Origin: an uncultured bacterium | GTDB lineage: Bacteria; Babelota; Babeliae; Babelales; RVW-14 | Length of the DNA stretch: 64,000 nucleotides | Reading direction: 5' to 3' | Assembly (NCBI GenBank): GCA_963759805.1 | Contig: CAVXAT010000002.1 | Span: forward strand, 96,001 to 160,000 | Shown: positions 1-64,000 of the stretch, in pieces | How the letters are laid out: the number at the start of each line of letters is the position of its first letter | Position numbering within the stretch: position 1 is the stretch's first letter | Position numbers and translations under genes: made by a program | Notes under the pieces: generated by a model | Databases searched by the model: none | Told to the model about the DNA's origin: nothing | What the model saw: the letters and a program-made list of their open reading frames with translations, nothing else

Positions 1-86
1 TTTTATTCCAATATTTCCCAAAAATCCCCAAATTCGATAACATTCATTCTCAGTGTTACCTTCAAAATTATTAGTAAGAAATATCC

Positions 87-1421
87 ATGCTAGATCGAAA
101 TAAAATAGCCCAAGAACTTGAAAAATTAAACTCCAATATTTTTACTTATGACGACAAGCAGTTCAACACGGCCTGCAGTAAATGGCAGGAGATCATCCAA
201 AAACCCGATTTTAAAAAACAGGTCATAACGTCAAAAAGCTCATTTTTGCTACCAAGCTGGCAAGGCAGATTAACCGATGTATTTGAAATTAAACCTGATC
301 TTAAAAATTATGCTGTACTGGCCGTTGACGGATCACAAATTTATCCCGACAGACACATTTCGGGCATAAACTGTTTTTTAATCAACACGGGGCAATGTTT
401 GCTGGAGTATGGGCAAACAAGCAAGGCGACTCTGACATCACAGCCATATGTTTTCACACCGGACAATGTGTTTGAGCAAAAGCCGGCACCCTACTTCGCA
501 CCTGAAGTGCTACGACGGGCAGGCAGGCAGGACGATCCCTCGATACAAATTTGCTTCGCAAATTCACTCCCAGCCGTCGCTCTAACGAGCTATGGCGGGC
601 ACGGCGGGACGAGCGGGGGGGGCATCGAACCATTTCAACGGGTTCTTGATTTTGGGGATTTCTCACCCGATATAGTCGACTTAAAACGCGAAGAGCTTGA
701 ACTTGAAACTTCGTTTAAAACAGCACAGGAATTAAATCAAAAGTATTTAACTCAAAACAAACCGTTTGCCGTTTTTGCCGACGGCAGCCTAATTTTTTGG
801 CAACTTGAAAGCAAATCCCCTGAAGTTAAAAAACACTTTCTTACTAAATATTTTGAGCATCTGAACAGTTTTTATGAAAAAAATATCCCAATTGCCGGAT
901 ATATCAGCATGCCAAAAAGCCGTGAGTTAATAAATTTAATAAAAATCGGACTTTGTAGATTTGAAGTTGCCAACTGTATTCCATGCCACAGCATGCACAA
1001 AACGTTTCCATGCAAAGACGTTGAACATGTCCTGGACACGCAACTTACATCAACTTTTTTGAACCAAAATTTTAGAACAACAATTTTTTACAGCAGTTCA
1101 AAAGTCGTAGATCTTTATCCGGAACATTTAAAGCCATGCTTTGTTTATCTAAACGTGGGACAGGAGATTGTACGACTTGAATTCCCAATTTGGATGGCTC
1201 AAAATCCGAAATATCTGGATTTAATCTGTAAAATCGCAATTGATCAATCAATCAAAGGACAAGGGTATCCGGTAGTTCTGTCGGAGGCTCACGAACAAGC
1301 GGTAGTCAAAAATAACGACCAAGAGTTCTTTTATAAGTTAATTTGCAAAAAAAGCATCGAGCAAAATCAACGAATCTTACTTTCGCCCAAAAGCATTAAG
1401 AAGCATAATGTCAGTATTTAG
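87..1421 (+). CDS. nurA: NurA-family 5'-3' nuclease with an in-frame palindromic-repeat insertion
   Basis: Motifs AVDGSQ, FADGSL, GYIS, RLEFP, GYPxxLxEAHE typical of the NurA domain; GC-rich insert at about 483-647. Confidence 0.85.
   Translation: MLDRNKIAQELEKLNSNIFTYDDKQFNTACSKWQEIIQKPDFKKQVITSKSSFLLPSWQGRLTDVFEIKPDLKNYAVLAVDGSQIYPDRHISGINCFLINTGQCLLEYGQTSKATLTSQPYVFTPDNVFEQKPAPYFAPEVLRRAGRQDDPSIQICFANSLPAVALTSYGGHGGTSGGGIEPFQRVLDFGDFSPDIVDLKREELELETSFKTAQELNQKYLTQNKPFAVFADGSLIFWQLESKSPEVKKHFLTKYFEHLNSFYEKNIPIAGYISMPKSRELINLIKIGLCRFEVANCIPCHSMHKTFPCKDVEHVLDTQLTSTFLNQNFRTTIFYSSSKVVDLYPEHLKPCFVYLNVGQEIVRLEFPIWMAQNPKYLDLICKIAIDQSIKGQGYPVVLSEAHEQAVVKNNDQEFFYKLICKKSIEQNQRILLSPKSIKKHNVSI
489..524 (+). 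repeat. 36-nt hairpin element, copy 1 (in nurA)
   Basis: ccctacttcgcacctgaagtgctacgacgggcaggc; aligns with copies at 570, 37404 and 45747. Confidence 0.75.
535..616 (+). repeat. Palindromic host repeat with a nested 36-nt element (570-605), in nurA
   Basis: atccctcgatac-aaatttgc ttc gcaaatt-cactc | ccagccgtcgctctaacgagctatggcgggcacggc | gggacgagcgg. Confidence 0.8.
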
Positions 1422-1432
1422 ATACCAAATAT

Positions 1433-2596
1433 TTAAAGCAGCCGACCTAGCATTTTCAAATAAAGTCGTGGCATAAAATCCTGTAAAATCTTTGTAACTT
1501 TTTGATAATCTTCCGTACTAATCTCGGCTTTGGTCTCATGAGATGTTCCTGACTTGAGTTTTTGAGTTAAATCACCGTTCTCATCAAGTGAAATGTTTGG
1601 GATTTTCCAGTACCCACCCAAAATCTCAATTTTGGGAACACAATTATCAAAACATAAAATAAAAATCAATCTCATCGTTGGCTCATATAGTTTTTCGCCA
1701 ACCTGAATAATTTTTGAACCTACAAATTCCTGAACAAGACATAAGTCATTTTTATCATCCGCCCAAGATTTAAAGCGAGGATTGATATTTTGGGGTCTCT
1801 TTTTACTGCTATATAATCGTAATGTATATTTCAAAGTTTTTGCCAATTCCTCTTTTGAAACAATAAAAACCCCTTTTCCCATTGTTCCGCAAGCAGGTTT
1901 TATAACATAATAATCGCATTTAAATTCTTCTATAATCTCTTTTGCAGATTTTTGGGCATAACCGGAAACATCACACATATCTAATCGTTTGAGGATTTTA
2001 AATTTCGGACAATATTTACCAAATTCATCGTCATTTAAAATATTTACAGTATTAATCTTACTGTTGACATAAAATGCCGTGGCCAAGTCCCAAATTAAAA
2101 CATTCGGATATTTTTCCCTAAATATTCTAACACTATCATCCATAAAACTTGTACATATAATTGCTTTATAATTTGAAATTTTATAGGGATCTTTAACTGG
2201 TCCATCTTTAACCAGTGCTTTAAATTTACTGCTCTGTTCCAGCTTTTTCAACGACGGTAAAATGGCACCACCACACTTAATTAATGATTCAGTGGCCCTC
2301 ATCTCATCAAATTCGTTTGGTATATAAAAACCACCCACATGCCAAATTGGTAAATTAAATTGCTTTAAATAATTCCAATATTTATCCCAATAAAATCTAT
2401 TCATTCCCTTGAATGCAGAACGGCGACCTTCACCAAATTCACAAATTTTGAAATTTTGTCCATCAAATTTAAAATCAACGATACAAAATGAAATGTCTGC
2501 ACAAATTTGATCACCAAAATACGGAACACGACAGTAAACATTAAAAAAACAGGTAAGTCCCCCTATCAAATTTAATAACAACTTAACGTTTGGCAC
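1433..2596 (-). CDS. ATP-grasp-like ligase (circularly permuted) with signal peptide
   Basis: YVIKPACGTMGKGVFIV, LVQEFV, PTMRL; N-terminal VDFKFDG..KICEFG; paralog of 7667..8914. Confidence 0.65.
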   Translation of the reverse strand: MPNVKLLLNLIGGLTCFFNVYCRVPYFGDQICADISFCIVDFKFDGQNFKICEFGEGRRSAFKGMNRFYWDKYWNYLKQFNLPIWHVGGFYIPNEFDEMRATESLIKCGGAILPSLKKLEQSSKFKALVKDGPVKDPYKISNYKAIICTSFMDDSVRIFREKYPNVLIWDLATAFYVNSKINTVNILNDDEFGKYCPKFKILKRLDMCDVSGYAQKSAKEIIEEFKCDYYVIKPACGTMGKGVFIVSKEELAKTLKYTLRLYSSKKRPQNINPRFKSWADDKNDLCLVQEFVGSKIIQVGEKLYEPTMRLIFILCFDNCVPKIEILGGYWKIPNISLDENGDLTQKLKSGTSHETKAEISTEDYQKVTKILQDFMPRLYLKMLGRLL

Positions 2597-2610
2597 GACC
2601 TACACCCCTT

Positions 2611-3576
2611 TTATTTTTTTGATTTCAACAACGGATTTCCTTTTAACGGTTGATACTTTTTCATGGAACAAACAACCCGCAATATCTTTTTTTGAAGCTC
2701 TGTATCTACCTTAAAATCGTTCAATCCTGTCGCCCTATCAGCAACATATAAAATATCCGAAATAAACATATGCCTAAACCCGGACATTTCGAGCATTGGA
2801 TACACCATTGCATAATCACTACCCGTTTCAACAAAATCACCCTTATACATCAAATCTTCGCGCTTAATTTTTTTAAATAACCAGGCATAGTAGGATCTAA
2901 GCCCGGATGAATTCCAACCAAATTCTCTAAACTGATTTCTCTTAATAACATCATCAGGATATGCCTTTTGTGGTCGAATCATATTCTGTGGCCAGCTCAG
3001 CAAACTACCATATGTCATCCAAATATTTGGGTCCTGATAAATTTTGTTTAACAATGCCAAAACGTGATCATTCGCCCAGTAATCATCACCGTCGCAGGAT
3101 GCAATTATATCAAAATCATCACACATATAAACTGCATTGTATATATTGGCCATGGCTTTACGTCGCTCTGTATTCTTTATCAATATTACACGATGCTCTT
3201 GGTTTTTCTCTTTGATATATTTTTCGACCAAATCTCCGGTTCCATCAGGCGATGCATCATCAATATAAATTACATTATAGTTATCATATTTCTGCATAAA
3301 AATTGAATCGAGATTTCTTTTATAACGTGTACTGTTATTGTATGATGGAATAATAACAACAAAATGCTTTTCTTCGCTTGTTTTGAGCTCTTTTAACTTA
3401 TCCCAAAGGACATTATACACAGAAAGATCTACAACCCCATTTTTCATCGGCGCAGGAATGTATCTCTTTGAAGAACTAGTTTTTTTACATGTAACACGAT
3501 GTCCGGTATCATACGCAAAAGCTTCAAAACCAATAAATATTAAACATATAAGTAAAATAATCGATTTTTTTTTCAT
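2611..3576 (-). CDS. GT2 family glycosyltransferase with signal peptide
   Basis: IIPSYN, IDDASPDGT, CDGDDY; start MKKKSIILLICLIFIGFEAFA after AGGAG. Confidence 0.85.
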   Translation of the reverse strand: MKKKSIILLICLIFIGFEAFAYDTGHRVTCKKTSSSKRYIPAPMKNGVVDLSVYNVLWDKLKELKTSEEKHFVVIIPSYNNSTRYKRNLDSIFMQKYDNYNVIYIDDASPDGTGDLVEKYIKEKNQEHRVILIKNTERRKAMANIYNAVYMCDDFDIIASCDGDDYWANDHVLALLNKIYQDPNIWMTYGSLLSWPQNMIRPQKAYPDDVIKRNQFREFGWNSSGLRSYYAWLFKKIKREDLMYKGDFVETGSDYAMVYPMLEMSGFRHMFISDILYVADRATGLNDFKVDTELQKKILRVVCSMKKYQPLKGNPLLKSKK

Positions 3577-3697
3577 AGCAACAACACTCCTTTTTTTACT
3601 ATTGAAAAACATATATTAATAACTTATCATAAACTTATTCAAAGGGAAGATTTTTTAGGAAGAAATGCTTACTCGCAAAATCTTAAAGGAGAATATA

Positions 3698-4966
3698 ATG
3701 TTTAAGTACATGGCACTGTTTGTTTTTTCGGTGCTTTGCTTACCATATCCTCATTGTATATCTAAAAGTATATCAAAAACACATGAATCGTTTAAATACT
3801 TTGATTTTGGATATGATAGGGAAATAGATAAACAAAGTAATATTAATATTTTGTTAGCTCGATTTCGTAAAGCTGATTGCGGAGTTCAGCATCATATTTT
3901 TGCCTTGTATAAGCTACTGCTTGATGAAGGAATAAAAGTAAATATCGTAGTCATACAAAATACATCCCTGCAAAAAAGATTATACAACGCAAGACTTCCA
4001 CATTTTGCAATCAGTGAAAACCCCAAGGATGAATTTAATCATTTTTATTCTGCAACTAGCAAAATTTGTAAGCAAACAAAGGCAAATATTATTCATATTA
4101 ATGGTGCTAATTTAGAATATAGAGTTGCTCAAGCAGTTGCAAAAGATTTAAATCTAGCAATAATTCAACAACATCATGACTACAAAGAACCAAATTTAAA
4201 TATATGTAAAAATATTGATGCACTAATATTGGTTAGCCCAGAATTGACAATTCGTTTACCCCAAAAAGATATCTATAAAAATATCAATGTTAAATTTATA
4301 GTTTTTTTCCCACCATTATGCAATGAAGAAAAATTTTTGAATTTCAAACCAATGTACTCCAAAAAAGATTTTTTTAAAGAAAAATTTGGAATTGATATCA
4401 AAAAATCACCAATTTTATGCACCGTCGCAAATTTTTATTATTGTAAAAATCATGAAACCCTTTTCAAGGCCATTCATAATTTAATTTTTAAATATAAAAA
4501 TGAAGTACAACTTGTCCTTGCCGGAACGGGAACAAGTAAAAGAATCACACAACTAAAGAAACTTTGTATCGATCTGAAAATAGATTCCAATGTTTATTTT
4601 CTTAATTTTGTTGAAGATATTCCAGAACTTTTATATCACAGTGACATAAAAATTTTGCCTAGCATTGGAGAAGCATTTTCAATTGCAATAATAGAAGCAT
4701 CTTTGATGAAAAAACCAATAATTCTTTCAAAAACGGCAGGATCGGCTAACCTATTAATCAAAGACATGGAAACAGGCCTTTTATGCGATCCATATGATGC
4801 TGAAGATATAGCAGCACAAATTAATAAAATTTTGAACAATAAAGATTTGGCATTGAAACTTTCAGAAAATGTTTATAGCTTTGTCGTTAAAAATTTTTCA
4901 AGAAAAAACATAGGTCAAATCTATATTAATTTGTATGAAAAAGTTCTTAACAATTCCCGCAAATAA
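3698..4966 (+). CDS. GT4 family glycosyltransferase with signal peptide
   Basis: LPSIGEAFSIAIIEA (EX7E), ETGLL; start MFKYMALFVFSVLCL after AAGGAG. Confidence 0.85.
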   Translation: MFKYMALFVFSVLCLPYPHCISKSISKTHESFKYFDFGYDREIDKQSNINILLARFRKADCGVQHHIFALYKLLLDEGIKVNIVVIQNTSLQKRLYNARLPHFAISENPKDEFNHFYSATSKICKQTKANIIHINGANLEYRVAQAVAKDLNLAIIQQHHDYKEPNLNICKNIDALILVSPELTIRLPQKDIYKNINVKFIVFFPPLCNEEKFLNFKPMYSKKDFFKEKFGIDIKKSPILCTVANFYYCKNHETLFKAIHNLIFKYKNEVQLVLAGTGTSKRITQLKKLCIDLKIDSNVYFLNFVEDIPELLYHSDIKILPSIGEAFSIAIIEASLMKKPIILSKTAGSANLLIKDMETGLLCDPYDAEDIAAQINKILNNKDLALKLSENVYSFVVKNFSRKNIGQIYINLYEKVLNNSRK

Positions 4967-4985
4967 TTTTACTCAAAAAGCTTAT

Positions 4986-5840
4986 TTATTCCAAATCACT
5001 TTTCAATAAAGGCTTATATTGCGGTAGTTTTTTAATTTTTGAAGAAACATTCTTTGCTGTGTTAATAGATGCCTTATTATTTCTAAGCTTACGCCAATAA
5101 CTATTTGAGTTATCGGTATTGTAAACATACAGTATTTTGTTTATAAATTTTGAATGGAAACCGGACATTTCAAGCATAGGAAACATAATTGCCACATCAC
5201 CACAAACTCGAACAAATTTACCATCAAAGATCAAGTCCTCTATCTTAATTCTTTTATATAACCATGCATAAAAAGTACGCAAATGTGAGGTAACCCATTT
5301 ATATGATCTAATTTTATTTTTACTTATGATATCTTTTGGAAGGAATTCACTATTACCGGACTTTCCGCCCGGGTAGGTCATAAATCGCCCGTAAGTTATC
5401 CAAACACTCGAATCCAAATAAACTTTATTTAAATATTCAAGAACATCATCTCCCGCAAGCCAATCATCACCATCAACAATCAAGACTATCTCATCATCAT
5501 CAAGTGAATGAACGGCCCTATAAATATTCTCATGCGCACCAACATTAATTTTATTCTTAACAAGCCTAAATTTAGATTTTAATTCAGAATTGTTTTCTAG
5601 ATACGCTTGGATATAATCAGACATCCCATCATCTGAACAATCATCATAGTAAACTACTCTAAAATTTTTATAGGTCTGGCAGGCAATTGAATCTAAATAC
5701 TTTTGAACATATTTAACATTATTAAAGGAAGCAGTCACAACCGCAAATCGTTTTCCTACAAACTGTTTTGATAGATCTGGTTTTGAAAAACAGTTATTAA
5801 AACTCACAAACAACAAACTCAGTACTAAAACTTTCATCAT
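4986..5840 (-). CDS. GT2 family glycosyltransferase with signal peptide
   Basis: TASFN, YDDCSDD, VDGDDW, SHLRTF; hydrophobic N-terminus. Confidence 0.85.
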   Translation of the reverse strand: MMKVLVLSLLFVSFNNCFSKPDLSKQFVGKRFAVVTASFNNVKYVQKYLDSIACQTYKNFRVVYYDDCSDDGMSDYIQAYLENNSELKSKFRLVKNKINVGAHENIYRAVHSLDDDEIVLIVDGDDWLAGDDVLEYLNKVYLDSSVWITYGRFMTYPGGKSGNSEFLPKDIISKNKIRSYKWVTSHLRTFYAWLYKRIKIEDLIFDGKFVRVCGDVAIMFPMLEMSGFHSKFINKILYVYNTDNSNSYWRKLRNNKASINTAKNVSSKIKKLPQYKPLLKSDLE

Positions 5841-5848
5841 AATTTCTC

Positions 5849-7180
5849 CTAACTTCTTTTATATTCAGATTTTTCAATAATGCTACCGTTTTTTTTAGAC
5901 TCAATAGGCCTAGCCGCAATAACATTTTTATGCTCAATTACTTGCTTGTATAAATCCAAATAATGGCTTGATACTTTTTCAATAGACAAGTTATTCAAAA
6001 CAAATTCATAAGCATTTTCTCCAAGACTCTTTGCAAATCTAGGATCATTAATAAGCCTTTTTATCTGTAATGCGATGTCCTTGAATTTTTGGGGATCACA
6101 CAAAAGTCCCGATTTCTCGTGCTCTATAATCAATCCAGCCGTACCAGCAGTTCGAGAAAGAACTATTGGTTTTTTCATCAATGCAGCTTCAACAATAGCA
6201 ATGGAAAAAGATTCGCCCCAACTAGGCAAAACTTTTATATCAGAATGGAATAATAGCTCCGGGATATCACCAACATATCCAACAAAATAAACATTTTCTG
6301 CTATTTTCAATTTTTTACACAGTGCCTTATATTTTTCAACGCTTCTAGCTGGACCGGACCCAGCCAATACAACCTGAACAGGCATTTTTTCAACATAAAT
6401 TAACTCGTGAATAGCTTCAAGAAAAGTTTGATGATTCTTACAATAATAAAAATTAGCTATCATGCATATTACAGGACAATTTTTAATTTTGATTTTAAGT
6501 TTTTGCTCAAAAAACTCAGACCTTGAATATTTAGGACAAAATTTCAAAAACTTTTCATTGTCACAAATTGGCGGAATAAACTTTATGATACCTGGATTAA
6601 TAGCCCCATTTTCCTTTTTATTTTGCAAATCAGCAGTTAAGGCAGGACTCGATAAAATCAATGCATCAATATTGCTACATAAATTAAAATCAAAAACTTT
6701 GTAAGAATGATATTGTTGAACAATCATTAAATTAAATTTTTTTGCGAGAGCCTGCGCAATTTTTAGTTCAAAATCAAATCCATTAACATGAATTATTTTT
6801 ATGCCGAAGTTATCGCAAATTTTTGCTACACTGCTTGTATAAAATTTTAACTCTTTACTTGAAGTCCCTCCTGAAATAGCAAAGTGTGGAAGCTTGGCAT
6901 CAAGCAAGCGTTTTTGCAATTTTGTCCCCTTTGCAACAACAATATGAACATCTATTCCCATTTCATATAATTTTTTATAAAGAGTAAAAACATGATGCTG
7001 GACCCCGGTTTCAATTTTATGAAATCTAACTAAAAGAATTGGCACAATTTTTTTATTCACAGTTCGAATAACTCGCTTAGAACCAAAAGAAAAATACTCA
7101 AACCTACCGCTCTTTTCTTGCGCCAAACAGTTTTGAAAATAAAATAAAGAGAACATTAAAACAAAAGCCTGTATATTCAT
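5849..7180 (-). CDS. GT4 family glycosyltransferase with signal peptide
   Basis: LPSWGESFSIAIVEA; start MNIQAFVLMFSLFYFQNCLA; paralog of 3698 and 19542 genes. Confidence 0.85.
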   Translation of the reverse strand: MNIQAFVLMFSLFYFQNCLAQEKSGRFEYFSFGSKRVIRTVNKKIVPILLVRFHKIETGVQHHVFTLYKKLYEMGIDVHIVVAKGTKLQKRLLDAKLPHFAISGGTSSKELKFYTSSVAKICDNFGIKIIHVNGFDFELKIAQALAKKFNLMIVQQYHSYKVFDFNLCSNIDALILSSPALTADLQNKKENGAINPGIIKFIPPICDNEKFLKFCPKYSRSEFFEQKLKIKIKNCPVICMIANFYYCKNHQTFLEAIHELIYVEKMPVQVVLAGSGPARSVEKYKALCKKLKIAENVYFVGYVGDIPELLFHSDIKVLPSWGESFSIAIVEAALMKKPIVLSRTAGTAGLIIEHEKSGLLCDPQKFKDIALQIKRLINDPRFAKSLGENAYEFVLNNLSIEKVSSHYLDLYKQVIEHKNVIAARPIESKKNGSIIEKSEYKRS

Positions 7181-7268
7181 TGGGCCCTCTTTCATTTTTA
7201 AATTATTTTTTAATCTCACGCAATGGATTATACTGTGTTAAATGCCTTATGTATGTATCAATTTCGAT

Positions 7269-7403
7269 ATGAATGGCTTTATATATATTTGCAAGAGCTC
7301 CAGACCTAGAAGTATTTTATACTAAAAAAATTCATCCGACTTATCTTTATGTGCAGATATATAGTTCTAACAAGCACCCCAGTTCATCAGTAGAGTTATC
7401 ATC
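7269..7403 (-). pseudogene. Relic fragment of a GT2 paralog
   Basis: Manual translation DDNSTD[fs]TGVLV...FLV*NTSRSGALANIYKAIH versus the neighbouring GT2 DDVSPDGTGNLV...LLIKNTERLGAVANIYRAIH. Confidence 0.7.
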
Positions 7404-7427
7404 TTTTCAAATTTGGATAAATTATTC

Positions 7428-7601
7428 TTAATCTTTTGGCTCAAAGTTTAAATTTTTCCCTTCATTACACGGTGAATTTATAAATTCAATGTACCTTATT
7501 CCAAGATCATATTTCTTATTTGCCTCTTGCATAAAGTTAAAAACTTTGAGGCTCGATGACACAAACGCATCGAATCCCTTAAACAATAAAAACTTCTCTT
7601 G
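7428..7601 (-). pseudogene. Relic fragment of a GT4 paralog
   Basis: Manual translation FKGFDAFVSSSLKVFNFMQEANKKYDLGIRYIEFINSPCNEGKNLNFEP versus GT4 NIDALILSSP...IKFIPPICDNEKFLKFCP. Confidence 0.7.
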
Positions 7602-7666
7602 AAAGAAAAATCCTAATAAATTATTATAAACGTATCAAAATAAAGTATCAAACGAAAGGGAGATTG

Positions 7667-8914
7667 ATGAAGTATTTTTTTATCTTTGCCATGACCTCAT
7701 GCTTCGCCTTAAATGCTACCACCATTCCACAAAGGTTTGACGACATATCAAATCTATCCAACAAACTGTTTTTATCCGTTCTTGATCAAACAATTACAAT
7801 TAAGTCCAATTCGTATGCCAACCTACCTCCAAGTCTCTCGTTCTTTTCTGCTGATGCTAAATTTGATGGAGAACGCCTTAAATTTTGCGAACTGGGAAAT
7901 GGGCTGTACGGGGTGATTTACCCCGTCTATGGGCTTCTAGATGAAGAAAAAGCCATTCTATACCCACCATACTGGGAGTTTTTATGGCTTTATACATCCC
8001 AATTTAATATCCCAGTTTGGTGTATAACTTGCTACAAAACAAATATGGCATACAAAACTCTGCAACGACTTGATGGAAAAATATTTAACAACATCGAGTC
8101 CTTCGAAAAATATTTAGAAACAAATTACCCTAAAGAAAAATTAATAACAGAAAAACCTAAGTCCATCGAATCGCATTTAGGAATTCTTGCTTATAACGGA
8201 CCCAGAATTGAGAATAGTAAATTAGAAGAGTTTAAAGCAAGACACCCTGGAATACTTTTCATAAACGATTCTCCGGCACTCTACCAACGCCGTAAAGATC
8301 AAATTCACAAAATTTTTGATGATGAATTTTTGAGCCAATTCAGGCCTCGCTGGGGAGTTTACCCTGCAAAATACAGCACAAAACTTGTCGCGCAAATCAA
8401 ACATGAAATTAAAAGCAAATTCTATATCATCAAGCCACTAGTAGGACGACAGTCACGAGGAATTACACTTGTTGATGAAAAGGATTTGGATTCAACACTA
8501 AAAACTATATTGAAAAAACCAATCAAGAATTACAGAAACAACAAGAAAAAGGGCTCCTCTTTCGATTGGAAAGACTACGAATATGACAAATTCATTGTTG
8601 AGGAATTCGTTGAATCAAAACATATGTTAAAAAATGGGCAACCCCATGATCCAACCCTGCGACTTGGTTTTATAATCAGCCAAAATAATGGGGAAATAAG
8701 CGTTAATGTAATTAATGCCTTCTGGAAATTTCCACTCAAATCCTTAACTGACAATTGTGAGCTAACTGAAAAACATGTAACCAGATCCTTAATTGGCATA
8801 AAAGAACCGGCATTAAATACAGATGCGAAAGATCTGAAAAAAATACGAGAAATTTTAAACACTATGCTACCAAAATTGTATGAAAAATATTTAATCTCAG
8901 GCGAAGGGAGATAA
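7667..8914 (+). CDS. ATP-grasp-like ligase (circularly permuted) with signal peptide
   Basis: YIIKPLVGRQSRGITLV, IVEEFV, DPTLRL; N-terminal ADAKFDG..KFCELGN; MKYFFIFAMTSCFALNA. Confidence 0.65.
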   Translation: MKYFFIFAMTSCFALNATTIPQRFDDISNLSNKLFLSVLDQTITIKSNSYANLPPSLSFFSADAKFDGERLKFCELGNGLYGVIYPVYGLLDEEKAILYPPYWEFLWLYTSQFNIPVWCITCYKTNMAYKTLQRLDGKIFNNIESFEKYLETNYPKEKLITEKPKSIESHLGILAYNGPRIENSKLEEFKARHPGILFINDSPALYQRRKDQIHKIFDDEFLSQFRPRWGVYPAKYSTKLVAQIKHEIKSKFYIIKPLVGRQSRGITLVDEKDLDSTLKTILKKPIKNYRNNKKKGSSFDWKDYEYDKFIVEEFVESKHMLKNGQPHDPTLRLGFIISQNNGEISVNVINAFWKFPLKSLTDNCELTEKHVTRSLIGIKEPALNTDAKDLKKIREILNTMLPKLYEKYLISGEGR

Positions 8915-8916
8915 TA

Positions 8917-10340
8917 ATGGCTAAAAAAACATTAAACATCATTTTTTTGTTCTGTGGGCATCAGTAAGTTTTTGCAATACTTTGTTACATCCGGCTGATA
9001 ATATCTCTTTAAATAAAATAGCTGTTATTGGCGCCGGATACGTAGGGTTAGTAACCGGAGCATGTCTGGCAGAAAAGGGTTTTCCCGTCATTATAGTTGA
9101 AAACAATCTTGCAAAAATTGAAGCTTTATTGAACGGAAAAGTTCCATTTTACGAACCAAAACTAGATAAACTCGTTAAAGACAATATCGATAATAAAAGA
9201 ATTAGCTTTGTAAACAGTATAAAAGAGGCATTTGAACTAAAGCCAAATGTTATTTTTTCATGTGTTGGCACACCTCCCAATGAGAATGGCTCCGCCGATC
9301 TTTCTTATGTTTTCCAAGTCGCTACAGATATAGGAAACAATATGTCTGAGTACTGCTTAATTATAAATAAATCAACAGTTCCGGTTGGAACCTGCGAGAA
9401 AGTTAAAAATATTATTAATACACAACTCAAAAATCGCAGGGGTCTCGATTGATTTTGATGTCGCATCCAATCCAGAATTTTTAAAACAAGGCGATGCCGT
9501 TAGCGACTTCTTTTTTCCGGATAGAATTGTAATTGGTGTTGAAAATAAAAGAGCCGAAGAAATTTTACGTCAAATTTACTCGCCATTTATAATAAATTCC
9601 AACCAATTATTGGTAATGGACATCCCATCTGCCGAACTTACCAAATATGCATCGAATGCTATGCTTGCTACAAGAATAAGTTTTATGAACGAACTTGCAC
9701 TGCTTGCAGACAAAGTTGGTGCAGATATTAATCAGGTCAAACTTGGAATGTCAAAAGATAAAAGAATTGGATCTTATTTCCTCAATGCTGGCATTGGATA
9801 TGGCGGAAGTTGTTTTCCAAAAGATGTTAAAGCTTTGGTGGCAACAGGACTTGAATATGGCCAACCAATGACAATAATCCAAGCAGTAGAAGATGTAAAC
9901 AATAATCAGAGATTAATCTTTGCTCAAGAAATATTAGATTTTTATGGAACAGAAATATCAAATAAAAACATTGGAATTTGGGGGCTTTCATTCAAGCCGG
10001 AAACAGATGATTTACGCTGTGCTCCATCAATCGATATTGTTAGTTTATTACTTGAGCATGGATGCCAAAATCACAGCTTACGACCCGGCTGCACAAAATA
10101 ATTTCAAAGCTCTTTTTGGTAATAAAATAAATTATGCACAAACTTCACAGGAAATTCTTGAACAATGCGACTGCTTGGTTATTTTAACTGAATGGAAAGA
10201 GTTTCTTAAAATATAAGCCATCTGACTTTAATTTATTAAAAGAAAAAGTCGTTTTTGATGGTCGCAACTGCTTTGATCCGGCAGAAATGTTGGATGCTGG
10301 GATCAAATATTTTTGTATAGGCAGAAATTTAAGTTGTTAA
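8917..10340 (+). pseudogene. ugd: UDP-glucose/GDP-mannose 6-dehydrogenase, four frameshifts (possibly sequence errors)
   Basis: IAVIGAGYVG, KSTVP, SNPEFL, GYGGSCFPKD, FKPETDD, DGRN spread over successive frames; shifts near 8945, 9440, 10060, 10210. Confidence 0.85.
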
Positions 10341-11275
10341 TTATATTTAACCAAATCACTTTCCTGCAAAGGAGAATATGGCGCTATCTCTTTGCGAATA
10401 TGCCAGTCCACAATAGCATGTATTTCATTTGATTTTTTTGACTTATTTTTTGATTTGTTTAAGTTGTAACCATTGCGCGCATTTGTTCTGCTAGACTTAG
10501 CCCTTTTTCGACGGTTATAAAGATTGTGCCAATAACTGATTTGATTATCACAATTATAAATATATAAAACTTCTGGAATAAATCTTGAATGAAAGCCCGC
10601 CATTTCAAGCATAGGAAGCATAATTGCCACATCACCACAAACAGGTACAAACTTACCTTCAAACATTATATCTTGCATTTTTATTCGCTTGTACAACCAT
10701 GCATAAAAAGTTCTCAAATGCGAAGAAACCCAGGTATATGATCTAAAAGAATTAGCTTTTATAATTTCCGCAGGAATTTCCCTACAACATCCAACTTTAT
10801 TAGATGGATATCTTTGAAGTTGTCCATAAGTAATCCAAACATCCGGATCTGAATAAACTTTATTCAAAATTTCCAATACATCATCCCTGGCCAACCAATC
10901 ATCTCCATCTACAATCAAAATTATTTCCTCGTTCTTACATGAATGAATTGCATGATATATATTCTCATGCCCTCCAATTCTTGCTTTGTTTCTAATAATG
11001 CAAAACTTATCACCCAGATCAAATTTTTTCTTATACGCTTCAACAAATTCTCCAGTTCCGTCCTCAGAGCAATCATCATAATAAATCACGCGAAATGTAA
11101 ATTCCCTTTCATCACATTTTTGAGAAAAAATAGATTTTAAATATTTATCTACATAATCAATATTATTATATGATGCTGTAACAATAACAAATTTTTTGGG
11201 TTGTAATCCATTTTTCGCATGGACAGATCCACAATTAAAACATGCCAAAAAAATTAATATTATTATGTAAAACAT
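10337..11275 (-). CDS. GT2 family glycosyltransferase with signal peptide
   Basis: TASYNN, YDDCSEDGT, VDGDDW, SHLRTF; MFYIIILIFLAC. Confidence 0.85.
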   Translation of the reverse strand: MFYIIILIFLACFNCGSVHAKNGLQPKKFVIVTASYNNIDYVDKYLKSIFSQKCDEREFTFRVIYYDDCSEDGTGEFVEAYKKKFDLGDKFCIIRNKARIGGHENIYHAIHSCKNEEIILIVDGDDWLARDDVLEILNKVYSDPDVWITYGQLQRYPSNKVGCCREIPAEIIKANSFRSYTWVSSHLRTFYAWLYKRIKMQDIMFEGKFVPVCGDVAIMLPMLEMAGFHSRFIPEVLYIYNCDNQISYWHNLYNRRKRAKSSRTNARNGYNLNKSKNKSKKSNEIHAIVDWHIRKEIAPYSPLQESDLVKYN

Positions 11276-11283
11276 AAATACTC

Positions 11284-12326
11284 CTACAAATTTATAGACC
11301 TCAAACTTTTTAGTAACTTCTTTTTATCAAGCTTTACAATCCAACACTCATGGTCTTGTTTGCCATAGGATATCCAAATATACTTATCATCCAAAACTAA
11401 CCCCATAGGAAAAACAACACGTAAAGGTTTCCATGTTTTAGTTTCATAATCTTCACCATTATAAAAATCATCACAAACAATTGGGTTAGGACTAATATGG
11501 GTAATATTAAAAGGAGGATGTGGTTCAAACATATATGCACCCATAAAATAATGCGTAATCTTTTCTCCTTTTGAATAATCACTTTTGATACATTTAGACG
11601 AGTGGAAAAATGACAAATACTTTCCATCTACCATAAGAGCCGGCGTCCCACCTCTTAATTGCCCCCAATTCCATGGAACATTATGTTGAGAATATGCATA
11701 AGTTGTACACGACTCAGTCCCTTCTACAGGAAGAAAAACCTTGTGAGGAGAAATACTACCTGCAAGCAATAGATTGTTATCATATTGAAAAGGTACCCAA
11801 TTTTTTTCTATACGGTTTGAATCCGCATTTTCAAAATGCAACAAACACTCGGGATTATCCAAGAAAATGCTGTTTTCATCACAATGAATTTCGGCAATCA
11901 ACATTCTGCCGATTTGAAAATTATTGTACACCATATACAAACGATCATTAATAGTAATAAGTCGAGGATCTTGTTCTGCAAGTTTAGAATCTTTATGAAC
12001 AAAAAAAGTATTTTTTTTCTGATTACGTATTTCTAGTATGTATGGCTTGCTTTTGATATTAAAATTTTTATCGAGCCAAATAAGACCTATAGGTTTTACG
12101 GACTGTTTTTTCCATCATGTATGCGAAATGACATTAAAAAAGAATCTTGCCATCTAACAATTGATGGGTTAAAAACATAGGGATACTCAGAAATCTGAAT
12201 TCTTTTAGTTTCCAAAATAAAATCACATCTCATTGCGCTTAAGGCAACCGTTGATGCATAGCATGAAGAATTAAAAAGCAACAACAATAAAATTTTATAA
12301 AAAATTGTCTGTCGAGTAAAAATCAT
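11284..12326 (-). pseudogene. Beta-propeller glycan enzyme (Bmt/GT91- or GH130-like), frameshifted near 12100
   Basis: FNPSI, QDPRL, EKNWVPF, RGGTPA, FFHS, VVFPMG, YGKQD; ORFs 12096-12326 and 11284-11940 join through a continuous middle frame. Confidence 0.65.
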
Positions 12327-12375
12327 GATTCAAACCTTTCTTATATTGCATTTTCATGTTTTTTCTGTAGCTCTT

Positions 12376-13278
12376 TTATCTGCAAAGATTCCTGCATTTT
12401 TTTCTTATTTTTCCAGACATTTTTCGTTCACTATTACTTCCCCAACAATCAAATGGAAATGCTGCATAAAGTTTTTCAAGATCACATTCAAACGGAGGCT
12501 CACCTCCAAGCCTCAATGCCTCTTCAACAGAAGTTGCAAAACGAAAATTCGGACGATTTGTACCTGCATAATAATCTTTATATTTAAATATTGGTTCATT
12601 TTCAGTAATTCTAAGCATTCTAGCTGGAATGTTATAAGCTTCTGCAACAATTAACCCATGCATCGCACTTGATATAACAAACTTACTATCTAATATTTTT
12701 TCAATTACCTCATCCCATGGATCTGTTGGATAAACAACATTTTTGTACTTCTTTTTAGGAAATAACTTCTGCTCTGTATAATGAGGAATAATAATATAAT
12801 CATACAATGGCGATTTTTTCTTTTTAAATTCAGGAAAAAAATATGGTAAAAGCAGAACAGGATCACCATAAACTTCCGGACAATCTATATTAAAGTTTTT
12901 CATTATAAACTGACGTGTTAAAGGCCCTCTTACTGCACGAATATCAAGACTCGTAAATGTATAATCGGATTTATTTAAACGCTTACCGCTTACACCGGAA
13001 CCCCATATAATGTCACCATCAGAGGCCTTAGCAAAAATAGATCCAACAGCAAGAAGCTTTTTTTGTTTTGCACCAATCTTTGTTTTAATTGGCCGCCCAA
13101 CTATTCTTTCTACTAATTTTAAAGAAAGATAATCACCGAAATTAACAAACGACTCCCTCAATTGCCAATAAAAAAGAGGAATTCCTTTATTTGCAGATAC
13201 ATCATTTTTCCCATTACTCGTACAAAAAGAAGCCAAGGATGCAGCTAATATTAGTAACTTAATATTAAAATTTATCAT
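12376..13278 (-). CDS. Polysaccharide pyruvyl transferase family protein with signal peptide
   Basis: NFGDYL, AVRGPLT, YGDPVLL, MHGLIVAEAY, FKYKDYY. Confidence 0.85.
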   Translation of the reverse strand: MINFNIKLLILAASLASFCTSNGKNDVSANKGIPLFYWQLRESFVNFGDYLSLKLVERIVGRPIKTKIGAKQKKLLAVGSIFAKASDGDIIWGSGVSGKRLNKSDYTFTSLDIRAVRGPLTRQFIMKNFNIDCPEVYGDPVLLLPYFFPEFKKKKSPLYDYIIIPHYTEQKLFPKKKYKNVVYPTDPWDEVIEKILDSKFVISSAMHGLIVAEAYNIPARMLRITENEPIFKYKDYYAGTNRPNFRFATSVEEALRLGGEPPFECDLEKLYAAFPFDCWGSNSERKMSGKIRKKCRNLCR

Positions 13279-14074
13279 GAGGGAAACTTTCTAATAATAA
13301 CTTTAGATCAATAACAGGTTTGGATTCTCCTCCCATTTTGAGTGCTTCTTCCAAAGAATAAGCAATGTGGAAGTTTGTCCTACCAGTTCCATAATAATAA
13401 TCTTTATACTTTAAAATATTTTCTTTTTTGGTTATTCGAAGTAATCGTGCTGGTATGCCAAATGCCTCTGCAACAATGATGCCGTGCAAAGATCCTGTTA
13501 TTACAAATTTTGCTTTTAAAATTTTTTCAACAACGGTCATACAACCTTCCGTAGGAAGCACCAAGTTGGGAAACTTTTTAAATTCTTCTATCTCATTTAT
13601 ATTTGGGATAACAATATATTCCATAGTTGGATTCACTTTTAATTCTGGAAAAAGCAATGGCATTAGTAAAGCAGGATCGCCATAAATCTCGGGACATCTG
13701 ATGCCTTTTGATATTAAAAACTTTCTCGTCAAAGGTCCTCTAACAGATCGCACATCTAAACGGGTAAACTTATGGTTCTTGAGTGGAATTTTACCATTAA
13801 GGCCACTTCCCCAAATAACATCATTATCTTGCGCAAAATGTAAAATAGAACCTAATGCAAGCATTCGCTGGCTATAGTTTTTGTTCTCTATTAGAGGTTT
13901 TTTAATAATTCTTTCTATAATTTTTGGCGAAAGAGCGTCCCCAAAATTAGATGCAAATTTCGCAGGCTTAAAATAAACCAACGATACATTTTGCTCTGCT
14001 TTTAAGATATTAGCAGCTACATCTATTAGAAACACATGTAATAACGCTACTACAATGATAAAAAATCTATTCAT
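13265..14074 (-). CDS. Polysaccharide pyruvyl transferase family protein with signal peptide
   Basis: NFGDAL, SVRGPLT, YGDPALL, LHGIIVAEAF; tandem paralog of the preceding gene. Confidence 0.85.
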   Translation of the reverse strand: MNRFFIIVVALLHVFLIDVAANILKAEQNVSLVYFKPAKFASNFGDALSPKIIERIIKKPLIENKNYSQRMLALGSILHFAQDNDVIWGSGLNGKIPLKNHKFTRLDVRSVRGPLTRKFLISKGIRCPEIYGDPALLMPLLFPELKVNPTMEYIVIPNINEIEEFKKFPNLVLPTEGCMTVVEKILKAKFVITGSLHGIIVAEAFGIPARLLRITKKENILKYKDYYYGTGRTNFHIAYSLEEALKMGGESKPVIDLKLLLESFPHDKF

Positions 14075-14083
14075 ATCTCTACT

Positions 14084-15383
14084 TTACTTTATTTTTTTAT
14101 CTTTTATAAACACTTTTTCTAAAAATACTTTTCTTCTGTTTTGTACAATCTTATAAATTTTTTTATATAAAGAAATTAAGCGGCTTAAACTAACATCTAT
14201 TGTACAATTTTCAGAAACAAAATCATATGCATTTTGCGCCAATAAATCTGCAAATTTTTTGTCATCAAGAAGCCTTTTTATTTGCATGGCCAAATCAATT
14301 TCATTATCAACGTCAAACAGTAAACCCGTCTTCTCATGTTGTATAATATAATCAGCCGGAAATCTGCCGCGCGAGACAAAATTATAGGGCACTTCATTAA
14401 TGCAGCTTCCATTAAAACTATACCAAACGCTTCCTTTTTGCTTGGTAAAACTCTGCATATCAGAAAAAAATAACAGTTCAGGGATTTTATCAGTAAAACC
14501 TAAAAAATTTACATACTCTTTTATTTCAAGTTTATTTGCTACAGCAGAAAGCTCCTCTATTCTTTTAGCAAAGCCACTTCCTGCAAATACAGCTTGAACT
14601 TCTATGTTGTGTTTTTTAATTAACTCATGCATTGCTTTTATTAATATTTCATGATTTTTATACTCATACAAATTTGCAACAACACATATAATTGGGCATG
14701 GTTTTATATTTAAATTAAAAGTTTTCTTAAAAAACTCTTTTCTTCTTTCTAAATACTGTTGAAAAATTTTCACAAGTGTTTCATCAAAAAATGGCGCCAA
14801 TAATTCAATAAATTTTATATTTCTACTTTCTTTCTTTTTTAACAAGACTAAATGAAACCGGACTAACAGCGATGAAACCCTCCATATTTCTGTATTTTGA
14901 AAGACCAGGCTGTATTGAATTATGATAATGAGCCACCATTCCTATCTTAAAAATATCACACACTTCACGAACAACCTCTAATTCATTAGATGCATTACAA
15001 TGAATTATATCAGGACAATCCTTATTGCAAAAATCAATAAGCGCTTCTTTCAAACATTTATAAAAAACATCAGGATCACTCGATTTAAACGTATGATACT
15101 TAAGATTTGTATTTTTTGCTTTAAGATAAGAATCGAAATGACCAGGAAGAAGAATATTGATTTTCATGCCGAACTCATTTAAATGAGCATACATATCCCA
15201 AGCACACTCTTGGACCCCACCCCAAAACTTATCTCCCAAAACTACTAATAAAATCTTCGGCCCCGACGATTTTGCTTTGTTACTTTTTTCGCAAGATAAA
15301 TATTCAAATATCCCGATAAAAGCACCCAATATTGCTATCATCAAAAAACTATAATTTCTAAATTTAAGCCTATTCACAATCAT
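14084..15383 (-). pseudogene. GT4 glycosyltransferase, three or more frameshifts
   Basis: N-terminal WGGVQ; the catalytic VLPSKKEAFGIVLMEAALMKCPIILSR motif lies in an alternative frame between compensating shifts at about 14455 and 14365; a further shift at about 14840. Confidence 0.75.
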
Positions 15384-15407
15384 ATACTCTTTAGCGAGCT
15401 AAGTGTA

Positions 15408-16640
15408 TTAATAAATGTAATCACGATAAGAAACGTCCACTTTGTCAATCAGCAAGACTGATTCATTAATCCATCGAGCATGTTTAGGGAATATGATAAT
15501 CTTGTGATACCCTAAAAGAGATGCACACATAGAATAATTAGATTCTGGACGGATCAGACAATCAAACTGAAACATACCATAAAAGTCCTCTACGACATTA
15601 CAATCATCTGAATTACCTTCAGTTCTGCAACTCCAGATAATATTGGGGAGATTTACTCTTTTTTTAAATTCGTTCATAAGCGGAACAGTATCCTTCGTCA
15701 GTGAAAAGATGCACAAATAGAGGAATATTGCCAAGAAATTTCGACAGCCTTATTATTTGATCAACAAAATACTGTTTAGGTGGAACTTTAAGAGGATAGG
15801 CCTTATCAACCGGCATTTTTCTTGTTGGCATTATCAGCGGCATCTTCTTATCACCAAGATCTTCACTATTACAAGGATCTTTACTATTATAATATTGCTG
15901 TGAAACAGTTTTTGCATCAGTCCCAGACCTGCGCGAACATGAACAGCAACAGTAACAATATCACGAGGATTTTTAACAGCAATCTGATTTATGGGTTTTA
16001 ACATTTTCTTCAATTCTGAACCAAATGGTTCTTGTAATGATAAAAGGTACAGTTGCGAACCTGATAACCCCAAATGTCCGCATTTTTTGATATGTTGTTT
16101 TATCTTGATATCTTGTTTTTCAGATACTTTTTTGAGACCTTTTTTCCATAATTTAATGGTGGAACAATTTAACCTCGTTTTAAACTTGCATATAAACAAT
16201 GTAGGCATTTTTGCCTCTTTTAGAGCAGTAACCAGTTGACTTTCTTCCTCAATAATAATCCCTTGGGAATAGGGCTCATTGAATGGCATTTTTTCATTGA
16301 ATTTTGCACAAATTTAACCAATTCCTCACTCGCATGCTTTTCAGCATGAAACAGTTAATTCTTGTGAATATTTAAAGGGAATAAATAGAAATGGAAGTTT
16401 ATATTTATATGAAAGCCATTTTGTTTTACTATATCCACAAATTTGATCTCCAAATCGAGACCCAGTTGGATTATATGTTATAGCATGCTTGTATTTATAA
16501 TTTGGTTTATTATTTGAACATATCCCTGATGAATAAATAAAACAAAGAAACAATACTGCAATATGAGTATTTTTTTTTCGAATAAAAAAGCTAAGAAGAA
16601 TGCATAATAAATTTCCCATTTTTAACAGTATTTCAAACAT
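15408..16640 (-). pseudogene. Fucosyltransferase-like (GT11/GT23-type) protein split by several frameshifts
   Basis: GSRFGDQ near the N-terminus, VAVHVRAGxG motif, C-terminal DCLIRPESNYS; three ORF pieces. Confidence 0.55.
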
Positions 16641-16641
16641 A

Positions 16642-17771
16642 TTAATTTATGTGATCGCTAACGCTGTCCATGTATTTGTAGAGCATTTTTTTGTTTATGG
16701 AAACCAATCTAATTGCTGAATCATTATCACCACCAACAATATGAAAAATCTTACACCCTCCTTCTTCACTCACAACAAAGCCGCATGGAAAGAACGATCT
16801 AACGTCCCTTTTGCTGTTGGCAAACCAAACGTTTTTGGATGGCTTATGCGTATAAAACTCTCGTGAAATAATAGGAAAACGTGAGATGCGCTTTATACTA
16901 AATGGAAATTTATTTTCGAACGTCATTGCACCAAAAACATAGATCCTATCGATACCTTGAGTGATACAACTATGAAAAAAAGTTAGATATTCATTATCCA
17001 CAAGGAGCGCTGCCTGTTCCTCCTCTTATTGTTCCCCATCTGTCTTCCCAACTTTCTCGCAAAAAATCTGAGTATTTATCGGTCTCAACAATTTTTTTCA
17101 ATGTATAAAAACGATCAAAGAGCAACAACGGTGTAAGGGGCAAACTGGTACACAAACCCAATGTTGTTATTAATGTTTTGATTATTGAAATTATCACTAC
17201 TATTTTCTGCAAAAGAAAATGCAGTCCAATTTTTCTCCCAAAAGACATAGGAGAAAAGCGCAAAATCTTCGTATTCTCTTTTTGAGGAATTAGCTTTTTA
17301 CCATGATTAAGCAAATCGCCAAGTCTACTTATACCAAACGAAAATGTAAAAGATTTTTTTCCTTTTTTCATAACATCTTCCAAAAATGTATATGTTAGAT
17401 ATATATCATTATTGCAAGTAAAAAGCCTGGCATCTCTTGCTCCTTTTATTCTTTTATCCAACAAAGACAAATCTAGAAACATAGATGAGCCTTGTTGCTG
17501 AAAATTTTGATCAAATATTGCCAACCCCAATTCCACCTTTCCATGTGGCCTGTTATTACGGAATGACAATAAAAATTCATCACTATATTTAATGATGGAT
17601 GCATTGCATGGACTAGTAATACCGGAGACCTCAATAACCTTAGTATTTTTTATAACTCCAATATCCTCGGCATAGGGAACATTAATAAAGTGCTTTTCGA
17701 ATTTTTTGATATGAAAAGAGTAAGCCGAAACAAAAAGTAGGGAAAAAAACAAAATAAAAAATTGACTTCAC
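16642..17771 (-). pseudogene. Beta-propeller glycan enzyme (Bmt/GH130-like), several frameshifts
   Basis: NASII, DARL, WEKNWTAF (alternative frame), IRGGT, FFHS, FFPCGFVV, GGDND. Confidence 0.65.
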
Positions 17772-17839
17772 GTTCAATAACTCCCTTCAAAAAATCAATT
17801 CTACTTTTAAAATTATTTATTCAAAAAATACCATTATAA

Positions 17840-19518
17840 TTACAATTTACCATACCTTGGCATATTACGAATATATTTATCTAATGAAATCTGAAGATCA
17901 GTGTTTGTTTTAATATCATTCCATGGTGTGTCAAAATTATAAACATGCAAAACATCTTCAATAAACATAAATCTATTACCGGCCATTTCAAGCATTGGAA
18001 ACATGATAGCCAAATCACCCGTCATAGACATAAACGCACCTTCAAACAACAAGTCTTCTCGTTTAATTTTTTTGTACAACCAAGTATAAAATGTTCTTAA
18101 ATGCGATGTAATCCACCTGTAATTTCTATAATCCCGATTTGATATGATATCATCCGGAAATTTTTGGCAAAGGCCACTGACACCCTTAGGAAATCTAATA
18201 TACTGCCCATAGGTAAGCCAAATATTTGGATCATCATAAACTTTATTTAATAAGTCGAGAACATGGTCATGCGCAAGCCAATCATCTCCATCAAGAATTA
18301 TAATTATATCTTTATCGTCACACATATGAATTGCGCGATAAATATTGGCAACAGCCCCAAGTCTCTCTGTATTCTTAATTAACAAAATTTTATTTTCTAA
18401 CTTTCGTTCTTTAATGTACTGTTCAACTAGGTTTCCAGTTCCATCAGGAGAGACATCATCTGTATAAATAACATGATAATTTTTATATTTTTGAGAAATT
18501 ACTGAGTCTAAATTTGACTTATACCACTGCTTATTATTGTAGGAGGCAATGACAAAAACAAAATGTTTATCTTCTTGTGTCTTCTTATTTTTCAATTTTT
18601 CCCACAACGGTCCCTTCTCATTGGCTCTTGGAACAAAAGAGACTTCATATGAGATATTGGACGATTTATTATTCATCCCATAAAACGTATTTATATTAAT
18701 CTTAAACCCTGAATTAAAAATACGTAAAAGCTTATTTTCTAAAAAATCTTTGATAGTCTCATCTTCTTTTAACTTATTTTGAAGAATAAGAGGGGTCAGC
18801 ATTATTGCTTTAGATTTACAAAAACACGCCATACTTAAATTTTTATTGATATGCTGTGACCATGCAGCCTTAAAATCTTTTGTTGGTTTAGAATTCAACC
18901 CACGCAAAAGAGTGTCTAAGATTATTTTTCTTTCATAAACAACCATGTCAACCAACTTGGCAAATGAACCCTTCACAAAATCCTGTATCTTCCAAGACAG
19001 AACATTTTCACCAATCTGTTTTATTTTTTTAGAAAGAATTAAAGAATCTTTTGTAATATTTTCCCCAAGACTCAAACAAAGGCCGAAAACATCAGATTCT
19101 TTGAAAGCACAAGCACAATCTCCAAAATTAACACGCTCTTTTACAATAATGCCATCAACTGTAAGAGCAACATATTTAGTCTTTATGTGCTTTATTAAAA
19201 GAGAACAAAGGACAGACTTTAAATTTGAATTTTTCACGTCTCCTACATACCTAATCATTGCCACACCGAGAAATTCTTGGCTTATATTTTCATAAGCCTT
19301 TTCAAATTTATCATCACTAGCTGAATAAAGAACAAAAATCTTATTGTATCCATTAACATACAACTTAATAGATTCCAGACATGCATACAATTTTATAGGA
19401 CAGTTGTTTGAGATCACAATTATATCGACATCATTTGTTTTTGATTTTTTTCTTGCTCACCGGAGCAATCCACAAAACTCAAAAAAATTATTACCCAAAG
19501 CAAATGAACGCTCTTCAT
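17840..19518 (-). CDS. Two-domain glycosyltransferase (GT-A-like domain fused to GT2); signal-peptide segment separated by a 1-nt shift in an A-run near 19445
   Basis: N-domain resembles 24499..25440 (LYACLESIK); C-domain IASYNN, TDDVSPDGT, LDGDDW; upstream MKSVHLLWVIIFLSFVDC. Confidence 0.8.
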
Positions 19519-19541
19519 AAATCAACTCTCCAAATCCAATA

Positions 19542-20834
19542 TCAATTACTTAACATAAAAACACGATTATAAAGATCAATGTACAAATCTAAGACGCAGC
19601 TTTTTGAAAAATTATTCATAACATGGTTAAACGCTGAATTACCAAACTTACCTCTTAATTCTGTAGACTGAACCAATGTTTTAATCTTTAATGAGATATT
19701 TTCGAATATTTTAGGATCACATAACAGGCCTGATTCATTGTCTTTTATAACCAAGCCGGCAGCTCCGGCATTTTTCGATAAAATAATGGCTTTGTGCATA
19801 AAAGCAGCCTCTAAAATTGTAATAGAAAAAGCTTCTCCAATGCTAGGCAAAATAACAATATCAGAATGAAACATAAGGCTTGGAATATCGTTAACAAAAC
19901 CCAAAAAATGAACAAAATCATTTAAACCTAAATCAGAACAAAGTTTTTTTAACTCTTTATCCCTTGATTGCGTGGAAGCATTTCCCGCTAAAACACATTG
20001 AACTTTAATATTTTCTTTGTAAATAAGGTTATGCAAGGCATGCAAAAGCCCTTCATGATTCTTGCATTTATAAAAATTTGCAACCATAGATACCAAAGGG
20101 GAATCATTTAATTTTATTCCAAAATTTGTCTTGAAAAATAACTCTTTTGACAATGTAGGAACAAAGTTTAAAAATTTATCATCATTACAGATCGGTGGTA
20201 TAAATTCTATAGTTCCTACATCTAGTTTTTCATTTTTTCTTTTTTTATTCAAAATATTACAAATATCAGGACTTGCTAAAACTAATACATCTGCTCCGTT
20301 ATAACATTTAGCAGGTGGAACCTTATAATAATGATACTGCTGAATAACTTTTAAATTCAAAGTTTTCGCAACCTTTTTTGCCACATCAAATTCAAAAGAT
20401 ACCCCATGAGTATGAATAATCTTAATATTTAAATCTTTACAAATTTGATGAGTTGCAAAATAAAACAGATTAAATTTGTCTTTTGCAGAGATATTATCGT
20501 TATATGAAATAACATAATGCGGCAATTTTTCATCCACTAATCGCTGCTGTAAACTAGTCCCTTTCAACACAGCCAGATGCACATTAAACCCTTTTTCCAA
20601 TAAGCCTTTATAAAGGCTTAAAACGTGGTGCTGAACGCCACTTTCAGCAGGATGAAATCTAACAATCAGAACGGCAGGCTTATTCTTGGACAAAATTAAT
20701 TTTTCTTTATGATCAAAATTTATAAATTCAAAATCAGAACTCTTTGCTGGAAGGTCTTTGGCATGAATATTATATGAAAATATTGTTGATTGCAAAAATA
20801 GGAACATCGATATAAAAAGTATATTTCTTTTCAT
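19542..20834 (-). CDS. GT4 family glycosyltransferase with signal peptide
   Basis: LPSIGEAFSITILEA; MKRNILFISMFLFLQSTIFS. Confidence 0.85.
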   Translation of the reverse strand: MKRNILFISMFLFLQSTIFSYNIHAKDLPAKSSDFEFINFDHKEKLILSKNKPAVLIVRFHPAESGVQHHVLSLYKGLLEKGFNVHLAVLKGTSLQQRLVDEKLPHYVISYNDNISAKDKFNLFYFATHQICKDLNIKIIHTHGVSFEFDVAKKVAKTLNLKVIQQYHYYKVPPAKCYNGADVLVLASPDICNILNKKRKNEKLDVGTIEFIPPICNDDKFLNFVPTLSKELFFKTNFGIKLNDSPLVSMVANFYKCKNHEGLLHALHNLIYKENIKVQCVLAGNASTQSRDKELKKLCSDLGLNDFVHFLGFVNDIPSLMFHSDIVILPSIGEAFSITILEAAFMHKAIILSKNAGAAGLVIKDNESGLLCDPKIFENISLKIKTLVQSTELRGKFGNSAFNHVMNNFSKSCVLDLYIDLYNRVFMLSN

Positions 20835-21131
20835 TACATACCCTCTAATCACAAAGATTTCGCCTCGTAAATACCCTTTTTTTATTAGCATAAATTTATC
20901 AGTGCAAAAACATTAAGTAAACAATTTTTTATTGAGTTAAATTTGACTTCGTCATGGCTATCACTTATGTATAAACGCCCAAACCAATTTGCAAAATACA
21001 AGTTAATACGCAATTATCATACTTTAATCTTAGTTTATTGCTATTAGCCATATTTCTTTGATAAAAGTAAATCAATGTTGCATTCATTGGTTTAAAGTTT
21101 TTATCAAAAAGGAACTTATGAGGAGAAAAAA

Positions 21132-22157
21132 ATGAAAATTTTACAAATTTTATTACTTAGTGGCTGTTTTATTGCCCAAGTTAACCTATGTAACAATATT
21201 CAGGCACAAGTTAAGTCTGATAAACATGTTATAGGAGCTAGAAAATGTGGATTTTTTTCTGAATTTTTAGGAGTACTTGCACACATTGCATGGTGCGAGG
21301 AAGCTGGAAAAAAACCGGTTGTATTTTGGGATAAAAAATTTGTTTATTATGAACCGGATGGTTGGAATAATATACAAAATGCATGGGAGTACTATTTTGA
21401 GCCTATTTGCAATGCTAAATATGAACCAACTGACATTGTTGATTACAAATTTCAAGCCCCAAATGGATTTTTTTTCCCATGGAGCGATTTTCGTAATATA
21501 GAGATAATGCGACCTCTGGCACACAGTATCATCAAAAAATATATAAAAATAAAGCCCTATGTTTTGGATATAGTGGACGATTTTCATAAAAAAACTATGA
21601 AAAATTGCATCACAATTGGAATCCATTTGAGAGGCACAAACAAAGGAACTGAAGCTAAAACTGAAATAAACCCTGCAAACCTTATTAAAAAGGCACAAGA
21701 GTATGCCTACCTGGCCGCATCAACAGGAAAAAATGTAAAATATTTGGTGGCATCTGATGAACAAAAGTTGATTGATTTTGCAAAAAAAGAATTGACTCGG
21801 CAGAGTGATGATACTGTACATGGAGAAGTTATAAGCTATACAGCAGAAAGATCAAAGGGAACGGAGACAAATTATTATACTTTCTTGGGCACGAAAAAAG
21901 AGAATGGCTTTTTTGCTAAACGAGGCCTGGACGTTTTAGTTGAAGTTTTATTACTTTCACAATGTTCATATTTTGTTCATACGAGATCAAACGTTTCGAC
22001 AGCAGTAATTTTCTTTAATCCGAATTTAATCCATTATCAATTTGATGGATTTGCAAAAATGCAAGAACAAGTCAAAACAAAGCCGACAACAACCAAACCT
22101 GCTGCAACCAAACCAACAACAAAGCCGGCGAATTTAAAAATTAAGAATAAAAAGTAG
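21132..22157 (+). CDS. NodZ/GT23-like fucosyltransferase with signal peptide
   Basis: CGFFSEF, NAWEYYFEP, GIHLRGT, LVASD, SNVS; TKPTT/TKPAA low-complexity tail. Confidence 0.75.
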   Translation: MKILQILLLSGCFIAQVNLCNNIQAQVKSDKHVIGARKCGFFSEFLGVLAHIAWCEEAGKKPVVFWDKKFVYYEPDGWNNIQNAWEYYFEPICNAKYEPTDIVDYKFQAPNGFFFPWSDFRNIEIMRPLAHSIIKKYIKIKPYVLDIVDDFHKKTMKNCITIGIHLRGTNKGTEAKTEINPANLIKKAQEYAYLAASTGKNVKYLVASDEQKLIDFAKKELTRQSDDTVHGEVISYTAERSKGTETNYYTFLGTKKENGFFAKRGLDVLVEVLLLSQCSYFVHTRSNVSTAVIFFNPNLIHYQFDGFAKMQEQVKTKPTTTKPAATKPTTKPANLKIKNKK

Positions 22158-22214
22158 ATAAACAATTAGGAGTAATACAAAAAATAGTTGGTAATTATCA
22201 GGGGAGGGGGACTT

Positions 22215-23237
22215 ATGGACATTAGATACATTTACTCAATAATTTTAGGCATCTTCGTATTTACAATTCCAATGTTTGGTGCAATTCCCAAAAACGCTAA
22301 AATTTATGTTTCCGGACACCGTGGCCTTGTGGGGTCTGCACTAGTAAACAAATTACGCACCGATGGATACACAAACATTCTTCTAAGAACATCTAAGGAA
22401 CTTGATTTGCGCAATCAAGCCGCAGTAGAAGCATTTTTCGCCAAAGAACAACCTGAATATGTTTTTCACATTGCTGCAAAAGTCGGCGGAATTAATGCTA
22501 ATTTGCTAGCTCCAGCCGATTTTATACGTGATAACCTACAAATTATCACAAACGTCATAGATTCTGCACAAAAATATGGAACAAAAAAGCTTGTTTACAT
22601 AGGATCTTCCTGTATTTATCCTCGCATTTGTCCACAACCGATCAAGGAAGAATATTTACTGTCCGCATCGCTTGAACCATCTAATGAAGCGTATGCTGTA
22701 GCAAAAATTGCAGGGATCAAATTATGTCAGGCTTTTAATCATCAATATGGAACAACATTCGTTTCATGCATGTTGCCAAATATGTACGGCCCGGGTGATA
22801 ACTTTAATTTAAAAACAAGTCACGTCCTACCCGCAATACTTGTAAAAATTTATCAAGCGAAAAAGGAAGGTCATAAATCGGCTCCCATCTGGGGAACAGG
22901 TAAAGCAATCAGAGAATTTTTGTATAACGACGACCTTGCTGACGCACTCATGTTTTTAATGGAAAATTACAATGACAACGAAATCATAAATATTGGCACA
23001 GGCGAACCTGTTTCAATTCTCGAACTTGCCAACTTAATTAAAAAGGTGGTTGGATATGAGGGTACACTTGTTTTTGATCCAACCAAGCCGGAGGGCACAC
23101 CATGCAAGGTTATGGATGTAACACGCATTCATGCTCTTGGATGGTATGCAAAAAATACGCTTGAAGAAGGCATTCGTAAAACATTAAAGTGGTATGAAGC
23201 TAATCTTGAAGAGGGCATTCGTAAAAACATTAAATAA
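22215..23237 (+). CDS. fcl: GDP-L-fucose synthase with signal-peptide-like extension
   Basis: GHRGLVG, AAKVGGI, GSSCIYP, YAVAK, SHVLPA, WGTG..REF. Confidence 0.92.
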   Translation: MDIRYIYSIILGIFVFTIPMFGAIPKNAKIYVSGHRGLVGSALVNKLRTDGYTNILLRTSKELDLRNQAAVEAFFAKEQPEYVFHIAAKVGGINANLLAPADFIRDNLQIITNVIDSAQKYGTKKLVYIGSSCIYPRICPQPIKEEYLLSASLEPSNEAYAVAKIAGIKLCQAFNHQYGTTFVSCMLPNMYGPGDNFNLKTSHVLPAILVKIYQAKKEGHKSAPIWGTGKAIREFLYNDDLADALMFLMENYNDNEIINIGTGEPVSILELANLIKKVVGYEGTLVFDPTKPEGTPCKVMDVTRIHALGWYAKNTLEEGIRKTLKWYEANLEEGIRKNIK

Positions 23238-23264
23238 GGACTTATTTACAATAGGGGGGAGAGG

Positions 23265-24413
23265 ATGATGTTATCTAAATATTATTTATTTTTAGTGTAT
23301 ATTTTAGCATCAATTTTTTTTATAAATACACAGGCATTGGATAATCAAGCAATAGAGCCCAAAAAGGCTCTGATCATTGGAATAACAGGACAAGACGGTA
23401 CTTATCTTTCTGAATTTTTACTGGGCAAAGGATATTGCGTTCATGGCATGGTTCGCAGATCATCGTCAACCAATACAGGAAGGATAGACCATTTATGCCA
23501 AAATCAAGAGCTGCAAGCCAAAAAACTTTTCACCTTGCACTATGGTGACATTACTGATGCCAGTAACGTACTCAGCATAGTTCAAGCAGTTCAGCCTGAT
23601 GAAATATACAATCTTGCAGCTCAAAGCCATGTACAAATATCATTCGAAATGCCAATTTACACTGCGCAAGTTGATGGACTGGGAACATTAAACATTTTAG
23701 AGGCCATTCGATGCGCCGGTTTGACAAAAAAAACAAAATTTTATCAAGCATCAACAAGTGAACTGTTCGGCAAAGTACAGGAGATACCACAAAAGGAAAC
23801 AACCCCATTTTATCCACGTTCTCCATATGCTGCGGCCAAGCTATTCAGTTACTGGATTTCTATAAACTATCGTGAAGCCTATGGCATATTTGCTTGCAAT
23901 GGAATACTGTTTAACCATGAATCACCAATTCGCGGTGAAAACTTTGTTACCAAGAAAATTACACACGCAGCGGTCAGGATAAAATATGGATTGCAAGATG
24001 TTTTATCGTTAGGAAATCTAGATTCCAAGAGAGATTGGGGCCATGCACGAGATTATGTTGAAGCCATGTGGCTTATCTTGCAACAGCCTCAACCTGATGA
24101 TTTTGTCATAGCTACAGGAGAGACGCATTCTGTAAGAGAATTTGTTGATCTTACTTTCAAAGAAATTGGCATTGATATTGAATGGACGGGCCAGGGATTA
24201 GATGAAAAAGGCATTGATAAAAATACCGGCAAAACACTTGTCGTAGTTGATAAAAAATTTTTCCGACCAACAGAAGTTGATTTTTTACTTGGTGATCCAA
24301 CTAAAGCCAAAAATGTACTTGGCTGGAAACCACGCATTACATTTAAAAAACTAGTAAGCGAAATGATAGAAAGCGAATTAAAAGGCATGAACAGTTGGAG
24401 AGCCGCTAAGTAA
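23265..24413 (+). CDS. gmd: GDP-mannose 4,6-dehydratase with signal-peptide-like extension
   Basis: [45 protein letters not shown]. Confidence 0.95.
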
Positions 24414-24498
24414 TCAAGCACGCTCACTCTGCGCTTTTTTTGCAACGAATAAATCTTTGTCGCATAAAAAACATATTATATCATTTCCATAATTTACT

Positions 24499-25440
24499 TT
24501 ATCTTAAAATGAATGTCGGTTCGTATGGCATATGAGGTGATTTATTTTCAATTTTATACAAAGGCTTGATATCAATTTTATATCCTCCATTAAATACATC
24601 TAACATTTTATCTGCAGAAAAACCTTCCATATGCAAATTACTGTAATCAGTTTGACTATTTAATGGGATATTAATTATCTTGGATTTTTTAAAACAAAGA
24701 CCTGTCCATTCCAGATTTACTTTTTTAGCCCAAGCACTCTCCAACCTGTTGGGAGAATAATAATTTAACTGACTGAAATTTTCTGCTATATCAGCTTTTC
24801 TATAAACGGTCATATCGACAGTATTTGGATAGCTCCAATCGCCACCTGTTCCGTCTTTAAATTTCCAAGCAATAATCCCATTTTCATATTCTTTAAAATT
24901 GGGCAATCTTGGATTTTTAAATGGAATAGTGTAATTTTCGGTTGTATTTTTGCCTAGCCTTAGATAAAAGCCGTAAGAATCATGTTTTTCGAGAGCATTT
25001 GCGCAAGCGTTCAAGTCAATTCGATCTTTAACAATTATATCATCTACAACAAATGCAATGTACTTGCTTTTGGATTTTTTTAAAAAAATATCAAGAAGTA
25101 GTGGCTTAAAATGCTCCCTCGGCTTATTTGAATCCTGAATATACATTTTAACATTAGGGAAATTTTTATTTACCAATTCATATGCTTTTTTAAATTTTTC
25201 GTCACTTACTCGATAAAGAACAAAAATATTCTGATCCCCTGTTACATAAGATTTTATTGATTCAAGACATGCATATAATTGCAATGGCCGATCATAAGAA
25301 AAAACTATTAAATCTACACTAAGATCAGAATTTACACTCTTTTTTAAACTTTGTTCTTTAGCAATAACAGTATGAAATCCAAATAAAAATACACCAAAGA
25401 CAAAGCAACTTAATACACACAGCTTGCTAGACATACACAT
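24499..25440 (-). CDS. GT-A-fold glycosyltransferase-like protein with signal peptide
   Basis: VFSYDRPLQL, FVVDD, FYLRLG, WSYP, PNRLE. Confidence 0.6.
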   Translation of the reverse strand: MCMSSKLCVLSCFVFGVFLFGFHTVIAKEQSLKKSVNSDLSVDLIVFSYDRPLQLYACLESIKSYVTGDQNIFVLYRVSDEKFKKAYELVNKNFPNVKMYIQDSNKPREHFKPLLLDIFLKKSKSKYIAFVVDDIIVKDRIDLNACANALEKHDSYGFYLRLGKNTTENYTIPFKNPRLPNFKEYENGIIAWKFKDGTGGDWSYPNTVDMTVYRKADIAENFSQLNYYSPNRLESAWAKKVNLEWTGLCFKKSKIINIPLNSQTDYSNLHMEGFSADKMLDVFNGGYKIDIKPLYKIENKSPHMPYEPTFILR

Positions 25441-25492
25441 TCCAACTCGTCAAGAAAATTAATAAGATATTCATTATTCAAATACCACTAAT

Positions 25493-26386
25493 TTATCCAA
25501 GATATGAATGACAAGATACATAATGATACCCTTTATTCTTAAACAATTCCAAATTTTGCAACTTAGTATTAATCCATTTTAGTTTTCTGATTTCACATTG
25601 ATTTGTTCTTAGGAGCGTAAAATTGAAATAAAGTTCATACTCTGAAGCACATGCCCCTTCAACATCGTTTAAATCAATACAATTGCAAAAGGCTTCCCAA
25701 AAACTTATTTTAAATTTTTTTTCTACTATTAAAAACATATCCTCCAAAATACAACGCTGCACAAGCATATGATGTGAAATTCCAGAGTATTCTGAGAATA
25801 CTCTTTTAAATCCGGGTATTAATTTTTGCCCATGATTAAAATATGGAGGATGAAACTCTTTTCCGGGATTGAAAAAACCTGCCCCTGTATTCTTATCACA
25901 AAACATTACAGGATTTAAAAAAATAGTATCTGCATCAAGAAGAAGAATATTTGAAGAGATATTTGGAATAACAAAAGGGGAATAGAGTTTTAATAGTTGC
26001 TGATAAATCCATCCAATTCGATCTAATTTGTAATTTTCGTCTTTAAAAAGTTGCCTAAGTAGATCCTTTTTAGAAAATGGAAATTTTGCCTCATCAAACC
26101 ATTCAGCCTTGGCGGTTAATTTTTCCGGTGAAATAACAATAACACGTCTGATATTTGAAGCGTTTTTCTTGATGCCTTCTATGCACATATCCAGTGTTCT
26201 AGCATCCTTGACTATGCATACAATTACGACGTCAATGGGGTCTTTATTAAATTTGTAAGCAACTTTTTGTATTGGTAAATAAGGGGGATTTTGTGTAAGA
26301 GCTTGAGTTTTATTTTTCGCAAAGCTACTAGCAAAACTAAACAACAAAAACCATATGTATGCAAAAAAAACAGTGTTTTTTTTCAT
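25493..26386 (-). CDS. GT-A-like nucleotide-sugar transferase (DUF6492-like) with signal peptide
   Basis: GWIYQQLLKL, LDADT, SEYELY; start MKKNTVFFAYIWFLLFSFASSFA. Confidence 0.65.
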   Translation of the reverse strand: MKKNTVFFAYIWFLLFSFASSFAKNKTQALTQNPPYLPIQKVAYKFNKDPIDVVIVCIVKDARTLDMCIEGIKKNASNIRRVIVISPEKLTAKAEWFDEAKFPFSKKDLLRQLFKDENYKLDRIGWIYQQLLKLYSPFVIPNISSNILLLDADTIFLNPVMFCDKNTGAGFFNPGKEFHPPYFNHGQKLIPGFKRVFSEYSGISHHMLVQRCILEDMFLIVEKKFKISFWEAFCNCIDLNDVEGACASEYELYFNFTLLRTNQCEIRKLKWINTKLQNLELFKNKGYHYVSCHSYLG

Positions 26387-27184
26387 CACTCTATCCTTAT
26401 CGAAAAAGACCCCGTCCAAAAAACAATTTATCAATGCCAAAATATTAAGTAAACAAAAATTATAAAATATAACCAAGCAAAAAACATAAAAATCAATATA
26501 TAAATTCTCTTGACTTTTATATTTAAAATCATAAATAATTATCCTATTGATCAAAGAAATTAGAGAAAAGGATATGAGTGAGAAACAAATACTTCCTTAA
26601 ACAATTTGCTATATTTTTTTTAATTCCATTAGCAACACAGTCAATGACAGCAACAAATACAAATAATATGGTAATAAATACCAAATTAATTCAATTTAAT
26701 GAATCAATAGACAATGCATATAATGCATCCATAATTGAGTATGGCAGTGGGTACCTTTTAATTTTTCGACATGACACTGAAAATAAATTATGTGCATGTG
26801 GGTACAAACAACCACAAATTAAAATGGTGTGCCTAAATAAAAATTTCGAACAAGTAACTCCTATTAAAAATGTTGAAATTAAAAAAGCAACCTCAAAAAC
26901 AAATTTGACAGAGAAGCTTATTCCATTTACACCAGAAGATGCACGAATACACTCTTGTCGTAGACAGTTGTTTTTAACTTATAATAGCGATGTTGATGTA
27001 CATCAACATACTACGAAGAGTAAAACTCCATGGAGAAGACAGATGTTTAAAGGGAAATTCGACCCCAAAAAAGCTTACCTTTCAGATATTGAACAAATTC
27101 CATCAAATAATATTCCATTAACACTTGTTGAAAAAAATTGGACCCCATTTGAATATCCTGAAGGATCCGGGGGGCTTTATTATA

Positions 27185-28186
27185 ACGCCAGTTCGATAAT
27201 TAGTTAAGGCTTGGAATTTCAGCAAAAAACCCCACACCTATCGCAGGTTTGTGTTGATGAAAAGAATAGGCTGAAATTGCAGCAAAAACATTCGTGAAAA
27301 AATTTTTAACACATCTATGTCTAGTATGTTCGATTTTAAAGGTATTTTTCAGGATATTGTTAACAGATTCAATGATGTTTCGTTTTTTTAGAAAAAGTTT
27401 TTCAAAAAAGATCATGAGCTTGTTTTTCATACCCTTTTTAAGCTTTGTTATAAGCTTGAGACCACGCCTAAAAAGTTTTTCAAAAAGAGGTTGTGATATA
27501 TAACCACGATCGCCAAAAAGCCAACCCCAAAGATTTTTTGTAACTTTAGAAATAACTGATTCGTTACGGTCATCAGTATTTCCTGGGGTAATCCAAAATG
27601 ACAAAATTTCACCGAAATGATTAATCACAAGATGGAGTTTGAACCCATAAAACCAGCCCATTGATGATTTTCCGCGCTGAGCAATACCCTTAAAAACTTT
27701 GTGTGAGTAAATTCGAAGATTGTGGCACACAACCAATTTTGTGGAATCAATAAAGGCAATACCGCGCATATTTTTACTGTTGCGACTTGCAGCAAATAAT
27801 GCCAATGGCTCTGCAGCCTCATGCATTAACTCAGTAAAGCGAGTGTAGCTAACCAAAGCCCCAAAGGCTGTTTTCAATTCTTTGCAAACATGGTCTTTGT
27901 AATATCTTTTGAATGTGTGATATCCAGAATAATGAAAATATACGCAAATCGTAAGAATATCGCTTAGAGTCATGCCTCGTGGGCGTCCTGCAGCATTTAA
28001 CGTGTTATTCTTTACTCTCTTTTCTTTAACATATTTTTCATATTGCTTGCAAAAATCATCAATTTCGCAAAAAATAGTTGTTAAGAACATGTTTAGCCTT
28101 TCTCTTTTTTTTTGAGGGTTTCATTTTTCTCAATTTAAACGAGAAAGGCTTTTTTTAAAGAACTTTTTTAATTATCGAACTGGCGT
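27185..28186 (-). mobile_element. IS982-family insertion sequence (1002 bp)
   Basis: Perfect 18-bp terminal inverted repeats acgccagttcgataatta; 7-bp direct repeat TATTATA at 27178-27184 and 28187-28193. Confidence 0.95.
27200..28090 (-). CDS. IS982-family DDE transposase
   Basis: IFCEIDDF, FIDST, GWFYGFKLH, GDRGY, RNIIES, IEHTRHR. Confidence 0.95.
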   Translation of the reverse strand: MFLTTIFCEIDDFCKQYEKYVKEKRVKNNTLNAAGRPRGMTLSDILTICVYFHYSGYHTFKRYYKDHVCKELKTAFGALVSYTRFTELMHEAAEPLALFAASRNSKNMRGIAFIDSTKLVVCHNLRIYSHKVFKGIAQRGKSSMGWFYGFKLHLVINHFGEILSFWITPGNTDDRNESVISKVTKNLWGWLFGDRGYISQPLFEKLFRRGLKLITKLKKGMKNKLMIFFEKLFLKKRNIIESVNNILKNTFKIEHTRHRCVKNFFTNVFAAISAYSFHQHKPAIGVGFFAEIPSLN

Positions 28187-28688
28187 TATTATATATACAT
28201 GACATGCCCTCATATAATTATAGATCTATCTAAATCATGTAAAATAATAAAAAATGAATTAAATTTAAAAACTTTATGGGACAGTGAAATATTTGGAAAC
28301 ATTAGAGGTGGAACACCAGCTCGGTTGGTTGATGGAGTTTATCTCACATTTTTTCATTCATGGAAATTTCATACAAAAACAAAAGAATATCGATACTTCA
28401 TGGGAGCATATATTTTTGAAGCAGCCCCACCATTCAAAATTCTCGCTATTACGCCAGAACCAATTAAAAATGACGAATTATGTACAGCCAAACACAGAGT
28501 TAAAAATTTACATGTTATATTTCCTGGTGGATTTGTTGTAGAAAAGAAAGATAGGCAAACTTTATTGCATGTTGCTTGTGGAGAAAATGATTCATCAATT
28601 CGCATCATTTCAATAGATAAAGATAAATTGTGGGAAAATATGAAAAAATGTTTTTCATAAAAGTATATTATTTAAAAAAAGGGTAAAA

Positions 28689-29600
28689 ATGACAATAAAA
28701 AATTGTTTCCTTGCACCTATTCTCTTGCAAACGTTGGTTTCAATTCAAATAAATGCTAGCTCAAAAAAAATTGTACCTCCAAAAGCAGTAGAAGCCAAAC
28801 AAGAAGCCAAAAAACCTGATACAAGCAACATTTTTGACCTTAAAAATTTTGAACGCCTAGCAAACATAACGATATCTTCTGATATAAAAAAATATTATTC
28901 AGATATAGATAAAGTTGATGGATGGTTTGATAAAAGACATATTATAATACTCCTCTTAATAAATTTATTTCAAACAAAAAATAGCATTAATGGAAATTTG
29001 GGTGAAATTGGTGTTTGGCAAGGCAAATCTTTTATTCCATTAATGCTACTTGCTAAAAACAATGAATATGCTGCTGCTATAGACTGCTTTGAATCATACG
29101 AATTCAATCGCGACAATTCCGGAGGAGGTTCTTGTAGCTTCGAAATTTTTAATAAAAATGTAGAAAAGTATTGTTCAAAACATAGTAATCTTAGAGTTAT
29201 AAAAGGTGATTCCTCTAGCTTTTCAGCAAAAGATTATCTCAGTGTAATGGAAAATGGGAAAGGCTTTAGAATATTTAGCATTGATGGTTGCCATGAAGCT
29301 CCCTCTACCATTAAAGACATGGAAAATGCATTTAACTGCCTGGCTGATGGAGGCGTTATAATCATTGATGACTATTTTCACACTTGTTGGCCAGGAGTTT
29401 CTGAAGGCCTTAATTTTTTTATGAATAAAAATGTTAATTGTTTGAAACCATTTTTAATTGCATGGAACAAAATATTTTTTGCACAACCAGCCTTTGCAAA
29501 AAAATATTTTGACTTGATTAAAGAATTTTTGATTCCCAATGATGTAAGAATAAAAAAATTCTTTGGCGTAGACACGTTAATATATGATAAGCAAGGATAA
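28689..29600 (+). CDS. Class I SAM-dependent methyltransferase (Methyltransf_24-like) with signal peptide
   Basis: GEIGVWQGKS, SIDGCH, GGVIIIDDY, WPGV. Confidence 0.8.
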   Translation: MTIKNCFLAPILLQTLVSIQINASSKKIVPPKAVEAKQEAKKPDTSNIFDLKNFERLANITISSDIKKYYSDIDKVDGWFDKRHIIILLLINLFQTKNSINGNLGEIGVWQGKSFIPLMLLAKNNEYAAAIDCFESYEFNRDNSGGGSCSFEIFNKNVEKYCSKHSNLRVIKGDSSSFSAKDYLSVMENGKGFRIFSIDGCHEAPSTIKDMENAFNCLADGGVIIIDDYFHTCWPGVSEGLNFFMNKNVNCLKPFLIAWNKIFFAQPAFAKKYFDLIKEFLIPNDVRIKKFFGVDTLIYDKQG

Positions 29601-29605
29601 TAAAA

Positions 29606-30532
29606 ATGAATTATAAAATACTTTTTTTATTTTTTTCACTAAGCATTAATCCCATATCAGCTAACGTTGAAACCCATCTAAAAAAAATAGTCGGAAAATC
29701 TGGAAATCACAAAATAAAAAATATAGATTTTATCTACATGATAAATTTGGATAAACGACCAGAAAAATTTGCCCGTTGCAAAGAACAACTATCTAAGTAC
29801 AATATTGAGCCATTTAGATTTTCTGCAGTTAATGGATGGGAATTACCAATGGAAACCATTAACGATGTTGGCGTAAAATACGAAACATGGATGGCGAAAG
29901 ATCTATGGGGAACTTATTATTCACCAGATAAAGGAGAGTTTCAGCATGAAATTATGAACGTCAAAGGAAGAACTTATTTCTGTCATTGTACGGTTCGCGG
30001 GCCAATTGGAATAAACCTAAGTCATCTTTCGATTCTTAAAGATGCATTGGATTCAAAATATAATACGATATGGGTAATGGAAGATGATATTCAGATTATT
30101 AAGGATCCACATAAAATTTCATCTTTAATTGATAAATTAGATAATCTTGTAGGTAAAAAAGGATGGGATATACTGTTTACAGACAAGGATGCAAAGGATC
30201 GAAATGGAAACTATGTTGTATGTTTAAGTTATGCCAAAAGACCAAACTTTTCCCCTTTGCATCCTGAACGATTTGCGGTAAGAAAACAAATTGATTCTGA
30301 TTTTATAAAAATTGGAGCACGTTATGGAGCACATTCAATGATAATTAGGAAGTCTGGAATACAAAAGCTTTTAAAATTTTTTTGTAAGTATTCCCTATTT
30401 CTTCCATATGATATGGATTTTACTATGCCTGACGACATACACTTGTATACCGTTACAGATGATATTGTATCAAACCAGCCTGGAGCACTTTCAGACAACG
30501 GATCTCCAGGATATTTGAAAAAAGAAAAATAA
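29606..30532 (+). CDS. GT25 family glycosyltransferase with signal peptide
   Basis: INLDKRPEK, RFSAVNG, LSH, VMEDD. Confidence 0.8.
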   Translation: MNYKILFLFFSLSINPISANVETHLKKIVGKSGNHKIKNIDFIYMINLDKRPEKFARCKEQLSKYNIEPFRFSAVNGWELPMETINDVGVKYETWMAKDLWGTYYSPDKGEFQHEIMNVKGRTYFCHCTVRGPIGINLSHLSILKDALDSKYNTIWVMEDDIQIIKDPHKISSLIDKLDNLVGKKGWDILFTDKDAKDRNGNYVVCLSYAKRPNFSPLHPERFAVRKQIDSDFIKIGARYGAHSMIIRKSGIQKLLKFFCKYSLFLPYDMDFTMPDDIHLYTVTDDIVSNQPGALSDNGSPGYLKKEK

Positions 30533-30577
30533 TTACTAAATAATTCTGGTATTTTTATCAAAAAAAAAGCGTTAGTT

Positions 30578-31627
30578 ATGCATATAAAAATATTTTTTAT
30601 ATGTGGCTTGTTATTCTACGTAAATTTGTCAGCCACTACCAAAAAAATAATTTACTTAGTTCCACCTTATTCTTCAGGAAAAGAGAATCTACTTTTTAAT
30701 CCAAATGAAAGGGATGACTGCAATAAGCCATTTATCGAATTAAGAAATGCAGCAGAAAAACTTGGTCATTCTTTAAAAGTAACAAAAGACATTACAAACT
30801 CAACCAATGTAGCCGCCATTGTCGTTATTACAACAAAACATTTAAATCCTGAATTTTTCAGGCAACTAGAAAAATACCCTTTAGAAAAACGTATTCTTTT
30901 TTTATACGAATCTCCATTGCTTGAGGGATGGGCGCATATTCCAGATATTACAAAGCATTTTGGAAAAACGTTTACCATGCTTGATAATTTTGTTGATAAC
31001 AAAACTTATTTTAAATTCTACATGCCACAACCATACCTAAGTATGCTTAAAAATATTCCAGATTTTGCTAAAAAGAAATTTTGTACATTAATCGCAGGAA
31101 ACAAAAACTGGAACAACGAGAAAAACCGTAACGAATTGTACTCTGAACGTAAAAAGACAATAAAATTCTTTGAATCTCTTCACCAAAATGAATTTGACTT
31201 ATATGGCATAGGCTGGAATACAAAAGAATACCCATCTTATAAGGGGAATATTACAAATAAAGCACAAATTCTGCAACAATACAAATTTTGCATCTGCTAT
31301 GAAAATATTCAAAACGTTTTTGGATATGTTTCTGAAAAGATTTTCGATTGCATGGCGGCAGGATGTGTTCCTGTTTATTGGGGAGCATCAAACATCCCAG
31401 ATTATGTTCCTGCTAACTGTTTTATTGACCGCCGTAAATTTAAGTCGCATGACGATTTATATCTATTTTTAAAAAGCATGGATAAGAAGACATATAACAA
31501 ATATCTAGAAAACATAAAAAGGTTCTTTAATTCTTCGCAGGCATCAAACTTTTCAATAGATAATTTCATAAAAATATTTTTTGCTGCAATCGATAGCTCC
31601 AAACAACAAGATCCTGGAAATGAATAA
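30578..31627 (+). CDS. GT10 alpha-1,3-fucosyltransferase-like protein with signal peptide
   Basis: YKFCICYEN..GYVSEKIFDC..GCVPVYWGA. Confidence 0.85.
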   Translation: MHIKIFFICGLLFYVNLSATTKKIIYLVPPYSSGKENLLFNPNERDDCNKPFIELRNAAEKLGHSLKVTKDITNSTNVAAIVVITTKHLNPEFFRQLEKYPLEKRILFLYESPLLEGWAHIPDITKHFGKTFTMLDNFVDNKTYFKFYMPQPYLSMLKNIPDFAKKKFCTLIAGNKNWNNEKNRNELYSERKKTIKFFESLHQNEFDLYGIGWNTKEYPSYKGNITNKAQILQQYKFCICYENIQNVFGYVSEKIFDCMAAGCVPVYWGASNIPDYVPANCFIDRRKFKSHDDLYLFLKSMDKKTYNKYLENIKRFFNSSQASNFSIDNFIKIFFAAIDSSKQQDPGNE

Positions 31628-31677
31628 ATAACAGCCCTTAATCCTGCAGCGAGCCCCTTTATCACGAAAAATTTTTA

Positions 31678-32852
31678 GCGGGAATTGCTTTTAATCCTGA
31701 GCATACTCTTTTGATTATTCCAAATATCTGTACATCCAAATTAATTTTCGTATAAGTTGTTATGTAGAGAAAGTGCAATCATTCTTTTATTAAGGGGGGA
31801 ATATGAAGTTAGGATATCTGCTTGTAATTTTATTATTAACTTTTACAACTAAAACATTATATTGTACAAATAATCACTCTCTAAAAACACATCCACAAAT
31901 CTCTCGAAAGTTTAAACTGTTGACAACGCTTTACAATGAAAAAAACGAAAAAAGATTTTTAGAATTCGTAACATGTATTGAAAATAATTTAAAAAATACA
32001 TCAATAGACACTATTCATGTCATTTATGACACCTCTAAAGACGACTCAAAAAATAGCATGCTACTCAACTATCTTAAATCCAAAAAAATAAGACTTTCTT
32101 ATATTTCAGACCGAGCATCATACGGAGATTTTTTCAAAATAGCAAATAAAAAATATCCAAATTGCAGGGTAATCGTAAGTAATGCCGACATATTTTTCAA
32201 CGAAACCTTATCGTTACTCGAAGCATGTGATTTATCTAATAAATTTATAGCATTAACCCGTTGGAATGTACAAGCGGATGGATCGCTCACTGAATGCGCC
32301 CCTAACGGGGGCTCTCAAGATGTGTGGATATTCCAAACCCCGCTACCAAAATTCGAAAATGATACAATTAAAATTGGGCTGTTGGGTTGCGAAAATGTTA
32401 TCGCTTATCAAGCACAAAAAAGCGGACTTACGTTATTTAATCCATCATTCTCTATTCAATGTTGCCATCTTCATTTGTCAAAAATCAGAAATTATCCAGG
32501 CAATCGGCCCTACAAAAACATGAAGAAGATCGGCGTACCCAAATGTACAATATCTAAACTCTTAGCACCCGACATTTTTTAGTCCTCAGTTAAGGCAAAA
32601 ACTTGTTTTTCACTAAGATGCGGGAATTGCTTTTAATCCTGAGCTTACTCTTTTGATTATTACAAATATCTGTACATCCAAATTAATTTTCGTGTAAGTT
32701 GTTATGTAGGGAAAGGGCAATCATTCTTTTATCTTTTATTAAGGGGGGGATATGAAGTTAGGATATCTGCTTGTAATTTTATTATTAACTTTTACAACTA
32801 AAACATTGTATTGTACAAATAATCACTATCTAAAAACACATCCACAAATCTC
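31678..32852 (+). repeat. Direct repeat of about 230 bp (31678-31903 and 32620-32852): upstream region, RBS and first 34 codons
   Basis: Near-identical DNA from gcgggaattgcttttaatcctgagc to acatccacaaatctc in both copies. Confidence 0.9.
31803..32582 (+). CDS. GT-A-like hypothetical protein with signal peptide
   Basis: VSNADIFF, ALTRW, SQDVWIF, GCE, HLH. Confidence 0.6.
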   Translation: MKLGYLLVILLLTFTTKTLYCTNNHSLKTHPQISRKFKLLTTLYNEKNEKRFLEFVTCIENNLKNTSIDTIHVIYDTSKDDSKNSMLLNYLKSKKIRLSYISDRASYGDFFKIANKKYPNCRVIVSNADIFFNETLSLLEACDLSNKFIALTRWNVQADGSLTECAPNGGSQDVWIFQTPLPKFENDTIKIGLLGCENVIAYQAQKSGLTLFNPSFSIQCCHLHLSKIRNYPGNRPYKNMKKIGVPKCTISKLLAPDIF

Positions 32853-33513
32853 ACACATGTTTACGCTTTTAACATTTCTCTACAATGAAAAAAATGTATG
32901 TCGTTGTGCCGAATACATGGCAACTTTAGAAAAAAACCTGCAGCATCATTTGATTAAGAGAATTCATATTTTATATGACGTATCAAATGATGACAAAAAT
33001 CCAGAAAATAATTTTTTGTTTAATTATTTAAAAAAACAACCTATTACAATTACTTTGACCGCTCATCGACCAACGTATGGAGATTTTTTTGCACTTGCAA
33101 ACAAGCAGTATCCGAAAGAACAAATTATCGTGAGCAATGCAGATATATTTTTTAATGAAACGCTAGATTTGCTTAAGTCATACGATTTTACTGGCAAGTT
33201 TATTGCGCTTACTCGATGGAATGTGCAGCGTGACAATCAACTTGTCATGCGCAAGGACCTCATATCTCAAGATACGTGGATATTTGTAACACCGCTGCGA
33301 AAATTTGAAAATGACGACATAATGCTTGGTTTGAATGGCTGCGACCCAGAAATTGTTTACTATGCACAAAAAAGTGGTTTATGCGTAACAAACCCGTGTC
33401 TCAGTATTCAATGTTGTCATCTTCATTCATCAGGGGTAAGAAATTACATATTAAAAGATCGTCCCTATAAAAAGGAGCCACCAGTGCTGATTCCACATAC
33501 CAAATTGTATTGA
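32752..33513 (+). CDS. GT-A-like hypothetical protein with signal peptide (tandem paralog)
   Basis: VSNADIFF, ALTRW, SQDTWIF, GCD, HLH. Confidence 0.6.
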   Translation: MKLGYLLVILLLTFTTKTLYCTNNHYLKTHPQISHMFTLLTFLYNEKNVCRCAEYMATLEKNLQHHLIKRIHILYDVSNDDKNPENNFLFNYLKKQPITITLTAHRPTYGDFFALANKQYPKEQIIVSNADIFFNETLDLLKSYDFTGKFIALTRWNVQRDNQLVMRKDLISQDTWIFVTPLRKFENDDIMLGLNGCDPEIVYYAQKSGLCVTNPCLSIQCCHLHSSGVRNYILKDRPYKKEPPVLIPHTKLY

Positions 33514-33542
33514 TGCGATTTCTAGAAAAGGGGCAGAAAATT

Positions 33543-34508
33543 ATGAAAACAAATCATTCTATACACCTGGTTATATTTTTAGTTTCTAATTTTACAACCA
33601 TGATCTTGTGTAGTGCAACCTTTATACAAGTAAAGTCGATACCATCGTCAAATAAAACACAAAATATTGATTCTGAAAAGTATATCCTCAGGGCTCGTGA
33701 GAACTGTGGATTTTTCTCAGAATTTTTGGGGGCAATTCAAAACATTTCATGGTGCGACCAAGAAGGAAAAAAAGCTGTCATATACTGGGATAATAAGAGT
33801 TTATATTACGAACCCAACGGTTTTAATAACTCACATAATGCTTGGGAATATTACTTTGAACCGATTTCTGATGCCAAATATGAACCGGGCAATAAAATAA
33901 ATCGAGTGTATGAAACACCAAGTGGATTTGGAATCCCTTATAAGGATTACAGCCATATGGAAGAGCTACGATCGAAAATGCATGCGGTTATTAAAAAGCA
34001 TATAAAAATCAAACCCTATGTTTTAGATGTAGTAAACAATTTTTATAATAAAAATATGAAAAATTGCATTGTGATTGGCATCCATTTAAGAGGAACAGAT
34101 AAGAAATTTGAGGCAAAACCAATAAATCCATTGGCTGTTATAAACAAGGCAAAAGAATATGCTCAATCGGCAAAAAAAATAGCTACCCAAAAGCAAATTA
34201 AGTTCCTTGTTGCTTCTGATGAACAACGCCTAATCAATTTTGCCAAAAAGAATTTGAATGGAAATGTGATAGTTTATGCCCAAGCAATGCGAAGCGCTGA
34301 TGGAAAACCTGTTCATTATACCCATGCAAATAATAAAGTAGAAAAGGGATATTTTGCCAATCTGGGACGTGATGTTCTGGTTGAAGCCCTTCTGCTTGCA
34401 CAATGTGATTTTTTTGTTCACACTCGATCAAATGTATCAACGGCTGTAATTTTATTTAATCCAAATTTGATTCATTTTCAATATGACGGATATGCTAATC
34501 TTGATTAA
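33543..34508 (+). CDS. NodZ/GT23-like fucosyltransferase with signal peptide
   Basis: CGFFSEF, NAWEYYFEP, GIHLRGTDK, LVASD, SNVS; paralog of 21132. Confidence 0.75.
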   Translation: MKTNHSIHLVIFLVSNFTTMILCSATFIQVKSIPSSNKTQNIDSEKYILRARENCGFFSEFLGAIQNISWCDQEGKKAVIYWDNKSLYYEPNGFNNSHNAWEYYFEPISDAKYEPGNKINRVYETPSGFGIPYKDYSHMEELRSKMHAVIKKHIKIKPYVLDVVNNFYNKNMKNCIVIGIHLRGTDKKFEAKPINPLAVINKAKEYAQSAKKIATQKQIKFLVASDEQRLINFAKKNLNGNVIVYAQAMRSADGKPVHYTHANNKVEKGYFANLGRDVLVEALLLAQCDFFVHTRSNVSTAVILFNPNLIHFQYDGYANLD

Positions 34509-35623
34509 ACATTAAACCTAACATTGATGCAATCGCCGTCCTGCACCACGTAATCCTTGCCTTCGACTCGAAGTTTACCAATTGCTTTGAGCTTAGCCTC
34601 AGTACCAACTTGAAAAAGATCTTCGCAGTTATAAACCTCAACACAGATAAAACCACGTTCCAGATCAGAGTGAATTTCACCTGCTGCTTTTGGTGCAAGT
34701 GTACCTTTGCGAATACTCCAAGCATGAGCTTCTTTGGGACAAACAGTAAAATATGAGATTAAACCAAGATTTGAATAAGCTTTTGAAATAATATTATCAA
34801 GACCTTTTTCTGTTATCCCTAATGACTCGATCATTTCTGCCGCATCAGCATCACCAAGCTGTGCCAATTCTGCCTCAATTTTTGCACAAATTGGGATAAC
34901 TCTTTCGACGCCAAATTTTTCAACCAAGCTTTGATAAAAGGTGTTTGTTTGATAGTTTTGGCCGACATAATCATCTTCAGATAAATTCGCAATTATTATA
35001 AAATTTTTGGCTGACAAAAATGGAATCATGTTAATTCCGGCTGCCTTGCCTTGCAGATAAATTTCGCGAACCCTGTTATAATTCCCGGCATTTAATGCGT
35101 CTTTAATTTGAGCAATAACGTCTTGCTCCATCTCCAACAATTTTTTTTCTTGTGCCAGCATATTCTTTTTTAGATTTGATAAAATTTTTTGTTCGCGTTT
35201 TTCAGCAGACTCAAGATCTTTTAGCATTAATTCTGCAACTATAATTTCAAAGTCATCAATTGGATTGATTGCGTTGCTAACATGGATCACATTCTGGTCT
35301 TCAAAACAACGTAAAACATGCAAAATCAGATCAACTTCCATGATATGTGACAAAAATTGATTTCCAAGCCCTTCCCCCTTTGAAGCCCCCTTTACAAGAC
35401 CGGCTATATCAACAAATTTGACTGAGGCCGGAACAAATTTTTTGGAATCAAAAAATTTAGCAAGACGATCTAGACGAATGTCTGGAACATTTGTTATGGC
35501 TACGTTTGGGTCAACGGTACAAAATGGATAATTTTCAGCCGGAATGCCGGCATCTGTCAACGCATTAAAAAGTGTTGATTTTCCAACATTTGGAAGTCCT
35601 ACCAGCCCAGCTTGAATTGCCAT
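34505..35623 (-). CDS. ychF: Redox-regulated ATPase YchF
   Basis: GLVGLPNVGKST, NYPFCT, DIAGLVKGAS.GEGLGN, AAGEIHSD, VQDGD. Confidence 0.95.
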   Translation of the reverse strand: MAIQAGLVGLPNVGKSTLFNALTDAGIPAENYPFCTVDPNVAITNVPDIRLDRLAKFFDSKKFVPASVKFVDIAGLVKGASKGEGLGNQFLSHIMEVDLILHVLRCFEDQNVIHVSNAINPIDDFEIIVAELMLKDLESAEKREQKILSNLKKNMLAQEKKLLEMEQDVIAQIKDALNAGNYNRVREIYLQGKAAGINMIPFLSAKNFIIIANLSEDDYVGQNYQTNTFYQSLVEKFGVERVIPICAKIEAELAQLGDADAAEMIESLGITEKGLDNIISKAYSNLGLISYFTVCPKEAHAWSIRKGTLAPKAAGEIHSDLERGFICVEVYNCEDLFQVGTEAKLKAIGKLRVEGKDYVVQDGDCINVRFNV

Positions 35624-35835
35624 AACAACCTTTCGTAAATAAGATGATATTCATGTGCAAAAAAAGAAATCTCGCTTCTATTTTACACGTTTTTGAAGCC
35701 AAGCCAAGAAAATATGCCCATCAGAAAGAGAATGTCGGCTGCGAATGCCAAATAATTGACATTCGTTTTTTGGGGATGCTATACAAGCCAAGTAAGTAGT
35801 AATTTGTATAATCCGTTACAGGATTGGGAGATCTT

Positions 35836-36696
35836 ATGAATATGCGTTTTTTAACACAAATTTTGTCATTGTCTTTGGTCATATATACCAGCCAGCTAAT
35901 TGCGGTTGGGACATCTGCCATTGCTTATAAGCAACCAGAAATTCCCAAAGATCATGTTCAAATCAAATGTACTATAAAACGAATTGATCGAAGCTCACAC
36001 CATCGAACCCACCCACATATCCCAACGAAAGGTGAGATTCTAGGCTACAGCACAAACTGGAGTGGATATGTGGCAGAAACTAACCTGACCAAGCCAGCCC
36101 CCAATTCGGTTACTGCTGTATCTGCATATTGGATCGTCCCCGCTATAAAACCTGCTAACACCAACACTTACTGTGCTGTTTGGGTTGGAATAGATGGGTA
36201 TAGCAATTCAACGGTCGAACAGATAGGGACTGAACATGATTGGTCGAATGGGGGAATACAGCATTATGCCTGGTTTGAAATGTATCCAGGTGATAGCTAT
36301 TCGATCAATGGATTTCCTCTTAAAAGCGGTGACGTGATTACCGCTTCGGTAACATATTCATCGAAAAATGTTTTTACAATGATTTTATCCAACCAAACAC
36401 AGAAAGTTACCACGACAATCCCAACTAAATATACAAAATCAGCATCTGCCAAAAGACAATCAGCCGAATGGATAGTAGAGGCGCCATATATGAATACTGT
36501 TTTGCCTTTGGCAAATTTTGGAACAGCTTATATGGCAAACTGCAAAGCAACTATCAAAGGGGTCACCGGTTTGATTAATAACAAAGCATGGGCCAGCAGT
36601 GCAATAGAGATGATAACTAATTCCGGTACCCCAAAGGACTCCCCATCAATTATCGGTAGTAGCGGCTCTTTTTCTGCTACCTGGATGCATCAGTAG
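35836..36696 (+). CDS. Secreted glutamic peptidase, family G1 (eqolisin)
   Basis: STNWSGY, WVGIDG, EQIGT, YAWFEMYP, SAEWIVEAP; signal and pro region. Confidence 0.9.
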   Translation: MNMRFLTQILSLSLVIYTSQLIAVGTSAIAYKQPEIPKDHVQIKCTIKRIDRSSHHRTHPHIPTKGEILGYSTNWSGYVAETNLTKPAPNSVTAVSAYWIVPAIKPANTNTYCAVWVGIDGYSNSTVEQIGTEHDWSNGGIQHYAWFEMYPGDSYSINGFPLKSGDVITASVTYSSKNVFTMILSNQTQKVTTTIPTKYTKSASAKRQSAEWIVEAPYMNTVLPLANFGTAYMANCKATIKGVTGLINNKAWASSAIEMITNSGTPKDSPSIIGSSGSFSATWMHQ

Positions 36697-36804
36697 GGTC
36701 CCATAAAACGGGTTTGAGCATTACTGAATTTTGGATATACTTAGAAAATACAGTATTACAGCAATTAAAACGCCATTTAAACTAAGTAGAATTCTAAATT
36801 AATT

Positions 36805-38379
36805 ATGGTTACGTTTTTTAACAAAATTTATGGATGCCAAGCAAATTTTGCAGACTCACAAGGCCTTGCCAAATTTTTAATAGAACTGGGGTGCATACCT
36901 GTTGATTCCGAACGGAATGCCGATCTGATAATTATTAATACCTGCGCAATCCGCGAAAAGGCAGAACAGAAGCTTTATTCATACATTGGCAGACTGGCAG
37001 AATTAAAAAAAGATAAACCCCATCTGAAAATTGGTGTTATCGGTTGCGTAGCCAGCTACAAGAAAAAAGAGTTTTATGAATACTTTGAATGCATCAGTTT
37101 CGTCCATGGTGCACGCGAGGAAATCGCTGCACTGCAGGGATATTTGGCTGAATTAATCTCAAATATTCAAACAGCAAAGAATTTATTTATACAAAATCCG
37201 GATTCAAAAATAAAATATTTAAAACAGGATCGTAGGCTAAAAAAGATATTTGACAAAAGGGCCATTGGCTCAACCCGAATTAACACAGATCCAAGCAGTA
37301 TCAGCAGACTTAATTTAAACGAGCATATCAAAGATGAATCAAACAAAGACAGGCGACTTCTTCTGAAACCCGGCGCGTCACCAAGTGATGGTTCGACAAG
37401 CTCCCAGGCTTCGCCCTTCGTGGCTACGCCGGGCACGGCACCACGAGCGCGCCTGCATTCAGAACAAATATCTGATGTTCGAGCCATGATTAACATCATG
37501 ACCGGATGCAACAAATACTGCTCCTACTGCATCGTGCCATTCACCCGCGGACGCGAAATAAGCTATCCGATGGCCGACATTTTAAATGCCGTAAAAAAGG
37601 ATCTTGATCGTGGGGCAAAAGAGATCACATTAATTGGCCAAAATGTCAATTCTTACATTGATCCACAAACCGGCACTCGCTTCCCTGATCTTTTACAAAA
37701 AGTTGCATCAATTGAGGGGGATTTTTGGGTACGATTTGTAAGCCCACATCCACAAGATATGACAAAAGATCTGTTTCAAGTTATGGCAGACAACAGACCA
37801 AAACTTACTGCTTTTTTGCACTTTCCGCTGCAGTCCGGATCAGACACAATTCTAAAAGCCATGAACCGAAACTACACAGTGGCAGAATTTTTAGAAAAAA
37901 TAGGCTGGATTAAAGAGTTAATGCCGGATGCAGGGATAACTACAGATATAATCGTCGGATTTCCGGGAGAAACCGAGCAGGATTACTTGGCAACTCGGAA
38001 AGTAATGGAAATGGTAAAATTTGACCAAATTTACTCATTTATTTACTCCAAACGCAAATTTACCAAAGCTTATAACATGCCAGATGATTGTACCCAGGAG
38101 GAAAAGGCTCGACGTTTAAGCGAACTGCAAAGGCGCCAGCGAGAAATCTCTTTGGAACAAAACAGGGAAAAGATTGGCAAAACTTTGAAAGTTCTTATTG
38201 AAAAAGAGCTAGAGCCTGGTAAACTTTTAGCAAGAACAGAAGCAAACGCTCGGGTACTTATAACAGGTAAAAATGCGAGTTTAGTTGGCAGCTTTGTGAA
38301 CGTGAAAATTGAAAGTACTACGGTTGTTAACTTGTCAGGGGTTTGTCATCCTGAACTCGTTTCAGGATCCATGGATTAG
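36805..38379 (+). CDS. miaB: tRNA methylthiotransferase MiaB with a long linker insertion
   Basis: YGCQ.N, NTCAIREKAE, GCVA, CNKYCSYC, QSGS, DIIVGFPGET, TRAM domain. Confidence 0.9.
   Translation: MVTFFNKIYGCQANFADSQGLAKFLIELGCIPVDSERNADLIIINTCAIREKAEQKLYSYIGRLAELKKDKPHLKIGVIGCVASYKKKEFYEYFECISFVHGAREEIAALQGYLAELISNIQTAKNLFIQNPDSKIKYLKQDRRLKKIFDKRAIGSTRINTDPSSISRLNLNEHIKDESNKDRRLLLKPGASPSDGSTSSQASPFVATPGTAPRARLHSEQISDVRAMINIMTGCNKYCSYCIVPFTRGREISYPMADILNAVKKDLDRGAKEITLIGQNVNSYIDPQTGTRFPDLLQKVASIEGDFWVRFVSPHPQDMTKDLFQVMADNRPKLTAFLHFPLQSGSDTILKAMNRNYTVAEFLEKIGWIKELMPDAGITTDIIVGFPGETEQDYLATRKVMEMVKFDQIYSFIYSKRKFTKAYNMPDDCTQEEKARRLSELQRRQREISLEQNREKIGKTLKVLIEKELEPGKLLARTEANARVLITGKNASLVGSFVNVKIESTTVVNLSGVCHPELVSGSMD
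37388..37449 (+). repeat. Host repeat tggttcgacaagctc|accacgagcg with a nested 36-nt element (37404-37439), in miaB
   Basis: Same composite as the reverse complement of 45736-45797. Confidence 0.85.
38344..38369 (+). repeat. 26-nt palindromic repeat tgtcatcctgaactcgtttcaggatc inside the miaB 3' end
   Basis: 24/26 identical to the reverse complement of 57056-57081. Confidence 0.8.
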
Positions 38380-38410
38380 TAACCTCCCTAAACAGTTCTT
38401 TGAATTATAC

Positions 38411-38484
38411 GGCGGCATAGCCAAGTGGTAAGGCAGCGGTCTGCAAAACCGCGACCCCCGGTTCAATTCCGGGTGCCGCCTCCA
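38411..38484 (+). tRNA. tRNA-Cys (GCA)
   Basis: Cloverleaf GGCGGCA...TGCCGCC-T-CCA, anticodon arm gcggt ctgcaaa accgc, T-loop GTTCAATTC. Confidence 0.95.
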
Positions 38485-38512
38485 ATCTTCTCAGCTCAAG
38501 TCTTATCGATTG

Positions 38513-38541
38513 TTGACATGTAAGACTGTTCATATTACTCT
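38513..38541 (+). promoter_or_regulatory. Putative sigma70 promoter for tRNA-Leu
   Basis: TTGACA-N17-TACTCT ending 13 nt before the tRNA. Confidence 0.6.
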
Positions 38542-38554
38542 GCTTATCGTATGT

Positions 38555-38641
38555 GCCGGGGTGGCGAAATTGGTAGACGCAAGGGACTTAAAATCCCTCG
38601 GGTGTAATCCACCCATACCGGTTCGAGTCCGGTCCTCGGCA
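38555..38641 (+). tRNA. tRNA-Leu (TAA), CCA not encoded
   Basis: GCCGGGG...CCTCGGC-A acceptor stem, anticodon arm aggga cttaaaa tccct, long variable arm, GTTCGAGTC. Confidence 0.95.
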
Positions 38642-38723
38642 CTCTCCTACGCTTTCGCCCTGTGGGCTCATAGCTACGAAGAGCAGGCCATCCTAAATTT
38701 ACGCGCTACACAGATGGCACGGC
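38642..38723 (+). repeat. Two degenerate hairpin-element copies directly after tRNA-Leu
   Basis: ctctcctacgc...gctacgaagagcaggc and ccatc...cgcgctac..gatggcacggc share the gctac core and caggc/cacggc tail. Confidence 0.55.
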
Positions 38724-38731
38724 CACCCAAA

Positions 38732-39769
38732 TTAGATCTCCAACTCTTTACGTAAATTTGCAAATTCAGTCTTAAATGACTTTTCAAGCTTTTGTTTCTG
38801 CTCCGCAGGTAAAAAACTTGCGTGCACTCCATTCAAGCTAATTTTCTCAAGATCGTTTAGATTAAATCCAAAATGATCGGCCAGTATTTTGTACTCATTA
38901 TTTAAATCTGTGTTAAATAGCGCAGGATCATCAGAGTTTATAGTCAATAAAAGTCCGGAATCCCATAATTTACGAAACGGGTGAGATTTAAAATCAGGAA
39001 ATACACCCATGCAAATATTGCTGGTCAAGCAGATTTCTAGCGGAATCTGTTTGTGTTTTAAAAAATCGATTAATTCGGAATCTTGAACGCAGGTAACTCC
39101 ATGCCCTATTCGATCAGCATGAAGAAGATTTATAACACTCCAGATACTTTTTGGCCCGGCCATTTCTCCTGCATGAGCTGCTATTTTAATTTTATTTTGA
39201 TGCGCAGTTTCGAATGTTCCACTAAAGTCCTCTGTGTTAAAAAGACTTTCACTTCCGGTCAAACCCAAGCCAACAACACCCTGATCTTTGGAATTTAAAG
39301 CGGCATCAAGAACAAATTTTTGCGATTCCGGTTCATCGCGCAAAATATCAAATATCCAATTCCAAGCAACTCCAAAGTCAATCGCTGCTCTCTTTCGTCC
39401 ACGATTTAACGCTTGCATAATTTCCTGCCAGGGCAAGCCGGTTGACCGGCAGTTGGTAAAAATTGAAAAAGTTACCTCTGCATAACGAATATTTTGTCTT
39501 GCACATTCACACCCAAATTGATATGAAATCAATTCGTAGTCATCGACAGTTTTAAGGCAACTGGTAACAAGCTCATAAATTTTTATAAATTGCTGAAAAT
39601 TTTTGAATTTAAACAGCTCCTTCAACTTTGTTGCAGCTTTTATTGGCAGGTCAATGTTATTACGTGCTGCAAGTTCAAATAACGTATCCGGGCTAATTGC
39701 TCCCTCTAAATGCACGTGCAATTCAACCTTTGGCATACGCATAACAAATTCATTTATAATATTTGACAT
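38732..39769 (-). CDS. add: Adenosine deaminase
   Basis: PKVELHVHLEG, HAGE, RIGHG, EICLTSN, INSDDP. Confidence 0.92.
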   Translation of the reverse strand: MSNIINEFVMRMPKVELHVHLEGAISPDTLFELAARNNIDLPIKAATKLKELFKFKNFQQFIKIYELVTSCLKTVDDYELISYQFGCECARQNIRYAEVTFSIFTNCRSTGLPWQEIMQALNRGRKRAAIDFGVAWNWIFDILRDEPESQKFVLDAALNSKDQGVVGLGLTGSESLFNTEDFSGTFETAHQNKIKIAAHAGEMAGPKSIWSVINLLHADRIGHGVTCVQDSELIDFLKHKQIPLEICLTSNICMGVFPDFKSHPFRKLWDSGLLLTINSDDPALFNTDLNNEYKILADHFGFNLNDLEKISLNGVHASFLPAEQKQKLEKSFKTEFANLRKELEI

Positions 39770-40048
39770 AAAATTCCTAAAAAAAAGCCAAACAGTTCTA
39801 TCTTGAACGTAACTATAACAAAATGACCCCTAAAAACTGAAGCTTCTTCAAAAAAAATTTATACCATTTTTTGCTTTATTAAAAAGCAAAAAATGGCGCT
39901 CCCCCCCGTCGAACTTAAACATTATAACAAAGACACTTGACAAATCTGATGTGATCAGCAATTATGTGATATAATATATTTTAAGTATGGTGAAATCGTA
40001 AGTGTAACACTATTGATATCCTAACTTTATGTTGGATAGGAGATTTCT

Positions 40049-40321
40049 ATGAATAAGGCAGAATTAATTGAGCATATGGCGAAGAGTACAAAACTCTCCA
40101 AAGCTGCATGCAAAGGTGCTATCGAGTCAATCATCGAAGCGGTAGAATCAACATTGAAAAAAGGTAAAGATGTTGTTTTGACAGGCTTCGGAACATTTAC
40201 CGTTATCAGAAGAAAAACAAGAATTGGCATAAATCCTGCAACAGGAAATAAGATGACAATCCCTGCTAAAAAAGTTCCTAAATTTAAGCCCGGCAAACAA
40301 CTTAAGGATGCAGTTCTCTAA
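40049..40321 (+). CDS. hup: HU family DNA-binding protein
   Basis: MNKAELI, GFGTF, GINPATG, PKFKPGKQLKDAV. Confidence 0.95.
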   Translation: MNKAELIEHMAKSTKLSKAACKGAIESIIEAVESTLKKGKDVVLTGFGTFTVIRRKTRIGINPATGNKMTIPAKKVPKFKPGKQLKDAVL

Positions 40322-40348
40322 ACAAGAGCTAACTGATTTCAATTAGTA

Positions 40349-40386
40349 AAAACAAGGCGCAGATATCTGCGCCTTGTTTTATTTTC
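40349..40386 (+). terminator. Rho-independent terminator after HU
   Basis: Perfect palindrome aaaacaaggcgcagatatctgcgccttgtttt plus T-rich tail. Confidence 0.8.
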
Positions 40387-40516
40387 ACAACTTCCTATAT
40401 TTTAACAACATTTCAAACGACTTTATAAAATTCTTTGCAAAAAAAATCATCCTCACGTTAAACTTTTATGAATGTTAAATACATTTTCAATTTTTAACTG
40501 TGAGAGGATCGGAATT

Positions 40517-40939
40517 ATGGAAAGTAACACACTGAGTACTACACTGACAAGCACACTGGATAAAGTAAAGACAGCCTGGAATGACTTTGATTTAAATAAA
40601 TGGTCAAACGAAGTTGGTGGAAGCTCCCCGGTAGCAGAAGCAATTCAGGCAGGTATATATTTCTGCATCAGTTTTGGAATTGGATATATTTTAAAAAAAC
40701 ACTTCAAAACTATAGTATTGAGCCTGCTTTTAAGCGCACTAATCGTCAAAGGAATGGAGTACGGCAAACTGCTTACAATAGATTGGAACGCTATAAAAAA
40801 CATGTTTGGGGCATCATCAGCTGATAGTAAAGATTTTATGACCCCAATGGTAAATCATGGAATTGAGTGGATTAAAAAGAACGTAATTGTATCCATAGCA
40901 TCACTCATCGGATTTCTACTTGGCAGCAGATTAGGATAA
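40517..40939 (+). CDS. FUN14-like membrane protein
   Basis: FGIGYILKK, hydrophobic helices, IDW, GFLLG terminal pattern. Confidence 0.6.
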   Translation: MESNTLSTTLTSTLDKVKTAWNDFDLNKWSNEVGGSSPVAEAIQAGIYFCISFGIGYILKKHFKTIVLSLLLSALIVKGMEYGKLLTIDWNAIKNMFGASSADSKDFMTPMVNHGIEWIKKNVIVSIASLIGFLLGSRLG

Positions 40940-40943
40940 AGAT

Positions 40944-42206
40944 ATGGATGACGGCACACTAAACACCTCATCCACATACTCACTATTCAACACTGAAGAA
41001 AAAATAACCCAAAATATGAGTTCTGATCCTATAATCGATTATGTGGATCAGATCATTTACAACGCAATCTCCATGCACGCATCTGATATCCATATGCAGC
41101 CTGAGGAGATGGGTGCTCGTACACGATACCGAATTGACGGCACACTCTACGACCAAGACGCAATAAATCCGGACATGCTAAAACTCGTGATTTCTCGAAT
41201 AAAAATCATTGCGGGATTGGATATAGCAGTTCAACGGCTTCCTCAAGATGGTAAAATCAAATTAAATATTAAAACACGTCCAACTGAAGCTAGTATACAA
41301 AATCAAAACCAATTTCAAGATCAAGATCAAGTTATAGATCTTCGAATTTCAACTTTTCCGTCAACATATGGCGAAAAAATGGTTGTCAGAATTCTTGATC
41401 GATCACACAATCTTTTAAATCTTGAATCTCTTGGCATGAATTCCAAAATGCTCACACATATCCAGAGTTTAATTAAAAAACCTCATGGATTTTTCTTGGT
41501 AACAGGTCCAACAGGATCCGGCAAAACAACAACTTTATATGCCATTCTTTCGGAATTGAATAAACCGGGAATAAACATTGTTACAATGGAAGATCCGGTT
41601 GAGTATGCCGTTCCGGGTATTACACAAAGCCAAGTAAATGACAAAGCAGGCTTTAGTTTCCAAAATGGATTGCGCTGCATGCTACGCCAGGACCCTGATA
41701 TTATAATGATTGGTGAAATACGGGATAAAATCACAGCGCAAATTGCAATTGAAGCCTCACTTACCGGACATCTTGTTTTTAGCACGTTGCACACAAACGA
41801 TGCCGCAGGGGCAGTCACTCGGCTTCTTGATATGGGAGTTGAACCATTTCTCATCAATGCTACGTTGACCGGAGTTTTGGCTCAAAGACTTGCTCGTAAG
41901 CTTTGCAATAAATGTAAAAGCGAGACAGAATCTAAAAATCCTGACATAAAAAATCTAAAAACTAATTTTGCAGCACCCGGCTGTGCTGACTGCTTTAATC
42001 TTGGGCACAAGGGACGCCTAGGCGTTTTTGAATTATTGGTTTTGGATGATCAGATAAGAGATCTGGTTTTGCAAAAAGCTGCAACAACAAACGTTGTGCA
42101 ACAGGCGCTAAAAACCGGAATGCAGACATTGATGAATGATGGGCTGGAAAAGGTTAATAGCGGACAAATTTCGCTCGAAGAGTTGTATGCAACTGTAACA
42201 GTTTAA
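40944..42206 (+). CDS. GspE/PilB-family secretion/pilus ATPase (no N-terminal domain)
   Basis: ASDIH, PQDG, TGPTGSGKTTT, EDPVE, LRQDPD..GEIRD, TGH..STLH, CxxC...CxxC. Confidence 0.92.
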   Translation: MDDGTLNTSSTYSLFNTEEKITQNMSSDPIIDYVDQIIYNAISMHASDIHMQPEEMGARTRYRIDGTLYDQDAINPDMLKLVISRIKIIAGLDIAVQRLPQDGKIKLNIKTRPTEASIQNQNQFQDQDQVIDLRISTFPSTYGEKMVVRILDRSHNLLNLESLGMNSKMLTHIQSLIKKPHGFFLVTGPTGSGKTTTLYAILSELNKPGINIVTMEDPVEYAVPGITQSQVNDKAGFSFQNGLRCMLRQDPDIIMIGEIRDKITAQIAIEASLTGHLVFSTLHTNDAAGAVTRLLDMGVEPFLINATLTGVLAQRLARKLCNKCKSETESKNPDIKNLKTNFAAPGCADCFNLGHKGRLGVFELLVLDDQIRDLVLQKAATTNVVQQALKTGMQTLMNDGLEKVNSGQISLEELYATVTV

Positions 42207-42222
42207 CGTCGAAACCAAAATT

Positions 42223-42251
42223 AAAAGGCCCGGGTTTCCGGGCCTTTTTTT
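42223..42251. terminator. Bidirectional terminator between convergent genes
   Basis: aaaaggcccgg gttt ccgggcctttttt. Confidence 0.8.
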
Positions 42252-42262
42252 ATAAGCTTTGT

Positions 42263-43480
42263 TTAATAAACTCTTTTAGTCCATTCTATAGGATCAACTG
42301 AAATATTTCTTACTCGTAACTCCCAATGTAGGTGGTATCCATTGGCATATCCGGTCATTCCAAGATTACCGATTGGATTCCCCTTTTTAACTATATCGCC
42401 AACATTAATATCTGCAAAATTTTCTAAGTGAAAGTAAAGTGTGAAAACTCCGCAACCATGATCCAAAACAACAGTGTTGCCCGATATTAAAAAGCGATCT
42501 TTTATAATAACTCTTCCAATTTGACTTGCCCAAACTACCGCCTTTGGATTATCTATCAAATCAACCCCACGATGCATATATCTCCCCAACTCAGGAGTCA
42601 TTCTTATCTCTCCAAAAGGCGTTGAAATTCGTTTGACATTTACAGGGAATTCAAATGGCCCATGCCACATTTTTTCTTTGGGTGACTGCTCAAGCCAACG
42701 CACAATTGCTTCGTCCAAAACCTTGGCACTTGCGCTAATCTCTTTTTCTTCCTCAAGTTTTTCCTTTTTCACAGTAAATCCGCGCTGATGAGGAAATTGG
42801 AATTCAATAATCCGGACTTGCGAATTTAGTTTCAAGTTATTATTTACTAGATCTTCCAAACACGCAGTGAGTTGATACTCTGCAGCAGCAGTCTCAGTTT
42901 CAATTGGAATAAAACATTCATAAGTTGTTGAGCCTTTGGAATCAGGAAAACATTCATATTTTGCAGATAAAAACTCAACTTCAGCTTTTGCCAGTTTTTT
43001 GTTTGATCGAATCTTAATATGCAACGTTTTGCCCTGATCAACCTTATAACCGGACTCTATAAATGCCGCCATAAGAGGGCTGTTGTCAACGCAAAACTCT
43101 GTCGACTGTACAGCTTTATTTTTATTAAAACTTGAATCTATAGCATAGACATCAAGCTTATGTTTTCCATCCGAATACGTTCTAATGTCTGTTGAGATTG
43201 GTATTTCAAATTTCTTCGCTCCAACCTTTTTTACCCCATTGAATTCAACCTCTTTCCCATCAATCAAAACACCAATTGGGGAAATTTTATAACCGGTATC
43301 TGCACAAACCGAGAACTTAAGCTCTTTTGCAAATGCTAAGTCAGTCTCAATTCCGCTAAGAGAAAACTTGGGCGCAGTGCTGTATGAAAAATATGTGTAT
43401 ATTGAACTTGCAATCCAACCTATTACACAGAAAATAACAATACCGCTGACAACCAATGGAAAACGTAATTTGTTAAACAT
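42263..43480 (-). CDS. M23 family metallopeptidase, membrane anchored
   Basis: HRGVD, GNTVVLDHG, YFHL, GYHLHWE. Confidence 0.9.
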   Translation of the reverse strand: MFNKLRFPLVVSGIVIFCVIGWIASSIYTYFSYSTAPKFSLSGIETDLAFAKELKFSVCADTGYKISPIGVLIDGKEVEFNGVKKVGAKKFEIPISTDIRTYSDGKHKLDVYAIDSSFNKNKAVQSTEFCVDNSPLMAAFIESGYKVDQGKTLHIKIRSNKKLAKAEVEFLSAKYECFPDSKGSTTYECFIPIETETAAAEYQLTACLEDLVNNNLKLNSQVRIIEFQFPHQRGFTVKKEKLEEEKEISASAKVLDEAIVRWLEQSPKEKMWHGPFEFPVNVKRISTPFGEIRMTPELGRYMHRGVDLIDNPKAVVWASQIGRVIIKDRFLISGNTVVLDHGCGVFTLYFHLENFADINVGDIVKKGNPIGNLGMTGYANGYHLHWELRVRNISVDPIEWTKRVY

Positions 43481-43743
43481 ATCCTACTTTCAGACATAAA
43501 ATTAGATAAAAAATTAGACAATAACAAACCTAGGTCTATAAAATACATCATTTTTAAAGCTCTTCAAATAAAATTTGATAATTAATTTAAAATCAACAGT
43601 TTTTATCACTTTTAGCGAATTTGGATCTAAATATTGGGTTAAAAAGCGAAAAAACAACACCCATTTGAATAATAGAAAATATTCCCATACAATGTAAGTA
43701 TAGTTTATGTAACAATAACATTTTGTATTTTATAGGAATTAAC

Positions 43744-44724
43744 ATGAATTTAAGAAAAATATTTTTAATCACAGCTCTCTTCACCTCTCCATTTTATTTA
43801 ATTTATGGAATGGATGACAAAATGGATGACGGAAGGGATGATGAATTCCGTTGTTTTTTAGGAGTTCCACAACCATTATTAGAATATGAGGCTATGGAAC
43901 AATCATCTGATGCAACCCATGAAGATTTGCAGATGCAGACATCTGATGCACAATCTTTGGTGGAAAAAATTAAACACGAAATCACAACTCTAAATCTTAC
44001 AGCAATTGGGTCACTGTTGGCATCTGAGCCTGCGGCAAGATTGACCAGCGAACAAAGACGAGAGCTCTATCAAGAAGCACTCGGCCGTGAGGAAGAAATT
44101 TCAAAATTACTTGAAGACGGAATTTGCATATCAGGTGCAGCTGGCAATATAGAAAGAATCATTAGCTATCTTTATGCATTTCAGTTTATTGAAAAATTTG
44201 AATTCCCTAGAACGTTATTTACCAATCCACCTTATCATCGCAAAATTCATCCTGAAATTGGGCCCAATGTGCCATTAAATTCAGTTCTAGATGCATTAAT
44301 AAAAAACGAGAAGGAAGGTATATTAGTTTGTTGTTTTCATATTTCAGATTCTGAGATAGCAAAATCTTTGATGTTTAGAAATAGGGTTGGTGTCAAAGTT
44401 GAAATTGTAACCAATCAACAACAGGCCGAGAACATGTCAGCAATTAAACTTTTAATTAGAAGTGGCATCGAGGTGTCATGTCCAGCTGGACACCGATTCG
44501 AAACCGACCATCATAAATTCATTATATTTAAACGTAATATATTAAATAAATGTCTTGTTTGGCATGGTTCATATAATCCAACAAATTTCTCTAATACAAG
44601 CGCATGGGAAGACGTAACAATAGATGACAATCCAGAAGTACACCAACGCTATTCAGCCAGATTTCTGGAAATTAAGGCCGCCAGTACACGTATGACAATA
44701 GATATGCTGCCCAAAACACACTAG
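43744..44724 (+). CDS. Secreted phospholipase D/Nuc-like protein (single HKD-type motif)
   Basis: HHKFIIFK...WHGSYNPT...WED; signal peptide MNLRKIFLITALFTSPFYLIYG. Confidence 0.7.
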   Translation: MNLRKIFLITALFTSPFYLIYGMDDKMDDGRDDEFRCFLGVPQPLLEYEAMEQSSDATHEDLQMQTSDAQSLVEKIKHEITTLNLTAIGSLLASEPAARLTSEQRRELYQEALGREEEISKLLEDGICISGAAGNIERIISYLYAFQFIEKFEFPRTLFTNPPYHRKIHPEIGPNVPLNSVLDALIKNEKEGILVCCFHISDSEIAKSLMFRNRVGVKVEIVTNQQQAENMSAIKLLIRSGIEVSCPAGHRFETDHHKFIIFKRNILNKCLVWHGSYNPTNFSNTSAWEDVTIDDNPEVHQRYSARFLEIKAASTRMTIDMLPKTH

Positions 44725-44789
44725 ATCTAATTCATGTATATTTTAAATAAAAAAATAAACTTGTATAACTGTATCGGAAATTTGAACTC

Positions 44790-46589
44790 ATGAAAGAGAT
44801 TGATAGTAAAAATCTAGAAACACAGATCAAAAATCTTCCCAGAAACTCTGGCGTTTATCTTTTTAAAGATTCTCAGGATCTTGTTTTGTATATTGGCAAA
44901 GCCAAAAACTTAAAAAGTCGCGTATCAAGTTATTTAAAAAGCGATGACATAAAATCCTACTCACTACGGCAAGAGAGTGAGCATCTAGATTTTATAGTAA
45001 CAAAAAATGAACTTGAAGCCATGCTTCTTGAAGCAAAATTAATTCAAACGCATCAACCGAAATTCAATGTACTTTTGAAAACTGGGCAGCCTTTTTTATG
45101 GATTCTAATAAGCCAAAATCTATCATCTGTCACATTACCTGAACTTAAGCTTGTACGTAATCAAAAACAGAAAGGCACATATTTCGGCCCATTTTTAGAA
45201 AAAAACTCGGCACGAAAGGTTTATGATTTCCTAATCAAGACATTCAGATTAAAACTGTGCAAAAAAAAGATTCCTAGCGGCTGCCTTGCGTACCACATGG
45301 GAATCTGTGCAGGAAAATGTAGACCTGATTTTGATAAAAACAGTTATCTGGAAAGAATCGAGCTTGCAAAGTTTGCACTAAAGAACAATCATGCCGAATT
45401 TTTAAAACATTTAAAAAGTTTAATCAAAGAACATAACAAAAAGATGGAATTTGAAAAGGCTCGTCAACTTCACAGTTATATGGCTGCATTTGAGAGAGTT
45501 TTTGATATTCTTGAAACTAAGCCAATAACAAAATTCAAACTCGATGAAAAAGATATCTGGTTTTTAACAGAAGACAAGTCTGCACTATTTTTATTTAAAG
45601 AGAAAAACAGTGTTCTTATAAAAAAAGAGGCTTTTTACTTTCCCAAAGAGTATCAATTGCCAGCCCAGTTTCTGGCTCCATTAGAACAAACCCTTCGACA
45701 GGCTCAGGGTGAGCGCAGAGAGCACCTTGAAGAACCCGCTCGTGGCGCCTGCCCGCCGAAGCTAAACCTAAGCGAAGGCTGGGAGCTTGTCGAACCATTT
45801 CAATGGGTTCTTAAGGCTCAGAAGAGGGCTCAGAAAAACTCTAATATCAAAGAATCTAGTTATCTAGATTTTTTTGAAAGTTACTATCGAACTTATCCCG
45901 CCCCATCAATCATTTTAGTTAATTTTGAAATTGATAATGCAACCCAAAAACTTTATCAAAAATTCATAAAATCTTGGCATAAGAAAAGTTATGACGTCTC
46001 AATAATAATGAAGCCCGAATCCGGCCACTTTGCCAATCTGATCAAGTTAGCAAAAATTCATGTAGATGCAGAAATATCAAAACAGGCCACAATTCCAAAA
46101 GCACTGAAAAGTCTACTAAAACTCCCAATTGAGCCCCACACTATTGATTGTTTTGATATTTCACATAAACAGGGCATGTACATGGTTGGATCATGTGTAC
46201 GTTTTGCCGATAACATCCCGGACAAAAAAAATTTTAGGCATTTTTATATAAAAAGCATAGAACAACAAAATGACTATGCCGCGTTGCATGAAATTGTTCA
46301 ACGCAGGTACAGAAATACAAACGAACTTCCCGATTTAATCTTAATTGATGGAGGCAAGGGGCAACTCAACGCCGTCCAGAAACTATTTCCACAGGCAGAA
46401 TTTGCAAGCTTGGCAAAAAAAGAAGAAACTGTTTTTTCTAAACGAATTCCTGAGGGTAAAAAACTGAATTTAAAAAGTTTTGTGGGACAAACATTAACCG
46501 CTCTTAGAGATTATGCACACCACTTTGCGATAAGTTTTCATCGCAAAGTGGAACACAAAAATTCATTTGATATTAACTCAATCGATTGA
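44790..46589 (+). CDS. uvrC: Excinuclease UvrC (shortened, with in-frame repeat insertion)
   Basis: GVY..YIGKAKNLKSRV GIY-YIG, Cys-rich region, FDISH, DYAAL, LIDGGKGQ, RDYAHHFA; no C-terminal HhH domain. Confidence 0.88.
   Translation: MKEIDSKNLETQIKNLPRNSGVYLFKDSQDLVLYIGKAKNLKSRVSSYLKSDDIKSYSLRQESEHLDFIVTKNELEAMLLEAKLIQTHQPKFNVLLKTGQPFLWILISQNLSSVTLPELKLVRNQKQKGTYFGPFLEKNSARKVYDFLIKTFRLKLCKKKIPSGCLAYHMGICAGKCRPDFDKNSYLERIELAKFALKNNHAEFLKHLKSLIKEHNKKMEFEKARQLHSYMAAFERVFDILETKPITKFKLDEKDIWFLTEDKSALFLFKEKNSVLIKKEAFYFPKEYQLPAQFLAPLEQTLRQAQGERREHLEEPARGACPPKLNLSEGWELVEPFQWVLKAQKRAQKNSNIKESSYLDFFESYYRTYPAPSIILVNFEIDNATQKLYQKFIKSWHKKSYDVSIIMKPESGHFANLIKLAKIHVDAEISKQATIPKALKSLLKLPIEPHTIDCFDISHKQGMYMVGSCVRFADNIPDKKNFRHFYIKSIEQQNDYAALHEIVQRRYRNTNELPDLILIDGGKGQLNAVQKLFPQAEFASLAKKEETVFSKRIPEGKKLNLKSFVGQTLTALRDYAHHFAISFHRKVEHKNSFDINSID
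45690..45812. repeat. Inverted pair of ttcgaca(a/g)gctc repeats with a nested 36-nt element (45747-45782, minus strand), in uvrC
   Basis: cccttcgacaggctcagggtgagcg ... ccgctcgtggc|gcctgcccgccgaagctaaacctaagcgaaggctgg|gagcttgtcgaaccatttcaatgggttctt. Confidence 0.85.
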
Positions 46590-46928
46590 ATCTAGTTTTG
46601 TAAGCAAGTCGACAGCCCCTGACATATTTTCTTTCAATTTTTCTTTGCAAATTTCAATATTATTCATGCAGATTGAATGTTCAGGATTGTGCGCAAGCGC
46701 CAAAGTATAAGATTTGATGGCATTTTGAAAATCACCTCTTCGTTGTGAAAGTTTTCCCAAATCATAATAAAGCTTACCCATATCTTCATTAAAATCATTA
46801 ACAGAGTAACCACCATAGTCCTGATCGCTACTACTTTTAAAGAAAGGCAAAAAAAACCATACGCACATAAATAAAATAGCAACCCAAACAACCGGCACTT
46901 GCATTCGTAAAACCATCATCATCTCCAC
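46578..46928 (-). CDS. Small membrane-anchored TPR protein
   Basis: TM segment, then YYDLG...GDFQNAIKSYTLALAHNP. Confidence 0.7.
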   Translation of the reverse strand: MEMMMVLRMQVPVVWVAILFMCVWFFLPFFKSSSDQDYGGYSVNDFNEDMGKLYYDLGKLSQRRGDFQNAIKSYTLALAHNPEHSICMNNIEICKEKLKENMSGAVDLLTKLDSID

Positions 46929-46966
46929 CCAAATATCAAAATAGCCCTTATTATTTTGTTAAAATA

Positions 46967-47923
46967 TTATTTTTTGTTAAAAAGTTCTTTAATCGTTGTA
47001 AGCGAACCCATCAAAGCTGTAGCCTCATAAGGCATCATTATAATTTTATCGTCTTTGCCTTTTGTAATCTCAGGCAATGTTTTAATGTAATTAATTGCAA
47101 CCATGTATGGCAAAGGATCAGCGTTGGGGATAGCTTTTCTGACAACTTCAATTGAATCAGCTTCTGCTTGAGACAAAATCAATCTGGCCTCAGCCTCTCC
47201 CTTTGCACGAGTAACTTTAGACTGATAGTCACCCTCAGCACAAAGAATTGCCGATGACTTTTGTCCTTCTGCTTCCAAAATCAAGGCACGACGATCACGC
47301 TCTGCTCTCATCTGTTTTTCCATTGCCTGCCGAATGTCAACAGGAGGCATAATCTCTTGTAACTCAACTCTATTAACTTTGACGCCCCATTTTTCGGTTG
47401 CATCATCAAGCACGTGCCTCAATCTCTCATTAATTCTATCACGCGACGTTAATGTTTCATCCAAATCCATCGAACCGATTATGTTTCGCATGGTAGTTTG
47501 TGTCAGTTTTTCAATCGCAAGGGGAAGGTCTGCAACTTCATAAATGGCAGCCTTAGGATCAGTAATTTGATAGTAAAGTAAAACGCTTATTTCGATCGAA
47601 ACATTATCTTTAGTTATAACACTCTGCCTTGGAAAGTCATAAACGGTTTCTCGTAAATCAATTCTATCAATAAAAGAGTTATATCTGTAAGTAACTTTTC
47701 CGCGAGGATCATCTTTTAAAAGAGTCCAGTAAACACTTCTGGGTTGATCCATAAATGGCACAACAAAATGCAACCCAGAGGTAAGCATCTTGTGAAAACA
47801 CCCAAAGCGTTCAATCATAACAACTTCAGCTTGCCTGACCAGATAAGTTGATTTCAGAAGAGCTGCAAGCAAAAATATAAACAAGACAGCAAAAAATACG
47901 GAAATAATCATTGTAATCATCAT
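46967..47923 (-). CDS. SPFH/Band 7 (QmcA-like) protein
   Basis: IERFG, ITKDNV, RNIIG, WGVKVNRVE, AMEKQMRAER. Confidence 0.92.
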   Translation of the reverse strand: MMITMIISVFFAVLFIFLLAALLKSTYLVRQAEVVMIERFGCFHKMLTSGLHFVVPFMDQPRSVYWTLLKDDPRGKVTYRYNSFIDRIDLRETVYDFPRQSVITKDNVSIEISVLLYYQITDPKAAIYEVADLPLAIEKLTQTTMRNIIGSMDLDETLTSRDRINERLRHVLDDATEKWGVKVNRVELQEIMPPVDIRQAMEKQMRAERDRRALILEAEGQKSSAILCAEGDYQSKVTRAKGEAEARLILSQAEADSIEVVRKAIPNADPLPYMVAINYIKTLPEITKGKDDKIIMMPYEATALMGSLTTIKELFNKK

Positions 47924-48423
47924 AAACTCCTAACAACAAGCTTGTTACCCTGAATATCAACAATTTTAACAACAGTGCCAATTTGCAACATAGAGCCATC
48001 TCTTATAATTGCCCCCCACAACTCTCTATTAACTTTGACCGCCCCAGGTTGATTCACACTAATTGGTTCAACAACTACCGCCTCTTGCCCAATCAACGCA
48101 TCAACATTTGTTTTATTATCAAGATTTTTGGTTTTGTGTGTTGCAAAAAAAGATTTAATAGCAATGAAACAGACTGCCCCACCCAGAAGTGCAATCACAA
48201 TTTGAAAAATTATTGAGAAATCAAAAAAAGCTACGATTGCAGCACACACGGCACCACATGCAAAGGCAACGAAAAAAAATAACCCTGGAGTTGAAAGTTC
48301 AAGAAGAAGCAGTACCAGAGCAAGAATCAGCCACACATAGGGCGTATATCCAAGATATTGAACCAGTAAATTATTATTAAGTTCCCTATAATATTCTTTC
48401 ATAGTCCAAAAATATTCTTTCAT
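47920..48423 (-). CDS. NfeD-like membrane protein
   Basis: WLILALVLLLLEL..PG, LIGQEAVV, GAVKV..ELW; adjacent to the SPFH gene. Confidence 0.85.
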   Translation of the reverse strand: MKEYFWTMKEYYRELNNNLLVQYLGYTPYVWLILALVLLLLELSTPGLFFFVAFACGAVCAAIVAFFDFSIIFQIVIALLGGAVCFIAIKSFFATHKTKNLDNKTNVDALIGQEAVVVEPISVNQPGAVKVNRELWGAIIRDGSMLQIGTVVKIVDIQGNKLVVRSL

Positions 48424-48790
48424 AAAGCCCTCTTCTTTCGTAAAGACCTATACATCGGTTAAAATATAATTAGATTTTACCAGAACCCCATAAAATCTAA
48501 ACAAAAATCTGTCATACCTACAAAATATCTTTGCCAGCCAAGCTTTAAAGCCAACCCAACAACAAATATTTTCAAACAAGCAAAAACTGCCGATCAGCTT
48601 GCACTATTCTTTCAAGCATAAATTTTTATATGCCAAACCAGCACATTATCTTGATTATCGTCTTAAAACATGTAAAGATAAACAATCGACTAAAGTAATA
48701 AAGGTTATCAAAAAGCTACTGACTCTCGCAAATTATAATTTAGATAATAATCTAGAAAATTAACGGTTTATTGAAAATAAGGGTTTATTC

Positions 48791-49582
48791 ATGAATAAAA
48801 GTTTCGTTAAGACACGTCTTGTAAAAACAAGTTTTCTAATCCTATCTTTAGGCGCAGCAACATTTATCTGTGGCTGCAGTAAACAAAAAAGCCGAAATGA
48901 ACTAGGATATGAAGAGCTCAAACAACAGGCTTACGCAGATTTAAGTAATAAAAAAGAGGATTCTGCATCGGAGTACTTGGAAGAGATAGTGACACGTTTT
49001 GCCGACCGCCAGGATATCTCGCAACACAAATTAGCCTTAGCCGAAACCTATTTTAAACTTGGAAAGTTCCCATCAGCTTACGAACTTTACAACAATTTTG
49101 CACAATTCTATCCATCCGATGAAAATGCAGAGTATGCAAAGTACCGTGCAATTCTTTCAAAATTTTACCAAACTCTAAATCCTAACTGCGACCAGACAAC
49201 AACAATTGAGGCAACCAAGCTTTGCAAAGAGTATCTTGATACCCCTGCCTACAAAAAGCATGCCTCTGATGTACGTGATATACAACATACATGCGAATTT
49301 AAGCTAATAGACAAAGAGGTTTACGTATTTAATTTTTATTTACATCAAAAAAAGTACGTTGCTGCGCAAAATCGCATAAATTCATTAGAAAAAGAGTATT
49401 TACCTAAGAATCCAAGCCTTGAGGCCCGCATTCTTTACCTGAAGTGTCAGCTGGCAAAAAAACAAAAAAAGAACACAGAATTTAAGCAACATCTTGAACA
49501 GTTATTAATGAAGTTCCCGGATTCACAATTCACGCAACTGGCGCAGGGAATTAAGAGCAAACCTACTGATATGTTCTTTTAA
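48791..49582 (+). CDS. bamD: Outer membrane assembly lipoprotein BamD-like
   Basis: Lipobox ICGC, TPR repeats, FYPS..AEYA.Y, DQT, YVAAQNR. Confidence 0.75.
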   Translation: MNKSFVKTRLVKTSFLILSLGAATFICGCSKQKSRNELGYEELKQQAYADLSNKKEDSASEYLEEIVTRFADRQDISQHKLALAETYFKLGKFPSAYELYNNFAQFYPSDENAEYAKYRAILSKFYQTLNPNCDQTTTIEATKLCKEYLDTPAYKKHASDVRDIQHTCEFKLIDKEVYVFNFYLHQKKYVAAQNRINSLEKEYLPKNPSLEARILYLKCQLAKKQKKNTEFKQHLEQLLMKFPDSQFTQLAQGIKSKPTDMFF

Positions 49583-49603
49583 GCCGCGCCATACACATAA
49601 TTC

Positions 49604-49975
49604 ATGACAATCACAAACAAAAAATTAGTTGGAATAACAGGAGAGCAAGCCGTTGAAAAATGGCTTGCTCTTAATAATTTTAAGATTCTCGCTCGCAACT
49701 ACAGTATTCGATATGGCGAAGTGGACCTGATCGCACAGCATGATGACGTCATCGCTTTTATAGAAGTAAAAACCCGAAAAACAGAATATTTTCCAACTTC
49801 ACTTGTCGTGAATAGATCCAAGCAACTCAAAATTATAAAAGCTGCCAAGCATTTTGTCTTGCAAAATCAAATTAGAGACAAAGTCTTACGATTCGATGTC
49901 GCAACCGTTCATTTAAAAGAAAATAATGAGCACGAAGTTACATATATTCCAAATGCCTTCATGAGACCGGAGTAA
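49604..49975 (+). CDS. yraN: YraN (UPF0102) endonuclease-like protein
   Basis: GE..., ILARNY, GEVDLIA, FIEVKTR, RFDV, IPNAF. Confidence 0.9.
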   Translation: MTITNKKLVGITGEQAVEKWLALNNFKILARNYSIRYGEVDLIAQHDDVIAFIEVKTRKTEYFPTSLVVNRSKQLKIIKAAKHFVLQNQIRDKVLRFDVATVHLKENNEHEVTYIPNAFMRPE

Positions 49976-50172
49976 CAGACAGCCCTTTTATTAAAAGCAG
50001 CCAAAAATAGTTCAAAAATGCCCATTTTTTACGTTTTTTTTAATTTAACGGCAATTTAATGGCAGTTTAATGGCAATACCAAAAAGATCACCCAATTTAA
50101 TAAGAGATCTTGATGCTCGCCAACAGTTCAGGCCAAATTTAAATAAAAAATTATTTTGAGCATTAAAATTTT

Positions 50173-50982
50173 TCAGCGACCATCAATTTCAAATTCTTTT
50201 TTCAAATAACTTTGTTCAATAGGGGTAAAGGCACACCATGCCAAAATCAATTGAACCGGATCACCATCTTTGTTCAAGTGAGGCAGATTTACAATATCAT
50301 AAAATTCATTCATTCTGTTTTGTTTTTTGAGATATTTAAGAATCAAAATTAATAGAACTTGATTAAAATCTGTAACATTACGACATATCATTAAAGGGAC
50401 AGCAGGTATTCCCGCCCAAGTGACCACATATTTGCCATCAGGACTCCATGCCCCCGATTTCCTCCGGCCGTTTGATGTTACTTCGTATAGATCAAATGAT
50501 GCCCCTTCAATAATATCTCCCTCGGGATTCAATGCTACCGAGCACATCGAATCTTTATACGATGCAAGCGTTCTGCATTCTCCTGTTTCTACATTCCATT
50601 CCCTTGCCGTTCCATCAGATAATACCCCTGCAATATATTCACCATCAGGACTCCATACTACTGAGCTCATCCGTCTTTCACTCTCAGCACCCAAGGTTTT
50701 GTGCAACACAAAAAAATCGGGTAATAAGCTCGCTGCCAAACCTTTTGGCACTTCAGGATCTTCACAATACTTTTCAAAAAAATTTAATTTTTCAAAAAAG
50801 TTTAACGTTTCGACATCCCCTGCAATCAATTTTTCTATAAAAGCGTCTGTTTTCACAATACTCGCAACACATGCAGTACAACTTTCCTGCAATTTTGGCA
50901 TAGCAACCAAAACTGTTTTTTGAGAGCAAGTGATCAAGGGTAAAATCAAAAATAATTTTGTTGTTTTAAATAAATTTTTCAT
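50173..50982 (-). CDS. Secreted WD40-repeat protein (shorter duplicate of the next gene)
   Basis: WSPDG repeats; long stretches nearly identical to 50979..52037. Confidence 0.8.
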   Translation of the reverse strand: MKNLFKTTKLFLILPLITCSQKTVLVAMPKLQESCTACVASIVKTDAFIEKLIAGDVETLNFFEKLNFFEKYCEDPEVPKGLAASLLPDFFVLHKTLGAESERRMSSVVWSPDGEYIAGVLSDGTAREWNVETGECRTLASYKDSMCSVALNPEGDIIEGASFDLYEVTSNGRRKSGAWSPDGKYVVTWAGIPAVPLMICRNVTDFNQVLLILILKYLKKQNRMNEFYDIVNLPHLNKDGDPVQLILAWCAFTPIEQSYLKKEFEIDGR

Positions 50983-52037
50983 AAATTCTGGAGCACAACA
51001 CTTACCATCTGGGGCACATCAAAACCCTTACCATTAAATACTTCTAGTGAGTATCGAGTTATCGAGCCATCTTGAAAACACTGTTCAAGCTCAGGGTCAA
51101 TACCAAATCTTTCTTTCAGATAACGCTGTTCAATAGGAGTAAAGGCATACCATGCTAAAATCAACTGAATCTGATCGGCCTCTCTATTTAAGTGGGGCTC
51201 ATTTACAATTTTATAAAATTCATTCATTCGATTGTGTTTTTTAAGATATTGAAGAACTAAAAATAATAGAATTTGATTAAAATCTGCAACTTCACGCCAT
51301 ATCGTTAAAGGAGTACCGTCTCGCCAACTGACCAAATATTCGCCATCAGGACTCCATGCTCCCGATATCCCCTGATGTTTATTCCAGCCATTTGATCTTA
51401 CTTTGTATAGATCAAATAATGTGCTGTGAAGAGTTTTCCACTCATGACTAAATGATACCCAAATCGAATCTTTATACGATGCAAGCGTTCTGAATTCTCC
51501 TGTTTCTACATTCCATTCTCTTGCCGTTCCATCATATAATACCCCTGCAATACATTTACCATCAGGACTCCATGCTACTGACTTAACCCCACAACCATGC
51601 ACTGTAAACACTCTGCATTCTCTTGATGCTACATGCCATATGCTTACTATTCCATCAAATGAGGGAATTTTAAATGATGCACTGGCAATATATTTACCAT
51701 CAGGACTCCATGCTACTGATGACGTCCACGTTGCAACCTCTACAGCCAAGATTTTGTGTTGCACAAAGAAATCGGGTAATAAGCTCGCTGCCAAACCTTT
51801 TGGCGCTTCAGGATCTTCACAATACTTTTCAAAAAAATTTAATTTTTCAAAAAAGTTTAACGTTTCGACATCCCCTGAAATCAATTTTTCTATAAAAGCG
51901 TCTGTTTTCACAATACTCGCGATTCGCGCAGCGCAACTTTCCTGCAAAGTCAACATTCCAAATAAAATTGTTTTTTGAAAGCAAGCGATCAGGAATAAAA
52001 TTAAAAATAATTTTGTTGTTTTTACTAAATTGTTCAT
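50979..52037 (-). CDS. Secreted WD40-repeat protein
   Basis: SVAWSPDGK repeats; signal peptide MNNLVKTTKLFLILFLIAC. Confidence 0.8.
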   Translation of the reverse strand: MNNLVKTTKLFLILFLIACFQKTILFGMLTLQESCAARIASIVKTDAFIEKLISGDVETLNFFEKLNFFEKYCEDPEAPKGLAASLLPDFFVQHKILAVEVATWTSSVAWSPDGKYIASASFKIPSFDGIVSIWHVASRECRVFTVHGCGVKSVAWSPDGKCIAGVLYDGTAREWNVETGEFRTLASYKDSIWVSFSHEWKTLHSTLFDLYKVRSNGWNKHQGISGAWSPDGEYLVSWRDGTPLTIWREVADFNQILLFLVLQYLKKHNRMNEFYKIVNEPHLNREADQIQLILAWYAFTPIEQRYLKERFGIDPELEQCFQDGSITRYSLEVFNGKGFDVPQMVSVVLQNL

Positions 52038-52184
52038 AAATAATCCCAAAGCTAAGTAAAAGTTAAGTAATAGAATAAACATAATACAACTAAGTTGGGA
52101 GAGTTTAGCAACAAAAACGAAAAAGTAAAATTTAGATTATGTTTTTATATTTTAAATTGATAGCTTTAAAATTACGCTCTATTT

Positions 52185-53330
52185 TTATCTTCCAAGCACC
52201 TCTTGCCATGTAGGCAAAACCATATCATCAATCATTATCTCATTGATCATGCGCAGCGGCAACTCCGACAATGATTGTGCCGGGGAGTTCTCGCCTAGGC
52301 GCGGATGTTGGACGAGGGCTAGCGTTAACATTTGACGTTTTTGAAGTTTTCTTTCTTGCGTAATTCTTTGTGCAGGCAAATTTGTCCATATTACTACTCT
52401 AACCTCAGATCCATTAAATCCATTCTGTGTAACAATCATGGCCGCTATTTGCATCCCATCTGGGCTAAATGCTATTTTGAATACGTAACCATCTCCATAT
52501 TTAAATGTATGAATGCAAGTCTTACTCTGCATATCCCACAACTCAATTTTTCCATCATTGTCTCTATTCTCACATGCGATAGCAAAAAGACTTCCATCCG
52601 AACTGAATGCTACTGCATTTGATGTTGCATAACAATGTCCCACCACGGGCCATAATTCAAACAGTGGAATACATGTGTCTTTACCCAAATCCAATAAACC
52701 AAGACCTTTTAAAAGGCGCGACTCACCTAAAAGGCACGGCCCACAATAAACCAAAATATTATCATACAAATTGAATGCTAACGCATCTACAGAACCACTG
52801 CATTTAATCGTATGTATACGTTCCATAGTCGTCAAATTCCATACACTAACTTCTCCAGAATCATCTCCGGAGGCCAAAATGTTACCGTCTGAGTTGAATG
52901 CTAACGCTTCTACACAGCCACTAACTTCAAATTTATGTATATTCTTGCCCAACTTCAGATTCCATAATGCAACTTCACGCTGACCTCCAGAGGCCAAAAT
53001 GTTACCATTGGGACTGATTGCCAATGCCCATGCTAAACAATCAATTTCAAGATCACGAGTGCAAATCCTAGACTGCATATTCCAAAATTTGAAATGATCA
53101 TACCGTTGCCCCCATTTCCATTTAAACTCATGAACCAAAAATTCTCCCCCATGACTGGTTGCCAACGCAGTCAAAGGCGCACCGCCTTTGTAGCAACCTA
53201 TATTAACTAAAGTCTCATCTATTACACTCTCATCTATGCCTGGTGCTGCAGCCGCCGCCGACAAATTAGCTGCATAAAATAAAACATGTGCAAACAGTAT
53301 TGTTTTAATGCAATTTTTGATATTCTCCAC
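52185..53330 (-). CDS. Secreted WD40-repeat protein with C-terminal HPRLG motif
   Basis: ALAFNSDGNILASG, ELWD repeats; signal peptide ending NLSA. Confidence 0.85.
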   Translation of the reverse strand: MENIKNCIKTILFAHVLFYAANLSAAAAAPGIDESVIDETLVNIGCYKGGAPLTALATSHGGEFLVHEFKWKWGQRYDHFKFWNMQSRICTRDLEIDCLAWALAISPNGNILASGGQREVALWNLKLGKNIHKFEVSGCVEALAFNSDGNILASGDDSGEVSVWNLTTMERIHTIKCSGSVDALAFNLYDNILVYCGPCLLGESRLLKGLGLLDLGKDTCIPLFELWPVVGHCYATSNAVAFSSDGSLFAIACENRDNDGKIELWDMQSKTCIHTFKYGDGYVFKIAFSPDGMQIAAMIVTQNGFNGSEVRVVIWTNLPAQRITQERKLQKRQMLTLALVQHPRLGENSPAQSLSELPLRMINEIMIDDMVLPTWQEVLGR

Positions 53331-54150
53331 TGCCTTGCCCCTTCTTCCAAATGGTTATATTTCCATCAGAACATCCGGCCGCTACTTGCATACCATCTTG
53401 ATTTAACGCCACTGCAGTTACCCACCTAGAACCACATTTGAACACATTTATGCATGCCCTTGCCTTCAGATCCCATAACTCAACTTTTCCTAATTGATCT
53501 ACAAAAGCCAAAAAGTTACCATCTGAGGTGAACGCTGCTGCTTGATCGGAAGGGTATACTGTTTGACTCACTTCCAACACAGAATTACATGTATTTGCCT
53601 TCAAATCTAACAGCTTAACAGCTCGGGCACTCACACAAAAAGCTAAAATGTTGCCATCTGGGTTGAACGCTAATGCGCATACCCAATCTTTACACTCAAA
53701 CTTATGAATAAGTGTGTCTGTATTCAGATTCCATACCTCAACATTTCCGCCTTCCCCAATGGCCAAAGTTTTACCATCCGGACTGAAAGCTACTGAGAAT
53801 ACATAATTTTTGCAGGGAAAAGTAAATATATTTTTTTTCTCGTTTAAATCGACCAAATCAACCTTGCCATTAGATCCCACAGCCAAACCGCCACCTCCCG
53901 GACTAAATGCTAGCGCACGTGCAGAACCAACATATCCAAAATCACAAAAACGTCCATCCGACAAAAATTTCCATAATAGAGCATTCTCATCATGGGCAAA
54001 AGCCAAATCTTTCTCATTCGGACTAAAGGCTAATGCATGGACTGTCGCCTCCCCATACACCGGATCAGCGCAGGCAGCATTGAGATTAGCAGGCCCAAAC
54101 AGAACAAATAAAAACAACCCAGTTTTAATAAAGTTTTTGATACTCTTCAT
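53305..54150 (-). CDS. Secreted WD40-repeat protein
   Basis: ALAFSP, SVAFSPDG, VELWD repeats; signal peptide ending NLNA. Confidence 0.85.
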   Translation of the reverse strand: MKSIKNFIKTGLFLFVLFGPANLNAACADPVYGEATVHALAFSPNEKDLAFAHDENALLWKFLSDGRFCDFGYVGSARALAFSPGGGGLAVGSNGKVDLVDLNEKKNIFTFPCKNYVFSVAFSPDGKTLAIGEGGNVEVWNLNTDTLIHKFECKDWVCALAFNPDGNILAFCVSARAVKLLDLKANTCNSVLEVSQTVYPSDQAAAFTSDGNFLAFVDQLGKVELWDLKARACINVFKCGSRWVTAVALNQDGMQVAAGCSDGNITIWKKGQGSGEYQKLH

Positions 54151-54273
54151 AGATACATCTCCTTATTTTTTCACTAAACATTATTTTGATATAAAGCGTA
54201 TCAAAATATATCGAATTTAATATTAAAAAAGAGAAAGTTTTTTGCAAAATTCACAGTCAGGGAGGCTGTTGTC

Positions 54274-54373
54274 ATCCGCCGTCGCCAAAGCTTGGCTGTA
54301 GCGAGATTTCAGCCTGCCCGTCGAAGTATTAACTACATACCAAATTTTTTTGAACGAATAAAGCGAGGTCGGG
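54274..54373 (-). repeat. Intergenic variant(s) of the hairpin element with an enlarged loop
   Basis: gcctgcccgtcgaag...agcgaggtcggg (54312-54373) matches the ends of the reverse-complemented 489-524 copy; ccgccgtcgccaaagcttggc partial copy nearby. Confidence 0.55.
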
Positions 54374-54387
54374 CGTAATATCACGCT

Positions 54388-56049
54388 TCAAATCATGATC
54401 TTGCCACTATCCGCCGATTCATAGATCAACATTCGTTCTGCTACTCTTTGGAAGAGTGGGGCTGCAACTTCAGATGCCCACAAATGAGTTTTTTGCGGGC
54501 GATTTATAAACGTAACTATAACACGCTTGTAATCACCCTTTTCTAAAATTCCGACAAAAGTATAAATGTGCTCTTTATCCGAATATCCACCAGGTATAGC
54601 ACAGCGAGCTGTCCCCGTTTTACCAAAAACAGTGCATCCACGCACCGGATGAAGGTTTCCAATTCCCAGTAAAATTTCACGCATTTGAGACAGAATTTTA
54701 TCATCATAAAGTTTAATTTTATCAGGATGACAAACTGCCCCCTTTTTTATTTTTGGATCAATAATAAGAGTTGGATTTACCAGATATCCGCCGTTTGAAA
54801 AAATACAGAATGCACGTCCAAGTTGAAGCAATGATGCCATAATCTCATAACCAAATGACATAACTTTTGCAGAATGCTTACTCCAATTGTTTGGAGGGTT
54901 AACAAAGCCATCGCGCTCACCGGGAAACTCAATGCCGGTTTTAGCCCCAAAACCAACCCGTTTTAAATGATCATAATATTTGGGACCAATTCGCCCTACA
55001 ACTTTTGCAGTTCCAACATTGCTTGAAAGTCTGATTACATCTGCAAAGCTCAAAATGCCAAGACTCTTCCAATTTTCTACCTTAAAACCATCAACGTAAG
55101 TAATCTTACCCTCGCAATCAAACTCTTCATCAAGCGTGACTACCCCTTCAGCAATGGCGGCCAGTGCCAAAAATGCTTTCATAACAGAACCCAACTCGAA
55201 ACATTCGGATACAATAAAATTTTTGGTTATATCAAGCTTTTGAATATTTTTCTGATTTGGATCAAACGATGGATAATTAGTCATGGCAATAATCTGTCCG
55301 GTATCAGGATCCAGAACCAAAACAGACCCGGATACAGCTTGATAATTCTGAACAGCACTTTCCAGCTCTTCAAATGCAAGATTTTGAATATTTTTGTCAA
55401 TTGTCAGTTTTACAGGTTTGCCAGAATATCCCTCTTGTTCAATTAATTTTTCAAAATAAAAATTTTTTGATCGTGCATCCTTTTGGATACTCATACGCAT
55501 CGGCTTACCACCAAGCCATTTTTCAAGCTCAAGCTCAATTCCGGATATCCCCCGACCATCAATATCAGTAAATCCAATTAGGTGCGCCAAAGAGGGAGAA
55601 AAATAAAAACGACGAGGTTCATCAATAAATTGAATGTCATCTGTTCCATTTTTTTTCAACTTTGTAACCTGATCATCGGTAAGAATTCGATCAAGCCAGA
55701 GAAAATGCTTATCCGGTCGTGCTTTCATCTTTTTGTAAACAGTAGGATAAAAACGTTTTAAAAACCGCTCTGTCTTTTTCTGCTCATTAAATTGGTGGGG
55801 CAAAATGAAAGCCGATGTAACCTCTCTATTAAATGCAAGCAACTCCTGCCCACTCCTATCAAAAATTTCACCTCGAGGAAGGTTAACTTTTACTGAAAAG
55901 TTGTACTGTTGAGAGGCAAGATCTCTGAAAAAATTTTTCTGATAAATTTGCAACAAAAAAAGTCTCATTAAGATAAGAATATAAAGAGCTCCAAATAAAA
56001 TCAGGACAACACCAAGCCGAATTCTGTAATCTTTTTGATTTTTTACCAT
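54388..56049 (-). CDS. ftsI: Class B penicillin-binding protein (FtsI/PBP2 type)
   Basis: RGEIFDR, GISGIE, ELGSVMK (SxxK), SSN, KTGTA; follows the ftsL-like gene. Confidence 0.85.
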   Translation of the reverse strand: MVKNQKDYRIRLGVVLILFGALYILILMRLFLLQIYQKNFFRDLASQQYNFSVKVNLPRGEIFDRSGQELLAFNREVTSAFILPHQFNEQKKTERFLKRFYPTVYKKMKARPDKHFLWLDRILTDDQVTKLKKNGTDDIQFIDEPRRFYFSPSLAHLIGFTDIDGRGISGIELELEKWLGGKPMRMSIQKDARSKNFYFEKLIEQEGYSGKPVKLTIDKNIQNLAFEELESAVQNYQAVSGSVLVLDPDTGQIIAMTNYPSFDPNQKNIQKLDITKNFIVSECFELGSVMKAFLALAAIAEGVVTLDEEFDCEGKITYVDGFKVENWKSLGILSFADVIRLSSNVGTAKVVGRIGPKYYDHLKRVGFGAKTGIEFPGERDGFVNPPNNWSKHSAKVMSFGYEIMASLLQLGRAFCIFSNGGYLVNPTLIIDPKIKKGAVCHPDKIKLYDDKILSQMREILLGIGNLHPVRGCTVFGKTGTARCAIPGGYSDKEHIYTFVGILEKGDYKRVIVTFINRPQKTHLWASEVAAPLFQRVAERMLIYESADSGKIMI

Positions 56050-56063
56050 ATCTTATCCCTGAT

Positions 56064-56336
56064 TTAAAAACCGGTAAAAGTAATGACTTGGGCAAACTTT
56101 AGTCTTTCCATTCCCCATTTCTCTTGTGCAATTTTTTTTATCTGCCCGGTGCATTTTAAGCCGCATAATTCAATACCCAAGTTGCTACAACTCTTCTTTA
56201 AATCATTTTTTTTCAGTTCTAACCGCTGTTTCTCGTAATTTAATTTTATTATCTGGTTGTGCTGATAAATTTTTATAAATATCAAACACAAAATAAATAC
56301 GCCAACAATACGTCCCAATCGCAAGTTTGTCATCAT
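56064..56336 (-). CDS. ftsL: FtsL-like cell division protein
   Basis: Single TM, coiled coil, IKKIAQEKWGM; directly upstream of the PBP gene. Confidence 0.65.
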   Translation of the reverse strand: MMTNLRLGRIVGVFILCLIFIKIYQHNQIIKLNYEKQRLELKKNDLKKSCSNLGIELCGLKCTGQIKKIAQEKWGMERLKFAQVITFTGF

Positions 56337-56512
56337 TTTAAAATTTCCACTAAACTTTTTAATAAAACCTGATATAATACCATACTGCTTTAATTAAATA
56401 GTATCTGTACGAAATTGATTTTTCTAGATATTATACAATCAGAGTTGTTTTTATTTATTTTATTAACATTATTAATACTATTTTATTTCTCTTTTTTGAA
56501 AGGACTTTTTTT

Positions 56513-56983
56513 ATGATGAAACATTCATCATGGTTGCTGGGTTTGTTGACATTGGTAGTTTTCACGGGTTGTGATTGGTGCAAAAAATGCAAAGAGGGCG
56601 AAGCACCTAAAACAGAACAAACCGCAACAGAAGCTGCTGCTCCAACCGTTGTAATTTCAATTGAGAACAAAGAACAGTTCGAAAATGAAGTTCTCAAGTC
56701 TGACAAGCTCGTAGTTGTTGATTTCTACGCAGATTTCTGCAGCGTATGCAAAGATATGAAACCGGTATTTGAAGAAGTTGCAAACAGCATGAAGGATAAA
56801 TGCAAATTTGTAGCAATCTGCAAAGAAAAGGCAGAAGACGTATTTGCAGCACAAAAGAGCCTTCAAGGCGTTCCAACAATTATAATCTTCAAAAAAGGCG
56901 AAGAACAGGACAGAATTGCAGGGGCAATTTCTAAGGAAGATCTTTCTAAGAAGATTGAAGAAGCACTCGAAGAGCATGAATAA
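56513..56983 (+). CDS. Lipoprotein thioredoxin
   Basis: Lipobox FTGC; VVDFYADFCSVCK, GVPT. Confidence 0.85.
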   Translation: MMKHSSWLLGLLTLVVFTGCDWCKKCKEGEAPKTEQTATEAAAPTVVISIENKEQFENEVLKSDKLVVVDFYADFCSVCKDMKPVFEEVANSMKDKCKFVAICKEKAEDVFAAQKSLQGVPTIIIFKKGEEQDRIAGAISKEDLSKKIEEALEEHE

Positions 56984-56998
56984 GCTCTAAAAGTTATT

Positions 56999-57024
56999 GA
57001 GCCCGCTGAAAAGCGGGCTCTTTT
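56999..57024 (+). terminator. Rho-independent terminator
   Basis: gagcccgct gaaa agcgggctc tttt. Confidence 0.8.
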
Positions 57025-57055
57025 GTTATTTTTAAAGGAAGTTTATTAATTGATA

Positions 57056-57081
57056 GATCCTGAATCAAGTTCAGGATGACA
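57056..57081 (-). repeat. 26-nt palindromic repeat upstream of cysS
   Basis: gatcctgaatcaagttcaggatgaca; reverse complement matches 38344-38369. Confidence 0.8.
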
Positions 57082-57097
57082 AAAAGCAACACCAATC

Positions 57098-58453
57098 ATG
57101 CCAAAAATAAAATTAACTAACACCTTAACTCGAGAAGAAGAGTTTTTTACCCCACAAGAGCCCAATCATGTGAAAATATATGTCTGCGGCATAACTCCGT
57201 ATGATTATTCACATCTTGGCCATGGAAGGTGTTATGTTAATTTTGATGTTTTAGTGAGACTATTCAAATTTCTTGGGTATAAAGTAAATTATGTCCGTAA
57301 CTTCACAGATATTGATGACAAAATTTTAAAAAAAGCTGAGGAACAGGGCGACATAAATCTTTATCCCAAAATTGTTAAAAAATTTATCGAAGCATATCAC
57401 CTAGATATGAAAGCGTTGGGTAATATCAAACCTGACCACGAGCCACGCGTCACCCAGTATATTCCCCAGATAATAAAGTTTATTGAGGGTTTAATAAAAA
57501 ATGGCAAGGCATATGTCATTGATTCCGATGTTTACTTTGATATCGCTACATTCCCAGAGTATGGCAAACTCTCAGGCAGAGAGCTGGATGAGCAAAAATC
57601 CGGTGCACGAGTAGAAGTTGACCTACGTAAACATAATCCTGAAGACTTTGCTTTATGGAAAGGCAATGAAGAAGGTGCGTTCTGGAGATCTCCCTGGGGA
57701 TTTGGACGCCCGGGTTGGCATATTGAATGCTCGGTCATGGCACAAGAGTTACTCGGACAAACTATTGATATACACGGTGGAGGCATAGATTTAATTTTCC
57801 CACATCATGAAAATGAGATAGCCCAGTCCGAAGGACTGCACGGGGTAGTTTTTGCAAGATATTGGTTACACAATGCATTTGTAACAATAAATGAAGAGAA
57901 AATGTCCAAGTCGCTGGGTAACTTTGTAACTCTAAAAGACATTTTTAAACAATTCGATCCAATGGTTCTAAGATACTTTTTCTTGCAACACAACTACCGA
58001 ACGCCAATCGACTTTTCTGATGAAGAATTAAAGGCCAGCCAAGTTGCATACAAAAAATTAGTGACTTATTTTGGCAAAACTTTGGGCCAAGAAAATACGC
58101 AAGTTATAAGCCCTACCGTCATTCTAAAAAATCCATTGGCAGAAAAAATTGTTCAAGCCATATGCGACGATCTTAATACCCCCAAAGCCTTGGGGTTAAT
58201 ATTCGAAAATTTCGCCCAGATTAAAGAAGATGAGCAAACATGCCTGGCTATCAAATTGTTAATACAGCAGGTTTTAGGCTTAACGCTTGATCAGATACAC
58301 GAAGATGTTGTTACGTTAACGCCCGAAATTCAAGACTTAATTGATCAACGGGAGCAGGCACGCAAAGACAAAAATTGGGCGCTTGCTGACAAAATTCGCG
58401 ATCAATTAAAAAATCTTGGGTATGACACCAAAGACAAAAAGCTTGGCTCATAA
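57098..58453 (+). CDS. cysS: Cysteine-tRNA ligase
   Basis: YVCGITPY..HLGH, DFALWK, GRPGWHIECS, FPHHENE, KMSKS. Confidence 0.97.
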   Translation: MPKIKLTNTLTREEEFFTPQEPNHVKIYVCGITPYDYSHLGHGRCYVNFDVLVRLFKFLGYKVNYVRNFTDIDDKILKKAEEQGDINLYPKIVKKFIEAYHLDMKALGNIKPDHEPRVTQYIPQIIKFIEGLIKNGKAYVIDSDVYFDIATFPEYGKLSGRELDEQKSGARVEVDLRKHNPEDFALWKGNEEGAFWRSPWGFGRPGWHIECSVMAQELLGQTIDIHGGGIDLIFPHHENEIAQSEGLHGVVFARYWLHNAFVTINEEKMSKSLGNFVTLKDIFKQFDPMVLRYFFLQHNYRTPIDFSDEELKASQVAYKKLVTYFGKTLGQENTQVISPTVILKNPLAEKIVQAICDDLNTPKALGLIFENFAQIKEDEQTCLAIKLLIQQVLGLTLDQIHEDVVTLTPEIQDLIDQREQARKDKNWALADKIRDQLKNLGYDTKDKKLGS

Positions 58454-58493
58454 AACAATTTAACCCACAAAGTTCTATTTTTTAGGAAACACC

Positions 58494-59708
58494 ATGAAAC
58501 TCACACAATATTTTTTAATCATTTTAATTTCAATCGTATCAATTTGGAATTTAAATGCAGAAATTCCATGTACACACACGACTCTAAAGGTAGACCCTCT
58601 ACATGGAATTTCAATTTCAAGAGATTGTCGTTTTGTTGTAGGAATTACGCTTGCAAATCAATATCTACATCAGGATGGATTTGCACGTTGTAGTGAATGT
58701 TTAAATTTTTGGGATCTATACTCAGGAAATAAACCAATAATAAATTTAGGAGTCACATTTGATATCCTTTTCCCTCAAATGATAACAAGCTCAAGCATAT
58801 CTGATGTATTTGATGATGGCACCATCTTAATTTCTACGCAAACCAGACGTCATACAAGTTCGATTTTAGAATTTAATTCTAATGTAAAAGTAATTAGATA
58901 CAATTTAAATACCAAAGAATTAAATTCCAATTTTTATGAGTATCAAAATGAAGATGATATTTTGGAGGTATTTATTCAAAACTATATTTTATATATAATC
59001 ACAACCAACGGATACCTGCGTCAAATTGATTTAATAACTCATAATGAAGAAGATGTAACAAATTTATTCGAAAATCTTCCAGATGCAATTATATATAAAG
59101 TTAAAGTTTGCAAAGAAGAAAATTTAATTATTATTGCAAATAAGTATAAAGATACATCTAAGCGACATACAGTAAGTTATTGGCATAATAATAACCTTAT
59201 AAATCGTACAAATATACCTTCGGAATACAAATTTGATGGAATGTTTTCCGACGGGTCTTTCCTTTTAAGACGCCAATCTGATCATGGCGCTGGAATTTAC
59301 AATATTAACTCAAAAAAATTTCCTATAATTTCATACTCCCCTAATATCGAAATTTTGGGTTGTGATGTCATAAATGACGACGTTGGATATATTGCTTATA
59401 AGGAAAGATTGGCAACTTTTTTAAAACTAATTTGCAATCAAACCAAAGAAAATGTAATTTTTGAAATGCCAATTTTTCATACATTTTTAAGTGCACGCAT
59501 CTCTGCTGACAATAAAATTTTAAAAATATTTTTACTTGAACAGGGTCATTTTAAAACAATTATGCTAGAAATTTGCTTATTCAATCCGTTTAATCATGTA
59601 ATTAATCAAACAATACGAAAAAATGACAAGTCTGTGGAAATGTTAACAGGAGATTATCAAATAACTAATGGTCCAACTGATACATTTAAAATAAACAAAG
59701 TACCATAA
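58494..59708 (+). CDS. Secreted hypothetical protein, possibly a degenerate beta-propeller
   Basis: 404-aa ORF, signal peptide ending NLNA, GISISRDCRF and LNFWD WD-like fragments; very AT-rich. Confidence 0.6.
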   Translation: MKLTQYFLIILISIVSIWNLNAEIPCTHTTLKVDPLHGISISRDCRFVVGITLANQYLHQDGFARCSECLNFWDLYSGNKPIINLGVTFDILFPQMITSSSISDVFDDGTILISTQTRRHTSSILEFNSNVKVIRYNLNTKELNSNFYEYQNEDDILEVFIQNYILYIITTNGYLRQIDLITHNEEDVTNLFENLPDAIIYKVKVCKEENLIIIANKYKDTSKRHTVSYWHNNNLINRTNIPSEYKFDGMFSDGSFLLRRQSDHGAGIYNINSKKFPIISYSPNIEILGCDVINDDVGYIAYKERLATFLKLICNQTKENVIFEMPIFHTFLSARISADNKILKIFLLEQGHFKTIMLEICLFNPFNHVINQTIRKNDKSVEMLTGDYQITNGPTDTFKINKVP

Positions 59709-59817
59709 AGAACCAGTCAAATGCCTGTACAACAGGATTTTTAGATACAAAACTCAAAATTGTTGTGTGCAAAATGTTGTATACATACAATAATCTTTAA
59801 CAAAAAAAGGATTATTT

Positions 59818-61011
59818 ATGATGGATTACTTTCAAAAAAAGTTGAAACTTTCCAGAAATGTCATTGTAATGGGATTTGTAAGCTTCTTCAATGACACGGC
59901 TTCAGAGATGATATACCCATTAATACCAACATTTTTAACGGTATGGCTGCACGCTCCCGTTTATATAATGGGTTTCATTGTTGGATTGTCTGAGTCAATT
60001 TCAAATATATGTAAAGTTTTTTCCGGCTGGTATTCAGACAAATTAAACACACGTAAACCATTTGTTGTGTTTGGGTACTCATTATCTGCCGTCTCCAAAG
60101 CCATGATTGGGCTAGCATACAGTTGGCCAATGGCAATGGCTGCCAGAGTCGCAGACAGATTAGGGAAAGGGATAAGAGTTTCGGCACGTGATGCCTTAAT
60201 AGCTGATTACACAGAGCCAAAATACCGCGGCCGAGCTTTTGGGTTGCACAGGGGTTTTGATAGCGCAGGCGCAGCCATTGGACCACTCATAGCAATAGTA
60301 TTGCTTTCAGTTTTAAATAATAACCTGCGTGCAATATTTTTATTAAGCCTTATCCCATCAATTATTGGTGTCTTTCTTTTAATGTTTTTAACTGATGGGC
60401 GAAAGCCGGGGCAGATAGAGTCGCTTGACGCACCACACGAAAAGATTGCACTAGTAAACATATCCCCAACATTTAATAAATTTTTGTTAATATCAGTACT
60501 TTTCAATATAGGAAATAGCTCAGATCTATTTTTGATTTTAAGATCACAAAGTCTTGCGCTTTCGCTCACATTAACAATGTCGGCTTACATTCTTTATAAC
60601 CTGACCCACTCACTATTTGCACTTCCGATTGGCATTCTTTCAGACAAAATCGGTACAGAAAAAATTTTAATTTCAGGGTTTCTAACATTTGCCATATCAT
60701 TTGCACTAAGCGGATTCATCACGGATGGAGCGTGGATGTGGCTTGTATTTGTTCTTTATGGGCTTTATCTGGCGCAAACCGAGAGCATAATCAAAGCGCA
60801 CATTGCCAACATTGTTCCCCCAAAAATGTTTGGAACAGCATTTGGACTGTATCAAACGGTAGTCGGCATCTGCACGTTTTTTGCATCATTCATCGCAGGT
60901 CTTTTATGGACATACGTCAGCAGCACGGCACCATTCCTGTTTGGAAGCGTGATGGCAATTATCGCAACAATTTTGTTTGCTTGGGACAGAACAAAGAAAT
61001 TTCGATCGTAA
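59818..61011 (+). CDS. MFS transporter
   Basis: DTASEMIYP, GWYSDKLNTRK, ADRLGKGIR..ARDAL, about 12 TM segments. Confidence 0.92.
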   Translation: MMDYFQKKLKLSRNVIVMGFVSFFNDTASEMIYPLIPTFLTVWLHAPVYIMGFIVGLSESISNICKVFSGWYSDKLNTRKPFVVFGYSLSAVSKAMIGLAYSWPMAMAARVADRLGKGIRVSARDALIADYTEPKYRGRAFGLHRGFDSAGAAIGPLIAIVLLSVLNNNLRAIFLLSLIPSIIGVFLLMFLTDGRKPGQIESLDAPHEKIALVNISPTFNKFLLISVLFNIGNSSDLFLILRSQSLALSLTLTMSAYILYNLTHSLFALPIGILSDKIGTEKILISGFLTFAISFALSGFITDGAWMWLVFVLYGLYLAQTESIIKAHIANIVPPKMFGTAFGLYQTVVGICTFFASFIAGLLWTYVSSTAPFLFGSVMAIIATILFAWDRTKKFRS

Positions 61012-61023
61012 TTAATTCAAAAC

Positions 61024-61062
61024 AAAAAGAGAGTCAAGCACCGCTGCCCAACTCTCTTTTTT
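61024..61062. terminator. Probable bidirectional terminator
   Basis: aaaaagagagt ... actctcttttt between convergent MFS and nrdD genes. Confidence 0.55.
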
Positions 61063-61087
61063 TAATTCTTTTTTATTCAAAAAAATC

Positions 61088-63004
61088 TTATAAACCTTGT
61101 TGTTCTACATCCGAATTTGTTAATTTGGACAATTCACCATTAGTTTTAAAAACTCTTTGCTTATGCTCTTTTTGACGATGCTTGGTCCAAGCTGAAACCG
61201 GTGTGAAGTACCCAATAATTCTGGTTAAATAATCAACAATCTGATCACCACAAACAGGACAATTCTTAACTTGTCCTGCTATTGTAACGTGGCTATTTTT
61301 GCAGCGACAAAAATTATAGTTAACCGCAAAGTGCTCGCATCCGCACTCGATTGCATACTTTACTAAACGTTCCATCTGTGATGTATGGGTAAGCTTTTCT
61401 CCTATATTCAAGTGTGAAATTCCGCCGCCGGTCAATGCACGTGAAAACTCTCCATCAAGTTTTACGCGCTCTGAGATATCACAATCAACCCAAAGTGGAA
61501 TAAACTGATTCGCATACAATGGATAATCCATGCCGTAAAGCAATCTGTCCTTTGCTGCAAATTTTACAGCCAAGCTTTCTGCCGGAACCTGCTCGATATT
61601 AAATGGATTCCCAGTCTCTTTGCTTGCCTTATGCGAGTAGTCCTTAATAAATTTTAAAATTTTGTGAGCTAATGCTTTGCCCTGCGCTGAAAGCATGGTA
61701 AAGCCCATCTCATTGACACACTCATAAACCCCATTTAATCCAAATGTACTAAACATACGGGCTTCATGCATAATTCCATAATTAAAGAATGGTAAAAATC
61801 CGGCTGCAATATTTGCTTTTAAGAGTTTACGATGCGCACTCAGTAACATTTTTGCGTCATCAAGATTTTTTTGCAAAAGCTTAAACAGAACCTCTTCTGA
61901 TTTTCTAGATAAACGGCCAATACGTGCAAGATTTAAGGTAACAACTCTGTGTGACCCAAGAGACACGCCTCCATTACCAAAACTGTCAACGCCTGCTAAA
62001 TCCAAGTCATTGACCAATCTACAACAGCTTGCAATTTTATTGCCCGAAGAGATATAAATATTGAAACAGCCCTTTTCAAGATTGATATTGGAAAAATATT
62101 CAAATGATTTTTGATCAACAATTTGTTGATTCTCATCAATGCGAATATTCAATGTAACAACCGGAAAGCGGTAAGGCAGCCCTGTTTTGGGATCGCCGCA
62201 TTTAAACCAATCACAAAAAATGTGCTGCACCTCTGCAATCAGATCAATATCAGGTTTGGAACCGTCCGGGTAACAGACATCGGCAAATAGATGCTCAAGA
62301 TTTGGTTTGTCAAAAATTGAAAGGTTTGTAAATGGGGACTGAAATGATGGACGTAATTTCTTATTCAAAGTGTGAACCAAAGATTGAAAATCATTTTCAA
62401 CAGCTTTTCGATCTTCCTCCTTTGATAAATCCAAATTCTCTTTTTTAACAAAATATGAGTAGTTTACAAAAAAATCTCCAATCGCTATCGCGCCACCGGC
62501 CTGCTGAGCCAACTCAATTGTCACCTCTTTGACTTGGTCAATAAACGAACGGCAATGCTTTGCAGGCAGTGAATGCAACTGCCCCCATCGACTACCTTCA
62601 AATAGAATAAATGATGTTGAGTACGCCCAACAGTAAGGAACCATGATGGAAGTACTGTCGTGAAAATAAAGATCACCATACCAGATGGAGGTCATCAGAT
62701 CTGCTGCACGACCCAAGCCAACCTCTTTGACCAAAATATTGTACAACTCATAATAACCAATAAGCTTGTACCAACTTTTTGCGATTTCGCTTAAATAGTT
62801 TCCGTACGCTTTGGATTCACTTACATTTGCATTATCATCAATTGACATCTCTGCAGTATGTTTACTCATGTACATCTGTGCCATATTTGGAATATCAAGT
62901 TGATGCGGCGCAATTCCTTCGACATCTAAAATGGCTTCGGACATCTGATTATAAACATCTATAAATTCCTTAGAAAAGGTTACTGGCAATTTTGACAGAT
63001 CCAT
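61088..63004 (-). CDS. nrdD: Anaerobic (class III) ribonucleotide reductase, no ATP-cone
   Basis: YFHD, PYC, QSPFTN, FPVVT, SCCRL, PAES, CPVCG, TRIIGY glycyl-radical motif; likely start MDLSK. Confidence 0.92.
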   Translation of the reverse strand: MDLSKLPVTFSKEFIDVYNQMSEAILDVEGIAPHQLDIPNMAQMYMSKHTAEMSIDDNANVSESKAYGNYLSEIAKSWYKLIGYYELYNILVKEVGLGRAADLMTSIWYGDLYFHDSTSIMVPYCWAYSTSFILFEGSRWGQLHSLPAKHCRSFIDQVKEVTIELAQQAGGAIAIGDFFVNYSYFVKKENLDLSKEEDRKAVENDFQSLVHTLNKKLRPSFQSPFTNLSIFDKPNLEHLFADVCYPDGSKPDIDLIAEVQHIFCDWFKCGDPKTGLPYRFPVVTLNIRIDENQQIVDQKSFEYFSNINLEKGCFNIYISSGNKIASCCRLVNDLDLAGVDSFGNGGVSLGSHRVVTLNLARIGRLSRKSEEVLFKLLQKNLDDAKMLLSAHRKLLKANIAAGFLPFFNYGIMHEARMFSTFGLNGVYECVNEMGFTMLSAQGKALAHKILKFIKDYSHKASKETGNPFNIEQVPAESLAVKFAAKDRLLYGMDYPLYANQFIPLWVDCDISERVKLDGEFSRALTGGGISHLNIGEKLTHTSQMERLVKYAIECGCEHFAVNYNFCRCKNSHVTIAGQVKNCPVCGDQIVDYLTRIIGYFTPVSAWTKHRQKEHKQRVFKTNGELSKLTNSDVEQQGL

Positions 63005-63438
63005 GATCCACCTACTTTCTTTAAATATCTTTGATTTTTTGACGCAGGAAAACCTTTTACAAAAAGATCTTGCCTGAAAGGTCCACACACAATCATATCG
63101 ATATTATCGATCAATTCCTGTGGTAGATCCTCAAATTCTCTTCCCGTGTAAAGAGCCTTGTAAAGTAAAATCTTTTTGCAAAGCTCTATTAAAAAATCCA
63201 TTTGATCCGTTGGCTCCCCTCCCAAAAAAACTACACTCTCCGCTAACAAATTACTTTTTATTTTGGACAAAACTTCATTCATTGATGTCAGAGTATCATC
63301 ATTTCGTTCCCACAAAATAGAATTTTGGCATTCTTTGCAGCGAATACTGCAACCGGAAAAATAGATAGCTACAGCAATCCTGTCCGGAACATCGATGAAG
63401 GACGTACAAGTACGAACTATGTATGCACTCCTGTCCAT
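62980..63438 (-). CDS. nrdG: Class III RNR activase (radical SAM)
   Basis: GCSIRCKECQN, GGEP, YTG, SKNQR. Confidence 0.9.
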   Translation of the reverse strand: MDRSAYIVRTCTSFIDVPDRIAVAIYFSGCSIRCKECQNSILWERNDDTLTSMNEVLSKIKSNLLAESVVFLGGEPTDQMDFLIELCKKILLYKALYTGREFEDLPQELIDNIDMIVCGPFRQDLFVKGFPASKNQRYLKKVGGSWICQNCQ

Positions 63439-63713
63439 AAAACCCTTTGATAATAAAAATTTCTTAAAAATTTAAATGAGCCACTACCCCAAAATTCACA
63501 CAAATTTTATTGCAATATTTTTTGAGTCACAGGTCATCTTACCAGACTCCACAGAGTAGCTCAAGCAAGATTTTTTTAAAGTTAAATTAGCTTGGTTTAT
63601 ACAGGATAAGTAGATAAATTTTATTTATGAACAGCGCGTGAATCAACGCTAAGAAAAATTAGAAAAGGAGATACAAAATGCCAGTGCCTGTTTACCCCAA
63701 AATTATCTTATTT

Positions 63714-63998
63714 TTACTTCTCCAAACCAAGCAAAAACTTACAAATTTTTTTACCTCTTGAATCATATCCAAATTTGGTAAAATTATCCAAACACTTGGG
63801 ATGTGCTATATCCGGACTTGATGTGATTGTAAAGTCAAATATTTTTAGCGGTTTGTTTAAATCAACCTTTCTAGAACCTTTTACATCAGCCGCACAAACT
63901 AAAGTTATAAGTTTAAGCAGTCTTGAATCCAGTTTCTTTTCATAATCAGCCCAAACAAGAACTTTGTAAATATTTGCAAAAAAATCATATATAGCAGG
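63714..63998 (-). CDS. 3' end of a hypothetical protein running off the window
   Basis: Open frame from the window edge PAIYDFFANIYK...FLLGLEK*; no recognisable motif. Confidence 0.45.
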   Translation of the reverse strand, partial: PAIYDFFANIYKVLVWADYEKKLDSRLLKLITLVCAADVKGSRKVDLNKPLKIFDFTITSSPDIAHPKCLDNFTKFGYDSRGKKICKFLLGLEK

Positions 63999-64000
63999 CT

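Follow-up and report, generated by a model that had tools for sequence, protein, structure and literature searches.

A family of short hairpin repeats inserted in core genes and tRNA ends of a Babelota bacterium and its association with a clade of small GIY-YIG proteins

The hairpin family described here is reminiscent of the Ssn system, in which a single-domain small GIY-YIG gene is physically tied to a dispersed family of tagged hairpins, the NTS. SsnA cuts single-stranded DNA beside its own hairpin repeat, and the NTS-ssnA-NTS layout resembles an insertion sequence, for which mobility was raised as a hypothesis (Chenal et al. 2025, PMC11893778); its main text does not mention tRNA, cd10449 or cd10456. 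Rickettsia palindromic elements (RPEs) and intragenic GTAG/CGTC REPs (PMC10969869, PMC3733652) are GC-rich palindromes that lie in-frame in otherwise unrelated genes of housekeeping, DNA repair and tRNA modification, frequently within a linker or loop, an arrangement also seen here. RPEs are about 150 bp long, and each of their families has a conserved peptide (PMC10969869); CGTC REPs are apparently without a transposase (PMC3733652).

The window analyzed here is a stretch of 64,000 nucleotides from the genome of an uncultured Babelota bacterium (G000). Four hairpins had been predicted in its nurA, miaB and uvrC genes; all four are found at the predicted places and adopt one fold, but three have ends that lie 1 nt 5' of the predicted limits, the units being fixed at 569–604, 37403–37438 and 45748–45783 by filled and empty sites. 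These hairpins belong to a repeat family of the genome termed A, and those of nurA, miaB and uvrC are nested within larger inserted palindromes. Two larger palindrome families are termed B and C. The features of the window are as follows.

87–1421, plus strand: nurA coding sequence, 444 aa, host gene (open reading frame; Pfam NurA PF09376; orthologue in 23 of 23 genomes searched)
479–616 (approximate), plus strand: composite in-frame nurA insert of 138 nt, two A hairpins in a B-type palindrome (gap relative to the G003 orthologue)
489–523, plus strand: A hairpin nurA-1, 35 nt, with a degenerate outer stem in which four of six positions pair (missed by the structural descriptor)
569–604, plus strand: A hairpin nurA-2 of 36 nt, filling the loop site in a B palindrome (structural descriptor)
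36805–38379, plus strand: miaB coding sequence, 524 aa, host gene (open reading frame; TIGR01574 above cut-off)
37361–37464 (approximate), plus strand: composite palindrome in the linker between MiaB domains, a net gain of 75 nt over G002
37403–37438, plus strand: 36-nt A hairpin of miaB, at a B loop site (structural descriptor)
38344–38371, plus strand: C palindrome, TGTC-tagged (CGTC-family), empty of A, encoding the last MiaB residues CHPELVSGS
38555–38642, plus strand: tRNA-Leu(TAA) gene (ARAGORN; Rfam)
38642–38687, plus strand: fifth A hairpin, 46 nt, not a multiple of three, at the 3' end of tRNA-Leu, where it separates the discriminator base from CCA
44790–46589, plus strand: uvrC coding sequence, 599 aa, host gene (open reading frame; TIGR00194 above cut-off)
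45691–45709, plus strand: B palindrome core in uvrC whose A site, at the 45704/45705 junction, is unoccupied
45748–45783, minus strand: A hairpin in uvrC, 36 nt, within a second B palindrome (exact 36-nt gap in the G002 orthologue)

A uniform length of exactly 36 nt, as in the original prediction, does not describe the family, which ranges from 30 to 76 nt and includes the 35-nt nurA-1, and the count of four is raised to five by the copy at the tRNA-Leu end. As had been proposed, the four copies in genes are read in differing phases and strands (PYFAPEVLRRAG, LPAVALTSYGGHG, SQASPFVATPGTA, ACPPKLNLSEGWE) and leave NurA, MiaB and UvrC open. Residues 132–190 of NurA have a pLDDT below 50 in a structure model. 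The nurA of G002 contains a B-type host with the A site empty, otherwise diverged from the nurA-2 locus, and a 62-nt stretch of the miaB A region is also found, identical, at C11:45582–45643.

The genome contains about 110 copies of A. A structural descriptor gave 111 matches, versus 2 in the reversed genome and 0, 2 and 2 in local shuffles, and nhmmer gave 114 versus 0 in the reversed genome. The hairpin is composed of a 6-bp covarying outer stem, a 3 × 3 internal loop, a GC-closed variable inner hairpin and a CA(C)(A/G)G tail. Two predicted properties, GC richness in AT-rich DNA and compensatory stem changes, are both observed: the mean GC content is 65% versus 34.7% for the window, and among 85 unique copies outer-stem pair 1 is C-G in 42, T-A in 35 and G-C in 6, and pair 4 is G-C in 61, T-A in 16 and A-T in 4. 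The descriptor requires at least five of six outer pairs, so that the pairing rate is built in and the variety of pair types is not. Tails in these 85 copies, counted with a descriptor of which the tail formed part, are CAGG (37), CAAG (25), CACGG (18), CACAG (4) and CAGGG (1); a tail-free search found no GTAG-type end on A either. Of 56 copies, 42–43 fold slightly more stably on the tag-5' strand and, because RNA and DNA parameters alike favor this strand, they do not discriminate between folding as DNA and as RNA. Tandem, slippage-like arrays of A are observed at C19:8460–9112 and in C14. Rfam at the gathering score returned only tRNAs in the window, and at E ≤ 0.1 over five loci its matches lie solely over tRNA genes. 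The family is not described in the titles and abstract openings covered by a literature search; a match of A to one of the families whose consensus sequences are given in figure 1 of PMC3733652 is a remote possibility.

Comparison with relatives provides the empty sites that the original prediction had suggested looking for. In uvrC of the same-genus genome G002, the host palindrome is present minus exactly the 36 nt of A, and A-free orthologues were found for nurA, miaB, proS and rlmN. The proS copy is a solo A with clean ends, absent in all three congeners shown; the gene at C1:138226 has no ortholog in three of three congeners. Outside the inserts, the host genes are under purifying selection (pN 0.06–0.13 versus pS 0.54–0.59). 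In the uvrC insert shared by G000 and G002, pN is 0.086 and pS 0.054, compared with a pS of 0.56 for the surrounding gene. This low pS points to gene conversion or constraint at the DNA level in the host repeat, and with it both a gain of A in G000 and a loss in G002 are possible.

Filled and empty pairs show that A inserts without target duplication. Its targets are fixed bonds in B and C palindromes, tRNA ends and arms, and A itself, about eight distinct types in all. The B loop site is empty in 44 cases and filled by A in 21, the C arm site is empty in 39 and filled in 9, and A is found at 14 of 42 tRNA 3' ends. Base −1 of the insertion is T or A in 81 of 85 copies and base +1 is C in 67 of 85. 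One and the same B bond is filled by different, unrelated A subtypes. Many of the B+A composites are almost identical in sequence, and they have therefore probably spread as a unit, so that independent A insertions number well below 85. Three models of the ends were not retained. A 1-nt target duplication was discarded, given that the left pyrimidine is paired with the nucleotide preceding the tail and that copies starting with T ahead of a C show no duplication; the tail as a target duplication was observed in 3 cases versus 7.8 expected; and templating of the outer stem from the target is unsupported outside tRNA ends (left-arm versus downstream identity 1.94, null 1.87, p 0.23). Nesting in other repeats and at tRNA ends was not reported in the original prediction, nor was the tie to one GIY-YIG clade described below.

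Inside and outside genes, A differs in length modulo 3, a comparison proposed at the outset. Lengths are multiples of three for 26 of 30 copies in called coding sequences versus 27 of 79 outside; for unique copies, the counts are 23 of 27 versus 21 of 58 (Fisher p 2.3e-5). The family is thus not a fixed 12-codon unit; the bias probably reflects a survival filter within genes, i.e. selection against frameshifts. Copies occur in 26 called coding sequences, at least one of them spurious (over a tRNA), and span all six strand/phase classes. Named hosts, from the 20 of 26 coding sequences scanned, include alaS, proS, dprA, mnmA, acs, sufD, dnaE, murD, truA and rlmN. The inserts are probably translated as tolerated loops. 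Taken with the copy number, the exact empty uvrC site and the lack of conservation at the peptide level, these hosts agree with the earlier view of A as a mobile hairpin that is not autonomous and supplies extra peptide segments to core proteins.

Three clades of small GIY-YIG proteins, c1, c2 and c3, each have different flanking repeats. The c3 gene encodes an SLX1-like GIY-YIG protein of ~80 aa behind tRNA genes, with profile matches to UPF0213 (1zg2, 2e-10) and SLX1 (2e-9). It forms a supported branch separate from c1, at 30% profile identity, and NCBIfam gives a family name to neither c3 nor c2. The proximity to GIY-YIG genes that had been proposed as a check is pronounced: A lies upstream of 34 of 37 c3 genes, versus 3 of 33 c1 and 6 of 21 c2 genes, and downstream of c3 in 8 of the same 37 loci. 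The tail-free descriptor behind the count of 34 was designed after the c3 flanks had been viewed, and a search across phyla is the more independent test. In that search, A is upstream of c3 in 70 of 80 loci and downstream in 5, against an expectation of 0.4 from shuffling; 55 of the 80 loci have a tRNA nearby. At c3, A is mostly placed upstream, as an inverted pair behind the tRNA, and the tRNA-A-c3 cassette is present in the cultured genera Bradyrhizobium, Mesorhizobium and Brevundimonas. CGTC-type repeats are found at 32 of 33 c1 loci versus 3 of 37 c3 loci, with C repeats on both sides in 29 of the 33. For c2, most loci have B-type inverted brackets when the flanks are read by eye; the B regular expression, which is too narrow, matched 5 of 21.

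Presence of A also follows c3 across 81 genomes of the phylum: A is found in 46 of 50 genomes with c3 versus 10 of 31 without detected c3, and none of 20,000 within-family permutations was as extreme. The control clade c1 shows no association with A (12 of 15 versus 44 of 66, p 0.37). Part of the co-occurrence is trivial, since the cassette itself carries A; at three or more A matches, the counts are 34 of 50 versus 4 of 31. Of the ten A-bearing genomes without detected c3, which include incomplete drafts, four have 10–15 matches. G000 has the most A matches among the 81 (74), and neither of its two c3 genes is seen intact, as one stops after 69 codons and the other runs off a contig end.

Structurally, A and c3 correspond to the Ssn arrangement in part. 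The c1 clade and its C repeats match the Ssn/SRM design (SsnA, cd10448), and c1 (~94 aa, CGTC-bracketed) is taken as Ssn from its flanks and size; the ~80-aa c3 is separate from c1. The main differences between A and the NTS/SRM repeats are that A combines an internal loop with a CA(C)RG tail, in place of a CGTC/TGTC tag and an 8–9-bp stem, and that A lies mainly on one side of c3, while NTS brackets ssnA. In addition, A adjoins tRNA genes and nests in other repeats. Compared with RPEs, A is shorter, encodes unrelated peptides and occurs in a different phylum, and it has neither terminal tag of the GTAG/CGTC REPs. Similar to REP/REPIN-RAYT systems, A is a short imperfect tagged hairpin, forms inverted dimers beside a nuclease gene and is an IS110-family target, but its neighbor is a GIY-YIG rather than an HUH protein, and RAYT is found in 0 of the 81 genomes searched. 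IS621-like IS110 elements target REPs, and the IS110 of G000 likewise lands in A, in three of three copies. The asymmetric tail sets A apart from TIR-type MITEs, as the design of terminal inverted repeats with target duplication is absent.

We consider A to be a mobile repeat that is likely the recognition site of c3, with nicks beside A letting repair copy it, and assign this reading a probability of roughly 0.55. By analogy with SsnA and NTS, c3 would bind and nick A as single-stranded DNA beside the hairpin, and host repair would then copy A into new sites and drive its spread. GIY-YIG nucleases act by hydrolysis, and strand transfer is not known for these enzymes. On the linkage described above, c3 is likely the enzyme that spreads A. 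A rather unlikely alternative sees A chiefly as a structured leader or trailer in the tRNA-nuclease transcript, spread passively by gene conversion, by slippage and by riding in B and C palindromes moved by c2 and c1/Ssn. The placement of A largely on the 5' side of c3 (70 of 80 loci, with 5 downstream), the near-identical B+A composites at many loci, the excess DNA identity of the shared uvrC insert and the tandem arrays would all fit such an origin. However, unrelated subtypes fill the same bond, and exchange driven by homology cannot account for the initial insertion into each of about eight target types, nor for the clean solo copy in proS.

The mobilization by RAYT/HUH enzymes suggested in the original prediction appears quite unlikely, whether by an IS200-type TnpA or by an undetected RAYT acting in trans by peel-and-paste. 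HUH chemistry fits insertion without duplication, a short-tagged imperfect hairpin and sites preceded by CT, as is the case for 34 of 85 copies, and five Y1_Tnp matches are present in G000. The stem, mismatch and GC-closed loop of A also resemble the GTAG-3 REPs described in PMC3733652. Against this, the RAYT model NF047646 scores below its cut-off in G000 and is absent from all 81 sampled genomes of the phylum, none of the five Y1 genes is bracketed by A, and A has neither a constant target tetranucleotide nor a terminal GTAG tag; one Y1 gene lies ~190 nt from a tRNA-end A, but an identical Y1 copy without A exists. The resident IS110 bridge recombinase and a reverse transcriptase are very improbable movers and were rejected. 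All IS110 copies lie inside A, at a GCT^ bond also used by A-in-A nesting, but they repeat a CT core at their ends, which A insertions do not, and the targets of A are too varied for one guide; IS110 parasitizes A secondarily and does not move it. The single reverse transcriptase ORF is of a eukaryote-like LINE type and lies on the 4.8-kb contig C20. That the inserts are selected peptide modules functional in NurA, MiaB and UvrC is scarcely credible: the frames are open and the genes constrained outside the inserts, but the four peptides are unrelated and absent in close orthologues, pN is at or above pS in the shared uvrC insert, and copies in coding sequences take every strand and phase.

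Our favored reading, with c3 acting on A, allows a broader and more tentative proposal, namely that minimal selfish elements are widespread in bacteria in which one-domain GIY-YIG nucleases, instead of HUH or DDE transposases, mobilize hairpins of their own in single-stranded form. Three or more nuclease clades would have private hairpins (Ssn-CGTC, c2-B and the tRNA-anchored c3-A), with A a scarless parasite of the others, of tRNA genes and of itself. Protein loops would grow stepwise, from an empty gene to a host palindrome to a palindrome with A, as in uvrC within one genus.

The origin of intragenic palindromes without a transposase, such as RPEs and CGTC REPs, is an open point that the A family addresses, since one hairpin family now has a candidate enzyme of ~80 residues, defined ends and target bonds, and one exact pair of filled and empty sites. 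Because the cassette occurs in cultured genera, the question is amenable to laboratory testing. Should c3 prove to be a sequence-specific single-stranded DNA nuclease, the Ssn principle would extend to a second clade with a different motif. For annotation, A accounts for unusual GC-rich loops in some two dozen core proteins encoded by this genome.

The four hairpins that the original prediction placed within the open NurA, MiaB and UvrC frames are found there, and all are members of a 30-76-nt repeat family, here termed A. They had been described as copies of exactly 36 nt; three have this length, and the fourth is a degenerate copy of 35 nt. Where the first base of A is unlike the base following it, target duplication is absent and the ends of A are fixed, which gives the limits of the four gene-borne copies and of a fifth copy in the window:

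489-523, A hairpin nurA-1, 35 nt, degenerate
569-604, A hairpin nurA-2, 36 nt
37403-37438, A hairpin miaB, 36 nt
38642-38687, fifth window A hairpin, 46 nt, at tRNA-Leu end
45748-45783, A hairpin uvrC, 36 nt

Further copies, sought with a profile and a structural descriptor, number more than 100 in the source genome (G000; 1.5 Mb, 21 contigs). The profile, built from 18 seed copies, has 114 matches, compared with 0 in the reversed genome, and the descriptor has 111, compared with 2, 0, 2 and 2 in four controls. Removal of two poor descriptor matches leaves 109 copies, or 85 once identical copies with identical flanks are collapsed. The element has an outer stem of 6 bp, in which some copies bulge a single base; inside it are a 3x3 internal loop and a GC-closed inner hairpin whose length varies, and the tail is CA(C)(A/G)G. 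Comparison of copies shows that the outer-stem pairs are kept despite many different stem sequences.

The bonds occupied by A recur. In G000, the loop bond of a larger palindrome family, B, is empty 44 times and filled 21 times, and the arm bond of a TGTC-tagged palindrome, C, is empty 39 times and filled with A nine times. A lies between the discriminator base and CCA in 14 of 42 tRNAs; other exact bonds lie in copied tRNA fragments, at the D-arm or T-loop, and within other A copies. The preceding base is T or A in 81/85 copies, and the following base is C in 67/85. The copies in nurA, miaB and uvrC are nested within composites of the B type.

Two tandem arrangements are also observed, as are insertions into A. 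At L001:3440-4210 (G000 C19:8460-9209), the 5' end of a tRNA-Val gene is present in nine tandem copies before the intact tRNA; the D-arm of every copy holds an A hairpin, and two copies have a second, nested A. At G000 C14:13220-13646, three tRNA-Arg 3' units stand in tandem; each has A at its CCA and, on the opposite strand, a further A within the T-loop of a fragment that is duplicated. All three IS110 copies (G000 C1:253220-254430, C1:2776-3995 and C2:1-1223, the loci L267 and L268) lie inside A hairpins, always at GCT^ATGG and with a repeat of the CT core; one of them is cut off by a contig edge. Read by eye, the non-coding region at the IS110 left end contains short matches to the target and to the joined ends, as a bridge RNA directed at A would.

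A fixed insertion unit of 12 codons is not borne out. Genes were called by a simple in-house procedure (1221 genes, 86% coding). Lengths divisible by three are found in 26 of 30 A copies inside called coding sequences and in 27 of 79 outside, the chance expectation of one third; for unique copies, the counts are 23/27 and 21/58 (p 2.3e-5). Because the excess is confined to coding copies, the simplest reading is that 12 codons reflects survival in genes rather than the length inserted. Of the four exceptions, one is in a false gene call over a tRNA, those in proS and rlmN accompany net gains over orthologues that are still divisible by three (+27 and +57 nt), and the fourth is in acs. Host genes, among 20 of the 26 called carriers scanned, include alaS, proS, dprA, an ABC-F gene, mnmA, acs, sufD, dnaE, murD, truA and rlmN.

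Empty orthologous sites exist as well: uvrC of the congener G002 contains this composite, shorter by exactly 36 nt. That of a second congener, G003, has no composite, and G000 uvrC has a second B site, which is empty. The nurA gene is 138 nt longer than in G003, and miaB is 75 nt longer than in G002. The genes around the inserts have a pN of 0.06-0.13 and a pS of 0.54-0.59; within the uvrC insert common to G000 and G002, pN is 0.086 and pS is 0.054, so selection at the peptide level is not seen. There is instead an excess of DNA identity, and the uvrC event may therefore be either a gain or a loss. Over window positions 45690-45860, aligned with the G002 locus L057, the shared insert is ~96% identical in its core and the gene is 82% identical. 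The MiaB and UvrC inserts both lie between domains of the predicted proteins. In the NurA structure model, which is otherwise confident, the insert (residues 132-190) forms the main stretch of low confidence, as is expected anyway where alignment cover is sparse. A TGTC-tagged palindrome at 38344-38379 encodes the last MiaB residues, CHPELVSGSMD, and PELV also ends MiaB of another compared genome, G011. Near-identical stretches ~1 kb apart in the window (50809 and 51864; 26765-28179) are probably gene duplications.

The original prediction cited REP hairpins mobilised by RAYT transposases as a precedent; no RAYT was found in the 81 genomes of the phylum searched. A 4.8-kb contig, G000 C20 (L266), has a 599-codon open frame like that of a eukaryotic non-LTR (LINE) reverse transcriptase and is possibly host DNA in the bin. 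G000 also has five small GIY-YIG genes: B brackets two of them and C a third, and the remaining two lie behind a tRNA and A. Among 30 family genomes, with UvrC matches left out, 57 such proteins form three clades in a tree, and 91 loci were classed by profile. Clade c1 has CGTC-type repeats at 32/33 loci, similar to the Ssn/NTS system. Clade c2 has B-type inverted-repeat brackets at 5/21 loci by a narrow regular expression and at most loci by eye, with loops varying between genomes (L086, L087 and others); it has no counterpart in the available text of the Ssn paper (PMC11893778). Clade c3 proteins are ~80 aa, with UPF0213 and SLX1 as nearest solved relatives by profile comparison. We take this clade to be cd10449.

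A lies within 300 nt upstream of 34/37 c3 genes, with a tRNA motif at 30/37, and upstream of 3/33 c1 and 6/21 c2 genes. In a fresh set, made up of the 80 best among 597 relatives of c3 from GTDB genomes, A is upstream of 70 and downstream of five, compared with 0.4 expected from shuffles; nine are titled TM6, Babeliales or Dependentiae, and the others come from Alphaproteobacteria, Verrucomicrobiota, Acidobacteriota, Planctomycetota, Patescibacteria and other groups. The usual order is tRNA, forward A from CCA or just beyond, spacer, reverse A and gene. At L141 and L121, the c3 gene is followed by a second copy of a tRNA 3' fragment whose T-loop holds A, like an attachment-site scar. By a strict pattern, A is present in 46 of 50 phylum genomes with c3 and in 10 of 31 without, although p-values are overstated because related genomes are not independent. 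The link persists within families; c1 has none.

We consider it somewhat better than an even chance (roughly 55%) that c3 recognises and binds single-stranded A and nicks the DNA beside it, and that repair spreads A. The model is SsnA, which nicks next to NTS in single-stranded DNA, according to the available text (PMC11893778). New copies of A would be made by repair at single-stranded targets with structure, namely tRNA ends, other palindromes and A itself. Insertion at tRNA ends would do no harm, since CCA is either restored or open to addition; in coding DNA, a copy, whether alone or carried by B or C, would have to be divisible by three, stop-free and in a loop to persist. The repeat family, its nesting, its frame bias and its linkage to c3 are observed; binding, nicking, spread and translation of the inserts belong to the proposed model. 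Against this proposal, A copy number is highest in G000, yet none of its c3 genes is seen to be intact, and 10-15 A matches occur in each of four drafts that lack a detected c3. Many composites are also near-identical and probably moved together. A GIY-YIG nuclease leaves a nick and is not known to join strands, so insertion must be completed by host repair or a further partner.

In-frame palindromes (RPEs, PMC10969869; intragenic REPs, PMC3733652) and the pairing of a hairpin with a GIY-YIG nuclease (Ssn, PMC11893778) are already described in the available texts. A falls outside all three systems: it differs from Ssn in lacking a CGTC tag, in its nuclease clade and in its one-sided linkage, from REP-RAYT in lacking both the GTAG tag and RAYT, and from RPEs in lacking their 150-bp unit. 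Neither A nor the tRNA-c3 cassette was found in Rfam scans or in the main texts of the incomplete literature set searched. A is a real, mobile-looking repeat, akin to these known systems, with a specific, testable enzyme candidate.

Follow-up and report, generated by a model that had tools for sequence, protein, structure and literature searches.

A variable Babeliales glycan locus whose enzymes carry predicted Sec leaders and may act outside the inner membrane

Gene content of the locus

The window, a stretch of 64,000 nucleotides (64 kb) from an uncultured bacterium, holds at positions 1433–34508 a cluster of 28 genes and one IS982 element. The genome has been assigned to the Babeliales (Dependentiae) from its named Babeliales/Dependentiae homologues, from the grouping of its Gmd and Fcl with named Dependentiae/TM6 rows, and from its TLC nucleotide carriers, of which several are encoded (12 matches). 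It is that of a small bacterium whose relatives inhabit protists; the cultured Babela massiliensis has been described to grow in a vacuole (PMC4378268). The assembly is 88.7% complete and also encodes LpxC, one porin-family protein, three secretins, a GspE/PilB ATPase and one EamA-family carrier. GC content is 32.3% in the cluster versus 37.1% in the rest of the window. Among the 28 genes 21 are intact and seven are broken, six of them frameshifted, all within 8.9–19.6 kb, and one split by the IS982 element; open reading frames of at least 250 aa cover 47% of that 8.9–19.6 kb stretch versus 84–91% of the remaining cluster, and in the present genome the cluster may be in partial decay.

At the left end lies a gene for an ATP-grasp protein with a weak leader (1433–2596, minus strand; Pfam ATPgrasp_ST, E 0.002), whose glycan role is uncertain and whose family profile finds tubulin polyglutamylase TTLL7 as best match (E 2e-6 over 69 positions). 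A second, leadered ATP-grasp-family protein (7667–8914, plus) has no Pfam match, is 25% identical to the first and 70% identical to leadered congener copies. Leadered GT2 glycosyltransferases (PF00535) are encoded on the minus strand at 2611–3576 (E 7e-21), 4986–5840 (E 2e-15) and 10337–11275 (E 2e-17), and leadered GT4 enzymes (PF00534) at 3698–4966 (plus, E 1e-31), 5849–7180 (minus, E 3e-29) and 19542–20834 (minus, E 7e-31); in a further leadered GT4 gene, frameshifted (14084–15383, minus), PF00534 and PF13439 fall in separate pieces. The frameshifted UDP-glucose dehydrogenase gene (8918–10340, plus; PF03721/00984/03720 in three pieces) has an ATG with a Shine-Dalgarno (SD) site at 8918, its leader starting in another frame; it is 70% identical to the leaderless paralogue C5:55844 and has intact leadered copies in congeners G002 and G003. 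Two leadered polysaccharide pyruvyltransferases (PF04230) follow on the minus strand at 12376–13278 (E 1e-18) and 13265–14074 (E 6e-15; 87% to a leadered G003 copy). Three leadered GH130-like genes with a predicted propeller are present: a frameshifted one at 11284–12326 (minus), with a weak PF04041 match (E 0.004), an NCBIfam mannobiose phosphorylase match far under cut-off (E 5e-6) and an intact leadered G003 copy (80%); one in pieces at 16642–17771 (minus; similarity to the 11284 gene E 2e-9); and one at 26578–28660 (plus), which is split by the IS982-type element. This element (27185–28186, minus; transposase 27200–28090, PF13612) stands outside the pathway, ends in inverted repeats, is flanked by a 7-base target duplication and is 99.8–99.9% identical to two further copies elsewhere in the genome.

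The leadered gene at 15408–16640 (minus), also in pieces, has no assigned family; it is 25% identical to the intact leadered paralogue C4:89559 (E 2e-18), no Pfam match was found for either, and we presume it to be fucosyltransferase-like from a motif only. At 17840–19518 (minus) a two-domain glycosyltransferase joins a GT-A domain of the 24499 type to a GT2 domain (PF00535, E 1e-19), with a frameshift between leader and body and an intact leadered copy in G002. The 24499 protein itself (24499–25434, minus), leadered, belongs to a family without a name and has a GT-A fold in its predicted structure (AlphaFold2 pLDDT 93; Foldseek best matches GnT-I, TarP and SpsA, E ~1e-8); the family has an invariant DD pair and is present in 48 of 151 genomes of the order. 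Next to it is encoded a leadered DUF6492-like protein (25493–26386, minus; PF20102, E 0.002; 82% to a leadered G003 copy), likely a glycosyltransferase. The GDP-fucose genes adjoin each other on the plus strand. The leadered GDP-L-fucose synthase Fcl (22215–23237) has NF047922 as best match over its full length (431 bits, cut-off 500; E 2e-129), with the profile beginning at residue 27, and the leadered GDP-mannose 4,6-dehydratase Gmd (23268–24413) matches TIGR01472 from residue 32 (582 bits, cut-off 415). The remaining genes, all on the plus strand and leadered, code for a NodZ/FUT8-like fucosyltransferase (33543–34508; PF05830 E 9e-6 and PF19745 E 3e-4, both under cut-off), its paralogue (21132–22157; 66% DNA identity over 832 bases, no Pfam match of its own), a GT10 fucosyltransferase (30578–31627; PF00852, E 1e-15), a GT25 glycosyltransferase (29606–30532; PF01755, E 4e-10), a SAM-dependent methyltransferase of the Methyltransf_24/TylF-like type (28689–29600; PF13578, E 7e-14) and a probable glycosyltransferase without a Pfam family (31803–32582), for which the nearest ESM Atlas cluster, "glycosyltransferase family protein" (0.98), is a lead only; several of its homologues are named Babeliales. 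A paralogue of the latter (32752–33513) is 65% identical in its body and 90% identical over 275 bases of upstream DNA and leader, the leader region having been copied recently between the two genes. An earlier note on this DNA had counted about 28 glycan enzymes; the number of genes holds, and the enzymatic role of the two ATP-grasp, three propeller-like and four further genes lacking a confident Pfam match is only inferred.

Leaders, start sites and their distribution

A basic, hydrophobic, small-residue N-terminus, here called a leader, is present in all 21 intact proteins and in the 5' part of the gene split by the IS element; for the six remaining broken genes the leader was recognized by visual reading, in some of them in another frame than the catalytic part. 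The statement that every gene of the cluster starts in this way is thus borne out (28 of 28), though for seven genes that are broken. Leaders were scored by a rule of our own rather than by a standard predictor, namely a 10-residue uncharged window with a mean Kyte-Doolittle value of at least 2.0; 20 of 22 pass, and those of 1433 (1.85) and 28689 (1.99) were added by hand. Of 267 representatives, 11 were clearly positive in error, and internal methionines satisfy the rule in 85 of 4297 cases (2%). Across the whole genome it is positive in 334 of 1037 genes of at least 150 aa (358 with alternative starts), and the cluster, at 22 of 23 against a background of 0.35, is enriched with p ~1e-9 for genes that are not independent of each other. 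With about one-third of the genes of the genome leadered, a leader by itself is unremarkable. The informative point is which enzymes carry it, that is, Gmd, Fcl, UDP-glucose dehydrogenase, and pyruvyl-, fucosyl- and methyltransferases.

True starts lie upstream of the hydrophobic stretch, where an SD-like site has been found in 17 of 22 cluster genes; in none of the 22 is there an SD-backed in-frame ATG or GTG at residues 12–45. At the N-terminus, Gmd and Fcl are longer by about 30 residues than their own leaderless paralogues (C8:63674, 56% identical, and C8:62358, 60% identical, respectively). As judged by our rule and by controls from the same genome, the cluster leaders show a basic n-region, a short hydrophobic core and small residues at −3/−1. 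Their best 19-residue hydrophobicity is 1.70 (n = 22), close to that of envelope controls (1.79, n = 13), versus 2.64 in membrane anchors (n = 5), and a small-X-small site occurs in 95, 92 and 40%, respectively (mature null 58%). They are therefore predicted to resemble the cleavable Sec signals of this genome rather than its anchors. Tat substrates were considered and rejected, because no twin-arginine motif occurs in any of the 22 leaders and TatC was not found in the genome. One feature points the other way: a basic early mature region disfavours Sec export, and the 18 residues after the core have a net charge of +1.36 in the cluster versus −0.21 in 314 other leadered proteins (p 2.5e-5) and −1.38 in the envelope controls. 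Since the cluster proteins are basic overall (+2.45 per 100 aa) and the post-core charge is near neutral in two homologue sets (−0.36 and −0.05), this objection is softened, not removed.

Among 37 Gmd/Fcl loci, 12 have both enzymes leadered (two by fusion), 22 neither, three Gmd only and none Fcl only, so that leader status is concordant in 34 of 37 (hand count). A single clade of leadered Gmd is rejected (AU test, p 6e-8), and in genome G017 leadered and leaderless sister copies of Gmd lie in tandem (support 99). In a scan of all bacteria, five of 75 Gmd rows were leadered, two from named Dependentiae and three from inside the same clade. Leadered ManC has been found in G058, G168, G108 and L065, and the SAM synthetase MetK, found in nine of 81 genomes, is leadered by eye in eight of the nine. 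Congeners G002 and G003 have all-leadered loci of differing content at the same NurA–YchF site, including intact leadered copies of genes that are broken here; surface-glycan loci are known to swap gene content at a fixed site.

Conventional pathway and proposed location of the leadered enzymes

As the earlier note held, no cluster gene encodes a polytopic membrane protein; the intact proteins lack transmembrane segments beyond the leader, and one is scored in a single fragment (16994). Its claim that flippase, priming transferase and exporter are missing stands for the cluster, in which no Wzy, priming transferase or ABC exporter was found, and only partly for the genome. A search of the whole assembly (88.7% complete) gave no match to Wzx (PF01943), which was found in 13 of 14 controls, and none to a PF02397 priming transferase. 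On the other hand, a PF00953 transferase is encoded at C8:152122, an ABC exporter at C8:65064 beside leaderless gmd/fcl, and two PMT_2 membrane transferases and five multi-transmembrane proteins without a Pfam match at 1e-5 elsewhere. The ManC looked for is present and, like enolase and the phosphomutases, leaderless. Leaderless Gmd, Fcl, UDP-glucose dehydrogenase, GalU-like, GT2, GT4 and GT11 enzymes are also found outside the cluster, as are GT34 and GT32-like proteins. Given these leaderless enzymes, the ABC exporter and the PF00953 transferase, the leadered set constitutes a second pathway.

For this second pathway, our best reading, to which we give about an even chance, is a variable Babeliales glycan locus whose leadered enzymes build a surface glycan outside the inner membrane, in the periplasm, at the cell surface or in the vacuole lumen, from host-derived metabolites, the product being a variable coat. 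The enzymes carry predicted cleavable Sec signals throughout, from the synthesis of GDP-fucose to the transfer of fucosyl, pyruvyl and methyl groups. They would cross the inner membrane unfolded through Sec, since TatC and twin-arginine motifs were both looked for without success, and Gmd and Fcl would therefore have to bind NADP(H) at their destination. GDP-mannose, UDP-sugars, PEP, ATP and NADPH would come from the host and pass its way across the outer membrane into this space, and Gmd/Fcl, UDP-glucose dehydrogenase and a leadered SAM synthetase would make there the donors that the host does not supply. The transferases would extend an acceptor already outside, possibly lipid A or a lipid-linked or protein-linked primer from the leaderless pathway of contig C8, in which case neither flippase nor polymerase is needed. 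The view that the periplasm lacks such metabolites need not hold for a parasite, as its inner-membrane nucleotide carriers would have to be fed through that space. Leader anatomy, start sites, leaderless paralogues, concordant and repeated leader gain and a host-dependent lineage support export at the level of sequence. No description of an exported route for such a pathway in bacteria was found in a literature search; if true, a bacterial glycan would be made outside the bacterium's own cytoplasm, activated-sugar synthesis included, on host-supplied metabolites.

The earlier note had favoured the cytosol or vacuole of a protist host as destination. In the cytosolic case, which we consider unlikely if still worth weighing, the enzymes would pass from Sec through type II secretion into the host cytosol. 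There they would draw on its GDP-mannose, UDP-sugars, PEP and NADPH and either remodel glycans or proteins of the host or coat the vacuole, in the manner of the chloroviruses with their capsid. Host-type effectors (ankyrin, cyclin, ubiquitin hydrolase, WD40 and HDAC proteins) do carry the same leader type, the three secretins and the GspE/PilB ATPase are at hand, type II secretion alone has been predicted for Babela (PMC4378268), the route starts at GDP-mannose as described for PBCV-1 (PMC9614988), and the best match of the ATP-grasp pair is a tubulin glutamylase. Content swapping at a fixed site, however, resembles coat variation, and the lipobox-type leaders of adenylate kinase and of a thioredoxin-reductase-like protein speak for membrane-bound enzymes acting close to the bacterium. 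The host cytosol has its own SAM synthetase- and ManC-type enzymes, which leadered MetK and the ManC of relatives would duplicate; these proteins, together with the two lipobox-type ones, point more to a separate compartment. Export as such is supported, and the cytosolic destination is less favoured.

Alternatively, the leaders might not serve export at all, being N-out/C-in anchors at the inner face or being bypassed by an internal start, with the product leaving through the C8 ABC transporter. Every needed metabolite would be at hand, the basic residues after the hydrophobic stretch would fit, and many relatives retain a methionine directly behind the leader in Fcl, Gmd or ManC. Moreover, the sole adenylate kinase found in G000, and likewise in G019, is leadered, which makes strict export of every leadered protein hard to reconcile, and G057 has an SD-backed internal methionine in the adenylate kinase comparison. 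This is nevertheless distinctly improbable: the hydrophobic cores, in contrast to the five anchors, are short and followed by a site of the signal-peptidase type, the window Gmd has no ATG or GTG at residues 12–45, SD sites outside the cluster precede 47 of 65 first but 0 of 65 internal methionines, the homologues have a charge of +1.9 before the core and −0.4 after, and leaderless paralogues already serve the cytoplasm. Quite implausible is a self-fed periplasm resembling the Golgi lumen, for which the leaderless ManC, GalU-like enzyme, enolase and phosphomutases could make donors and the EamA-family carrier could export them; a single EamA would hardly carry GDP- and UDP-sugars, PEP, NADPH and ATP, there would be little point in exporting Gmd, Fcl and MetK where the donors could leave ready-made, and the lineage is described as importing, not exporting, nucleotides (PMC6561590), as its TLC carriers indicate. 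Promiscuous addition of leaders to acquired genes in a largely non-functional island would agree with the many rule-positive genes, the broken genes and their low reading-frame cover, and the leader copying between 31803 and 32752. We regard it as very improbable in view of the 21 intact genes, the intact congener copies, the Gmd/Fcl concordance, and leaders kept in 103 of 120 homologues of the 24499 family and 95 of 120 of the 31803 family despite unrelated sequence.

Comparison with known systems

O-antigen and capsule loci with gmd–fcl–manC have leaderless cytoplasmic enzymes plus a priming transferase and a flippase or ABC exporter. They share with this cluster the enzyme families, the clustering, the variability at a fixed site and the lower GC, but here those parts are absent, every enzyme is leadered and a conventional set lies elsewhere in the genome. 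A Wzx/Wzy- or ABC-dependent locus was rejected, as the cluster has no Wzx, priming transferase or ABC exporter. In Chlamydia trachomatis, glycogen enzymes have been located in the inclusion lumen, supplied with host UDP-glucose via SLC35D2 (Gehre et al., 2016, PMC4829429). There too the parasite lives in a vacuole, sends carbohydrate enzymes out of its cytoplasm and draws on a nucleotide sugar of the host, although the system as described relies on type III secretion without N-terminal Sec leaders and makes one storage polymer, whereas here about 28 enzymes of many families include nucleotide-sugar synthesis and pyruvyl and methyl decoration. With different enzyme families and Sec-like leaders, a lumenal glycogen system of this type was rejected. 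Another example is the chlorovirus PBCV-1, described with a GDP-fucose/GDP-rhamnose pathway and capsid glycosyltransferases, in which host GDP-mannose is the substrate of Gmd and Fcl encoded by the parasite, and the product goes to glycosyltransferases likewise encoded by it (PMC9614988). The viral enzymes are made in the host cytoplasm with no need of export, whereas here they would have to be moved out through the bacterium's membrane.

Within the Dependentiae, a large share of signal peptides has been reported for the Sec/type II secretome (PMC4378268; PMC6561590), with signal peptides in 44% of the proteins of Chromulinavorax destructans (PMC6561590). The leader type is the same as in the present cluster. 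The main texts on Babela and Chromulinavorax treat ankyrin proteins, proteases and nucleases, and by term counts do not mention glycosyltransferases or fucose (PMC4378268; PMC6561590). Five of six clustered Babela GT4 proteins have at least one SignalP call, the calls being weak (2, 1, 0, 1, 1 and 1 of three models; PMC4378268, supplementary file 9).

The earlier note had offered an anchored, Golgi-like array as an alternative. Golgi type II glycosyltransferases have an N-terminal hydrophobic segment and a lumenal catalytic domain, and in eukaryotes Gmd and Fcl are cytosolic. The hydrophobic segment and overlapping families (GT10 and FUT8-like here, GT34 and GT32-like elsewhere in the genome) are common to both, but the leaders here are short and cleavable-looking, and Gmd and Fcl are leadered too. 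Such an array fits the Babeliales leaders poorly, given their hydrophobicity of 1.70 versus 2.64 in anchors, and may fit the Chlamydiales homologues.

Composition of the cluster and its leaders

The window spans C2:96001-160000 of the RVW-14 genome (G000; 1.50 Mb, 21 contigs, 88.7% complete), which carries, at 1433..34508 of the window, 28 genes and one IS982 flanked by NurA (87-1421) and YchF (34505-35623), with a GC content of 32.3% versus 37.1% in the remainder of the window. Twenty-one genes are intact, one is split by the IS and six are apparently frameshifted; the frameshifts are real or assembly errors, three of the six falling visibly within homopolymer runs directly after the leader (the signal-peptide-like N-terminus). 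Pfam families in the cluster comprise four GT2, four GT4, two pyruvyltransferases, GT10, GT25, a NodZ-like protein, a SAM methyltransferase, GDP-mannose 4,6-dehydratase (Gmd), GDP-L-fucose synthase (Fcl) and UDP-glucose dehydrogenase (UGDH), and a second NodZ-like gene was assigned by DNA similarity. The protein of 24499 (genes are named by start position) is without Pfam match, and its structure model (pLDDT 93) resembles GT-A glycosyltransferases. Less certain are the assignments of 25493 (a weak DUF6492 match), 31803/32752 (an ESM Atlas lead alone), three GH130-like genes and two ATP-grasp proteins, for which tubulin glutamylase is the best solved match (the single-sequence AlphaFold2 model of ATP-grasp protein 7667 has pLDDT 37.5); one broken gene is without assignment. 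Adjoining the cluster is a leadered protein of the fungal-type peptidase A4 family (35836-36696, + strand), and the window also holds four leadered WD40-like genes in tandem, likely host-directed (50173-54150, - strand), and, by eye, an anaerobic ribonucleotide reductase with its activase (61088-63438, - strand).

Leaders were called by a home-made signal-peptide rule (a 10-residue uncharged window of mean Kyte-Doolittle >=2.0), used with controls in place of a standard predictor and positive at 2% of internal methionines versus 334/1037 genes of this genome. This frequency is in line with the 44% of proteins with signal peptides given for Chromulinavorax (PMC6561590). The earlier note had placed leaders on every gene of the cluster, and this is borne out: 20 of the 22 readable proteins pass the rule, two lie just below it, and the other broken genes were judged by eye. 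The start sites precede the hydrophobic core, with an SD-like site at 17/22 and no SD-backed ATG or GTG after the core, which rules out a wrong-start artefact. The cluster leaders resemble the cleavable envelope signals of the same genome (BamA, DegP, TolC, porin, secretin) and are unlike anchors. Among genes called by other pipelines, the leader is kept in 103/120 homologues of 24499 and in 95/120 of 31803; for the pyruvyltransferase 12376 it fades with distance (10/30 of the closest homologues, 5/45 of the next and 3/75 of the last). Weak independent support comes from Babela massiliensis: supplementary file 9 of PMC4378268 lists six clustered GT4 proteins for which, out of three SignalP models, 2, 1, 0, 1, 1 and 1 are positive. 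Evidence counter to Sec export is that the early mature regions of the cluster proteins are basic (+1.36, p 2.5e-5 versus other leadered proteins). Export by Tat was rejected, the leaders having no twin-arginine motif and TatC not being found in this 88.7% complete genome. Genome-wide, Ala, Gly or Ser and then Met directly follow the hydrophobic core in 65/313 leadered proteins (null 4.7%), with E, Q or K as the usual residue after the Met and no SD site ahead of it; the mature forms would begin with Met, as host cytosolic proteins do. As a marker of host-cytosol cargo this feature was set aside (cluster 1/22 versus 65/313, p 0.09).

Leadered glycan enzymes across the order

Named homologues of the cluster proteins belong to Babeliales or Dependentiae, and the Gmd and Fcl of the window cluster with named Dependentiae/TM6 rows in trees. 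By the rule, 15 of 107 Gmd rows are leadered, with four label changes on a quick-search tree, at least three of them forced by well-supported branches, and a main leadered clade of 12 (SH-aLRT 88). One clade for leadered Gmd was rejected (AU p 6e-8, on 43 of the 107 rows: 6 outgroups and every row of the order except a single long-branch copy, a borderline leader in one row being scored as present), which implies several gains or losses of the leader. In another genome (G017, locus L018), leadered and leaderless gmd stand in tandem, nested as a pair among leaderless copies, indicating at least one recent gain. For Fcl, 19/44 rows are leadered, with seven changes on a tree that excludes UXS-like rows as well as 6 duplicate loci and in which three rows were relabelled by hand. 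Where both genes share a locus (n=37, by hand count, kinship inflating any test), both are leadered in 12, neither in 22 and Gmd only in 3. Four loci have a leadered ManC, which in two of these lies immediately 3' of leaderless WecB/WecC-like genes. At the same site, the congeners G002 and G003 carry loci that differ in gene content but are again leadered throughout (16/17 ORFs in the G003 stretch, the exception being a short piece); genes that are broken in our genome have intact counterparts there. The 24499 family was found in 48/151 genomes. As called by the home-made rule, the leadered glycan pathway is real and widespread in Babeliales, its leaders being predicted. Separately, G008 (L111) has about 16 leadered genes in a row, a sulfotransferase among them, and G084 (L144) has a leadered Gmd-Fcl fusion.

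In the ESM Atlas, 24499 and 31803 lie near viral clusters. In IMG/VR, 24499 has four leaderless homologues, which are distant (25-29%) and lie in glycan gene clusters, and no homologue of 31803 was found; 3/19 proteins matched PHROGs, weakly. Recent acquisition from viruses is not supported.

Leaderless counterparts and other leadered enzymes

Leaderless paralogues of Gmd (56% identical), Fcl (60%) and UGDH (70%) are encoded in the same genome, as are leaderless ManC, a GalU-like enzyme, GT2, GT4 and GT11, an ABC exporter adjoining leaderless gmd, a PF00953 priming-type transferase and two PMT_2 membrane transferases. With these enzymes and the exporter the cell retains a conventional cytoplasmic route, the window holding a second, leadered one. 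The earlier statement that flippase and priming transferase are lacking is correct for the window; in the whole genome (88.7% complete) neither Wzx (PF01943) nor PF02397 was found, but the PF00953 transferase and the ABC exporter occur elsewhere in it. LpxC (contig C2, 26748) is present in 29/31 genomes of the family, which likely makes lipid A. Beside conventional gmd/fcl, leaderless genes at C8:44590-52124 and 61291-62364 look by eye like a pseudaminic/legionaminic-type sugar pathway.

Leaders are also found on metabolic enzymes. The sole SAM synthetase found in the genome (MetK, C1:309763-311001, L161) is leadered; MetK is rare in the order (9/81 genomes) and leadered in 8/9. The only adenylate kinase found (C6:3979-4764, L240) has a lipoprotein-type leader plus an internal Met; across the order 4/22 copies read are leadered, and the only one found in G019 is leadered too. 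Some leaders may therefore not mean full export, and this is the strongest caution against equating the two. Normally cytosolic enzyme types are leadered at C9:52662, C1:136107, C1:101100, C8:115365, C8:153997 and C1:194717 (thioredoxin-reductase-like with lipobox, short-chain dehydrogenase, HAD hydrolase, dCMP-deaminase family, PLP enzyme and ribonucleotide-reductase barrel). Further leadered glycan-type genes lie outside the window at C4:89559-93465, C2:178380-180990, C1:170986 and C4:61807 (GT34-like, DUF6492, GT32-like, GT4 and a third ATP-grasp paralogue).

Destination of the enzymes and related systems

Where bacteria make surface glycans from nucleotide sugars, assembly takes place on the cytoplasmic side, and flipping or export follows. 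The enzyme families of the cluster depend on NADP(H), GDP-mannose, UDP-sugars, PEP, SAM and ATP at their site of action, and all of these would be needed at the destination of enzymes which, by Sec without Tat, would cross the inner membrane unfolded. The genome encodes TLC nucleotide carriers (12 matches), three secretins and LpxC; inner-membrane nucleotide carriers work only with host nucleotides in the periplasm, which would make the periplasm the simplest destination, and one needing no second export step. Cultured relatives are intracellular parasites of protists (PMC4378268; PMC6561590): Babela grows inside a single vacuole, type II being its only predicted secretion system (PMC4378268), and Chromulinavorax lives in the host cytoplasm, wrapped by the mitochondrion (PMC6561590).

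Export of some kind is probable. Within it, a coat pathway in the periplasm, at the surface or in the vacuole, fed by the host, has about an even chance, and a coat agrees with gene content that varies while the site stays the same. Delivery of the enzymes to the host cytosol is possible, if rather unlikely, because leadered MetK and ManC and the lipobox-type adenylate kinase and thioredoxin-reductase-like proteins fit a compartment that needs its own equipment rather than the host cytosol. It is unlikely that the leaders serve no export at all: the basic early mature regions and the leadered sole adenylate kinases would suit such a reading, but the SD-backed starts ahead of the core and the envelope-like, not anchor-like, leaders speak against it. 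Very unlikely is a periplasmic set of enzymes supplied by the bacterium itself, and a leadered island without function is hardly credible. To return to the host-fed coat, it might as well be true as not that in Babeliales metabolic enzymes of the cytoplasm have become exported time and again, here as a glycan factory beyond the inner membrane, in a space supplied by the host. Such a factory would have its own supply of GDP-fucose, UDP-glucuronate and SAM, and would work without a dedicated lipid carrier, flippase or polymerase.

If true, this pathway would break the rule of cytoplasm-side surface-glycan assembly, periplasm or vacuole could serve an intracellular parasite as a host-stocked metabolic compartment, part of the very large Dependentiae secretome would gain a concrete function, and the predicted soluble fucosyl-, pyruvyl- and unnamed GT-A transferases would be worth characterising. 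It is apparently undescribed: in the literature searched, mostly non-subscription, no description of exported glycan or nucleotide-sugar enzymes in Dependentiae was found; a term search found no discussion of glycosyltransferases in the main texts of PMC6561590, PMC4378268, PMC11495043, PMC12172432 and PMC12644861, and passages of PMC3417536 have nothing on exported glycan enzymes. Closest in working are the lumenal glycogen enzymes of Chlamydia (PMC4829429) and the chlorovirus GDP-fucose pathway (PMC9614988), the cluster being a member of neither; nor does it show what defines Wzx/Wzy and ABC loci. Environmental Chlamydiae may share part of the exported route: homologues of the GT2-GT-A fusion and of the pyruvyltransferase named as Chlamydiales/Parachlamydiales (P0403, P0483, P0489, P0089 and P0247) have hydrophobic N-termini, as do 114/120 of the fusion set, those N-termini being more anchor-like than the Babeliales ones.

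Follow-up and report, generated by a model that had tools for sequence, protein, structure and literature searches.

The window considered here is a 64,000-nucleotide stretch of DNA from an uncultured bacterium of the phylum Babelota. Its forward strand carries the consecutive genes fcl (22215..23237), encoding a GDP-L-fucose synthase-like protein of 340 residues, and gmd (23265..24413), encoding a GDP-mannose 4,6-dehydratase of 382 residues. The start of fcl is the ATG at 22215; the Shine-Dalgarno (SD) tract upstream of it (22201..22210, + strand), with GGAGG 7 nt from the start, forms a duplex of -10.6 kcal/mol with a generic anti-SD sequence. All SD energies were computed against this generic sequence rather than the organism's own 16S rRNA, because the 16S 3' end was not found in the assembly. 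Neither the internal ATG at 22272 (+0.5) nor the upstream TTG at 22188 (+0.6) has an SD. In gmd, a G-rich SD (23254..23264, + strand; -9.5 kcal/mol) precedes tandem ATGs at 23265 and 23268, the spacing being slightly better for the second. No further ATG lies between 23268 and the Rossmann motif, and the internal GTG at 23295 (+3.6) and TTG at 23337 (-1.9) have no usable SD. In this genome an SD accompanies 56% of 108 unambiguous starts, versus 5% of 1680 internal Met codons.

These starts place 23 residues ahead of the conserved core of Fcl (22215..22283, + strand) and 32 residues ahead of the KKAL sequence of Gmd (23265..23360, + strand). By our own rules, the Fcl extension is a predicted Sec-type leader, with an n-region of net charge 0, a hydrophobic core, and then small residues preceding the catalytic core; lysines follow the hydrophobic run, and Ile replaces the Met that is usual at the start of the core. 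The Gmd extension comprises a predicted leader (residues 1-24, ending in T-Q-A at the putative cleavage site) and an 8-residue polar spacer. Unlike in canonical cytoplasmic enzymes of the pathway, more than a few residues thus separate the N-terminus from the Rossmann motif in Fcl and Gmd. A preliminary description of this DNA had proposed an extension of about 32 residues on Gmd and a shorter one on Fcl, each behind a strong SD and with no later start of comparable quality, and the SD energies bear this out for both genes.

The catalytic cores are intact. Gmd passes the TIGR01472 profile (582 bits, curated cut-off 415), and its residues T164, E166, Y188 and K192 align with those of the solved enzyme, in which we take the Thr, the Glu and the YxxxK motif to act in catalysis. 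The Gmd catalytic motifs are kept in 69/72 and 71/72 leader-bearing homologues. For Fcl, the best family by far is NF047922, at 431 bits, which is under the curated cut-off of 500, as is the 428 bits of the leaderless copy in the same genome. Fcl residues S131-C133, Y160, K164 and H203 align with residues 107-109, 136, 140 and 179 of the E. coli enzyme (1BSV), where the Ser-Ser-Cys, YxxxK and His elements presumably have their known roles; these motifs are present in 33-34 of 34 leader-bearing homologues. A single-sequence AlphaFold model of Gmd had a pLDDT of 35 and was of no use.

Both genes lie in a 32-kb cluster (2611..34508) that consists mostly of leader-bearing glycan enzymes, as judged by domain matches and the leader rule. 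Between 19542 and 34508, a leader was called on 13 of 15 open reading frames, the exceptions being a transposase and the frame directly after it. The cluster encodes a GT10 fucosyltransferase (30578..31627, + strand; PF00852, E 1e-15), GT2 enzymes, GT4 (19542..20834, - strand) and GT25 (29606..30532, + strand) glycosyltransferases, two polysaccharide pyruvyltransferases (12376..14074, - strand) and a Methyltransf_24/TylF-like methyltransferase (28689..29600, + strand), those with coordinates all bearing leaders. It also encodes two leader-bearing NodZ/FUT8-like proteins that are 54% identical to each other. One (33543..34508, + strand) matches PF05830 at E 9e-6, under the curated cut-off. The other (21132..22157), directly upstream of fcl on the same strand, has no Pfam match of its own and is a candidate fucosyltransferase whose Atlas neighbours are NodZ, FUT8 and O-FucT proteins, at 0.93-0.94. 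The fucosyltransferase-like neighbours to which the preliminary description had assigned the use of GDP-fucose therefore carry leaders too. Some of the cluster is decaying: besides the transposase, genes at 14084-19417 are fragmented, and a UDP-glucose dehydrogenase-like gene (ugd; 8917..10101, + strand) is broken into three frames. This ugd was probably leader-bearing once, since an SD, an ATG and a hydrophobic stretch precede its Rossmann motif.

A leaderless second pathway and the leader census

The genome (1.5 Mb, 88.7% complete) is that of a small parasite-type bacterium, with 12 matches to the ADP/ATP translocase family; Babelota, also named Dependentiae or TM6, are described as intracellular parasites of protists (PMC4776705, PMC12172432). 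A second gmd-fcl pair was found on contig C8. It is leaderless, about 59-60% identical to the window pair, and adjoins PseB, ABC exporter and GT4 genes. Also leaderless are a ManC-like gene on contig C11, GalU, two PGM/PMM-family genes and two Ugd-family genes. The signal-less gmd and fcl copies that the preliminary description had advised looking for do exist, then; its remark that manB and manC are absent from the window applies to the window only, since the genome has the ManC-like gene and the two PGM/PMM-family genes.

Leaders were called with our own hydropathy and charge rules, not with SignalP; first membrane helices and some Rossmann strands can trigger a call too. The leader rule fires on 515 of 1276 called open reading frames (40%) and on 118 of 3895 internal Met positions (3%). 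Calls judged false by eye were L206, two in the chlamydial set (L229 and L248) and eight genome proteins in a survey of function; the call on one ManC (L375) is probably false. In that survey, 213 of the 293 leader-flagged soluble proteins encoded outside the window were scanned. Flagged envelope proteins included TolC-type, OmpA, OmpH, autotransporter and secretin proteins, and flagged host-like proteins included two ubiquitin-specific proteases, two cyclin-domain proteins, a histone deacetylase-family protein, ankyrins and WD40 proteins. The partners of ubiquitin and cyclin proteins are eukaryotic. The leader type is the same in both groups, and the host-like members suggest that it may serve to bring proteins into the host. 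A ribonucleotide reductase of this genome also has a predicted leader. As a separate observation, which is a lead only, Met is overrepresented directly behind the predicted cleavage site (motif [AGSC]M in 64/287 versus 22/284) and occurs in 9/20 host-like versus 2/15 envelope proteins.

Leaders across Babelota and in a second phylum

Gmd matches were obtained in 136 of 251 genomes of the phylum. We fetched 120 Gmd genes from 105 genomes, a non-random sample in which best hits and the window's family were favoured, and found leaders on 72/120 Gmd, 34/67 Fcl and 11/33 ManC in these loci; the extensions are thus present on orthologues across the phylum. Among the 30 best matches to leader-bearing Ugd, all 28 that could be parsed had a leader, and among the 30 best matches to leader-bearing ManC, 24 of 29 parsed were flagged, one probably falsely. 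The PGM/PMM phosphomutase served as a control and had a leader at none of the 28 loci parsed (30 fetched of 415 matches). Since this enzyme is leaderless while ManC, Gmd and Fcl carry leaders, tagging starts at ManC, and mannose-1-phosphate and GTP would then have to be available where ManC acts; both are cytosolic metabolites in eukaryotes. In 40 of 78 genomes with a single match, the sole Gmd copy found is leader-bearing, and 40 of 72 leader-bearing Gmd genes lack any other start codon in the 10 residues closest to the core. In a scan of all genomes, a leader was found on 7 of 82 Gmd genes and on none of the other 75; three of the seven belong to Dependentiae/TM6, three match Babelota and one is chlamydial.

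The predicted leaders conserve anatomy rather than sequence and in this respect behave like signal peptides. Leader identity is 24-28%, versus 65-69% for the Gmd and Fcl cores. The n-region of Gmd leaders has about 5 residues and is net positive in 68/71, the uncharged run has a median of 12-14 residues, and the short n-region, the h-region of 7-15 residues and the polar c-region fit Sec/signal peptidase I substrates by our own rules, the n-region of the window's Fcl being neutral. A lipobox cysteine was found in 0/71 Gmd, 0/34 Fcl and 0/11 ManC leaders, and the lipoprotein (SPII) route was rejected. The Tat route was rejected likewise, as no twin-arginine motif occurs in the 117 leaders and TatC was found in 0/61 genomes.

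All trees were computed with FastTree. On the tree of 191 cores, the leader label needs 15 changes, at least 6 of which are forced by the starred branches. In genomes G185 and G134, a leader-bearing Gmd is sister to the leaderless copy of the same genome (support 100 and 98), and both sister pairs sit inside a well-supported clade of mostly leaderless copies. Leaders were accordingly gained or lost at least six times, fresh duplicates included. Gmd and the directly adjacent Fcl agree on leader state in 55 of 62 pairs, with a leader on Gmd only in 6. Soluble neighbours are leader-bearing in 132/167 cases beside leader-bearing Gmd versus 44/118 beside leaderless Gmd. On this comparative evidence, the targeting of this pathway, which textbooks place in the cytoplasm, is real, under selection and has been gained repeatedly.

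Gmd is also present in 53 of 150 genomes of a second phylum, identified as Chlamydiota because Hc1 was found in 5/5 and the type III gate in 4/4 of the genomes tested; the OmcB profile gave sub-threshold matches only, in 2/4. At the best 30 chlamydial Gmd loci, 8 Gmd proteins are leader-bearing (10 were flagged and 2 rejected by eye), and 3 of these 8 loci also hold a leader-bearing Fcl. On the tree, leader-bearing chlamydial Gmd is nearest to Babelota copies and not to leaderless chlamydial ones, with support too weak to name a donor. An Atlas search with the product of one chlamydial neighbour gene gave no match.

Among the Babelota, a ManC match is lacking in 26 of 57 genomes that have only leader-bearing Gmd versus 5 of 38 that have only leaderless Gmd, counts that could overlook a divergent or eukaryote-type pyrophosphorylase. 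LpxC was found in 53 of 251 genomes, that of the window among them; leader-bearing Gmd is present in 61/79 LpxC-lacking versus 6/26 LpxC-bearing genomes. Independent-pair tests of leader against ManC loss and LpxC loss gave a median p of 1, with too few pairs (4-7, also for the test of the Fcl leader). Fisher p values overstate the associations.

A proposed export route and competing explanations

Comparison lends good support to the proposal of the preliminary description that GDP-fucose is made outside the bacterial cytoplasm, because a leaderless second pair exists, orthologues have leaders, leaders were gained repeatedly and the neighbouring fucosyltransferase-like genes have leaders too; export, cleavage and the final compartment are predictions. 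Export, whether to the host or to the periplasm, is likely judging from these sequence comparisons. We favour, with about even confidence, a route in which Gmd and Fcl are exported by Sec and then by type II secretion to the host cytosol or vacuole, where they would feed the co-exported fucosyltransferases. This reading is favoured because of the host-like leader cargo, the non-periplasmic cofactors and the genomes without ManC: the tagged glycan enzymes require GTP, NADPH, NAD, PEP and SAM, none of which is a normal periplasmic solute. After Sec translocation, signal peptidase I, which the genome encodes (PF10502, E 5e-41), would cleave the leader, and the outer membrane would be crossed by type II secretion through a secretin. 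In favour of this route, the genome encodes three secretins and a GspE/PilB-type ATPase, TatC was found in none of 61 genomes, and no match to the type III export gate (PF00771) was obtained in the window's genome at its 88.7% completeness. The protist host would supply GDP-mannose and NADPH, from which the exported Gmd and Fcl would make GDP-fucose. The product would most likely be a glycan coat that bears fucose, pyruvyl and methyl groups and is assembled on the parasite from its outer side, and the leaderless C8 pair would serve an ordinary cytoplasmic surface-glycan pathway. The use of host GDP-mannose, as the preliminary description had suggested, is plausible from the ManC-less relatives and a table published for Babela (see below); it cannot be argued from the window alone, because the same genome has a cytoplasmic ManC.

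Several facts count against delivery to the host. The secretin on contig C4 scores nearer PilQ than GspD and the ATPase in the window is nearest GspE, all under cut-off. Proteins pass through Sec unfolded, so that Gmd, an oligomer that binds NADP, would need to refold and assemble after this step; substrates of type II secretion acquire their fold in the periplasm, which does not usually contain NADP(H). Type II secretion has been reported in the phylum (PMC4378268, PMC4776705), and the secretins may instead serve a type IV pilus, as one of these reports leaves both open (PMC4776705). Babela massiliensis grows inside a vacuole (PMC4378268), which would add one more membrane for exported enzymes to cross.

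The leader evidence would fit equally well if the Sec-exported enzymes stayed in the periplasm and built the glycan there, with host GDP-mannose, NADPH, PEP and SAM diffusing through a leaky, often LPS-free outer membrane. A second transport step would be unnecessary, a Legionella-type porin is present in the genome, LpxC is scarce in the phylum, and leader-bearing Gmd is commoner in genomes that lack it; DsbB was above cut-off in 0/61 genomes, so that, on the DsbB profile alone, cysteine enzymes might stay reduced. However, LpxC is present in the genome of the window itself, the association between its absence and leader-bearing Gmd is confounded by kinship, GDP-mannose and NADPH are at or above the usual porin limit, and the same type of leader is found on proteins that need eukaryotic partners. 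We regard retention in the periplasm as the main and a serious rival, though less likely than delivery to the host. It is improbable that the extension stays uncleaved as a membrane anchor, holding the enzymes at the inner face of the inner membrane and leaving the chemistry cytoplasmic. A 19-residue window does exceed a hydropathy of 1.8 in 29/71 Gmd and 9/34 Fcl leaders, and the neutral n-region of the window's Fcl, with lysines after its hydrophobic run, would suit such a topology; but the median uncharged run is too short to span a bilayer, the positive charge that precedes it in nearly all Gmd leaders would put the C-terminal domain outside by the positive-inside rule, and an anchor leaves the genomes without a ManC match unexplained.

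Translation mainly from an internal codon would give an ordinary cytoplasmic enzyme, with the long form either a minor product or one isoform of two. In 31 of 34 leader-bearing Fcl, the ancestral start position is still Met, which makes dual starts possible outside the window, and an internal ATG with an SD occurs in a few genes for Gmd and ManC. Those Fcl Met codons are, however, almost never SD-backed (score 0-1 in 30/31), the ancestral Met is Ile in the window, where internal candidates lack an SD, and more than half of the leader-bearing Gmd genes have no start near the core, so that an internal start is quite improbable as the general explanation. The broken ugd, the fragmented genes and the transposase, together with three genomes of the window's genus that keep leaderless Gmd only, would agree with a decaying acquisition that has no current role; yet neither frame is broken, the two SDs are intact and no catalytic residue has been lost, and decay leaves the phylum-wide pattern unexplained, which makes it very improbable.

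A broader version of the favoured host-export reading can be put forward tentatively: Babelota and some environmental chlamydiae might run a virus-like glycosylation factory inside the host. Sec signals would have been added repeatedly to housekeeping enzymes (ManC, Gmd, Fcl, Ugd and, here, ribonucleotide reductase), and the tagged enzymes would be shipped with dozens of transferases to the protist cytosol, where a coat would be built from outside or host molecules re-glycosylated.

Comparison with known systems

In the textbook view, nucleotide sugars of bacteria are synthesized in the cytoplasm, and glycans are exported while bound to lipid carriers. The bacterial manC-gmd-fcl pathway (E. 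coli Gmd 1DB3, Fcl 1BSV) has the same folds and catalytic residues as the enzymes described here, and its genes are often adjacent; its known members are cytoplasmic enzymes that begin with the Rossmann motif, whereas Sec-type leaders precede ManC, Gmd, Fcl and Ugd here. In literature outside subscription journals, we found no description of Gmd, Fcl, ManC or Ugd with a signal sequence, and supplements may hold predictions. If the export reading is true, two phyla of protist parasites both synthesize and consume activated sugars beyond their own cytoplasm, part of the unexplained Babelota secretome, which exceeds 40%, gains a concrete job, and a way is suggested in which lineages without LPS build their surface.

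Chromulinavorax destructans and Babela massiliensis, of the same phylum, have a similarly high share of leaders (44% of coding sequences with signal peptides in C. destructans, PMC6561590; 40% here) and combine Sec with type II secretion. Discussion of their secretomes centres on ankyrins, proteases and hydrolases (PMC6561590, PMC4378268), and the accessible text on C. destructans does not mention fucose, glycosyl or polysaccharide (PMC6561590). In supplementary file 9 of the Babela report (PMC4378268), Gmd is positive in 1 of 3 SignalP models, the flanking GT4 proteins in 2 and 1, and the phosphomannomutase in 0, and the file has no entry for ManC (COG0836) or for an Fcl-type epimerase (COG0451); the Gmd signal shows only as a cell of this table, on which the main text, as far as accessible, is silent. 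The table is independent support for leaders on Gmd, at one model of three (PMC4378268). The export reading can be tested directly, because Babela is in culture and encodes a leader-bearing Gmd while no ManC is annotated.

Nucleotide-sugar interconverting enzymes of the Golgi lumen, such as UXS1, are eukaryotic type II membrane proteins, and eukaryotic GMD and FX are cytosolic. The UXS1-type enzymes likewise perform nucleotide-sugar chemistry in an extracytoplasmic compartment, beside transferases. Glycogen enzymes of Chlamydia trachomatis act in the vacuole, or inclusion, on host UDP-glucose (PMC4829429); as proposed here, enzymes of sugar-nucleotide metabolism that are usually cytoplasmic act on a nucleotide sugar of the host outside the bacterial cell. 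In C. trachomatis this relies on type III secretion, with no signal peptide, and the activating enzyme GlgC is not secreted (PMC4829429), unlike in the window's genome, which has Sec-type signals, tags nucleotide-sugar synthesis itself and has no type III gate match. The chlorovirus PBCV-1 encodes GMD (a118r) and GMER (a295l) for autonomous glycosylation, and giant viruses with their own GMD/GMER and glycosyltransferases are thought to raise the limited host GDP-fucose at cytosolic replication sites (PMC4691112). Being products of host ribosomes, the viral enzymes require no export, whereas a bacterium must tag and ship its enzymes. The system proposed here would work like the C. trachomatis glycogen enzymes and the chlorovirus GMD/GMER, and is a member of neither.

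Predicted leaders on enzymes and eukaryote-like proteins

Fcl and Gmd are not the only normally cytoplasmic enzymes to carry a predicted Sec-type signal peptide (leader). In the window's own genome (G000), a ribonucleotide reductase with a clear leader is encoded on the minus strand of contig C1 (locus L341:4116-5954; the top match, NrdJ, was below the cut-off) and is a further usually cytoplasmic enzyme with predicted export. Leaders were also observed on a cytidine deaminase-family protein (L342:14624-15172, minus strand, contig C8 of G000) and on a GalE/RmlB-like NAD-dependent epimerase (L119:448-1557, minus strand), the latter encoded close to an fcl-gmd pair also endowed with leaders. On the minus strand of contig C11 of G000, a gene run (95261-100320) has N-termini that, judged by eye, are like those of mevalonate-pathway enzymes.

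Five eukaryote-like proteins have leaders (L310:4475-5731, L346:1-1656, L313:12761-13819, L320:10486-11256 and L310:9551-10708): two ubiquitin-specific proteases, one histone deacetylase-family protein and two cyclin-domain proteins, one of which is fused to ankyrins. Among leaders genome-wide, Met was enriched as the residue directly following the predicted cleavage site (a small residue and next to it Met in 64/287 versus 22/284), and this enrichment was stronger in host-like than in envelope proteins; Met at the mature N-terminus might protect proteins within a eukaryotic cytosol.

Intact and broken genes in the window

The plus strand of the window encodes a leader-carrying member of the Peptidase A4 family of glutamic peptidases (35836-36696) and a FUN14-family protein (40517-40939), whose gene lies immediately 5' of a GspE/PilB ATPase gene. 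A broken UDP-glucose dehydrogenase gene, ugd (8917-10101, plus strand), is split over three frames and apparently once had a leader. A DDE transposase gene (PF13612; 27200-28090, minus strand) separates two ORFs, 26578-27207 and 28199-28660, that appear to be the halves of a single leader-bearing gene; comparable fragments are found at 16642-17752.

The leaderless Fcl, and paired Gmd paralogues

The leaderless Fcl of contig C8 (L014:8362-9660, minus strand) carries extra sequence of about 110 residues, inserted in frame. Several genomes encode two Gmd paralogues (loci L021 in G035, L020 in G093, L167 in G080, L171 in G044, L148 in G033, L151 in G067 and L193 in G121), and one paralogue group is long-branched, with leaders on all members. 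By analogy with the bifunctional GMD of PBCV-1, one may speculate that the activity of this group is altered.
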